A stretch of DNA of 38,947 nucleotides from Oscillospiraceae bacterium (GCA_009784085.1 WRCJ01000003.1:1-38947), one strand, 5' to 3'; positions 1 through 38,947 are shown, counted from the first letter of the stretch. Made by a program: numbers and translations. The notes: generated by a model from the sequence alone, not told the origin.

Positions 1-147
1 AGCGGCTAGAACGAAGGGGCTTGGTCTCGCTACTGAGCCACTATGGAAAAGCCCACTTAATCGCTACGAATTGAACCGCCGTATACGGAACCGTATGTGC
101 GGTGGTGTGGGAGGGGCGAAAGCTGTTGCGCCTAGCCCCTACCCGAT
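1..147 (+). mobile_element. 3' part of a group II intron (class C/IIC-like): end of intron-encoded protein, domain V and domain VI
   Basis: D5 at 75-106, ACCGCCGTATACGGAACCGTATGTGCGGTGGT, has a CGC triad, a short stem and an AY bulge. D6 hairpin GGGAGGGGC...GCCCCT-A-CCC has a bulged branch A and ends in CCGAT at 147. D5 starts right after an ORF stop. Confidence 0.9.
3..74 (+). CDS. C-terminal fragment of a group II intron reverse transcriptase/maturase (truncated by window edge)
   Basis: Frame 3 reads RLERRGLVSLLSHYGKAHLIATN*, resembling the C-terminus of endonuclease-less class C intron proteins. Its stop TGA (72-74) abuts D5. Confidence 0.7.
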   Translation, partial: RLERRGLVSLLSHYGKAHLIATN

Positions 148-150
148 CGA

Positions 151-196
151 ACGCCGCCTTAAGGACACCGCGGACGCCGCCTAAAGGACACCGCGG
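151..196. repeat. 23-bp tandem duplication spanning the kinase stop codon
   Basis: ACGCCGCCTTAAGGACACCGCGG / ACGCCGCCTAAAGGACACCGCGG, 1 mismatch. Confidence 0.9.
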
Positions 197-1605
197 ACGG
201 CGGGCAGGCACAGCGTCATCTTTGTGCCAAGGCCGCGGCGGGAGATGGCGGTCAGCCGACCCCCGTGGCGATGGGCTATCCAACGCGCAATGGATAGCCC
301 CAAGCCCGTGCCTCCCGCCTTATGGGCGCGGGATGCGTCCGATCGGTAGAAGCGGTCAAAGATATATGGCAGGTCTTCCGGCGCGATACCGACGCCCCCG
401 TCGGACACCGAGGCCCAGACCCAACCGCCCATTCCGGCGCCCGACGTCACCGTAACCGGCAACCCCTCCCCGTACTTGAGGGCGTTGTCCAACAGGATGC
501 GCAATGCCTGGCGGCACAGCGCCCTGTCCGCCACAACCGGCGCGGCGGCGGGTTGCACGGTGATCTCGCAGAGCGGGAGGGCCACACGCATATCGCGGAC
601 CAGCTCTTCGCACAACGCGCCCAAATCCATGGGCTCGGGCGAAAGCTCGATGGCGTCGCTGTCGCCCCGCGCCAAAAAGAGGAGCTGCTCGACCATATCG
701 GACATCCCTTTTGCCTCGCTTTTGAGCGCGTCGATAGATTCCTGGCGCACGTCCGGGTCGGTCTTGCCCCAGCGATCCAACAGGTTGACATACCCGATGA
801 TAACGGCGATGGGCGTGCGCAATTCATGGGATGCGTCGGACACGAACCGCGCCTGTGACGCATAGGCCGCCTCGATGCGATCCAGCATGGCGTTGATGGC
901 GCCGGCCAGCGGACGGAGTTCCTCTGGCGCTTCGTCTTCGTTTATCCGATGGTGCGGGCGCCGCCCGTCGATGTCGTGCAACGCGCCAGCCAAGCTGTCC
1001 ACCTGATTGGGGTTCGATGGCCGCGCGGACAACGCGCTGGCGCGATCGACCATGTCGTTTATCGGATCCAAGGCGCGGCGGATAGATCGCGCCCCTTTGT
1101 GTATGCTCATCAAGAACCAGAAGAGTTGAAATCCAAACAGGATATAGAGAATCGTCCGCAGGTCATTCAGCGCCGGTCCCACCTGGCAGACGATTTTTAC
1201 GCCCGGTTCGGGCAGCCAGAGGGTGTAGACGCCGCCGCTCGGCCATACTGGGAAAAACCAGCCGGAGGAAAACCGCATGTACCGCACCATGCCGGCCTGG
1301 GGCATGGGCGTCAGCGGCCGCAGGTAATGCGGCAACGCCACCCCGCCGGACGGGCGGTCGGTACACACGATCAGCGAGATCGCCCCCTCGCTGGCCAAGA
1401 CCGCCCCTTCCTCGCCGGACAGGATGGTTTGTTTATGCAAAACGGCTTGTGCCTCAGCCTCGGCCCGCCGCAGTGTCCAGCCAAACAGCAACGAGGCCAG
1501 CAACACATCCCCGAGCAGGAGGATCCAAAGGATACGGCGCAAAAAGCGCAGGTTGAGCCGACTGGCTTTGTATAGGCGTTGGCCGGGCGGACGTTTCTGT
1601 TTCAT
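181..1605 (-). CDS. HAMP-domain sensor histidine kinase (OmpR/EnvZ class)
   Basis: Two TM segments, H-box SHELRTP, N-box LLDNA, G1 DGGVG, F-box IFDRFYR, G2 GTGLGL. ATGA overlap with the response regulator. Confidence 0.95.
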   Translation of the reverse strand: MKQKRPPGQRLYKASRLNLRFLRRILWILLLGDVLLASLLFGWTLRRAEAEAQAVLHKQTILSGEEGAVLASEGAISLIVCTDRPSGGVALPHYLRPLTPMPQAGMVRYMRFSSGWFFPVWPSGGVYTLWLPEPGVKIVCQVGPALNDLRTILYILFGFQLFWFLMSIHKGARSIRRALDPINDMVDRASALSARPSNPNQVDSLAGALHDIDGRRPHHRINEDEAPEELRPLAGAINAMLDRIEAAYASQARFVSDASHELRTPIAVIIGYVNLLDRWGKTDPDVRQESIDALKSEAKGMSDMVEQLLFLARGDSDAIELSPEPMDLGALCEELVRDMRVALPLCEITVQPAAAPVVADRALCRQALRILLDNALKYGEGLPVTVTSGAGMGGWVWASVSDGGVGIAPEDLPYIFDRFYRSDASRAHKAGGTGLGLSIARWIAHRHGGRLTAISRRGLGTKMTLCLPAVRGVL

Positions 1606-2270
1606 CGAATCACATACCCCACGCCCCGAACGGTTTCAATCAGTTTCAGACCTCGGGGCTCCTCCAGTTTGGCTCGCAGATAACGGATATAGACATCCAC
1701 CGTGTTGGCGCCGCCGTCGTAGGTGTAGTCCCAAACACGGTTGAGCAAGGTATCCCGGCTCAGTACGATGCCCCGGTTTTCCATCAGGCAGTGCAACAGG
1801 TCGAATTCCCGGCGGCTCAGGTGGACAGGTTCGCCGTTCACGGCGACCGTCCGGCTTTCCGGGTACAAGGCCAGCGCGCCCACCGACACCTCTTTGCCCG
1901 CTCTGTGGCGGGATCGCAACAGGGCCCGGATACGCGCCAGCAATTCCTCGATAGCGAAAGGCTTGGTCATGTAGTCGTTGGCGCCGCAATCCAAACCGGT
2001 GACCTTGTCGGTTACGGCGTCGCGGGCGGTAAGTAGCAAGACCGGCATCTCGGGCTTGTCGCGCCGCAGACGCCGCAAAACCTCCAAACCGGACAATTCG
2101 GGGAGGAGTATGTCCAACAGCATCAGATCGAAGTCGGCGGACAGCGCCCGGGACAGCCCTTCCCGCCCGTCATAAGCCTTGTCGACCGCGTACCCTTCAT
2201 GGGTCAGCTCCAGCTCCAGGAAGCGGGCCAGCTTGCGCTCGTCCTCAACGATTAAGATTGTCCCCTTCAT
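1602..2270 (-). CDS. OmpR/PhoB-family response regulator
   Basis: Receiver domain (VEDE, LLDILLP, LTAR, KPF) plus winged helix (VDVYIRYLRAKL, ETVRGVGY). Confidence 0.96.
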   Translation of the reverse strand: MKGTILIVEDERKLARFLELELTHEGYAVDKAYDGREGLSRALSADFDLMLLDILLPELSGLEVLRRLRRDKPEMPVLLLTARDAVTDKVTGLDCGANDYMTKPFAIEELLARIRALLRSRHRAGKEVSVGALALYPESRTVAVNGEPVHLSRREFDLLHCLMENRGIVLSRDTLLNRVWDYTYDGGANTVDVYIRYLRAKLEEPRGLKLIETVRGVGYVIR

Positions 2271-3159
2271 CCCTTTTACCCGCCGTCCCTTGAGTTCCTT
2301 GAGTTCCTTGCGTTCTTTGACAGTCCTTCTTTATTTTTTCCGCAGCCTGAGCCGCGGAGTTCATCACGTCATTCGCGCCGCGCCTCATGTCTGGCCCCCA
2401 GAAACTATAGCGGTAGTCGAAGAAGAGACCTACGATCAGCAGGGCGATAATCCACCAGAAGACCGGAAAGATCAGGATCACAACCATAACGGTCAGAGGG
2501 ATCGACAGGATGTATTCTTCGCGCCGGTGGACGGCGAACTTGTTGATGTTGCCCTTGTGGATGATCCGCCCGATAAAACGCAGAAAGCGGCTGACCAGCT
2601 GGGAGAAGCTCTCCCCGGGCGGGGGAGACGTCCACGCCGCGCCGCCGCCGCCATCACGATGACTGTTACCGCCGCCGCCATGACCACTATGCCTACGGTG
2701 CCCGTTATCGCTGTTGCCGCCGCCGCCGCCGCCGGCCGCCTTTTTTGCGCTTTCAGGCGGCGGTTCCGCCTCGCCATGATCAACCGCCGCCGATGGGCCG
2801 CCCCCGCTGGCCGATGGGCCGCCCCCGCTGGCCGATGGGCCGCCCCCGCTGGCCGATGGGCCGCCGCCATTAACCGCCGATGGCTCGCCGCCGCTACCGC
2901 CGCCATCGCCACGGCGCCCGCTACCGCCGCCACGGTGCCCGTTGTCGCCGCCGCTACCGCCGTTATCGTCGCCACCGCCATCGCCATCGCCGCCGTTATT
3001 CGTCCCGTTTCCACGCGGCGGTGCGATCCGGCCGCGCTGCTCCAGCAAAATGGCCGCTTCCAGCAAATCGTCGCCGGTTTCCTCTAAAACGGCCCTGGCC
3101 TCCTCTGCACTGATGCCGGCGTACGCACACAGCTTATCCACTTGTTCCCGCGTCGGCAT
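2245..3159 (-). CDS. DUF4342-like membrane protein with N-terminal UBA-like domain and a Gly-rich repeat linker
   Basis: N-term MPTREQVDKL...EARAVLEETGDDLLEAAILLE; C-term IIHKGN...LSIPLTV, TM, YRYSF. GGAGG lies upstream of ATG 3159. Overlaps the start of the response regulator. Confidence 0.7.
   Translation of the reverse strand: MPTREQVDKLCAYAGISAEEARAVLEETGDDLLEAAILLEQRGRIAPPRGNGTNNGGDGDGGGDDNGGSGGDNGHRGGGSGRRGDGGGSGGEPSAVNGGGPSASGGGPSASGGGPSASGGGPSAAVDHGEAEPPPESAKKAAGGGGGGNSDNGHRRHSGHGGGGNSHRDGGGGAAWTSPPPGESFSQLVSRFLRFIGRIIHKGNINKFAVHRREEYILSIPLTVMVVILIFPVFWWIIALLIVGLFFDYRYSFWGPDMRRGANDVMNSAAQAAEKIKKDCQRTQGTQGTQGTAGKRDEGDNLNR
2789..2868. repeat. 21-bp coding tandem repeat (GGGPSAS, about 4 copies)
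   Basis: GCCGATGGGCCGCCCCCGCTG x3 plus a partial copy. Confidence 0.95.
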
Positions 3160-3261
3160 AACGATCGTCCTCCACCCCACCCCATAAAATGCCTACTCGA
3201 TTGTTTGGGGTATAAGCAGTGCCTATCATATCGCACACACATTGGGTTATCCTTTGACAAA

Positions 3262-3303
3262 GATTAAGGTTTCATGAGAATTAAGGATTAAGGTTTCATG
3301 AGA
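3262..3303. repeat. Duplication spanning the M20 gene stop codon
   Basis: GATTAAGGTTTCATGAGA at 3262-3279 and 3286-3303, with an extra ATTAAG between. Confidence 0.85.
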
Positions 3304-4744
3304 GTTGCTGTTTCCCGCCTGCCATGTGGGTAATCAAACGCCCGTAAAACGCCATGGCCAATCCAAGGCTGTCCACCGAAACGCGCTCGTCCCGCCCGTG
3401 TACGCCGGCCATTTCGGCTTGGCTGAGTATGAAGGGCGAGAATCGGTAAACGTTGTCGGAAAACATTTCATAATGGAGCGCGCTCGTGGTTTGCGCCAGC
3501 AGGGAGGGGATCACAGGCACCGGGCCGAACACGGTGCGCACAATCTCGGCGATGGAGGCAAAAGCATCGCACTGGTAGTCGGAAATCTTGCTGGCTTCAT
3601 GCGAGGACACGGCCATGAGGCTCACATCCAAACCAATAAACAGATCCCGCAAATAGCGCAGGACATCGTCGCAGGTTTCCCCATGCAACAGCCGGATATC
3701 CAATGTGGCTTCCGCTTTGGTCGGCAAGGCATTGGCGGCTTTCCCCGCGTGCAGGGCGGTGGGCGTGATGGTCGTACGCGCCCAGGAGGGCTCGAAGGCG
3801 GCCAGATGCCGGGCCAGCAACCACCGGTTCGCGATATACAAACGCCAGCCAAAGGAAAGGTTGGGCGCCAAGAGCTTCAGAAAGGCATGAACATGGGGCG
3901 TCACGCGGGAGGGATACTTTTTGAATTCCGTGCGGCTTATCGCTTCGCAAACGGCGCCCAAGGCCGTCCGCCGCTCGGGCTCGGACGCATGCCCGCCGTT
4001 GCTTTGGGCGGTCACGCGCACGTAGGCCGCGCCCTTTTCCGCCACGCAGATCTCGGCGACAGGCCTGCGCAAGGACAAGACGCCGCGTTTCAAGACGCCC
4101 CCCTCGTCCAAGATCATCTCGAAATGCAGGTGGCGGCGGGCGAATACGCGGGCGATCTCCCCCGAACCGTCCTCGCCCCCCACCTCGTTATCATGCCCGA
4201 AGGCAAAATAGATATCGCGCTTTGGCACAAAACCGGAGTTGATGAGGGATTCGGCGCACTCCAACAGGCAGGCGACGACCTGCTTGCCATCCAGCGCGCC
4301 GCGGCCCCACACGTATCCGTCGGAAATGATGCCCTCGAAGGGCCCGACTTGCCACCCTTCTTCGGCGGGAACGACATCGAGATGCCCGCAAAACAGCAAC
4401 GGCGGGCCCGTGGGACGAGGGGCCGGCCATCGATACAACAGGCTGTGCAAGCCGACGACCTCCCGCTCCATGGTCGAGTGTGCCCGGGGATAGCGCCATT
4501 TGAGATAGTCGCGCAAGCGCACCCACTCGGTGTAGTCCCCCCCGGCGCCGGGCGAGACCGTTTGAAAGCGAAGGAGTTCGCCCAGGCTGTCAGCCGCGTG
4601 GCGGCAAACCTCCGGATCGGCCGCGCGGGGATAAATCGGGCTTGTCCGCTCCCGTTTGAGCCTCGCCGCCCGCACCAAGACCGACACCAAGGTCAGAAGC
4701 AACGCGGCGGCGATCCCGATGAGTATATACCAACCAACGCCCAT
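3296..4744 (-). CDS. M20/M25/M40 family metallo-hydrolase (PM20D1/carboxypeptidase S-like), N-terminal TM anchor
   Basis: GHLDVV, GRGALDGK, GHDNE (canonical HDEE), LDEGG, GGHAS and HGRDE motifs. Confidence 0.88.
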   Translation of the reverse strand: MGVGWYILIGIAAALLLTLVSVLVRAARLKRERTSPIYPRAADPEVCRHAADSLGELLRFQTVSPGAGGDYTEWVRLRDYLKWRYPRAHSTMEREVVGLHSLLYRWPAPRPTGPPLLFCGHLDVVPAEEGWQVGPFEGIISDGYVWGRGALDGKQVVACLLECAESLINSGFVPKRDIYFAFGHDNEVGGEDGSGEIARVFARRHLHFEMILDEGGVLKRGVLSLRRPVAEICVAEKGAAYVRVTAQSNGGHASEPERRTALGAVCEAISRTEFKKYPSRVTPHVHAFLKLLAPNLSFGWRLYIANRWLLARHLAAFEPSWARTTITPTALHAGKAANALPTKAEATLDIRLLHGETCDDVLRYLRDLFIGLDVSLMAVSSHEASKISDYQCDAFASIAEIVRTVFGPVPVIPSLLAQTTSALHYEMFSDNVYRFSPFILSQAEMAGVHGRDERVSVDSLGLAMAFYGRLITHMAGGKQQLS

Positions 4745-4783
4745 GATGGTTACTATCCCCCCTTCCGAATTTTTTAATCAGTG

Positions 4784-5203
4784 TCAGTGGCAATGGGCGC
4801 AATCGGCGTCACATCCGACAATCGGCGTCGGATCGATGCCCTGGCGCCGGTAATAATCGGCGATGGCCGATTTGATGGCCTCTTCGGCCAGCACGCTGCA
4901 ATGCATTTTGACCGGCGGCAAGCCGTCCAGCGCCTCGGCCACGGCCTTGTTGGACAGCATCAATGCCTCGGTGATGCTTTTGCCCTTGACCAGCTCGGTG
5001 GCCATGCTGGAGGTTGCCACGGCGGCGCCGCAGCCGAAGGTCTTGAACTTGACATCCTCGATCACCTCGTCCACGATGCGCATGGTCATCTTCATGATAT
5101 CGCCGCATTTTGGGTTGCCCACCTGGCCCACGGCGTTGGCGTCGGCCACCTCGCCCACGTTACGGGGATTCGCGAAATGATCCATCACTTTGTCTGTATA
5201 CAT
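4784..5203 (-). CDS. iscU: Fe-S cluster scaffold IscU/NifU
   Basis: DHFANPRNVG, GNPKCGD, FKTFGCG, LPPVKMHCS; Cys-rich tail CDADCAHCH. Confidence 0.96.
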   Translation of the reverse strand: MYTDKVMDHFANPRNVGEVADANAVGQVGNPKCGDIMKMTMRIVDEVIEDVKFKTFGCGAAVATSSMATELVKGKSITEALMLSNKAVAEALDGLPPVKMHCSVLAEEAIKSAIADYYRRQGIDPTPIVGCDADCAHCH

Positions 5204-5278
5204 AGCTATAATGCACCTCGCTATATCAATAATCTGTATACTATTTTATTTAAATATATGTCGCTTAAATATATTAAT

Positions 5279-6502
5279 TTACTGTATTGGCTTCTGCGCG
5301 GCGGCGTCCCACAGCGGCGACATCGCCCTGCCCCGCGCCACGGCGGCGATTACCTGGCTGATGAGATAGTCAACCTGTTCCGGCGTCGTATCCCCGCTAA
5401 TGGTTAGGCGTAGCGAACCATGCGCGACCTCATGGGGCAAACCCAACGCCAGCAACACATGGGACGGGTCGAGGGAGCCGGAGGAACACGCCGAGCCGGA
5501 AGAAGCGCACACGCCGGCCATGTCCAAATTCAGCACCAGCGACTCGCCCTCCACGCACGCAAACACAAAGGAAGCGTTCCCCGGTAGCCGATTTTCCGGA
5601 TCTCCCGTCAAAAAGGCGTACGGTATGGCGGACAGGGCGGCAATCAGCCGGTCGCGCATCGCGGAGGTGCGCCGGATATCCTCCGCCATCCCCAGCGTGG
5701 ATTCGCGTAGCGCGGCGGCCATGCCCACAGCGCCCGCCACGTTTTCCGTGCCGCTGCGCAGGCCGCGCTCGTGGCCTCCGCCATGCAACAGCGGCGGCAG
5801 CCGCACGCCCCGCCTCAGGAAGAGGGCGCCGATGCCCTTGGGGCCGCCGAACTTGTGTCCCGACAGGGAAAGCATATCCACTGGCAACGACGACAAATCA
5901 AGGGGGATATGCCCTATCGCTTGCACGGCGTCGGTATGGAACCACACGCCGGACGCATGGCACAGCCGACCGATCTCCTCGATGGGCTGTATGGTCCCCA
6001 CTTCGTTGTTGGCGGTCATGCAGGAGACAAGGACTGTGTCCGGGCGCAAAGCTTCCTGCACTTGCGAGGCCGCAACCCGCCCCAGCTTGTCCACGGGCAA
6101 CACGGTAAGCTCGAAACCCTGTTTTTGCAAGTGTTGGGCGGTATGCAGTACAGCATGGTGTTCGATGGCGGAGACAATCATGTGCCGGCCGTCCTGGGCG
6201 CCCCGGCCTCCCCGGTCGCGCTGGCCGCCCTGGCCGCCCTGGTTGCGCTTGGCTTCGCACGCGCCCACGAGCGCCCAGTTGTCAGCCTCGGTGCCGCCGG
6301 CTGTGAAATAGATCTCCTCAGGGGCGGCGCCCAACGCCCCGGCGATTGTCCGGCGCGCGTCTTCCAAGGCGCGGCGGGCATCCCTGGCCACCGAGTAGAT
6401 CGATGAGGCGTTGCCGTAGTTCTCTTCCAGAAACGGCCTCATGGCGGAAAGCGCCGCCGGGGACAAGGGCATGGTAGCCGCGTTATCAGCGTAAACAAAC
6501 AT
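5279..6502 (-). CDS. iscS: Cysteine desulfurase IscS/NifS
   Basis: YADNAAT, GNASS, HTDAVQ, SGHK (PLP Lys), SSGSACSS. AAGGAGG RBS precedes ATG 6502. Short Gly/Gln-rich insertion NQGGQGGQRDRGGRG. Confidence 0.95.
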   Translation of the reverse strand: MFVYADNAATMPLSPAALSAMRPFLEENYGNASSIYSVARDARRALEDARRTIAGALGAAPEEIYFTAGGTEADNWALVGACEAKRNQGGQGGQRDRGGRGAQDGRHMIVSAIEHHAVLHTAQHLQKQGFELTVLPVDKLGRVAASQVQEALRPDTVLVSCMTANNEVGTIQPIEEIGRLCHASGVWFHTDAVQAIGHIPLDLSSLPVDMLSLSGHKFGGPKGIGALFLRRGVRLPPLLHGGGHERGLRSGTENVAGAVGMAAALRESTLGMAEDIRRTSAMRDRLIAALSAIPYAFLTGDPENRLPGNASFVFACVEGESLVLNLDMAGVCASSGSACSSGSLDPSHVLLALGLPHEVAHGSLRLTISGDTTPEQVDYLISQVIAAVARGRAMSPLWDAAAQKPIQ

Positions 6503-6541
6503 AGCCCATTCGACCTCCTTAACCTCGTTCGTGACACCATC

Positions 6542-6570
6542 ATCATACGCCACAAAGCCGATTCTGTCAA
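6542..6570 (-). promoter_or_regulatory. SigA-type promoter of iscS-iscU
   Basis: TTGACA-N17-TATGAT on the minus strand. Confidence 0.8.
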
Positions 6571-6611
6571 GAATCCCCTGCACATGCCCTGCACATGCCC
6601 CCCCGCCCAGA

Positions 6612-6705
6612 CAAAGCGCAGGTATTGCCCCGGCAAAGCGCAGGTATTGCCCCGGCAAAGCGCAGGTATTGCCCCGGCAAAGCGCAGATATTGCCCCGGC
6701 AAAGC
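6612..6705. repeat. 22-bp tandem repeat, about 4.3 copies, in the iscS/trxA divergent intergenic region
   Basis: CAAAGCGCAGGTATTGCCCCGG x3, a fourth copy with one mismatch, then a partial copy. A separate CCCTGCACAT-type duplication lies at about 6576-6600. Confidence 0.95.
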
Positions 6706-6916
6706 CCCGATCAAAAAGCCAGCCGAATCCCCTAGCGCGCGCAGGGTGATTTTTGCCCCCCGTATGGCGAAGATATAGAAAGTTTTCAAAAAAACATGCC
6801 GAAAAGAAATTGCCTTTTTGCATTTGTTATGATAGAATAGTTTTGGATGCATAGACACCCCCGCTATATGGAGGCGGGTTTTTGGCGCAATTTGAATTAC
6901 AATTGGAGGGTATCCT

Positions 6917-7243
6917 ATGTCTTCTATCATCGCCTTAACGTCTGACAATTTCGAGTCTGAGGTCATAATGTCGCCCGGCCTTATCCTTGTGGATTTTTGG
7001 GCCTCCTGGTGCGCGCCGTGCCGCGCAGTCGCCCCTTTGTTGGAACGCCTGTCCGAGGAGGAGGAGCTTTCTGGGCGCGTCAAGATTGGCAAACTGGACG
7101 TGGACGCCGAGGGCGCGCTGGCCGCCAAGTATGGCGTGATGAGCATACCTACGATCATTGTGTTTTCCCAGGGCCGGGAGACGAAGCGTCAGGTGGGCGC
7201 GCGTTCCTACAAGGAATTGCTCAAGCTGGTGGAAGAAGTGTAA
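6917..7243 (+). CDS. trxA: Thioredoxin
   Basis: VDFWASWCAPC, KLDVD, YGVMSIPT; GGAGG RBS. Confidence 0.96.
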   Translation: MSSIIALTSDNFESEVIMSPGLILVDFWASWCAPCRAVAPLLERLSEEEELSGRVKIGKLDVDAEGALAAKYGVMSIPTIIVFSQGRETKRQVGARSYKELLKLVEEV

Positions 7244-7256
7244 AGTGTAAAGTGTA
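7236..7256. repeat. 7-bp repeat x3 of the trxA stop region
   Basis: AAGTGTA x3, giving TAA at 7241, 7248 and 7255 (all three frames). Confidence 0.85.
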
Positions 7257-7365
7257 AGTTAGCGTCCCCGGTACGGCAAGGAAGCCACGAAGGCGGCACC
7301 CGAAGGAATTCGGCGGCGGCTGGGGATCCGCGCCGGGGCCGTGACGAAAATGTTGGTTGAGGTGA

Positions 7366-8262
7366 ATGGAAATGGCGGACTCAGGAAAAAGGTTCAGGTT
7401 TACACCCGTTGGCGGTTTTCGCCGGCAAGACGTCATCACGTACATTGAGAAATTGATGAAGGAACACCACGAGGAGATTGACGCTTGCCGGGCAGGCGCC
7501 GAACAGTTGCGCCGCGAGCGGGACGATGCGCGTGAGCGGGCGGCGTTAGGGCAGATCAAAGTCGAGGAGCTAACGCTCAAATCAAAGCAGCTTCCCTATA
7601 TGCAATCCGACGTGGAATCCCTCAAGTCGCGCCTCAATCAGCTGGCGGTGGAAAAGACGCGCCAAAGCGAGACGCTGCAGAAGCTGGAGGGCGCCAGGGA
7701 GGGTGACCGGACCGCGCTGTCGCGCCTTCAATCGCTCCTGGCCGAGAGAGAAAGCAAGCTGCAATCCCTGCAAAAGCAGATCGATGATTTTATCGTCTCG
7801 TACGCGAGCGCGGAAGAACTCGAGAGAAAAGCCGTCGAGCGGGCGCGGGCTATCGAGACCGAAGCGTTGGCAAACGCGGAGCACTCGCGCGAGCTGATCA
7901 CCCGCCTGTGGATGGACACCAAAGATCGATACACGGCGTTTTGCCGGGAAGCCGAGGAAGCTACCGCCGTCGCCGTACAAGAGCTGGACAAGGTGCGCGC
8001 GTTACTGATCGGCGCCAGCCACATGTTCGACGGCGTAAACAGTAGCCTGGATGAATTGCCCCTGCCGGAAGAGGAGCCTTTCGCCTCCGCTGGGGCAGAG
8101 CCGATTCTGCCGCTTTCGGGCGAAGCGTCCTCCCTGCTCGATATGCTTGCCCAGCAGAAACAAGCCCAAATCGACCGGCAAGCCCCTGCCGCCCCTGCCG
8201 AAGACGACGGCGCGGCGCCCGGTGAATACAAAGAGGACAAAGAGGACAAAGAGGATCTATAA
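7366..8262 (+). CDS. DivIVA-like coiled-coil protein (start may be 7372)
   Basis: N-term FRFTPVGGFRRQDVITYIEKL resembles the DivIVA membrane-targeting motif. Long heptad coiled coil, acidic tail with KED x3. Confidence 0.6.
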   Translation: MEMADSGKRFRFTPVGGFRRQDVITYIEKLMKEHHEEIDACRAGAEQLRRERDDARERAALGQIKVEELTLKSKQLPYMQSDVESLKSRLNQLAVEKTRQSETLQKLEGAREGDRTALSRLQSLLAERESKLQSLQKQIDDFIVSYASAEELERKAVERARAIETEALANAEHSRELITRLWMDTKDRYTAFCREAEEATAVAVQELDKVRALLIGASHMFDGVNSSLDELPLPEEEPFASAGAEPILPLSGEASSLLDMLAQQKQAQIDRQAPAAPAEDDGAAPGEYKEDKEDKEDL

Positions 8263-8272
8263 GGACCCGAAA

Positions 8273-8308
8273 ATAGCCCGTCGGCGTATCATCTCGCCGA
8301 CGGGCTAT
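8273..8308. terminator. Intrinsic terminator between convergent genes (probably bidirectional)
   Basis: Perfect 14-bp stem ATAGCCCGTCGGCG / CGCCGACGGGCTAT; T-tract on the minus strand. Confidence 0.8.
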
Positions 8309-8360
8309 CGAGTTGTCGCCTAACGCCTGACGCCTGACGCCTCGCGCCTTACGCGCCGCC

Positions 8361-8519
8361 TCACGCATCCTCAAACATGTCTTTGCCCACACCGCAGGCG
8401 GGGCAGACGAAATCGTCCGGCACATCAGCCCACGCGATACCCGGGGCAATGCCGTCATCGGGATAGCCTTCGGCCTCGCTGTACACATAGCCGCACACGC
8501 TGCAAACATATTCTTTCAT
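8361..8519 (-). CDS. Rubredoxin (52 aa, not in the ORF track)
   Basis: [52 protein letters not shown], two CxxC motifs, AAGGAG RBS. Confidence 0.96.
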
Positions 8520-8596
8520 TGTGGGACACGCTCCTTTTGCTTTAAATTTTGTTATTTTGGTTTGCTATATTCTAGTTTGTTTTGTTCGATCATACC

Positions 8597-9673
8597 CTAC
8601 ACGTATTTTACCAAAACTTCCGCATTCACGCAATAGGCAAAGGCATCTTCCCGCGTAATATGCCCTGCCCTGACCGCGTCTGCCAACGCCAGATCCATGC
8701 TCTGCATCCCTTCGGTTCCGCTGGCGTGGATAACGGTATCGATCTGATGCGTTTTTGCCTCGCGGATCATGCTGCGGATGGCTGGGTTGACCAGCATGAC
8801 CTCGAACACAGCCAAGCGGCCCTTGGTGTGGGAAGGCAGCAGCTGCTGGGACACCACCGCCTGCAGTACGGTGGACAGCTGGATGCGCACCTGGTTTTGC
8901 TGGTTGGGGGGGAATACATCCATGATGCGGTCGATGGTTTTGGCCGCGCCCACCGTGTGCAGGGTGGACAGCACCAAATGTCCTGTTTCCGCGGCGGTCA
9001 GGGCGATGGAAATGGTCTCATAGTCGCGCATCTCGCCCACCAGGACGACGTCTGGGGACTGGCGGAGGGCGGCGCGCAACGCCGTGGCGTAGGACTCCGT
9101 GTCCGATTCGACCTCGCGCTGGTTGACGATGCTCATCTTGTGGTTGTGCAGGTATTCAATGGGATCCTCCAGCGTCAAGATGTGGCAGTTCCGTTTGTGG
9201 TTGATGAGGCTGATGAGGCTGGAGAGCGTGGTGGATTTCCCCGAGCCGGCCGGCCCGGTCACCAGCACCAGCCCTTTGGTCTTCCGGTAGAGATCCAGCA
9301 CCGCCGGCGGAATCCCCAGCGTCTGCGCGTCCGCCAGCGACAGCTGCACCACCCGGATGACCGCCGCCATGGAGTTGCGTTGCCGGAAAGCGTTGATGCG
9401 AAACCGCCCCACGCCGGGCAGTGAGAAGGAAAAATCGCAGTCGCCGCTTTTCAGGTACTCTTCATAGGAATGATTGCCAGACAGGCGGAAGATTTCCTCA
9501 ATAAACAACGCCGTATCTTTGGGCATCATGCGAAAATCGCTGGACGGCGCGATTTCGCCTTGCCTCTTAAACATGATTGGGCTGCCGGCGGTGATGAACA
9601 GATCGGATACATCTTCGTTGACAGCGCGAACCAATAGATCGTGTACCGTTGTGCCAAGTGATGAAGCAATCAT
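8597..9673 (-). CDS. pilT: Type IV pilus retraction ATPase, PilT/PilU family
   Basis: Walker A GPAGSGKST, Asp box TLEDPIE, Walker B VVLVGE, His box HLVLSTLH, AIRSMIRE motif; lacks a PilB-type N-terminal domain. Confidence 0.93.
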   Translation of the reverse strand: MIASSLGTTVHDLLVRAVNEDVSDLFITAGSPIMFKRQGEIAPSSDFRMMPKDTALFIEEIFRLSGNHSYEEYLKSGDCDFSFSLPGVGRFRINAFRQRNSMAAVIRVVQLSLADAQTLGIPPAVLDLYRKTKGLVLVTGPAGSGKSTTLSSLISLINHKRNCHILTLEDPIEYLHNHKMSIVNQREVESDTESYATALRAALRQSPDVVLVGEMRDYETISIALTAAETGHLVLSTLHTVGAAKTIDRIMDVFPPNQQNQVRIQLSTVLQAVVSQQLLPSHTKGRLAVFEVMLVNPAIRSMIREAKTHQIDTVIHASGTEGMQSMDLALADAVRAGHITREDAFAYCVNAEVLVKYV

Positions 9674-9707
9674 TTCCCTACCCTTGTCCTTTTTATGCTT
9701 ATTATCC

Positions 9708-10265
9708 TTATTTCAATAGGCCGCCAAAAGCCGCGATATCTGGTTCTGACTCTCCCCCGGGACCGTCACTGAGAACTTGAGATTCCAACAAAGATAATAC
9801 ATCATCGTCGAATTCCGTAATGATATTCTGGCCCACATTGTAGTCAAAGCGATCCTGGAATTCCAGCCAAGAGAGGACATCCCAGCGAATCCCCCCCGCG
9901 CCGCCGTCTTTCAGGGACAGCGTTACGGTGAGGTGCGCGGTGTCGCGGCTCACCGTCTGGGTCACGGTAAGCGGGCTGTGCGAAAGAACCTCCCAGTTGA
10001 GGGCCGCCACGGTCTCCAAATCGGCGTCGGAGATGTCCCCGTCGGATTTGGGAAAATCGCGGGCGACCGACTCCAAGCACCCGACTGCCTCACGGGCGGA
10101 GGCATCCAGCTTGTAATAATTGTTGATCCAATTGGCGTTTTTCTCGGCCAGCAGATAATTGGATCGGGCCGAATACAACGCCAGCAACGCGAAGGCGGAC
10201 AGGGCGATCATCAGCAAGATGATAAGCACCGAGACGCCGCCCGAAACCGAAGCTCTGTTTCTCAT
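9708..10265 (-). CDS. Pilin-like single-TM protein (PilX/GspK-like minor pilin candidate)
   Basis: Short basic leader, G|VSVLIILL hydrophobic helix without E5; overlapping genes in the PilC-PilT operon. Confidence 0.5.
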   Translation of the reverse strand: MRNRASVSGGVSVLIILLMIALSAFALLALYSARSNYLLAEKNANWINNYYKLDASAREAVGCLESVARDFPKSDGDISDADLETVAALNWEVLSHSPLTVTQTVSRDTAHLTVTLSLKDGGAGGIRWDVLSWLEFQDRFDYNVGQNIITEFDDDVLSLLESQVLSDGPGGESEPDIAAFGGLLK

Positions 10266-10813
10266 GGCGCTTCCCCTTCCCCTTCAACTCCCGCGACGCT
10301 GAGGTCAGGTGGCGGGTAGACGGTCTTAAACCTCGTATCCTCCTGGGCGGGATCCAGCCGGATGACCGTGACCTCCGGACAGCGTAGCTTCGCCGGTGCC
10401 GCGTCCTGCGCCGATGCCGATGTCGCGTCCGGCGCCGATGCCGAGGACAGCTCCGCGACCGAGACCGAGACCGAGACCGATAAGACAAACCCGCGATCCG
10501 GCTTATCGGCTACCGGATGCCACTCGCTGTCATAGTAGATTTCCCAGCTACCCTCGCCGTTTGCGCTGAGGGGCCGCACCCAGTTGCCGCCCGGATCCAC
10601 GGGCTCCCCATAGAGGCGGCACAACTCGACGACGCTCTGGGCTTCCATGCAAGCCCGATCCAGATCCCGCGCGCGGTCTTCCCAACTGGCCGCGCGGACA
10701 AACAGCTGCATCACGACAATGCTCACGGCGGCCAACGCGCCGATGGAGATGATCAACTCGACCAGCGCGATAGCCCGGTGACCCGCGGCCCCGAAGCCGC
10801 GCCGCCGCCTCAT
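10262..10813 (-). CDS. Prepilin-type protein
   Basis: MRRRRG...RA|IALVELIIS class III-like signal with E5. ATGA overlaps at both ends. Internal SV x4 and SASAPDAT/SASAQDAA repeats. Confidence 0.7.
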   Translation of the reverse strand: MRRRRGFGAAGHRAIALVELIISIGALAAVSIVVMQLFVRAASWEDRARDLDRACMEAQSVVELCRLYGEPVDPGGNWVRPLSANGEGSWEIYYDSEWHPVADKPDRGFVLSVSVSVSVAELSSASAPDATSASAQDAAPAKLRCPEVTVIRLDPAQEDTRFKTVYPPPDLSVAGVEGEGEAP

Positions 10814-11316
10814 GGGAGCCTCCCCACGGCGTTGGCGGCGATGACGGTTTCTTGCGTCCTCATGTGCTCCCCTTCGCCTACCGCAACGGAAAGCAGAAGG
10901 GCCTCGCCATCTTGGCCGGTGGGGCGGCAACTAAACCCGCTGAGCTTCGTGATACGGGTGCCGGCGCCCGTTGTGAAAGGGGTGTCCTCGGGCACGACAT
11001 CCTCCCGCAACCATCCGTCGTCTAAATAGATTCGCGTTTCATAGACATCGTCGCCGGATTCCTGACGGAAGGTCAGCAAGTCCCCGGTTTCGCATGCCCG
11101 CAGGGACACGGCGCCGCTGACATCGTGCTGGCGCAGCTGTGTGGTCAGATAGGACAGTGCCACGCGCAACGAGATATCAGCCTCCCGATCCTCCAAGATG
11201 CGCTCATAAGCGACGCCGCCAGCCGACACAAGCGTAAACGTGGTCGCGCCGAACAACAGGATCAACGCCGCGATTAAGAGGAGTTCCAATATACCGGCAT
11301 CGGCCCGGGTACGCAC
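10810..11316 (-). CDS. DUF4860-like pilin-related protein
   Basis: N-terminal hydrophobic helix followed by G..AY, ALSYLTTQLRQHD and YETRIYLDDGWLRE, as recalled for DUF4860; neighbours are pilus genes. Confidence 0.7.
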   Translation of the reverse strand: MRTRADAGILELLLIAALILLFGATTFTLVSAGGVAYERILEDREADISLRVALSYLTTQLRQHDVSGAVSLRACETGDLLTFRQESGDDVYETRIYLDDGWLREDVVPEDTPFTTGAGTRITKLSGFSCRPTGQDGEALLLSVAVGEGEHMRTQETVIAANAVGRLP

Positions 11317-11336
11317 GAGTAATCACCTCTTCATTC

Positions 11337-11654
11337 CTATTCAAATTCAAATAATGAGTGTTTTACTTGGATATCCGGCGCGATATTGGCGCCATTTGGC
11401 CAATAATGCACGAAGAAGCGCGACTCGTCAAACCGGATTCCGTAGTGATCTTTCAGATACGTCATTTCGGGAGGATACGCCCCCTCCAGCGCGTAACACT
11501 GTATAGCCGCGTAGCGGACAGCCTGCTCGATGCGGGAGCGTTGCGTCTCGGCGCTTTGATCGCCCATCGGGAGCAACGCCGCCACCAGGAAGGCAAGTAG
11601 CGCGACGCCGACGAGCAGGGAAAGAAACGCGGACCACGAACGAAAACGCCTCAT
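11337..11654 (-). CDS. Small pilin-like membrane protein
   Basis: N-terminal TM followed by IEQAVRYAAIQCYALEGAYPP...LKDHYGI; AGGAGG RBS. Confidence 0.7.
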   Translation of the reverse strand: MRRFRSWSAFLSLLVGVALLAFLVAALLPMGDQSAETQRSRIEQAVRYAAIQCYALEGAYPPEMTYLKDHYGIRFDESRFFVHYWPNGANIAPDIQVKHSLFEFE

Positions 11655-11673
11655 TACGTTCCTCCTCCTACCC

Positions 11674-12723
11674 CTAACCGATTGTCGACAGGATGTCGAG
11701 CAGTGGCATCATGACCGAAACCAGGATGACGCCCACCACGATAGCCAGCAAAGCCACGAAGGTTGGTTCGATGGCGCCGATGATGCGGCTCAGCGAGGTG
11801 TCGACTTCCTGTTCATACAGTTCCGACAGCCGGAGCATCATGCCGTCCAGGTCGCCGGTCTTGAAGCCAACGGCCAGCATCCTGGAAAACAAGCGGGGGA
11901 AAATGCCCGTCTTTGTAAAAGCCTCGGGCGCCTCTTCCCCGTCGGCGATGAGCGCCCTGCAATCACTGATTTTGCTTGACACGTAAGCGTTGTCCATCAA
12001 CGCGCCGCTCAGCGCGAGGGACTGATCCAAATCAATGTTGCTGCGCAGCAAGTAGGCCATGGCCGTGGAAAACCTCTCGGCGGAGATCTTCCTGGTGATC
12101 GAGCGGGTAAAAATGAAGTTGGCTTTGAAACGGTCCAGGGCGGTCTTGCCGCTTCCGGAACGGCGGGCAAGGGCGATAGCGAGGAATATGGCGGCGGCGG
12201 CTAGCAACAGAACCCACCAATACGCCCCCATGAACTGCCCGAAACCCAGCAACCCCCGCGCGATGCCCGGTAGCTCGCTGCCCTGGGCTTGCAGCAAGTC
12301 CCCGAACATGGGCAAGACGCTGACGACCAGCAGCAGCACAATGGCCGACATCATCACGATGAGCAGGATGGGGTATGTCACCGACGAGCGGATGCGTTGC
12401 CTCAGTTGCCCTTCCCGTTCGTAGAAGGCAGCCATGGTCTGCAAAACATCATCGAGGTTGCCGGAACGCTCGCCGATCTCGGCCATGCGCTCCATGTAGG
12501 GCGGGAACGCGCCCGATAGGCGGATGGCCTCGGCCAGCGGCTTCCGGTTGTCCACTTCTTCCGACACCACACGGATGGCTTCTTGCAGCGCGGTGCTGTC
12601 AATATCGGCCCGCAGCAAGGTTAGTCCTTCCACCAAAGACACGCCGGCGCGCAGGAACAAGGAGGTCTGCGTGCAAAACAGCGCAATCTCGGATGGACGT
12701 AGCCGTTTGGTTTTTCTACTCAT
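11674..12723 (-). CDS. pilC: Type II secretion system F / PilC platform protein
   Basis: Two T2SSF repeats (GERSGNLD...YP; GFKTGDLD...IEP), three TM segments; GGAGG RBS before ATG 12723. Confidence 0.9.
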   Translation of the reverse strand: MSRKTKRLRPSEIALFCTQTSLFLRAGVSLVEGLTLLRADIDSTALQEAIRVVSEEVDNRKPLAEAIRLSGAFPPYMERMAEIGERSGNLDDVLQTMAAFYEREGQLRQRIRSSVTYPILLIVMMSAIVLLLVVSVLPMFGDLLQAQGSELPGIARGLLGFGQFMGAYWWVLLLAAAAIFLAIALARRSGSGKTALDRFKANFIFTRSITRKISAERFSTAMAYLLRSNIDLDQSLALSGALMDNAYVSSKISDCRALIADGEEAPEAFTKTGIFPRLFSRMLAVGFKTGDLDGMMLRLSELYEQEVDTSLSRIIGAIEPTFVALLAIVVGVILVSVMMPLLDILSTIG

Positions 12724-12756
12724 GGTTACTCCCTCCAAGCGGTTGATCTTGCCAGT

Positions 12757-12784
12757 ATATCGATTCTTTTCCGGCGTACCTTTA
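12757..12784 (-). promoter_or_regulatory. Possible sigma-28 (SigD/FliA/WhiG)-type promoter of the pilus operon
   Basis: TAAA-N16-ATCGATAT, against the SigD consensus TAAA-N16-GCCGATAT; about 33 bp upstream of pilC. Confidence 0.45.
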
Positions 12785-12987
12785 TGCTATTGCCGACAAT
12801 TTTCATGTGGGAAACGGCTATGTTTTCTTGGATAATCATGGAAATAAAAATCACCTCTATTGCGTCGGGTGTCCCTCAAGGAGCTGGGTGAATGAGCATA
12901 AATTTTGTCTTGGACGCTGAATTTGATGCTATTGTGGGGCGAGGATATTACTTTTCATTGGATTCGGTGAAGGCGGTCGCCGCATCC

Positions 12988-13202
12988 GGGGAGGCTTTCG
13001 GCCCCGGCGTGATAGTCCAGGCCCAATTGGCGACTGTCAGGCGGGACAACGAAGGCAAAACGGTGTTTATCCGCCAGGCCGTATCGGGGCGGGTGTTCAG
13101 TAGCGTGCTGTGTGGCGGCCAATGGGAGGGAGTGCCGGTCTCGCCTCGATGCCTTTGAGGGCGCGCCCGTGTCCGGCCAGGAGGCGTCCCTGCGCGTGAC
13201 CC
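12988..13202 (+). pseudogene. Frameshifted internal fragment copied from the adaptor gene (17989-18199)
   Basis: About 91% identical by manual alignment (about 18 substitutions) with a 4-bp GGGA duplication that shifts the frame. Fused behind an unrelated 32-codon start at 12892. Confidence 0.88.
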
Positions 13203-13256
13203 GCGAAGAAAAAGAAAAAGCGCCACAACCGTTTGTATTCGGCGTGGCGTGGGCGG

Positions 13257-13658
13257 TTAAACCGCATTCTTTTTTCGTAAAAACTCCGCTGGCGTCAAAA
13301 TAAACGGCTCATCGGGATAATCTTTTTTATTGCCCGTGATTAGAGTTGCCCCACTTGCTGTTGCTGTATCATAAAAAACGCGATCAGTTTCGTCCGGCAG
13401 GGGAATATCGCTTTTTTCGGGGGTAACAGCTTCTCCAAACTCCTTCATTTTTGCCAGAAGCTCCTCTTTTTTATTGGTGGAAAAAGCAAATTTCGGTCGA
13501 TTCAATACTTCAGTATACTCCTCAAAGATTGAATCACCAAAACACGGGACAATATCATTGGGAATCATTTTTATAATCTCTGCGGAATTACCATTCTCAG
13601 ACCATAGCGCCGACACTAAAACATTCGTGTCAATTACGACTTTCTCCCCATTGTTCAT
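13257..13658 (-). CDS. PIN-domain toxin (type II TA)
   Basis: VVIDTNVLVSA, EY.EV, DETDRVF, LITGNKKDY; ATGA overlap with the antitoxin; AT-rich. Confidence 0.9.
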   Translation of the reverse strand: MNNGEKVVIDTNVLVSALWSENGNSAEIIKMIPNDIVPCFGDSIFEEYTEVLNRPKFAFSTNKKEELLAKMKEFGEAVTPEKSDIPLPDETDRVFYDTATASGATLITGNKKDYPDEPFILTPAEFLRKKNAV

Positions 13659-13954
13659 GCCCAAGCCCCTTGTTTTTCGGTGCGGTATGCTTTTATCTCC
13701 TCATTTATTTCATCGTCGGTCAAGAATCCTTTTGCTTTGTTTTCATTGCGTATACTATCTATCAGTTGATGAAACTGCGCGGTTTCATTTCCCACTATAT
13801 GGATCCTGAAGGGGATTGCCCGCTCATTAACCATTTGACGAACGAAAATATTTATAGCTGTAGATAGTGTCATTCCCATAGCATTGGCAATGGAGTCCGC
13901 TTCTTTTTTTACAGAGCGGTCAATTTTCACGTTTAAGCTTGCTAAATCACTCAT
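13655..13954 (-). CDS. RelB/DinJ-family antitoxin
   Basis: LNVKIDRSVKKEA...GMTLSTAINIFVRQ...IPF ribbon-helix-helix pattern; GGAGG RBS. Confidence 0.9.
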   Translation of the reverse strand: MSDLASLNVKIDRSVKKEADSIANAMGMTLSTAINIFVRQMVNERAIPFRIHIVGNETAQFHQLIDSIRNENKAKGFLTDDEINEEIKAYRTEKQGAWA

Positions 13955-13974
13955 AAAAAATATCCTCCAAAAAC

Positions 13975-14014
13975 ATGATAAACGTATCATAACATAAAAT
14001 TCGCCAGTCGTCAA
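13975..14014 (-). promoter_or_regulatory. TA promoter with overlapping palindromic operator
   Basis: TTGACG-N17-TATGAT on the minus strand. Inverted repeat ATGATA-AACG-TATCAT at 13975-13990 overlaps the -10/TSS. Confidence 0.7.
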
Positions 14015-14029
14015 TACGATAGGCGAATA

Positions 14030-14076
14030 TTATATTGGCGGCTCGACCGGACTTTATGTTGGCGGCTCGATCGGAC
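14030..14076. repeat. Direct repeat x2 (24-bp period) between divergent promoters
   Basis: TTATATTGGCGGCTCGACCGGAC / TTATGTTGGCGGCTCGATCGGAC. Confidence 0.85.
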
Positions 14077-14080
14077 CCTA

Positions 14081-14109
14081 TTGCGGCAGGTGTCTTTCTG
14101 TGGTATAAT
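14081..14109 (+). promoter_or_regulatory. SigA-type extended -10 promoter of the SBP operon
   Basis: TTGCGG-N17-TATAAT with a TG extension. Confidence 0.65.
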
Positions 14110-14155
14110 GGTGACACCGATAGGGATGAAAATAATATTGAATCGAGGGCTTTTG

Positions 14156-15556
14156 ATGACCAAAACCGTGCGCTGGGTGGCCGTTGTTGTCGCCACCGCG
14201 ATGCTGTGCGGGTCGATGTTAGCCGTTCTGGCGGGCTGCGACGGCGACGGCGGTGGCGGTGGCGGAGGATTTATCGACCCTATTCCGCAGACCAAGGTGG
14301 ATTTGACGCCGACAGAGGAACTGGTGATTTATCTGCCGAGGTACAAATATTTTAACCCGATCTTTTCCAGAGCTGTGTCAAAGTTTATCGAGAAATACCA
14401 TGACGTAAATGTGACGGTGACGCAGATAGGGGAAGCGGACGAATACCCAAGCTCTACCAGCGCATACCAGCAACGCGTTAATAGCGAACTGATGGCCAAT
14501 TCAGGCCCGGACATCATCCTTACGCAGTATTTCGAAGACCTGTATAAAACCATGGACAGCGGAATGTTCCTCAACCTCACGGATATCATCTCGCAGGACG
14601 ATGAATTCAGCATGGCAGGGTGCAACGAGGTCGTCATGGATGTCGGCGTTTACAAAGGTGGGCGCTATGTTGTTCCCCTAACATATACCATACCGATCAT
14701 GCTGGGGGAACAGGGGGTACTTGACGCCGTCGGGTTTGACGCATCACAAAACACCGATTTCATTTCCTTTGTTAACCAGCTCACGGCCAGTTTCCCGAAA
14801 GCGGCTGAGAATGCCGCGTTCAATCGCATGACAAACTTCAATGCCTACAATTATTTTGATTACAGCGGCGTTCCGTTGGTGGATTACGAGCGCAAACAGG
14901 CGCTGCCCGACGAAGAAAGCTTTAAAACGCTCTGCGACTCGTATAAAGCGCACTGGGAAGCCGATAAGGTGGACGGTGTTTTCAATAACGGCTATTATTC
15001 TTCCTTAGTTGACGGATCGCATGTATTGATGTTTTATTGGGATGTGAGTTTGTTCGTTGATTGGGGTTGGTTGAGGGATTACGAGTACGCCCCGGTTTTG
15101 GCGGCGTTACACGCCATGGACGGTGGATTGGTCGCCACCGTGTCGCAGTCCGCAGCCATCCGCGCGGGAAGCCCCAACCAGCTCAACGCCTGGAACTTCA
15201 TTAAGATTTTACTGTCAGAAACCATCCAGTACTGTAAACCGAATACCCATGATGCCATAAGCCGTCATGGGTTTCCCGTAAACAAAACGGCGTTTGACCG
15301 TGAGCTTGACGGCATCTTGAAATATCAGGAAACGTTTAGCGCATTCGAAGATGATTTTACGGTGTCTGCGGTAACAGCGGAGGAAAAAGCCCCTTACGCG
15401 GCACTGCACAGGAGCATCACAAGCTGCAAGCTGGAGAATAGTACGCTCGCCGACTTTTTCTTCGAGAATATGACACCTTATTTTGAAGAACAGAAGAGCT
15501 ACGACGAGTGTGTCACCGAACTGATGGGCAAACTCAGGCTGTACATGTCTGAGTAG
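14156..15556 (+). CDS. Extracellular solute-binding lipoprotein (family 1-like), paralog A
   Basis: Lipobox LAGC, ELMANSGPDII, GRYVVP, AIRAGSPNQLNAWNFIKILLS, GFPVNK. Confidence 0.85.
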   Translation: MTKTVRWVAVVVATAMLCGSMLAVLAGCDGDGGGGGGGFIDPIPQTKVDLTPTEELVIYLPRYKYFNPIFSRAVSKFIEKYHDVNVTVTQIGEADEYPSSTSAYQQRVNSELMANSGPDIILTQYFEDLYKTMDSGMFLNLTDIISQDDEFSMAGCNEVVMDVGVYKGGRYVVPLTYTIPIMLGEQGVLDAVGFDASQNTDFISFVNQLTASFPKAAENAAFNRMTNFNAYNYFDYSGVPLVDYERKQALPDEESFKTLCDSYKAHWEADKVDGVFNNGYYSSLVDGSHVLMFYWDVSLFVDWGWLRDYEYAPVLAALHAMDGGLVATVSQSAAIRAGSPNQLNAWNFIKILLSETIQYCKPNTHDAISRHGFPVNKTAFDRELDGILKYQETFSAFEDDFTVSAVTAEEKAPYAALHRSITSCKLENSTLADFFFENMTPYFEEQKSYDECVTELMGKLRLYMSE

Positions 15557-15607
15557 GCGGCAACACGCAGGTTCATTATGAGCTACCACAAGGGGAGGGG
15601 ACACGGA

Positions 15608-16495
15608 ATGAAACGATTCACCCTGCGCCGCCGCGAGGCGCTGACCGGGCTGGGATTCGCCGCCGTGCCGCTGCTGGGCTTCGCGGCGTTCTATGTGGTC
15701 CCCTTCGGCATCACCGTCGCCAAAACCCTCTCGGGCGGCGTGTCGGGGTTCAACTTCACGGGCTTCTCCAACTACGTCAGCGTCTTGAACAGCGAAGCCT
15801 TCCGGCTGGCGGCGGGCAATACTTTCAAGTTCATCGGCGTGGGCGTGCCGCTGCTGATGGCGCTATCGCTGGGCGTGGCGTTGTTGCTCAACATGCGGCT
15901 CCGGGGCGGCCGCCGCATCCGGGGCGGCGACGGGTTCAGGGCGGCCTATGTGCTGCCGCTGGTGCTGCCTACCGCCTCGGTGATCCTGGTGTTCGAGATC
16001 CTGTTCGAAAGCGGCGGCGCCATCAATTACGCGCTGGACAAGCTGGGGCTGGAACCGGTCAATTTCCTGCGCTCGCCGAACACCTTCTGGATACTGCTGT
16101 TGCTCTTTATCTGGAAGAACATCGGCTACGGCATTATCCTCATGCTGGGCGGCTTGGTCCAAATCCCCAAAGAATACTACGAAGCCGCCCGGGCAGATGG
16201 CGCGGGCGGCTTTACCTGCCTGCGCCGGATCACGTTGCCGCTGATGGCCCCCACCTTCCTGTTCGTGACCGTGATCTCCATCGTGGGGGCGTTCAAGTCC
16301 TTCCGCGAAGCTTTCGCCCTGGCTGGGGCCTACCCGCACGAGAGCATCTATATGCTCCAACACTTCATGATCAACAACTTCGCGCGGCTGAATTACCCCC
16401 GCCTGTCGGTGGCCGCCGTGCTGACCTTCTTGGTGATATTCGCGTTCGTTTTAGTCCTATTTTTGCGGCGGGGCAAGGGCGGTGTGGCAGAATGA
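15608..16495 (+). CDS. CUT1-type ABC permease (MalF-like)
   Basis: Six TM segments, EAA loop YYEAARADGAG...ITLP. Confidence 0.92.
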   Translation: MKRFTLRRREALTGLGFAAVPLLGFAAFYVVPFGITVAKTLSGGVSGFNFTGFSNYVSVLNSEAFRLAAGNTFKFIGVGVPLLMALSLGVALLLNMRLRGGRRIRGGDGFRAAYVLPLVLPTASVILVFEILFESGGAINYALDKLGLEPVNFLRSPNTFWILLLLFIWKNIGYGIILMLGGLVQIPKEYYEAARADGAGGFTCLRRITLPLMAPTFLFVTVISIVGAFKSFREAFALAGAYPHESIYMLQHFMINNFARLNYPRLSVAAVLTFLVIFAFVLVLFLRRGKGGVAE

Positions 16496-17331
16496 CCAGG
16501 CGTACCCTCATATACTCGGCCCTCGGCCTGCTGGCGGTGATGACCCTGTTCCCGCTTCTCTACATGGTCACCAACTCCTTCATGGGGGGGGCGGAATACT
16601 ACCGCTACTACGGCAACCTGCCCCAGGGGCTGTCCGGGCGCAACCCGATGCACTTGATCCCGGAATGGATCACGCTGGACGGGTACTGGGAGATACTGTT
16701 TTCACGGCCCCAGTACCTGGTGAAGTTCTGGTCCTCGCTTTTTCTCAGCGGCACCATCCTGGCAGGGCAGATGGTCGTGGCGGTGCTGGGGGGCTACGCC
16801 TTCGCCCGGTTCCGGTTCCCGGGGCGCAACGCCATCTTCTTCTTGATCATCCTGCTCATGATGATGCCCCTTCAGGTCACGCTGGTACCCAATTACATTG
16901 TGCTGGAACAATTGGGGCTGGTCGGCGGGTACGCGGCGGTCATCTTGCCGGGCGTGTTCTCGGCTTTCGGGGTGTTCCTGATGCGGCAGGTCATGTTGAC
17001 CCTCCCCCCCGAAATGTTTGAAGCCGCCCGGTTGGACGGCGCGGGGTCGTGGAGGGCATTATGGCGGATCTGCCTGCCCAACTGCAAATCCGGCCTCGCG
17101 GCGCTTGCCATTTTGAGCTTTGCCGACAGTTGGAACATGGTAGAGCAACCGGTGGTGTTTTTGAAGGACGCCAATATGTACCCCATGAGCGTGTTCTTGA
17201 CGCAAGTCAACGCCATGCGCCCCGAGGCGGGGTTCGCCTGCGGCCTGCTGTCGGTGGCGCCCGCGCTGTTGCTGTTCCTGCGGTTCAAGGACGAAATGGT
17301 GATGGGCATTGAATATTCGGCGGTGAAGTGA
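16492..17331 (+). CDS. CUT1-type ABC permease (MalG-like)
   Basis: GGYAFARFRFPG, MFEAARLDGAG...ICLP, F.DSWN; ATGA overlap. Confidence 0.92.
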   Translation: MTRRTLIYSALGLLAVMTLFPLLYMVTNSFMGGAEYYRYYGNLPQGLSGRNPMHLIPEWITLDGYWEILFSRPQYLVKFWSSLFLSGTILAGQMVVAVLGGYAFARFRFPGRNAIFFLIILLMMMPLQVTLVPNYIVLEQLGLVGGYAAVILPGVFSAFGVFLMRQVMLTLPPEMFEAARLDGAGSWRALWRICLPNCKSGLAALAILSFADSWNMVEQPVVFLKDANMYPMSVFLTQVNAMRPEAGFACGLLSVAPALLLFLRFKDEMVMGIEYSAVK

Positions 17332-17373
17332 CCGCCGCAAGGGGGCGGTCGCCAACCGCCCGCGGAGGGTATC

Positions 17374-18459
17374 ATGAAAAAAGCGGTTAGGATCATCACG
17401 GTGGCCGGCCTTGTCCTGTTGGCCGTCCTCACCTTTGTCTCGCGGTCGATATACAACAAGAACCTGCCCCAGGTCACTGCCGCCAAACTGGACGTGGGGC
17501 TAGTCCCCCTGACGTGGGAGACGGTCGGGGCCCTCGAATACCCCGGCGCGGCTACTCTCAAGGCAGGGGGGACCTGGACGGTAAGCGAGGTGTTTGTCAA
17601 GGACGGGGACGTAGTGCGCGTAGGCGACTTGCTGTGCAGTTTTGACACGCGGGTCTTCGACATGGACAGGCAGGCGATGGAACTGGAAGTCCTGCGGCTA
17701 CAAAACGCGCTGGCCGCGATGGACGACTGGCGGCCTCAAAGCGCCGCGGAACGCCGCGCCAAATCGTACCAGCAATCCGAAACCACCGCGTCGCTGGAAC
17801 TGGCCGAGCAGCGGCTTGCGTATGCCCTCTCCCAGGCGCCGCCGGGAAATGGGCTGCACACGGACTGCGCCGGCGCGGTGTACGGCCTTGCGATGGAGCC
17901 GGGGGACACGCTCCTTTTTGGGGACGCCCTGCTGTCCATCCTGCCCGACGAGCTGCCCGAACTCGAATTCTCCCTGCCGCCCAAGGAAGGGGAGGCTTTC
18001 GGTCCCGGCGTGATAGTCCAGGCCCAAGTGGCGACCATCCGGCGGGACAACGAAGGCAAAACGGTGTTTGCCCGCCAGGCCGTATCGGGGCAGGTGTTCA
18101 GCAGCGTGCTGCGTGGCGGCCAATGGGAGTGCCGGGCTCGCCTCAATGCCTTTGAGGGCGCGCCCGTGGCCGGCCAGGAGGTGCCCCTGAAGGTGACCCA
18201 GCCAGGGGAGACGCAGAACTATATGGCCCCCCTGGGCTGTCTGTTCGAATGGGAAAACCAAAAGATAGTGTATGAGATCGCCCGCCGCCCCGGGCTGTTT
18301 GGCGAGGAAAACTACCTGACCGCGGTGGTCGTGGAGGTGCTGTACGACAACGGGAAACATGTATCGCTGGTGGGCGATAGGCTCCACTGGCAAATGCCAT
18401 TGGCGGAAAACATTTCCCAGCCGGTGATTGACGGGGACGTAGTTTGGGTGCGGGATTGA
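17374..18459 (+). CDS. Membrane-fusion/RND adaptor (HlyD-like) protein
   Basis: N-terminal TM, lipoyl half-motifs VSEVFVKDGDVVRVGDLL and GAVYGLAMEPGD...GDALL flanking a helical hairpin, C-terminal APLGCL and DGDVV. Confidence 0.75.
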   Translation: MKKAVRIITVAGLVLLAVLTFVSRSIYNKNLPQVTAAKLDVGLVPLTWETVGALEYPGAATLKAGGTWTVSEVFVKDGDVVRVGDLLCSFDTRVFDMDRQAMELEVLRLQNALAAMDDWRPQSAAERRAKSYQQSETTASLELAEQRLAYALSQAPPGNGLHTDCAGAVYGLAMEPGDTLLFGDALLSILPDELPELEFSLPPKEGEAFGPGVIVQAQVATIRRDNEGKTVFARQAVSGQVFSSVLRGGQWECRARLNAFEGAPVAGQEVPLKVTQPGETQNYMAPLGCLFEWENQKIVYEIARRPGLFGEENYLTAVVVEVLYDNGKHVSLVGDRLHWQMPLAENISQPVIDGDVVWVRD

Positions 18460-18493
18460 CATCTTTAATTGTGTTAGCGAGGAAGTGAAAGGT

Positions 18494-19954
18494 ATGTGCA
18501 GAACAAGCATGTGCAGAACAAGGATGGGTAGCGGCGGCCTGAAAAAGCGGCGGTCGGACATCCCGGCGCGAACGACGCGTAAACGCTTGGGGGCCGTTTC
18601 CCTGGCCGCCGCATTGCTAATGGGCCTATTACTGGTGGTCGCGGGGTGTCAACCGAGCAACAATATTGTCAACCCCATCCCCGACACGCCCATTGACTTG
18701 ACGCCAACGGACGAATTGGTGCTATATCTGCCGGGCTACCAGTTTTTAGACCCTGGGTTCATGGCCGCCGTGAAGGCCTTTGAAAATACGTATCCAGGCG
18801 TGAAGGTAACTGTCGAGGTAATCGGCGCCCCGGACAGGGTGCCTGAAGGTGACTACCAAACCCGTATCAACACGGAAGCGATGGCCGGCACCGGGCCTGA
18901 TGTCTTCCTAACGAGTTACTTTTTTGACATGTATGAAACCATGGAATTGGGCGCATATCTCAACTTGGAGCCAATCATAGCTGAAGATGAGGACTTTGCT
19001 CTGGAAGATTATAACGGCACAGTGATGGATGCGGGGGTTTACAAGGGCGGGCGTTATATCATCCCGCTGAAATATTATCTGCCCATATTGCTGACAGAAC
19101 AGGGGATTTTGGACGACATTGGATTTGATATAGCCCAAGACGTCAATTTTATTTCCTTTTTCAATGAAGTCGCGGACAGTTTGCCAAAAGCGCGGGAAAA
19201 CCCCTCTTTTATCCGACTGCTCGGTGATAGGATTGCGTATGAATTTACACAGATAGCGGGGGTATCTTTGATAGACCGGGAACGTGAGATCATTTTACCG
19301 GACGAGAAGGGGCTGCGCGCCGTTTGCGAATCGTATAAGCCCTATTGGGTCATCGATTCCCTCCGCGACGACCAAGCGACTACATTCGGTGGAAATGTAT
19401 GGTCGGTTATCCAAGAGGGCGCGATTGTTTTTGGCGAATATCAATTAGATATATTTAATACGGTTTTTGACTTGAGCCAAATGAAAGCCACAGGGTATAC
19501 GCCGGTGTTGTCAGCCATACGCCGTGCGGACGGCGGGTTAAACGCCTCCGTAGGCCAGAGCGTGGCGATCCGCGCCGGTAGCCCCAACCAGCTCAACGCA
19601 TGGAGATATATCAAGATCCTGCTGTCCGAGTCCATGCAGAATGGCGGATCTGACATCGCAAGGAGTTGTGGTTTCCCGGTCAACAAGGCGGCTTTACGCC
19701 GTGAACTTGATGGAATCCTTAAAGAAGATACGCTTATCAATACCCCGGAAGGAAAACGGATATTCCAAGCGGTACCTTGGTCGGATAAGGAACCGTATCT
19801 GGTATTGCATGAAAGCATTACGAGCTGCACGTTGCCTGATATGGCGACAAATTGGCTCTATAGTTCCATGAAGCCTTGGTTCGACGGCAAGAAGAGCTAC
19901 GAAGATTGCCTGGAAGATCTGCGGCAGAGACTGACTCTTTATTTCTCTGAATAG
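18494..19954 (+). CDS. Extracellular solute-binding lipoprotein, paralog B (start uncertain, 18485-18524)
   Basis: Lipobox VAGC. Shares DLTPT.ELV.YLP, GVYKGGRY, AIRAGSPNQLNAW and KSY..C...L...L.LY.SE with paralog A. Confidence 0.85.
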   Translation: MCRTSMCRTRMGSGGLKKRRSDIPARTTRKRLGAVSLAAALLMGLLLVVAGCQPSNNIVNPIPDTPIDLTPTDELVLYLPGYQFLDPGFMAAVKAFENTYPGVKVTVEVIGAPDRVPEGDYQTRINTEAMAGTGPDVFLTSYFFDMYETMELGAYLNLEPIIAEDEDFALEDYNGTVMDAGVYKGGRYIIPLKYYLPILLTEQGILDDIGFDIAQDVNFISFFNEVADSLPKARENPSFIRLLGDRIAYEFTQIAGVSLIDREREIILPDEKGLRAVCESYKPYWVIDSLRDDQATTFGGNVWSVIQEGAIVFGEYQLDIFNTVFDLSQMKATGYTPVLSAIRRADGGLNASVGQSVAIRAGSPNQLNAWRYIKILLSESMQNGGSDIARSCGFPVNKAALRRELDGILKEDTLINTPEGKRIFQAVPWSDKEPYLVLHESITSCTLPDMATNWLYSSMKPWFDGKKSYEDCLEDLRQRLTLYFSE

Positions 19955-19966
19955 CTTACCTATATT

Positions 19967-20003
19967 GGAGGCTGCCGCGCTTTCTTGGTGCGACAGCCCC
20001 TTT
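19967..20003 (+). terminator. Probable intrinsic terminator of the SBP operon
   Basis: Imperfect stem GGAGGCTGCCGCGC / GTGCGACAGCCCC followed by TTTACTTT. Confidence 0.5.
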
Positions 20004-20099
20004 ACTTTGCACGATCAAAAACGAAAGACACTGGCATCAACGCTTGTGTTGAGACGATGGCGTGTATGCCGTCATGACCGCCCGGAAAGGGCAGCACAC

Positions 20100-20972
20100 T
20101 CAGTAACTACACGTTTTTCTCCGATGTTTCCGCCCCACCAACATCGCGCACACGCCAAGTGCAGATGCGATTAAGACAATTATCCAAACGAGCGCATTGA
20201 CACCATCGCCTGTTTGGGGAGCCGTAACGGTTGGTGGTTGCGCGGTTGTGGGTGGAGTAGCCGATGGGGGCGGGGTCTCGGTAGAGGGTTCTGTTCTATC
20301 CACATGCAAAGTTATATTTCTATGATCCTTATCGAAAGATAACACGGCTTGAAAATCGTAATCCCCACTTAGGCTTTCCAGATACTCCTGTGCAAACAAA
20401 ATTTTCATTAAGCCGCGATCCCATTCCGCCGTGTAATTCGAAGGATCGACATCCTCTCCGCCACGGGTTAGCGTAATGAGATTGTAGTCATAATCCGAAC
20501 CTGGATAGGGGATTATCCATTCTTCTCCGAACTTTTGCACGTTCCAAGTGAGAATCCTCAGACCCTTTTTATATAGATCGGCGACAAGCGTATACTCCCC
20601 ATTGGCCAGTGTTTTTAGATACGCCTCTTCGAGTGTGATGATCGTGCAATCGTCCATGAGCGTAAAGTTGTAATTCGATGGATCGATTTCCTCGCCATAT
20701 ATGGTTTGTTGGCCTGGATAATAGTATAGCTTGACCTTCTCCGCATGGTCAAACTCGATGCTTGCGGACACTGTTCCGCTACCTGTAAATGTGTCGAAAT
20801 AAATCGGCACCTGCATCTCTGCCGTCGCATTTATAGACATGGTAGAGGAAGTAGGCTGTCCAACCTCTGCGTCCATGGCTGATTGCGAAGCGCGCGCCGC
20901 CAATGAACTCATAGGGAGCTGCAGGAGAATCGCAATGAGAAGAATGCATAAACCTCTTTTTATGGTTTGCAC
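20100..20972 (-). CDS. Secreted sortase-anchored surface protein with two Ig-like (X2-like) repeats
   Basis: Sec signal; repeats IDPSNY...EAYLKTLANGEY and VDPSNY...EYLESLSGDY; Pro/Thr linker; APQTGD, TM helix and RKHRRK tail. Confidence 0.75.
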   Translation of the reverse strand: MQTIKRGLCILLIAILLQLPMSSLAARASQSAMDAEVGQPTSSTMSINATAEMQVPIYFDTFTGSGTVSASIEFDHAEKVKLYYYPGQQTIYGEEIDPSNYNFTLMDDCTIITLEEAYLKTLANGEYTLVADLYKKGLRILTWNVQKFGEEWIIPYPGSDYDYNLITLTRGGEDVDPSNYTAEWDRGLMKILFAQEYLESLSGDYDFQAVLSFDKDHRNITLHVDRTEPSTETPPPSATPPTTAQPPTVTAPQTGDGVNALVWIIVLIASALGVCAMLVGRKHRRKTCSY

Positions 20973-21116
20973 AGGAAAAACCCCTTTCGTTTGTAATTTG
21001 GCCTACTACCATAATAACAATCCGAAAGGGGCAGCTCTTACAGGGCATTCGAAAAAATATTGCACAAAACTTCAAGCATAATGCTATGTAATGTTGCTAG
21101 GTGAAAGTTGTTCAGC

Positions 21117-21839
21117 TCACGCTACCGAACGGGCAATTTGCAATAAATCCCCCACGGGAAGCAAGCCGGCTAAGGCAAATGAGAATCCGTTCCGTGTCCA
21201 CACGATATTGGAATATGCGTCCTCGTCGTATGTTTCGCTGATGTGATATGTAATACCATCGTATGCCTCGGTTCGATATTTTGAATGCTCAATATCGAGG
21301 CCATGTGCAGCGAGCAACGCGACATCAAGCATAAACATATTCCTGTTTTCATCCATATAGATTTTGAAACAATCATACCCTAAAATTTCCTCAGCAAGCA
21401 GTGTGTATCCATCAGGGAGGTAATGCGGTAAAAAATCCTGGGCGGTTTTAGTTTCGACGTTCGGATTCTCTGGTGTATCGGTATCCCCGCCATCGGCATC
21501 ATCGAAGGTAATGCGAATATGATCGTTGTAGAACTGGACAATGGCGTCTCGTACAGCAGCTCTAACTTGGGGATTCACCATGAGCAAAGATGCTAAAAGG
21601 GTAGAGAGAACACATATTACGATAACTGCCGCCCGTGTAAATGATAGCGCCCGTTTGGCAACAGCTCTATTCCTTTCCCGCGAAAACAACTTATCCATTC
21701 TACGAATGTGTTCTTTGCTAAAAGGGTGTTCTCGGAGTATATCTCCCTCAGGTGGCATTGCGATCATATCCTCTTGAAAGTTCGCTTGGACAGCTTCCGT
21801 CAACAACGAGTCGAACACCGTGCTCCCAATGTTAATCAT
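21117..21839 (-). CDS. Anti-sigma factor-like protein (DUF4367-like)
   Basis: HPFSKEHIRRMDKLF, one TM, VRAAV, LPHYLPDGY, IVW..NG...LLQIARSV; overlaps the sigma gene stop. Confidence 0.75.
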   Translation of the reverse strand: MINIGSTVFDSLLTEAVQANFQEDMIAMPPEGDILREHPFSKEHIRRMDKLFSRERNRAVAKRALSFTRAAVIVICVLSTLLASLLMVNPQVRAAVRDAIVQFYNDHIRITFDDADGGDTDTPENPNVETKTAQDFLPHYLPDGYTLLAEEILGYDCFKIYMDENRNMFMLDVALLAAHGLDIEHSKYRTEAYDGITYHISETYDEDAYSNIVWTRNGFSFALAGLLPVGDLLQIARSVA

Positions 21840-22389
21840 CAATAAAACCTTCTTTCCGCAGAGAATCATACAACTTGCGCCGTAATCTGTGGATGCGGAC
21901 AGCTGTAGCGTTTTTGTTGCTACCGATCAGTTCTGCGATCTCGCAGTCGGTTTTCCCTAGCAAGCACTTCATTTCGATTAATGATTTGTTGATTGGGTCA
22001 AGTTGTGATATGTGGTACTGCAATCTGTTTGCTGCTTCTTTCCCAGCAACAATTCGAAATACATCCGGCAAACCATCTCCGACAAAGGGTTCCACATCCT
22101 CCAATAAAGCGTGATCCAAACGATTCTCTTGTTCCAATTTGTTCAGCGCAGCACTCTTCACCATAATGACAATCAAAGTCCCTGTCCTCTTACAGGGATC
22201 AGAAAAATATTTTTCCTTGTGACGAATCATTCGAAGGAACGCTTCGTGAACAGCTTCCTCCGCCCATGCCTTGTTTTTCGTGATAGACAGCGCGACTTTT
22301 AAACATCTACCACGGTGCGCGTTGTAGAATTCTGCGAATATATCGCGTTCCTCGTCTTTTTCGAGCATAGCAATGTAAAATGATAACAA
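21832..22389 (-). CDS. ECF sigma-70 family factor
   Basis: Region 2 (AEEAVHEAF) and region 4 HTH (EIAELIG...VRIHRLRRKL); TTG start with GGGAGG RBS. Confidence 0.88.
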   Translation of the reverse strand: MLSFYIAMLEKDEERDIFAEFYNAHRGRCLKVALSITKNKAWAEEAVHEAFLRMIRHKEKYFSDPCKRTGTLIVIMVKSAALNKLEQENRLDHALLEDVEPFVGDGLPDVFRIVAGKEAANRLQYHISQLDPINKSLIEMKCLLGKTDCEIAELIGSNKNATAVRIHRLRRKLYDSLRKEGFIDD

Positions 22390-22507
22390 AGAATCCCTCC
22401 CTAAACGATGGGGCTACGATAGAACTATGATAGCGCGAAAGAACATATTCTTTATCGATATATATCTTATCGTTCAAATTATACGCACCTTAATTTTCGC
22501 ACAGCAA

Positions 22508-22640
22508 ACTTCATGCGGGTTCCCTGCGCCACGATGTAGGTGAAGGCTGGTCCCATGAAACTACCCGCCCATGAGGTTGAGGCATGGACAGATGGATATG
22601 CGCAAAGCCGGGGGGGAGCCCCCCGGCTTTGCTTTTACCT
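22508..22640 (+). ncRNA. Candidate structured small RNA (family not recognised)
   Basis: ACTTCATG-CGGGT pairs with ACCCG-CC-CATGAGGT. Inner hairpin CCTGCG/TGTAGG. Followed by a plus-oriented terminator although both flanking genes are on the minus strand. Confidence 0.35.
22602..22640 (+). terminator. Strong intrinsic terminator hairpin (T-tract on plus strand; may also stop glgP)
   Basis: GCAAAGCCGGGGGG...CCCCCCGGCTTTGC followed by TTTT. Confidence 0.8.
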
Positions 22641-22646
22641 TTATTT

Positions 22647-22686
22647 CTATTTTGTCCCTACGCCCTGCTATTTTGTCCCTACGCCC
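22647..22686. repeat. 21-bp-period duplication of the glgP last codons and stop
   Basis: CTATTTTGTCCCTACGCCC at 22647 and 22668. Confidence 0.9.
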
Positions 22687-25079
22687 CAGATGTATTTGGC
22701 GTATTGGGCGATGCTGCGATCTGCCGCGAACTGCCCGGCGGCGGCGATGTTTTTCAGCGACATGCGGTTCCACAAGTCCGGGTTTTTGTACACCGCAAAG
22801 GCCCGGCGCCGCGCCGCGCAATAGCTGTCAAAGTCGGCGAGCAGGAAGTAGGTGTCCCGCAGTAGCAGGGAGGAGGAGATGTCGCCATACGACACGCCGT
22901 CGGAAAACCCGCAGGCGATGCGGTCAACCACCCGCTTGAGGTCTGGGGAGTGGTTGTAATACTGCATGGGCTCGTAGCCTCCGCTGTGCAAGCGGGAGAC
23001 CTCGTCGGCGCGTAAGCCGAACAGGAAGAAATTGTCCGGGCCCACCAGTTCCTCGATCTCCACGTTGGCGCCGTCCAGCGTCCCCATGGTCAACGCCCCG
23101 TTGAGCATTAGCTTCATGTTGCTCGTGCCGGAAGCCTCTTTGCCGGCGGTGGAGATCTGCTCGGACAGCTCAGACGCAGGGATGAGCATTTCGGCGAGGG
23201 AAACCCGGTAGTTTTCCAGGAAAACCACCTTGATGCGGCCTTTGACATCCTCGTCGTTGTTGATTTGCTCCGCCAAGCTCCAGATCAGCTGGATGATGCG
23301 CTTGGCCATGAGATAGCCGGATGCCGATTTCGCGCCGAACAGGAACGTGACGGGCGTCATGTCCAAGTTGGGGTTGTCGCGCAGATCGTTGTAGAGCTTC
23401 ACGATGTGCATGACGTTGAGCAATTGCCGCTTGTACTCATGCATGCGCTTGATCTGCACGTCGAGGAGCGAGTTGGGATCGATCAAGATGCCGCTGCTCT
23501 TCTGGATGAAGGCGGCTAGTTTTTCCTTGTTGCGGCGTTTGATGAGGGCCAGCTTGTCCAAGACATCGCGGTCCCCCATGTACCGCTCCAGCTTGAGCAG
23601 ATCGTAAGGCCGCGTCAGGCAGTCGTCGCCGCATAGCTCCCGCACAAGCTCATACAGGCCGGGGTTGATCTGCGCCAGCCATCTCCGGTGGTCGATGCCG
23701 TTGGTGATATTGAAGAACTTTTGCGGCGCGCGGCTGTAGGCATCGGAAAAGACATACGTACGCAGGATGTGGGTGTGCAGTTCAGACACGCCGTTGATGG
23801 CAAAACACGCGCATAAGCACAGGTTGGCCATGCGCAGTTCGCCGTCCCAAATGATGGCGCTGTTTTCCTGCTGTTCGTTGTCGTAGTGATAGACATCCCG
23901 CAATTCTCTCTGGAAGCGGTCGTTGATTTCGCGCAAGATAAGCCAAATACGGGGCAGTAGCATCTCGATGAGGGGTTGCGGCCAGCATTCCAACGCCTCC
24001 GCCATGACCGTGTGGTTGGTGTAGGCTACCGTATGCGTAACAATGTACCACGCCTCGTCCCAGTCCATGCCCTCCTCGTCGAGGAGGATGCGCATAAGCT
24101 CCGGGATGGCCAGCGTGGGGTGCGTGTCGTTGATCTGGATGACATGCCGCAAGTGGAAATCGCGCAACGTCCCATGCCGGCTACGGTGGACGCGGACGAT
24201 AGATTGTATTGTCGCCGACACCAAAAAGTATTGTTGCCGCAGGCGCAGCAACTTGCCCTCGAAGTGGTTGTCCTCCGGATACAGCACCTTGGATATGACT
24301 TCGGCCATCGCGTTTTGCTCTACCGCACGCAGGTACTCCCCCCGGGAAAAGAGAGACATGTCAAACTGCACGGGGGACTTAGAGTCCCACAGCCGCAAGG
24401 TATTGACATGCTGTGTGTCGTAGCCGGAAATGACCATGTCCATGGGGACGGCCAGCACGGAGGTAAAGCCCTGGTAATACGGCTGTGCGCGGCCATCCTC
24501 CCAGCGCATCTCGACATGCCCGCCGAACTTCACCTCCACGGTTTCGTCCATGCGGGGCAGTAGCCAGACATCGCCGGTCTCCATCCACGGGTCGGGCAGT
24601 TCCACCTGCTGGCCCTCCACAATCTTTTGCCGAAAGATGCCATAGTGGTAGCAGATGGAGTATCCGGTCGCCGGGATATCCAATGTGGTCATGGAGTCCA
24701 GGTAGCAGGCCGCCAAACGGCCCAAGCCGCCGTTTCCCAGGCCGGCGTCGGCTTCGGCCTCGAAGATATCGTCCGGGTCCACTTCCAGGTAGCGCAAGGC
24801 GGATATGATATCGTCCAGCATCTCCAAGTTGTAGGCGTTTTTCCGAAGGGATTGGCCCAGCAGGAATTCGAGGGAAAGATAATGCACCTGCCGTTTGTCG
24901 CTTTTTTTCCTTTCCTCGGTCCCCACGGCCAAGCCAGCCGACATGCGATCCCGCACCAGCATGGCGCAAGCTTTGAAGAGTTGTTCTGTTGAGGCTTCGG
25001 GTATTTCCCTGCCAAATTGATGTCGTACCTTATCGGCAATTACATTGGCCAAGTCTATTTGTGTACCTGAATAAGCCAT
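22668..25079 (-). CDS. glgP: Glycogen phosphorylase
   Basis: YLSLEF, GLGNGGLGRLAAC, INDTHP, QIKRMHEYKRQ, EASGTSNMKLMLNG. Confidence 0.97.
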   Translation of the reverse strand: MAYSGTQIDLANVIADKVRHQFGREIPEASTEQLFKACAMLVRDRMSAGLAVGTEERKKSDKRQVHYLSLEFLLGQSLRKNAYNLEMLDDIISALRYLEVDPDDIFEAEADAGLGNGGLGRLAACYLDSMTTLDIPATGYSICYHYGIFRQKIVEGQQVELPDPWMETGDVWLLPRMDETVEVKFGGHVEMRWEDGRAQPYYQGFTSVLAVPMDMVISGYDTQHVNTLRLWDSKSPVQFDMSLFSRGEYLRAVEQNAMAEVISKVLYPEDNHFEGKLLRLRQQYFLVSATIQSIVRVHRSRHGTLRDFHLRHVIQINDTHPTLAIPELMRILLDEEGMDWDEAWYIVTHTVAYTNHTVMAEALECWPQPLIEMLLPRIWLILREINDRFQRELRDVYHYDNEQQENSAIIWDGELRMANLCLCACFAINGVSELHTHILRTYVFSDAYSRAPQKFFNITNGIDHRRWLAQINPGLYELVRELCGDDCLTRPYDLLKLERYMGDRDVLDKLALIKRRNKEKLAAFIQKSSGILIDPNSLLDVQIKRMHEYKRQLLNVMHIVKLYNDLRDNPNLDMTPVTFLFGAKSASGYLMAKRIIQLIWSLAEQINNDEDVKGRIKVVFLENYRVSLAEMLIPASELSEQISTAGKEASGTSNMKLMLNGALTMGTLDGANVEIEELVGPDNFFLFGLRADEVSRLHSGGYEPMQYYNHSPDLKRVVDRIACGFSDGVSYGDISSSLLLRDTYFLLADFDSYCAARRRAFAVYKNPDLWNRMSLKNIAAAGQFAADRSIAQYAKYIWGVGTK

Positions 25080-25099
25080 GTGATCTCCTCATTTTGGTA

Positions 25100-26539
25100 T
25101 TATCTTTTTCCCGTCAATTGGCGGTACAGCGCCATATATTTGGCGGCTGGCTCCGTCCAATCGAAGGACAGGGACATAATGCGTTTTTGTATGGTCAACC
25201 ATGTTTCGCGGTCGTTGTAGGTGGAAATGGCTTGTTGCAAGGTCTGCACCATGTCGCTCGCGTTGTAGTTGGCAAAGGTGAAGCCGGCGCCCTCGCCGGT
25301 TTCGGTGTTGTAGGCCGCCACCGTGTCCCGCAGGCCGCCGGTCTCGCGCACGACAGGTACCACGCCATAGCGCAGGGCCATCATCTGCGACAAACCGCAA
25401 GGCTCCGCCTGGGAGGGCATCAGAAAGATATCGGCGCCGCCGAAGATCTTCATGGCCAGCCCGAAATTGATCATGATATTGGCCGACAGGCGGCCGGAAA
25501 AATTGTTCTGCGCGTTGGCGAACAACTGCTCGAAATGCCAGTCGCCCCGGCCCAGCACGACAAATTGTATCGGCATTTCCATGATACTATCCAGCGACGC
25601 GGCCACCAGATCCAGCCCCTTGTGTTCGACCAGGCGGCTGACCATGGCGACGATGGGGATGCTCTCGTCCTGGTTCAACCCCAATATCTGTTGCAAGTCC
25701 AGTTTGTTGTACACCTTGTCCACGACGGTTTCCGGCGAATAACAATGCGCCAGGTTCGGGTCCGTTTGCGGATCGTACAGCTTGGTGTCGATGCCGTTGA
25801 GGATGCCGGTCAGCTTGTCGCTGTTGTTCTTGATAACCTGCTCCAAGCCGTGGGCATAGAAGGGGAACTGCAGTTCGTCGGCGTAGGAGGGGCTGACCGT
25901 GGTCACCCAGTCGGCGCACTCGATGGCGCCCTTGAGCAGTGAGATCCCTGTCCCGTAGCGCAACGTCCCGTCGTCCACCAGCGAGGCGGGCAGTGCGAAA
26001 AGCTCGTCGGCCAGTTCGGCGCCGAAACGGCCCTGGTACTCGATGTTGTGGATGGTAAGTACGGTCTTTATGCTGTCGTAGAGGGGATCCCCGGCCCGGG
26101 CGCGGCGGATGTAAATCGGGATGAGGGATGTTTGCCAATCGTTGACATGCACCACGTCGGGCGTCCAGTCCAGCTGGGGCAGTAGGTCGGTGACAGCCTT
26201 GCAGAAGAAGGCGAAGCGTTCGCCGTCGTCGTAGTGGCCGTAGATTTCGCTACGCTTAAAGTAGTACTCGTTGTCGATAAAATAATAGACAACGCCGTCC
26301 TTCTTCATCTCGAACAGCCCGCAGTACAGGTTGCGCCAAGCTAAGCTGATGTAAATGTATTTCACGAACTTCATTTTGGCGCGCCAGGATGGGTTGATGC
26401 TCCCGTACAAGGGCATGACCAAACGGATCGACACCCCCCGTCTGGCCGCCAGCGTCTTGGGCAACGCGGCCAACACATCGGCTAGCCCCCCCGTCTTCGC
26501 AAAGGGCGCGCACTCACTTGTGGCGTAGAGAACCTTCAT
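25100..26539 (-). CDS. glgA: Glycogen synthase
   Basis: KTGGLADV, HVNDWQ, TIHNIEYQG, EPCGLSQ, TGGLRDT; GGAGG RBS before ATG 26539. Confidence 0.97.
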   Translation of the reverse strand: MKVLYATSECAPFAKTGGLADVLAALPKTLAARRGVSIRLVMPLYGSINPSWRAKMKFVKYIYISLAWRNLYCGLFEMKKDGVVYYFIDNEYYFKRSEIYGHYDDGERFAFFCKAVTDLLPQLDWTPDVVHVNDWQTSLIPIYIRRARAGDPLYDSIKTVLTIHNIEYQGRFGAELADELFALPASLVDDGTLRYGTGISLLKGAIECADWVTTVSPSYADELQFPFYAHGLEQVIKNNSDKLTGILNGIDTKLYDPQTDPNLAHCYSPETVVDKVYNKLDLQQILGLNQDESIPIVAMVSRLVEHKGLDLVAASLDSIMEMPIQFVVLGRGDWHFEQLFANAQNNFSGRLSANIMINFGLAMKIFGGADIFLMPSQAEPCGLSQMMALRYGVVPVVRETGGLRDTVAAYNTETGEGAGFTFANYNASDMVQTLQQAISTYNDRETWLTIQKRIMSLSFDWTEPAAKYMALYRQLTGKR

Positions 26540-26617
26540 CTTCGTAAATCCTCCCATTGTGGGCGCCCTTATGTGTGATGTCGGGGCGCGTTTGTTATCT
26601 AGTTATTGATACATGAA

Positions 26618-27613
26618 CTATCGCGTGTTTTTTGCGTGGGCGAAGGGGAACGCCAAGGTGTAACATAAATATCCAAGTGTGCATGCGATGTAGTAGACGA
26701 GAAAGATTTCATATCTGAAATCGACAGCAAAGCCGCTCACTATGGAAAGAATATTCATGAAGAAAATACCTGCGGATACGGCAAAGGTAATCCCCCCCAC
26801 CAGGAAAAAGGCGCGCATACCGCCCCTTGTCCTGGCAAACAACGCGATCCCGCCAACAAACAGACAGGAGAGGTACAAAACGGTCAGCGAATAATCCAGG
26901 ATGTATTGCATTTTGGGGTCATAGGAAAATAGCCGTATTATACTATAAGACGAACTCTGCAGGCTCATAGCCGCGGCAGTGATTGTCATGATGACGCGCA
27001 CAAAGCCCCGCCTTCGGGCGGCGAACAGATATAGCCCAAAAATCAAGAAAACATATAACAACGGGCTAACGCTCGTAAAGGTGAGAAGCCACCTACCGGT
27101 CCAATGGAACGCGAAACTGAGCAAATTGATGAGACTGTATATGGTAGCGAGGCCACTGCCAATCGCGCACGGGATATGCGAAAAGTCATGCCGCGTGGCG
27201 AGGGCGCCCGAGGGCGACATAGGCGGCATGGGCATGACTGGCGGCGGCATGGGCGGCATAGGTGCCGGTGGCGATACAGGCGACATGGGTGGCCTGGGTG
27301 GCATGGCCGATGAGGCCATGGGTGGCCCGGGCGGCGGTGGCGATGGCCTGGGCGGCGGCGCGGCCACCGCTCCCGAAGGGGGCATGTATGGTTGCGGGCG
27401 GGGCGCCACCCGCGAAGGCGGCTGGGCCGGCTGGACGGGCGCAACCGGCGTACCCGGCGTACCCGGCTGGACCGGCGTGGCTGGTCTGGCAACCGGCTGG
27501 ACCGGCGTACCCGGCGCACCCGGCGAGGCTTGCGTCCCGTCCTTCCGCGCCCCGCAATGGGGACAAAAACCAGCCGTTTCATTCATCGTTCGACCACAGT
27601 TGATGCAAAACAT
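26618..27613 (-). CDS. Zinc-ribbon, Pro-rich, multi-TM membrane protein
   Basis: MFCINCG...FCPHCG, PVQP/PPM repeats, about 6 C-terminal TM helices; GAGGAG RBS. Confidence 0.75.
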   Translation of the reverse strand: MFCINCGRTMNETAGFCPHCGARKDGTQASPGAPGTPVQPVARPATPVQPGTPGTPVAPVQPAQPPSRVAPRPQPYMPPSGAVAAPPPRPSPPPPGPPMASSAMPPRPPMSPVSPPAPMPPMPPPVMPMPPMSPSGALATRHDFSHIPCAIGSGLATIYSLINLLSFAFHWTGRWLLTFTSVSPLLYVFLIFGLYLFAARRRGFVRVIMTITAAAMSLQSSSYSIIRLFSYDPKMQYILDYSLTVLYLSCLFVGGIALFARTRGGMRAFFLVGGITFAVSAGIFFMNILSIVSGFAVDFRYEIFLVYYIACTLGYLCYTLAFPFAHAKNTR

Positions 27614-27693
27614 GGGCGTTCTCCTCCTCGCAAAATCAGAAAATCAGCTGTTCAGCTATTTAAATTCATCATTTACATCACATCAAATTCACA

Positions 27694-28824
27694 TCACACG
27701 ATACTGCCCTTCCCGATGGCTATCGGATACGTGGCATGCCCCATCAACATGCGGCCGGGGCCGATGACGACCTCTTTGTCGGTGATGGCGTACCCCAGGA
27801 TGGCGCCTGCCGAGACCTTCGTGTCCTGCATCAGGATGCTGTTGTGGACACGGGCGCCGGATTCGATGCGCACGCCCCGGAAGATGACGCTGTTTTCCAC
27901 ATCGCCCTCGATAAAGCAACCGTCGGCCACCAAGCAGTTGCTGACCCTGGCGGCGGGCGCGTAGTACGTGGACGTGTCGTCGCGCACCTTGGTTTTGACG
28001 GGCCGGTCCTTCAAAAACAGGGAGGCGCGCACCTCCGCCCGCAACATACTCATATTGTGCTCAAAATAGGAAGCCACCGTGGACATGCGCGCGGCAAAGC
28101 CGTTGAAAACGTAGCCGGACACCTTCAGCGTCCCCAACATGCCCTGGAGGACATCGCGCTCGAAGTCGTACAGGTTGTGGGCGGCGCAATGGGCCACCAG
28201 CGTCTCGAGTAGCTTTTTGGAAAGGATATACACCCCCAACGATTCCGTCGTATCGAGCATGTCCCTGCCGCGGGCAATGTCGGTGACGATATCATCGTCG
28301 TCCATCTGCAAGAAGCAGGCGCATTCGGCCTGGCCCAGCCGACGGGGGGTACACAACGCGGTGATGTCGGCGCCGTTGGCGATGTGATGCCGAAGGGCGT
28401 CCTCCAGCGGGAGGTTGGCCACCAGGCAACCCTCGGCGAGCACCACGTACTCCTGGCGGATATGGGACAGGTAGGAGGTGATGTCGAACAGGGCGGCCAT
28501 GCTACCCAAGAACACGCCCTCGTAAGGGCCCTTGCCCGCGAAGCTAAAGGGAGGCAAGAGGCGCAGACCGCCCCGCTTGCGGGACAGATCCCAGTCCTTG
28601 CCCGAACCCAGGTGATCGAGCAGGGATTGGTAGTTTTCGCGCATGATCACCCCCACGTCGGTGATCCCGGCGCCCACCATATTGGAGAGCATAAAGTCGA
28701 TGACCCGGTAGCGCCCGCCAAAGGGCAAAGACGAAACGGATCTGTGTTCCGTCAGCTCCTTGAGGCGCGTGCCGCCGCCGCCGGCATAGGCGAAAATGAG
28801 TCCATGCATATCCTTCATCGTCAC
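27694..28824 (-). CDS. glgD: ADP-glucose pyrophosphorylase regulatory subunit
   Basis: LKELTEHRSVSSLPFGGRYRVIDF, HLGSGKDWDLSRK, hexapeptide C-terminus; downstream of glgC. Confidence 0.95.
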   Translation of the reverse strand: MTMKDMHGLIFAYAGGGGTRLKELTEHRSVSSLPFGGRYRVIDFMLSNMVGAGITDVGVIMRENYQSLLDHLGSGKDWDLSRKRGGLRLLPPFSFAGKGPYEGVFLGSMAALFDITSYLSHIRQEYVVLAEGCLVANLPLEDALRHHIANGADITALCTPRRLGQAECACFLQMDDDDIVTDIARGRDMLDTTESLGVYILSKKLLETLVAHCAAHNLYDFERDVLQGMLGTLKVSGYVFNGFAARMSTVASYFEHNMSMLRAEVRASLFLKDRPVKTKVRDDTSTYYAPAARVSNCLVADGCFIEGDVENSVIFRGVRIESGARVHNSILMQDTKVSAGAILGYAITDKEVVIGPGRMLMGHATYPIAIGKGSIV

Positions 28825-28833
28825 AGCCCCCCG

Positions 28834-30042
28834 TTAGCGAATATCGCAGCGAGCCATGGCCCGCGGCCCCAGTACGACGCCCGGCCCGATGGTCACCGAA
28901 GACGCCACAATAGCCAGCCCCCACTCTTCGGGCGGCACGCCGCTGGGATCGCCGCCGATCTTGGCGCCGCGCTCGATGACGGCGTCCTCGGCGACAATGG
29001 CGTACTCCACCACGGCATCTTCCTCAATAATGGCGCCCGGCATCACGATGGAATACTTCACCCGCGCCCCCGGCGCCACCTTGACATCCGTGAACAGGAC
29101 GGAATTCTCCACCGAACCATACACCTCGCAACCCTCGCTGACCACCGCGTGGGAAATCTGGGCTTCGGCGCCCACAAAATGCGGCGGCGCCGAGTTGGGC
29201 CGGGAGTATATCCGCCAAGTGGGATCGAAGATGTTCAGATCGCTTATGTCGCCTCCCGAGGCCAGCAGATCCATGTTCGCCTCCCACAGGCTGTCGATGG
29301 TGCCGACATCTTTCCAATAGCCTTTGAAGCGATAGGCATAGAGGGATTCGCCGGCGGCAAGCATGGCCGGGATGATGTCGGCGCCGAAATCATTCGATGA
29401 GTTCGGGTTCTGGTCGTCGTCCAGCAGGTAGGATTTCAGCTTTTTCCAGTTGAATACGTATACGCCCATGGAGGCCAGGTTGCTTTTCGGCTCGCGCGGC
29501 TTCTCCTCGAAGCCCACGATGCATCCGTCGGTTCTGGTGCTTAGAATGCCAAAACGAGACGCATCGTCGGGCGGCACCTCGATGACGGCGATGGTGCAGT
29601 CCGCGGCGTTGCTTTTATGATAGTTTATCATCTTGGCGTAGTTCATTTTGTAGATGTGGTCGCCGGACAGAACCAGCACCAAGTCGGGATCGTAGGTCTC
29701 GATGAATTCGATGTTCTGGAAGACGGCGTTGGCCGTCCCTTTGTACCATTCCCCGCCCTGCTTTTTCACGAAAGGCGGCAACACCCGCGCGCCGCCCTCC
29801 AGCCGGTCGAGATCCCAAGGCAGGCCGGATCCGATATAGGCGTTGAGCTCGTGGGGTTGGTATTGGGTCAGGATGCCCACCGTGTCGATCTTTGAATTGG
29901 CGCAGTTGGACAGGGGGAAGTCGATGATGCGGTACTTGCCCCCATACGGGACAGCCGGCTTTGCGACATTGGCGGTCAGCACATACAGCCGGCTACCCTG
30001 CCCGCCGGCCAGCAACATCGCCACGCATTCTTTCTTTCTCAC
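28834..30042 (-). CDS. glgC: Glucose-1-phosphate adenylyltransferase
   Basis: [53 protein letters not shown]. Confidence 0.97.
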
Positions 30043-32057
30043 GTTACTCGCTCCCCTTCCCCGTCCCCGTCACCGGCATCGTCACCGGCATCGTCACCGT
30101 CACTGTCATCAGGTTTCGGTTCTATTTTCATTTCTATTTCAGCATCACAGCGTTCGTATTCCAGCAACACAGCGCCGAAGGGGGGGAGGGTGAAGGTAAA
30201 GCTATGGGGGAAATCCAGCCACTCGTCGGGTTTTGTGCTGATGATGCTGGGCAATTCGCAACCCCAGCCGCCGAAACGGCTGTCGTCCGAGTTGAGCAGC
30301 ACCCGGTAGTCGCCGGGATCCGGCACGCCCAGCCGGTAGTCGTCCCGTTGCAAGGGGGAAAAATTGAAAACGGCGACAATTTGGTTCCCGTCCTCGTCCA
30401 TGCGGCGGTAAGCCAGCGTGTTGCCCTGGTAGTCCCCGTGGTTCAGCCACCCAAAACCCTTCCAGTCGCAATCGCATTGCCAAAAAGCGGGGTAGCGCAG
30501 ATAGAGATGGTTGAGTGCTTTGACATATTCCCTGAGCTGGCGGTGCCTGTCGTAGCCAAGCAGTTCCCAGTCCAAGCCCTGGTAGAAATTCCATTCATTG
30601 AACTGCCCGAATTCGCCGCCCATGAAATGCAACTTCTTGCCGGGGTGGGTCATCATATAGGTCCAAAAAACGCGCGTGCCGGCAAACTTGTCGTCATAGT
30701 AGCCGGGCATTTTATTGAGGAGCGATCCCTTGCCATGGACCACCTCGTCATGCGAGATCGGCAAGATATAATTCTCCGAAAAGGCATACATCAGCGAGAA
30801 TGTCATGTCTTTATGGTTGAATTGCCGAAAAACCGGATCCAGCTTGGCGTAATGTAGCGCGTCGTTCATCCAACCCATGTTCCATTTGAAATTAAACCCC
30901 AGGCCCCCCACATGGGACGGCTTGGTGACCATGGGCCAAGCGGTCGACTCCTCCGCTATCATCAAGGCGTCCGGGAACGACGCGAAGACTTGATCGTTGA
31001 GCGTGCGCAGGAAACTGATGGATTCCAAGTTCTCCCGGCCGCCGTGGATGTTGGGCCTCCACTCGCCGTTTTGGCGGGAATAATCCAGGTACAGCATGGA
31101 AGCCACGGCGTCCACCCGCAAACCGTCGATGTGGTATTTGTCCAGCCAAAACACCGCCGAAGACATCAAAAAGGATCGTACCTCGTTGCGCCCGTAGTCG
31201 AAAACGCGGGTACCCCATTCCCTGTGCTCCATCTTGAGCGGGTCGCCGTATTCGTAGCAATACGTGCCGTCGAATTCTACCAGGCCGTGGGCATCCTTGG
31301 GGAAATGGGCGGGCGTCCAGTCCAGGATGATGCCAAGGCCGGCTTGATGGAAGCGGTCGACGAAGGACATGAACTCATGGGGCGTGCCAAACCGGGAGGT
31401 CGGCGCGAAAAAGCCGGTGACCTGATAGCCCCAGGAATCGTCCAAGGGGTGCTCCAATATGGGCAACAGCTCGACGTGGGTAAAGCCCATCTCAGTGGCA
31501 TAGGGGATGAGCCGGTCGGCGATTTCGCCGTAGGAGAGCAGGCCGCCGTCCTCGCGCCGCTGCCAGGAACCCAAATGGACTTCGTAAATGTTGATGGGCC
31601 TGTCGTAGGGTTCCTGCCGCGAGTCCATCCATTGCTTGTCGCCCCAAGTGTAACCGTCCAGGTTGAACAACTTGGACGCGGTACCCGGGCGGTGTTCGGC
31701 GTGGTAAGCGTACGGGTCGGCCTTTTCGAGCTGCCAACCCAGCGTGGTGTCGATGGCGTATTTGTAGTTGTCGTAGATTTGCATGCCGGGGATAAAACCT
31801 TCCCAAACGCCGTCGGATACTTTCTCCATCACGTGGCGCGACCTGTCCCAGTCGTTAAAATCACCGATGATGGAAACCCGCCGGGCATCGGGCGCCCACA
31901 CGCGGAACAGCGCGCCGGAAACACCATCGCGCACGACTATCCGCGAACCCAAAAACTCATAGGCGCGGCTGTCCGATCCTTGGTGGAACAAGAACAGGTG
32001 CAAGCCGAGGGATTCGTCTATCGCCGGGTTTTTCATGCCGGTACCGTCGTTTTTCAC
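30039..32057 (-). CDS. glgB: 1,4-alpha-glucan branching enzyme
   Basis: [37 protein letters not shown]; repetitive acidic tail. Confidence 0.97.
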
Positions 32058-32086
32058 AGATAATCTCCTTATTTTGTCTACATCCC

Positions 32087-32159
32087 TTACGTTGCCTGCG
32101 TCTTTTATGATTGCCTGCGTCTTCTACGTTGCCTACGTCCCTTACGTTGCCTGCGTCTT
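32087..32159. repeat. About 18-bp repeat x4 of the pduL last five codons and stop
   Basis: TTACGTTGCCTGCGTCTT at 32087 and 32142, with two diverged copies between. Confidence 0.9.
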
Positions 32160-32747
32160 CTTGACGACCAAACCGGTCTCCCCGCCGGATAGTCCGGCGG
32201 CGTTGTATTCGTCGATGTCGATGTGCATGCGGGTGCGGAAGCGGGGCGATTCGCGCACAATCACTTCGTCGAATATCAGCGCACGTGGGCCGCCGATTTC
32301 CACCCGCACGACTTCCTTGTCGGACAGCCCGTACAGGGCGGCATCCTCCGGCGTGATATGGATGTGCCTCTTGGCGGCGATGACGCCTTCGGGGACGTCC
32401 ATCGCGCCGCATGGCCCGACCAGGCGGCAGGGGGCCGAGGCGGCGACCTGCCCGCTCTCGCGGATGGGCGGGGCAATGCCCAGCCGGCGCGCGTCGGAGA
32501 GCGACAGCTCGACCTGCGTGTCCGGGCGTTCCGGGCCCAAGATGGATACGCGATCGATCCCGCCCCGGGGGCCCTCCACGCGCACCTTTTCCTCTGTCAG
32601 GAACTGGCCGGGCTGGGATAGCTCGCGGACATTGTGCAAGGCGGCGCCCGGCCCGAACAAGGTGGCCAGCGCCTCGGCGGTCACGTGGACATGGCGGGCC
32701 GACGCCTCGACAATAATATGAAGCTGTGGATACATCGGAAAGGTCAC
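32142..32747 (-). CDS. pduL: Phosphate propanoyltransferase/phosphotransacylase PduL
   Basis: EASARHVH, ELSQPGQF, LGPER, IRESG, RHIH, MHIDIDE. Confidence 0.93.
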   Translation of the reverse strand: MTFPMYPQLHIIVEASARHVHVTAEALATLFGPGAALHNVRELSQPGQFLTEEKVRVEGPRGGIDRVSILGPERPDTQVELSLSDARRLGIAPPIRESGQVAASAPCRLVGPCGAMDVPEGVIAAKRHIHITPEDAALYGLSDKEVVRVEIGGPRALIFDEVIVRESPRFRTRMHIDIDEYNAAGLSGGETGLVVKKTQAT

Positions 32748-32769
32748 TCCTCATGCGTTGGCCTCGAAA

Positions 32770-32799
32770 ACCGCAGTTGACCGCAGACGACCGTAGTTG
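32770..32799. repeat. 10-bp direct repeat x3 in the pduL leader
   Basis: ACCGCAGTTG ACCGCAGACG ACCGTAGTTG. Confidence 0.75.
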
Positions 32800-32978
32800 T
32801 TTGGGGCGGTTCTTTGCGTGAATTTGAGGCGGCTCTTTTTATTTTACAAGTAATATATCGAAAGAATCGTGCGGAGGATATCGGTTTGCAATCGAAAAAA
32901 GAAGCTGCCGTTATCTTATCATATTTTTATGGCTGTGGCAACACTTTTCGGGGGCCGCGCACACATTGGCGCGATACA

Positions 32979-33007
32979 TTTACAAATTGGAGTTTTTTTG
33001 ATAAAAT
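32979..33007 (+). promoter_or_regulatory. SigA-type promoter of the XRE gene
   Basis: TTTACA-N17-TAAAAT with a TG extension. Confidence 0.6.
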
Positions 33008-33046
33008 AAGCGGGAAGTTATCGGAATGGCTTGGAGGGACCTTCAA

Positions 33047-33751
33047 ATGCGTGAATCTTTTTGCCGCACGCTTTCCTTGTTGCGTCGCGACAAGGGCGTT
33101 AGCCAGAAGACGGCGTCCACCGAGCTGGGGATATCGCAGGCACTGCTTTCCCACTACGAGAAAGGGACCCGCGAACCTGGCCTGGCTTTCGTGGTGCGCG
33201 CCTGCGAGTATTATGGCGTGTCCGCCGATTTTCTGCTGGGGCGCACGATGCTGCGCGACGGCACGCTGGTTTCCCCCGAGGCGTTGCACGACGCCGCGGA
33301 CGACAAAGACAACAGGTTGCGCGGCAATGTGTCCGCCCTGCTTCATAAGAAATTGCTCATCAGTGCCATCAGCCTGCTGTTCGACCTGCTTGGCCGCTCC
33401 CGGGACAAGGCGCTCATCGACTCTGCCTCGGCGTACCTGAGCGACGCGGTATATATCGTCTTCCGACATCTATACGAGGCGGCCGGGGACAACCCCGCCG
33501 CCTCGTTTGGCATCCCCGGCGCGCTGTTTTCCTTGGCCGCCGCCGCCGACATGGCCCGCCGCGAGGCGCAGCTCAGCTCGCGGCTGTGCCGCGCCAAAGG
33601 GAAAAGGGACAAAAGGGATGACGTGCCGACAATCCCGCCGCTGTCCCATGACATGCTGTTGTCCGAATACCCCCAGCTGGCCCAGTCCCTCTATATGCTT
33701 TTGCAGCAGACAGGGGAGAGGATTCAGTTCGACGCCGACGTGCTGGCGTAG
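33047..33751 (+). CDS. XRE-family HTH regulator with an uncharacterised C-terminal domain
   Basis: LRRDKGVSQK...LGISQALLSHYEKGTREP...YYGVSADFLLG; GGAGG RBS. Confidence 0.88.
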   Translation: MRESFCRTLSLLRRDKGVSQKTASTELGISQALLSHYEKGTREPGLAFVVRACEYYGVSADFLLGRTMLRDGTLVSPEALHDAADDKDNRLRGNVSALLHKKLLISAISLLFDLLGRSRDKALIDSASAYLSDAVYIVFRHLYEAAGDNPAASFGIPGALFSLAAAADMARREAQLSSRLCRAKGKRDKRDDVPTIPPLSHDMLLSEYPQLAQSLYMLLQQTGERIQFDADVLA

Positions 33752-33810
33752 CTTGCGCTGGCGTAGCTTTGTGGAAAGGCTTGTTAAACCATGACGGAGA
33801 TCGTAGGATC

Positions 33811-34155
33811 ATGACGGAGGTCAGGCATGTCAACCTGGAAGCCGGGTACCCCACCGCAGACGCCGCCGTTAAACGGCTGACGTACGAACTGCACACCTCC
33901 CGCCACCTGGGGTACAAGGCGGTGAAACTCATTCACGGGTATGGGTCGTCGGGGCCAGGCGGGCGCATCCGGGTGGAAGCCCGCGCCTATCTGGCCAGAT
34001 TACTGCGCCGAAGGCAGCTTGCCATGATCCTGACAGGCGAGCAGTTTTCCATCTTCGACCAAGCCACCCGCGACGCCTTCGCCCTCTGCGGGGAACTGCG
34101 GCGCGACAGCGATCTGGACAGGCACAACAACGGGGTCACGTTCGTGATATTGTGA
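33811..34155 (+). CDS. Smr/MutS2 C-terminal-like small protein
   Basis: VNLE.G.PT...A, KLIHGYGSSG, N.GVTFVIL. Confidence 0.8.
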   Translation: MTEVRHVNLEAGYPTADAAVKRLTYELHTSRHLGYKAVKLIHGYGSSGPGGRIRVEARAYLARLLRRRQLAMILTGEQFSIFDQATRDAFALCGELRRDSDLDRHNNGVTFVIL

Positions 34156-34199
34156 TATTGTAGTGATGCGATGATGCGATGATGTAATAATGCAATGCT
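34144..34199. repeat. 8-bp periodic, progressively diverging repeat at and after the Smr stop
   Basis: GTGATATT GTGATATT GTAGTGAT GCGATGAT GCGATGAT GTAATAAT GCAATGCT. Confidence 0.8.
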
Positions 34200-34209
34200 A
34201 TAGGGATAC

Positions 34210-34239
34210 CGCCGCCCCCTTCCAAGGAAGGGGGCGGCG
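34210..34239. terminator. GC hairpin between the convergent Smr and SLH-SBP genes
   Basis: Perfect inverted repeat CGCCGCCCCCTTCC-AA-GGAAGGGGGCGGCG; no clear T-tract. Confidence 0.65.
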
Positions 34240-34256
34240 CGAAGTTCCGAGGTTTG

Positions 34257-36080
34257 TCAGCCCAGTGCGGCCACCCTTGCGTTCATGGCGGCAATGGCGT
34301 CGTCGATGCTCTTCTCGCCCAACAAGATGCATTCATGCTCTTCGATGAGGATCGTTTCGATGTCGTAGCACTTGTCATGCATGGGCATCTCCAGATAGAC
34401 CTTGTTGACCTTGAGGGCTTCTTTGCTGTTGGCGTCGCCGGGGAAGCCGGCCATGGAAGCCAGGAGGTTCACGACCATGTCGTTCTTGACAGCCGGGAAA
34501 TGGCCGACGCTGGCCAGCACGGCCGCGCCCTTATCGCCGCAAACAAACTTCATGAAGTCAATGGCGACTTCTTTTCTCCGCACTCCGGAGTTCTTGTTGA
34601 CCGCCAGGCTCGTGATGGTACCCAGCGTCGTGCCGGCCGCAACGCCGGCCGGATGGGGGTACTTCACGATGCCCCAAGCATTCGGCGTTTCAATTTCTGC
34701 AATCGCGCATGCGGTGATCAGCGGGGGGATGAACCAGGTTCCCATGTTGAGCATGGCGATCTGGCCGCTGTAGAAGGCGCCGGTGTAGTGCATGCTCGAA
34801 GCCCTGATGTCGGCCAGCGTCATGACAATGCCGTCATCTTGCTGCTTGGTGACCATCTCGTAGGTGGGCTTCATGAAGTTGTAATTGCCGTCCACGATGG
34901 TATGCTGGCCGTCCAGGATGGAGAACAGGGACGAGGCGCTGCGCCAGCCGTGGTAATGGGCGCCGTAGATCTTGTTCGCACCGGAACCGCTGGTAAGCCT
35001 GCGGGCCAATGCGTCATATTCCTCCATGGTCATGTCGTTGGTGGGATAGGCCACGTCGGCCGCGTCAAAGATATCCTTATTATAGTACAAAACCCAGAAG
35101 TCCTGCTTAAAAGGCAGCGCGTAGAACTCGCCGCCGACACTGATCTGCTCAAGCACGCCGTTGTAAAGCGATTTGTTGATGCCATAGCCGGACAGCGGCT
35201 CCAAGCGGTTTTGTTTGATCAGGTTGGCGTAACCGGGCATGTTGTCCCTGATGGTCAGGACGTCATAGTCGGCGCCGCCGGACAGCCGCGTGGCCATGTC
35301 GTACATAAAGTCGCCGTTGTTAGGGAGGTCGACGACCTCGATGGTCACCCAAGGATTCATGGCCGTATAGGCGGCAATCAGCGGGCGGTAATAGGCCGTG
35401 GTGGCGTAATCGAACAGGCACCACTTGATGGTCACGGGGGCGTTGCCGCCGGTGGCGACCAGGAAGTTCGCGAATAGCTGCGCGATTTCCGCCCGGAGCA
35501 TGTACCCCCTGGGGTCGAAGCGGTTGCCCGGCCTGCCGTTGATGATGCCGGCGTCACGCAGCCGATAGACTTGCTCGCGCGCCCAGGTGTTGATCAGCGC
35601 ATCGTCGGCAAACGGCGCGCCCTTGCTCGCGGGCGACAGCGCGATGCCCTTGATCTTGATATAGTTGTCGAGCAGCACCGCCATCTCCTGGCGGGTGATG
35701 AGCCGTCCCGGCATGAAATTGCCCTTGCCATCGCCGGAAATAAAGCCGCGCGCGCTCGCCCATGCCACGGCCGGCGTATACCATTTGCCGTTCGGCACGT
35801 CGTTGAAACCCGACGTCTTGTAGCCGGACAAATCCGCGCCGTCCAACTTGGCGAGGATCGCGGCGGCCTCCAGGCGCGTGAACTGATTGTTAGGCATAAA
35901 GTTGCCCTTGCCGTCGCCCGCCATGATGCCGCTTGCCTGCAGGGTATACACGGCGTCGGCATACCAGCTGTTGTTGGGGACATCGTTGTACAGTTGCCGG
36001 GTTTCCTGTGCTGTTGCCGTGCCGCCGACGAGCCCCAGCAGGAGGGCTGCTGCCATCAGGATTGATACTGCTTTCTTCAT
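34257..36080 (-). CDS. SLH-domain (x3) plus family-1 extracellular solute-binding protein fusion
   Basis: Sec signal without lipobox; three SLH repeats (DVP..WY...G.F.P...TR.E.A); C-terminal SBP (YALPF, LYYNKDIFDAA, FYSGQIAM...GTW). Confidence 0.88.
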   Translation of the reverse strand: MKKAVSILMAAALLLGLVGGTATAQETRQLYNDVPNNSWYADAVYTLQASGIMAGDGKGNFMPNNQFTRLEAAAILAKLDGADLSGYKTSGFNDVPNGKWYTPAVAWASARGFISGDGKGNFMPGRLITRQEMAVLLDNYIKIKGIALSPASKGAPFADDALINTWAREQVYRLRDAGIINGRPGNRFDPRGYMLRAEIAQLFANFLVATGGNAPVTIKWCLFDYATTAYYRPLIAAYTAMNPWVTIEVVDLPNNGDFMYDMATRLSGGADYDVLTIRDNMPGYANLIKQNRLEPLSGYGINKSLYNGVLEQISVGGEFYALPFKQDFWVLYYNKDIFDAADVAYPTNDMTMEEYDALARRLTSGSGANKIYGAHYHGWRSASSLFSILDGQHTIVDGNYNFMKPTYEMVTKQQDDGIVMTLADIRASSMHYTGAFYSGQIAMLNMGTWFIPPLITACAIAEIETPNAWGIVKYPHPAGVAAGTTLGTITSLAVNKNSGVRRKEVAIDFMKFVCGDKGAAVLASVGHFPAVKNDMVVNLLASMAGFPGDANSKEALKVNKVYLEMPMHDKCYDIETILIEEHECILLGEKSIDDAIAAMNARVAALG

Positions 36081-36198
36081 TGTGATCTACTCCTCTTCTT
36101 TTTATGCGGAGCCGTAGCAATATATCCTGTTCGAATAGTAGGAATACTGTTGCCGTTTGATGCAAAAATGACAACTGCTAGCTCCGAATGTTGCAATA

Positions 36199-36227
36199 AC
36201 TATATCATCTGTCTGGCACGGCGTCAA
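36199..36227 (-). promoter_or_regulatory. SigA-type promoter of the SLH-SBP gene
   Basis: TTGACG-N17-TATAGT with a TG extension. Confidence 0.65.
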
Positions 36228-36302
36228 GGGGGAGATGTAAAAATTTTCCACGGCACCCCACGGCGACCGCGCACCCGCGTGGCGTGGAGGCGCGGTCGCG
36301 CC

Positions 36303-36367
36303 CTGGACAGGCACAACATTGGCACAACAATGGGGTCGCGTTCGTGATATTGTAATGATGCAATGCT
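36303..36367 (+). repeat. Second copy of the Smr gene 3' end (direct repeat of 34114-34199)
   Basis: CTGGACAGGCACAACA..GGCACAACAATGGGGTCGCGTTCGTGATATTGTAATGATGCAATGCT vs CTGGACAGGCACAACAACGGGGTCACGTTCGTGATATTG...TAATAATGCAATGCT. Confidence 0.88.
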
Positions 36368-36370
36368 CTA

Positions 36371-37483
36371 TTACGGCGTGGGAAAATCAACATCGTCATC
36401 CTTCGACTCATAGAAATACTCGATTTGTTTTTGCGTTACGCCGTTTGGAAGAGACTTGCGCCTTGCTAACCGTTCCTGTGCCTCAATCAGTATCGCTTTG
36501 ATTTTTGTTTCAAATTCGTCCTTGGGCGGTAGATGCGTCCAATATTCCGCGACAGCAATGCCCGCCCTATCCATTTCAAGTAGTTCTATCTTTTCGCGGC
36601 TGGCGGTTGCGCAAAGGATCAGGCCAATCGGAGATCCTTCTCCCTCTTGACGCTCATATCTATCGAGCCATTTCAAATACAGCTCCATTTGCCCTTTATA
36701 AGCCGCCTGGAATACGCCGAGCTTCAGTTCGACGGCTATCAATCTTTTCATTATCCTGTGATAGAACAGCAAATCAAGAACAATATCCTCGCCGTCAATA
36801 ATCATGCGTTTCTGGCGTTCGGCAAACGTGAAGCCGTGACCGAATTCAAGTAAAAACGATTCAAGCTCCATGAGTATCGCTTTTTCCAAATCCGCTTCGG
36901 CAAAATTATCATTCAATCCGAACAAATCAAGAAGATATGGGTCTTTGAATACGTTAAGCGGAACAGCGGATTCTTCCGACAATTTGGTGTTTGCTATTTC
37001 CCGGCGTTCATATGCTTTGCGTGCTATTTGGCGGCGAAGCTCCTTTGTGCCGTAGTTCCGCATTGCTGTGTCGTTCGCGTAATACATACGCGCTTCGTCT
37101 GTTCTTAGCGGCAACAGCTCAATGATGTGCGACCAGCTTAATTTTGCCGCCAGCGGCGGCAAAATCTCTGCATCTGGGAAACGCTCCGCAAATAAGGTCA
37201 TTCTATATAGATTTCGTTCCGTGAAACTCCTTCCGTATTTTGCCGTCAATTTTGTCGCCAGCTCCGTCAAAATCTTTTTACCGTATGCGGCGCGCTTATT
37301 GCCAAGAACAATCGAGTTGATATACTGCCCGACCTCCCAAAACATCATAGTTGTTTCTTGATTGGCATGAGTCATTGCTCGATACTTGCGACTCTCGATG
37401 ATTTCGGACACACGAGCAAAAAGCAGACTCTCGTCAACTTGAGGATCGTTTGCCAAAGCGATCTCCTGTTTTTTCTTGCTCAT
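36371..37483 (-). CDS. YhcG/DUF1016-family PD-(D/E)xK nuclease-domain protein
   Basis: FWEVG, LSWSH, KDPY..D, FLLEFG.GF.F..RQ, DLLFYH, AVELK, GQM..YL, IGLILC; lower GC than flanks. Confidence 0.9.
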   Translation of the reverse strand: MSKKKQEIALANDPQVDESLLFARVSEIIESRKYRAMTHANQETTMMFWEVGQYINSIVLGNKRAAYGKKILTELATKLTAKYGRSFTERNLYRMTLFAERFPDAEILPPLAAKLSWSHIIELLPLRTDEARMYYANDTAMRNYGTKELRRQIARKAYERREIANTKLSEESAVPLNVFKDPYLLDLFGLNDNFAEADLEKAILMELESFLLEFGHGFTFAERQKRMIIDGEDIVLDLLFYHRIMKRLIAVELKLGVFQAAYKGQMELYLKWLDRYERQEGEGSPIGLILCATASREKIELLEMDRAGIAVAEYWTHLPPKDEFETKIKAILIEAQERLARRKSLPNGVTQKQIEYFYESKDDDVDFPTP

Positions 37484-37489
37484 GTCTTG

Positions 37490-38947
37490 CTACCGCCCAT
37501 CGCCTTCCAGGCCCAGCTCCCGCGTCGCCTGTTCGCGCAGTTTGTACTTGAGGATCTTGCCGGCGGCATTCATGGGCAACTCATCGATGAAGAGGACATA
37601 GGAGGGAACCTTGTGGCGCGAGATGTTATGTGCCGCAAAGGCTAAGATGTCCTCTTTGTCCACGCTGGCGCCCTCGCGTCGGATGACAAAGGCGCACACC
37701 TCCTCGCCGAATTTGCGGGAGGGCACGGCCACCACCTGCACATCTTTGACGCCGGGGCAGGTGTACAGCAGCTCCTCGATCTCCCGGGGGTAGATGTTTT
37801 CGCCGCCCCGGATGATCATATCCTTGATGCGCCCCGTGATGGTGTAGTAACCGTTTTCGTCGCAGGACCCCAAGTCGCCGGTGTGCAGCCATCCCTCTTC
37901 GTCGATGACCGCCGCCGTCGCCTCGGGCATGTTGTAGTATCCACGCATCAGCAGGTAGCCCCGGGTACAGATCTCCCCCTGCACCCCTGGCGGGACTTCC
38001 AACCCGGTTTCGGGATCCACAATCTTGCCCTCGGTGTGGGGCAACAGCTGCCCCACGGTGGATACGCGTAGCTCGACGGGGTCGTCGGTGTGCGACGTGG
38101 TCATGCCGGGGGAGGATTCGGTCTGGCCGTAGGTGATGACAATATCCCGCATGTTCATTTTGTCGATAACCTGCCGCATGACCTCTATCGGGCAGGTGGA
38201 TCCGGCCATGATACCGGTGCGCAGGCTGGTCAGGTCATACTTTTCAAAGTCAGGGTGTTCCAGGATAAAGATGAACATGGTGGGCACGCCATAGACGCCG
38301 GTGCATCGCTCGGCCTGGATCGTTTCCATGACAGGGACGGGCGAGTAGATCTCCACCGGGACCATCGTGGACGCATGGGTGATGCAAGCCATTTGCGCCA
38401 GCACCATGCCGAAACAATGGAAGAACGGCACCGGGATGCACATGCGGTCGCGCGGGGAGAGTCTCATGCAGTCGCCGATGAACAGCCCGTTGTTGATGAT
38501 GTTGAAGTGGGTGAGCATGACGCCCTTGGGAAACCCGGTCGTGCCCGAGGTATATTGCATATTGCTGATATCTTCCCAGTGGACGCTGCGTTGGGCGGCG
38601 GCAAGCTCCTCATCCGAAACCTCTGCGCCCAGGGCCAGGATGTCGCCCCAGGTGAACAGCCCCTCTTGCGGGGCGGGGGATGCCTCCCCGGGAAGATGGA
38701 TGATATTGATGTCGCCCCAGGTGAACAGCCCCTCTTGCGGGGCGGGGGATGCCTCCCGGGGAAGATGGATGATATTCTTGAGCCTTGGCAATTTATCCGA
38801 GGCAAACGCGCCCGGCTCGCTGTCCTTCAGTTCTGGCAGGAGGTCGTTGAGGATAGACAGGTAATCTAGCCCCCGGGCGCCGTCGCAAAACAGAAGCGTC
38901 ATGGAGTCCGACTGGCGCAACAAGTATTCCAGCTCGAAACGCTTGTA
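37490..38947 (-). CDS. AMP-binding acyl-CoA synthetase (5' end outside the window)
   Basis: YTSGTTGFPKG, YGQTE, GWLHTGD, GRIKDMIIRGGENIYP, GKILK; frame stays open to the window edge. Confidence 0.93.
   Translation of the reverse strand, partial: YKRFELEYLLRQSDSMTLLFCDGARGLDYLSILNDLLPELKDSEPGAFASDKLPRLKNIIHLPREASPAPQEGLFTWGDINIIHLPGEASPAPQEGLFTWGDILALGAEVSDEELAAAQRSVHWEDISNMQYTSGTTGFPKGVMLTHFNIINNGLFIGDCMRLSPRDRMCIPVPFFHCFGMVLAQMACITHASTMVPVEIYSPVPVMETIQAERCTGVYGVPTMFIFILEHPDFEKYDLTSLRTGIMAGSTCPIEVMRQVIDKMNMRDIVITYGQTESSPGMTTSHTDDPVELRVSTVGQLLPHTEGKIVDPETGLEVPPGVQGEICTRGYLLMRGYYNMPEATAAVIDEEGWLHTGDLGSCDENGYYTITGRIKDMIIRGGENIYPREIEELLYTCPGVKDVQVVAVPSRKFGEEVCAFVIRREGASVDKEDILAFAAHNISRHKVPSYVLFIDELPMNAAGKILKYKLREQATRELGLEGDGR
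38639..38776. repeat. 69-bp in-frame tandem duplication within the acyl-CoA synthetase
   Basis: NIIHLPREASPAPQEGLFTWGDI / NIIHLPGEASPAPQEGLFTWGDI, near-identical at DNA level. Confidence 0.95.

Follow-up and report, generated by a model that had tools for sequence, protein, structure and literature searches.

Gene-end repeats in a termite-gut Oscillospiraceae genome belong to a genome-wide load of short tandem duplications

Tandem arrays in the window

The stretch of DNA analyzed here (henceforth the window; 38,947 nucleotides, GCA_009784085.1 WRCJ01000003.1:1-38947) comes from an Oscillospiraceae MAG of termite-gut origin, an assembly of 1.6 Mb that is 87% complete and consists of 146 contigs, the shortest of 2513 nt. 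An earlier note, made from the window sequence, had listed ten genes that are followed by tandem copies of their own last codons and stop. All ten sites were read on the coding strand, with gene identities taken from Pfam and arrays scored with Tandem Repeats Finder (TRF). Eight of the ten carry clear tandem copies, and the other two, at iscU and glgD, are at chance level.

The first array (151..199), at the end of a histidine kinase gene (HisKA/HATPase_c; 181-1605, minus strand), consists of 2.1 copies of a 23-nt unit comprising the last codons and TAG (TRF score 91, 96% match); the stop of its second copy has mutated from TAG to AAG. At the M20 peptidase gene (Pfam Peptidase_M20; 3296-4744, minus strand), an 18-nt stretch bearing TGA occurs in two exact copies 24 nt apart (3262..3303) with a 7-nt doublet between them, and the site is absent from the TRF list. 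The thioredoxin gene trxA (Pfam Thioredoxin), which ends at 7243 on the plus strand, carries a perfect array of 3.1 copies of 7 nt that takes in TAA (7236..7257; TRF score 44), and the coding-strand read confirmed that the copies place stops in all three frames. Immediately downstream of the rubredoxin gene (Pfam Rubredoxin; 8361-8519, minus strand) lies a degenerate 7-nt array (8317..8365); its TRF-detected part (8317-8354; 83% match, score 48) ends before the stop codon at 8361-8363, and only the most degenerate unit overlaps the TGA. Further along, the glycogen phosphorylase gene glgP (Pfam Phosphorylase; 22668-24962, minus strand) ends in a perfect array of 1.9 copies of 21 nt (22647..22686; TRF score 80) that includes the last codons and TAG, and pduL (Pfam PTAC; 32142-32747, minus strand) in a diverged, nested array of 4.1 copies of 18 nt (32088..32161; TRF score 97, 77% match) that includes the last codons and TAA. 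A repeat of two copies of about 14 nt including TAG (33742..33769), which scores under the TRF threshold, closes an XRE-type HTH gene (Pfam HTH_31/HTH_3; 33077-33751, plus strand). The Smr-like gene that follows (33769-34155, plus strand; Smr Pfam match weak at 20.3 bits, under the cut-off) has two adjoining arrays (34144..34184), 2.2 copies of 8 nt over the TGA (34144-34161) and then 2.6 copies of 8 nt downstream, with TRF scores of 36 and 42, respectively.

The doublet of 6 nt at the stop of iscU (NifU_N; 4778..4789, minus strand) was not counted as a real duplication, since the genome holds 1371 exact 6-nt doublets. The GlgC/GlgD-like gene glgD (27694-28824, minus strand) has a weak, messy 5-nt array at its stop (27675..27698; TRF score 32, 80% match, 10% indels); in the score class 30-39, a Markov-3 simulated genome yields 335 arrays against 828 real ones, and the glgD array is therefore likewise regarded as chance level. 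A further array, of 2.9 copies of a 9-nt unit (9687..9712; TRF score 38), covers the stop of the gene at 9708-10229 (minus strand) and is missing from the earlier list.

Of the window's 36 stops, 7 lie inside an array at a TRF score of at least 30. Most arrays in the window (24 of 41) are intragenic, a class that the earlier note did not mention. Examples include a perfect, in-frame array of 3.7 copies of 21 nt (2789..2865, minus strand; TRF score 154) in the gene at 2245-3180, an in-frame array of 3.1 copies of 9 nt (8228..8255, plus strand; TRF score 56) at the C-terminus of the gene at 7366-8262, just ahead of the stop, and an in-frame array of 2.0 copies of 69 nt (38639..38776, minus strand; TRF score 269) in a gene for an AMP-binding enzyme (Pfam), of which the best-matching sequence in a relative lacks the second copy (28-residue gap in the subject). 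Away from a stop, 4.6 copies of 22 nt (6605..6705; TRF score 181) lie upstream of the called start of a cysteine desulfurase gene (Pfam Aminotran_5; 5279-6583), beside 2.3 copies of 11 nt at 6576-6600 (TRF score 50). ARAGORN found no tRNA in the window. A high-depth stretch at the window start corresponds to a group II intron end.

Array load in the genome and its relatives

Genes were called across the genome with our own crude codon-usage caller (1395 genes, 90% coding). TRF reported 1967 arrays at a score of at least 30 (1.22/kb) and 761 at a score of at least 50 (0.47/kb); at the latter threshold, the Markov-3 simulated genome held 10. Twelve relatives, each sampled at 60-200 kb and not as whole genomes, have densities of 0.025-0.20/kb at this threshold, i.e., the load here is 2.4-19 times theirs. 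Arrays enclose 163 of 1306 stop codons (12.5%); the corresponding figure for 11 relatives, pooled to 1.15 Mb, is 20 of 1040 (1.9%). In this genome, arrays account for 15.1% of intergenic bases and 3.4% of CDS bases, and they take in 72 of 1309 start codons (5.5%); the pooled relatives show the same order at lower values (intergenic 2.8%, stops 1.9%, CDS 1.7%). By place, arrays with a score of at least 50 divide into 418 in CDS, 220 intergenic, 94 stop-spanning and 27 start-spanning, and coverage peaks 10-30 nt past the stop (20%), not at the stop itself. Density at a score of at least 40 is 0.06/kb below 45% GC and 0.92/kb above 66%, which bears out the earlier remark that arrays are missing from low-GC genes. 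The claim that each unit is gene-specific also held: for 545 of 615 arrays with a period of at least 12 and a score of at least 50, the rest of the genome contains no match resembling the unit, and the units of the ten listed sites all differ. With only 70 of the 615 units recurring, a dispersed or mobile intergenic repeat (REP/BIME, heptamers) was rejected. Copies have diverged to varying degrees, with matches of 60-100%.

That these repeats were created by assembly or amplification is barely credible. The genome is admittedly a fragmented MAG, and read support was judged on contigs, not on raw reads. However, in-gene arrays keep to the reading frame in 93% of cases, copy divergence varies among arrays, and a second assembly, the Logan contigs of run X1, reproduces window positions 120-18834 with five of the listed sites free of gaps. 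The kinase array is spanned gap-free by a Logan contig of this run, and the thioredoxin array is also found in a Logan contig. Run X1 is probably the source sample, and its contigs are thus not independent of the reads; they break at the in-gene array at 2789..2865. Logan contigs, which drop rare variants, contain no array indels in window positions 1-20000. Runs X2 and X3 hold identical short, low-depth pieces, one of which covers the weak iscU site only. De Bruijn assembly does not create units shorter than the read or k-mer.

A high load might also arise from relaxed selection and drift in a small-genome symbiont confined to its host, instead of from a raised duplication rate. The genome size (1.6 Mb at 87% completeness), the termite-gut origin and the many in-frame protein insertions that relatives lack would fit such a history. 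We nevertheless judge it decidedly unlikely, as the rise is steepest in the class under the least selection (5.4-fold over the relatives in intergenic coverage, only 2.0-fold in CDS coverage), the frame filter within genes is still strict, and the genomes of the sampled relatives are of similar size.

Marks of slippage and the fate of copies at stops

The 530 exact arrays with a period of at least 9 are head-to-tail, spacer-free copies of a local single-copy segment. Exact two-copy arrays of this period range (n=478) overrun the two copies by 3.3 nt on average versus 0.69 nt expected; the overrun reaches at least 3 nt in 214 of them versus about 26 expected, and 128 have none, i.e., no microhomology. 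At a score of at least 50, a period that is a multiple of 3 occurs in 388 of 418 in-CDS arrays versus 92 of 220 intergenic ones. With identities to the relatives of only 65-83% even within genes, spacers could not be aligned, and comparisons were made at the protein level. Among 56 evaluable in-gene arrays, the orthologue is without the extra copies in 35 cases and partly without them in 10; in the other 11 it has them. Protein ends are unchanged, with C-termini within 2 residues of those of orthologues for 20 of 31 genes with an array over the stop and for 158 of 255 other genes. The 2.4-19-fold load and the 35 of 56 orthologues without copies support the earlier proposal of a lineage-specific, slippage-type duplication process.

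We consider it probable that general microhomology-mediated slippage duplication operates at a raised rate in this lineage and is filtered by selection, with the copies at gene ends being tolerated survivors and not a stop-codon device. Short tandem duplications would be made, or kept, at an unusually high rate. Their units are mostly of 6-25 nt and often have a few bases of microhomology at their flanks, the mark of replication slippage or microhomology-mediated tandem duplication (MTD). Arrays, once formed, would expand and decay, and gene-breaking duplications would be purged by selection. The survivors would then comprise in-frame insertions within genes, arrays in spacers, and arrays that run from the last codons past the stop. 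As translation terminates at the first stop, arrays that extend past it do not alter the protein, and the stop-codon stutter that gave the earlier note its subject is this tolerated class. The underlying cause would be a duplication rate that is raised relative to point mutation.

Alternatively, duplicated stops might be kept by selection as read-through insurance, as the earlier note had suggested. The extra copies do supply downstream stops, at trxA in all three frames, and 76 of 95 stop-spanning arrays still have a stop triplet in the second copy. However, these second stops are neither frame-biased nor conserved beyond their surroundings: of 95 stop-spanning arrays, 38 have a period that is a multiple of 3 (45 of 127 at a TRF score of at least 40) versus one third expected, and the stop of the second copy matches that of the first in 63 of the 95 (66%) versus 74% for other triplets. 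Retention is lower for second stops in frame (26 of 38) than for those out of frame (50 of 57), and the second stop of the kinase gene is already lost. Selection for insurance is thus a very improbable reason for their presence.

Arrays are concentrated near stops all the same. Stop-spanning arrays with a score of at least 40 number 127 versus 74 expected under a uniform-tolerance model (binomial p=5e-10), and the rate of array starts per 1000 available positions is 8.0 at -10..-1, 6.6 at 0..9 and 2.0 at 40..99 nt after the stop. Local GC was ruled out as the source of this gradient, as the odds ratio for an array start within 10 nt of the stop is still 2.6 after control for it. This remaining excess makes it possible that gene 3' ends are a mutational hot zone, where polymerase stalling at terminator hairpins or replication-transcription conflicts, for instance, would concentrate arrays at stops without selection. 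Such a hot zone seems rather unlikely to us as the source of the pattern. Array starts have a near/far ratio of 3.0-3.1 here and of 2.2-3.3 in relatives (in the repeat-poor relatives, 22 of 12005 near versus 31 of 37447 far, a ratio of 2.2, at a score of at least 30, and 3.3 at a score of at least 40), which implies that any bias is a general one and leaves the peculiarity of this genome unexplained. Over half of all arrays are intragenic and far from stops. Moreover, deeper spacer nears promoters, ribosome-binding sites and unannotated small genes, such that constraint alone can generate a gradient, and arrays overlapping CDS would persist longer, since selection acts on one of the copies. 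The earlier idea of a coupling to termination of translation or transcription is not supported, as arrays occur everywhere and the roughly threefold excess near stops is equal in repeat-poor relatives.

Repair genes and known systems

Repair genes were searched with profiles in this genome and four congeners. The 5' nuclease domain of polA is present on contig C26 (PF02739, 181 bits; open frame of 923 codons), and its motifs align with those of two relatives. Loss of the flap nuclease (FEN1/Pol I 5' nuclease) was accordingly rejected as a candidate; judged by the conserved domain, an obvious loss of this activity is probably not the cause. A mismatch-repair-deficient mutator was also discarded, with both mutS (MutS_V, 289.8 bits; 880-codon frame) and mutL (MutL_C, 104.8 bits; 623-codon frame) present. 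The helicase gene pcrA/uvrD is present, and recJ is divided between two contig ends; one piece begins at the edge of its contig (C72:7-972), suggesting that the gene was probably split by assembly. The search thus found no repair or replication defect that would explain the load, and polA, mutS and mutL appear intact at the sequence level.

For xseA, which encodes the large subunit of exonuclease VII, the assembly has no PF02601 match and no tblastn match to the protein of congener G002 at E<=10. Its expected place upstream of xseB is occupied by a group II intron end, followed by a contig break. At 87% completeness and with a shortest contig of 2513 nt, a 1.4-kb gene between repeats could have been dropped, and a loss of xseA is therefore not callable; an assembly gap may hide the gene. 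Both G001 and G006, which are repeat-rich congeners, possess it. Single-strand exonucleases reportedly stabilize tandem repeats in E. coli, a finding attributed to Feschenko, Rajman and Lovett in 2003. An unlikely but tenable proposal is that the lineage is a natural tandem-duplication mutator, in which an inherited change in lagging-strand or ssDNA processing would have raised microhomology-mediated duplication at least five-fold over congeners. Loss of exonuclease VII is one candidate for such a change.

The analysis removes a wrong but tempting reading, a mechanism tied to stop codons, and illustrates that a striking pattern can come from a neutral filter on an ordinary class of mutation. 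The quantitative outlier is worth keeping, with about 15% of spacer DNA and one stop in eight in arrays. If the mutator proposal were true, the genus, with loads of 0.025-0.47 arrays/kb, would offer a natural series for the control of duplication rate in bacteria, a question that recent MTD papers, in their available parts, answer for yeast Rad27 only. For annotation, C-terminal and linker repeats in these proteins should be taken as recent insertions and not as domains.

A limited literature search found no description of a stop-spanning tandem pattern in bacteria. Tandem (backup) stop codons are known as read-through insurance, and the arrays resemble them in placing further stop triplets shortly past the real stop; unlike tandem stop codons, the second stops here have no frame preference or added conservation. 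Bacterial VNTR or minisatellite loci and long simple-sequence repeats with units of 5-11 nt have reportedly been described by Mrazek et al. in 2007 and Zhou et al. in 2014. These loci share with our arrays short, locus-specific units, a position in spacers or in frame within genes, and large differences between lineages, but not the high density found here, where arrays take up 15% of spacer DNA and enclose one in eight stop codons.

E. coli polA 5'-nuclease mutants show the same class of mutation as the rad27/FEN1 signature, duplications of a few to tens of bases between short direct repeats, which the arrays also resemble. The available text of PMC13167724 reports that deletion of rad27, i.e., loss of the Rad27 flap endonuclease in yeast, raises new tandem duplications (MTDs) 7-10-fold, which is of the order of the excess here, yet the polA 5' nuclease domain is conserved in this genome. 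The TAACTGA heptamers of Beggiatoaceae are likewise short direct repeats in spacers, some with stop triplets; as far as the accessible portion of the paper goes (PMC4679880), they represent one motif at many loci, unlike the 545 of 615 arrays here with a unit found nowhere else.

The closest likeness in kind is to MTD or slippage-type duplication, which a preprint also treats in the part available (bioRxiv 10.64898/2026.02.28.708716). According to the sections of PMC13167724 and PMC8639346 at hand, MTDs are found across life, mostly neutral and depleted in coding regions; E. coli forms them at one twentieth of the S. pombe rate (PMC8639346, same sections). The available part of PMC12699852 states that short tandem repeats are, averaged over bacteria, no more frequent than in shuffled genomes. 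Our arrays share with MTDs the head-to-tail, spacer-free copies, the microhomology at array ends and the genome-wide occurrence (PMC8639346; PMC13167724, available parts), as well as the depletion in coding DNA and the in-frame lengths inside genes. Their density climbs with GC, in line with the statement in the same portion of PMC8639346 that microhomology is much more duplication-prone where it is long and GC-rich. In contrast to the mostly subclonal events in the accessible parts of the MTD papers, the arrays described here are fixed, in one natural lineage and at a load far over that of its congeners.

Tandem arrays in the window and across the genome

The genome under study (G000) is represented by a 1.61-Mb assembly of 146 contigs (87% complete, 58.8% GC), and the window is the entire contig C3. 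Termite-gut metagenomes contain this DNA, and its glycogen phosphorylase has its nearest named relatives in Oscillospiraceae MAGs, at 72-73% identity. Pfam confirmed the gene names assigned in the earlier note for the histidine kinase, M20 peptidase, NifU_N/IscU, thioredoxin, rubredoxin, glycogen phosphorylase, PduL, the GlgC/GlgD-like nucleotidyl transferase and the XRE-type HTH protein; the Smr match was weak.

That note had described a "stop-codon stutter" at ten sites, i.e., tandem copies that include the last codons and stop of a gene. Inspection of all ten on the coding strand showed such copies clearly at eight (kinase, M20, trxA, rubredoxin, glgP, pduL, XRE and Smr), with the stop of rubredoxin reached only by a degenerate unit. 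The other two sites are weak. At iscU there is a 6-nt doublet, a form of repeat that occurs 1371 times in the genome, and the glgD array has a Tandem Repeats Finder (TRF) score of 32, in a score class where chance would supply ~40% of arrays (335 simulated vs 828 real). At a score of at least 30, 7 of the 36 stops in the window lie inside an array, and the array at 9687-9712 is a stop-covering case that had not been listed. More than half of the window arrays (24/41) are located within genes, a point the earlier note had not weighed. A rarer, start-spanning class is exemplified at 18494-18526, where a 15-nt unit present in 2.2 copies around the start of gene 18485/18524-19954 duplicates the ATG and first codons.

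For a genome-wide view, TRF was run over all contigs, and genes were called with a simple codon-usage caller made for this analysis (1395 genes, 90% coding). This yielded 1967 merged arrays at a score of at least 30 and 761 at a score of at least 50, compared with 393 and 10, respectively, in a Markov-3 simulated genome. At the lower cut-off, arrays covered 15.1% of intergenic bases, 12.5% of stop codons (163/1306), 5.5% of start codons (72/1309) and 3.4% of coding bases. Coverage centred on stops climbs over the final 50 nt of genes and reaches its maximum of 20% at ~10-30 nt past the stop, not on it. Spacers are covered to 18% between convergent genes, 17% between tandem genes and 12% between divergent genes. 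Array coverage of stops is thus similar to that of spacer DNA generally. Of 615 arrays, 545 have a repeat unit specific to their locus. Unlike these, a small dispersed-repeat family with units at ~20-29 places in the genome also forms tandem arrays (G000:C67:177-226 and 299-518; C1:47155-47278; C92:4318-4394).

Selection, reading frame and the position of stops

At a score of at least 50, the period was divisible by three in 388 of 418 in-gene arrays vs 92 of 220 spacer arrays. An artefact would ignore the reading frame; these arrays are real DNA on which selection has acted as a filter. An independent Logan assembly of metagenome run X1, the probable source sample, recovered window positions 120-18834 in eight pieces with zero gaps; these bridge all five listed sites in that interval and break only inside the two longest arrays. 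Among 56 in-gene arrays comparable with an orthologue in a relative, the orthologue was without the extra copies in 35, without part of them in 10, and showed no gap in 11. Where the stop of a gene is inside an array, the protein ends within two residues of its orthologue as often as other proteins do (20/31 vs 158/255). Identity between copies spans 60 to 100%, so duplication has been going on for a long time and continues, and was not confined to one burst.

Stop codons are, in part, special. In an event-count model assuming uniform tolerance (score at least 40), 127 stop-spanning arrays were observed where 74 were expected, and start-spanning arrays fell below expectation (39 vs 59). Counted per 1000 available positions, array starts number 8.0 within the last 10 nt up to the end of the stop, 6.6 over the following 10 nt, and 2.0 at 40-99 nt. 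Local GC does not account for this gradient (odds ratio 2.6 after controlling for it). The near/far ratio of array starts in G000 was 3.0 at a score of at least 30 and 3.1 at 40 or above, and pooled relatives gave 2.2 and 3.3 from small counts. Since relatives share this ratio, the gradient is a general property of where arrays survive or arise and not the distinguishing mark of G000, and the coupling to termination suggested in the earlier note is unsupported. To explain the gradient, it would be enough that promoters, ribosome-binding sites, terminators and unannotated small genes are under constraint and that an array decays more slowly when one of its copies is selected; alternatively, mutation in general may be biased towards such duplications close to gene ends.

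The idea that duplicated stops are kept as read-through insurance was assessed on 95 indel-free stop-spanning arrays, and the data speak against it. In only 38 of the 95 is the period a multiple of three, the stop in the second copy is identical in 63 (66%) vs 74% for other triplets, and second stops are retained less often in frame (26/38) than out of frame (50/57).

Array load among relatives and the repair gene inventory

Array density at a score of at least 50 was 0.47 per kb in G000. Measured on sampled stretches, relatives of the same genus had 0.20 (G001), 0.17 (G006), 0.17 (G003), 0.12 (G005), 0.08 (G002) and 0.025 (G004) arrays per kb, those of the same family 0.105 (G014), 0.067 (G007), 0.05 (G009), 0.05 (G017) and 0.045 (G016), and G026 of the same order 0.045. 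In the 11 pooled genus and family relatives (1.15 Mb), arrays covered 2.8% of spacer, 20 of 1040 stops (1.9%) and 1.7% of coding DNA. Coverage of stops (6.5-fold) and spacers (5.4-fold) therefore rises together in G000, whereas that of coding DNA rises only 2-fold. The core proposal of the earlier note, a lineage-specific duplication process, was right.

The inventory of repair and replication genes in the G000 assembly revealed no cause of this load. The assembly contains mutS, mutL, a gene for a PcrA/UvrD helicase and polA, the last with a conserved 5' nuclease domain. The linker following that domain (G000:C26) carries a repeat-derived insertion, rich in Asp/Ala/Ser/Gly and with an 18-nt period, which is missing from the proteins of G004 and G002. 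Two partial matches on separate contigs were obtained both for recJ (G000:C72:7-972 and C91:4570-5343, one piece beginning at a contig edge) and for a MutS2-like gene (G000:C114:3524-3994 and C37:15060-15353); these genes are probably broken by assembly, possibly at repeats. xseA, encoding the large subunit of exonuclease VII, had no match anywhere in the assembly, which cannot be called a loss in an assembly that is 87% complete and whose contigs have a minimum length of 2.5 kb. In the stretch G000:C36:14046-15361, at the end of contig C36, the small-subunit gene xseB lies beside an orthologue of the gene next after it in G002, to which the searches gave no name. In G002 and G001, xseA is directly upstream of xseB; its expected position on C36 is occupied by the 3' end of a group II intron and then the contig break. 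Two repeat-rich congeners, G001 and G006, possess xseA.

A group II intron 3' end is also found at the start of the window (74-147, + strand; Rfam RF00029, 41.4 bits vs a gathering score of 40), and 109 nt of the intron end are identical at the end of C36 (G000:C36:15253-15361). X1 depth is 216 over window positions 1-667 vs ~8.5 elsewhere, so the element is multi-copy or common to many organisms in the sample.

Duplication between short repeats and known tandem duplications

Exact two-copy arrays with a period of at least 9 (n=478) extend past the two copies by a mean of 3.3 nt vs 0.69 expected, and by at least 3 nt in 214 cases vs ~26 expected. Such an excess is the signature of segments duplicated between short direct repeats. 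Array density climbs from 0.06 per kb below 45% GC to 0.92 above 66%, in line with the earlier remark on low-GC genes. Three window stretches of 45-51% GC vs ~59% (12900-14000, 19000-22500 and 36000-37500) are almost without tandem arrays and are probably recently acquired DNA. The low density in such islands fits either recent arrival or greater slippage of GC-rich microhomology, which PMC8639346 reports for microhomology-mediated tandem duplications (MTDs).

MTDs across life are described as mostly neutral and depleted in coding regions, and in yeast they rise 7-10-fold when the flap endonuclease Rad27 is lost (PMC13167724). According to a survey of 117,861 genomes, bacteria on average show no short-tandem-repeat enrichment over shuffled genomes (PMC12699852). 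Measured against the MTD literature, the arrays are of a kind already known, with G000 as a heavily loaded member. The duplications first noticed at gene ends are confirmed.
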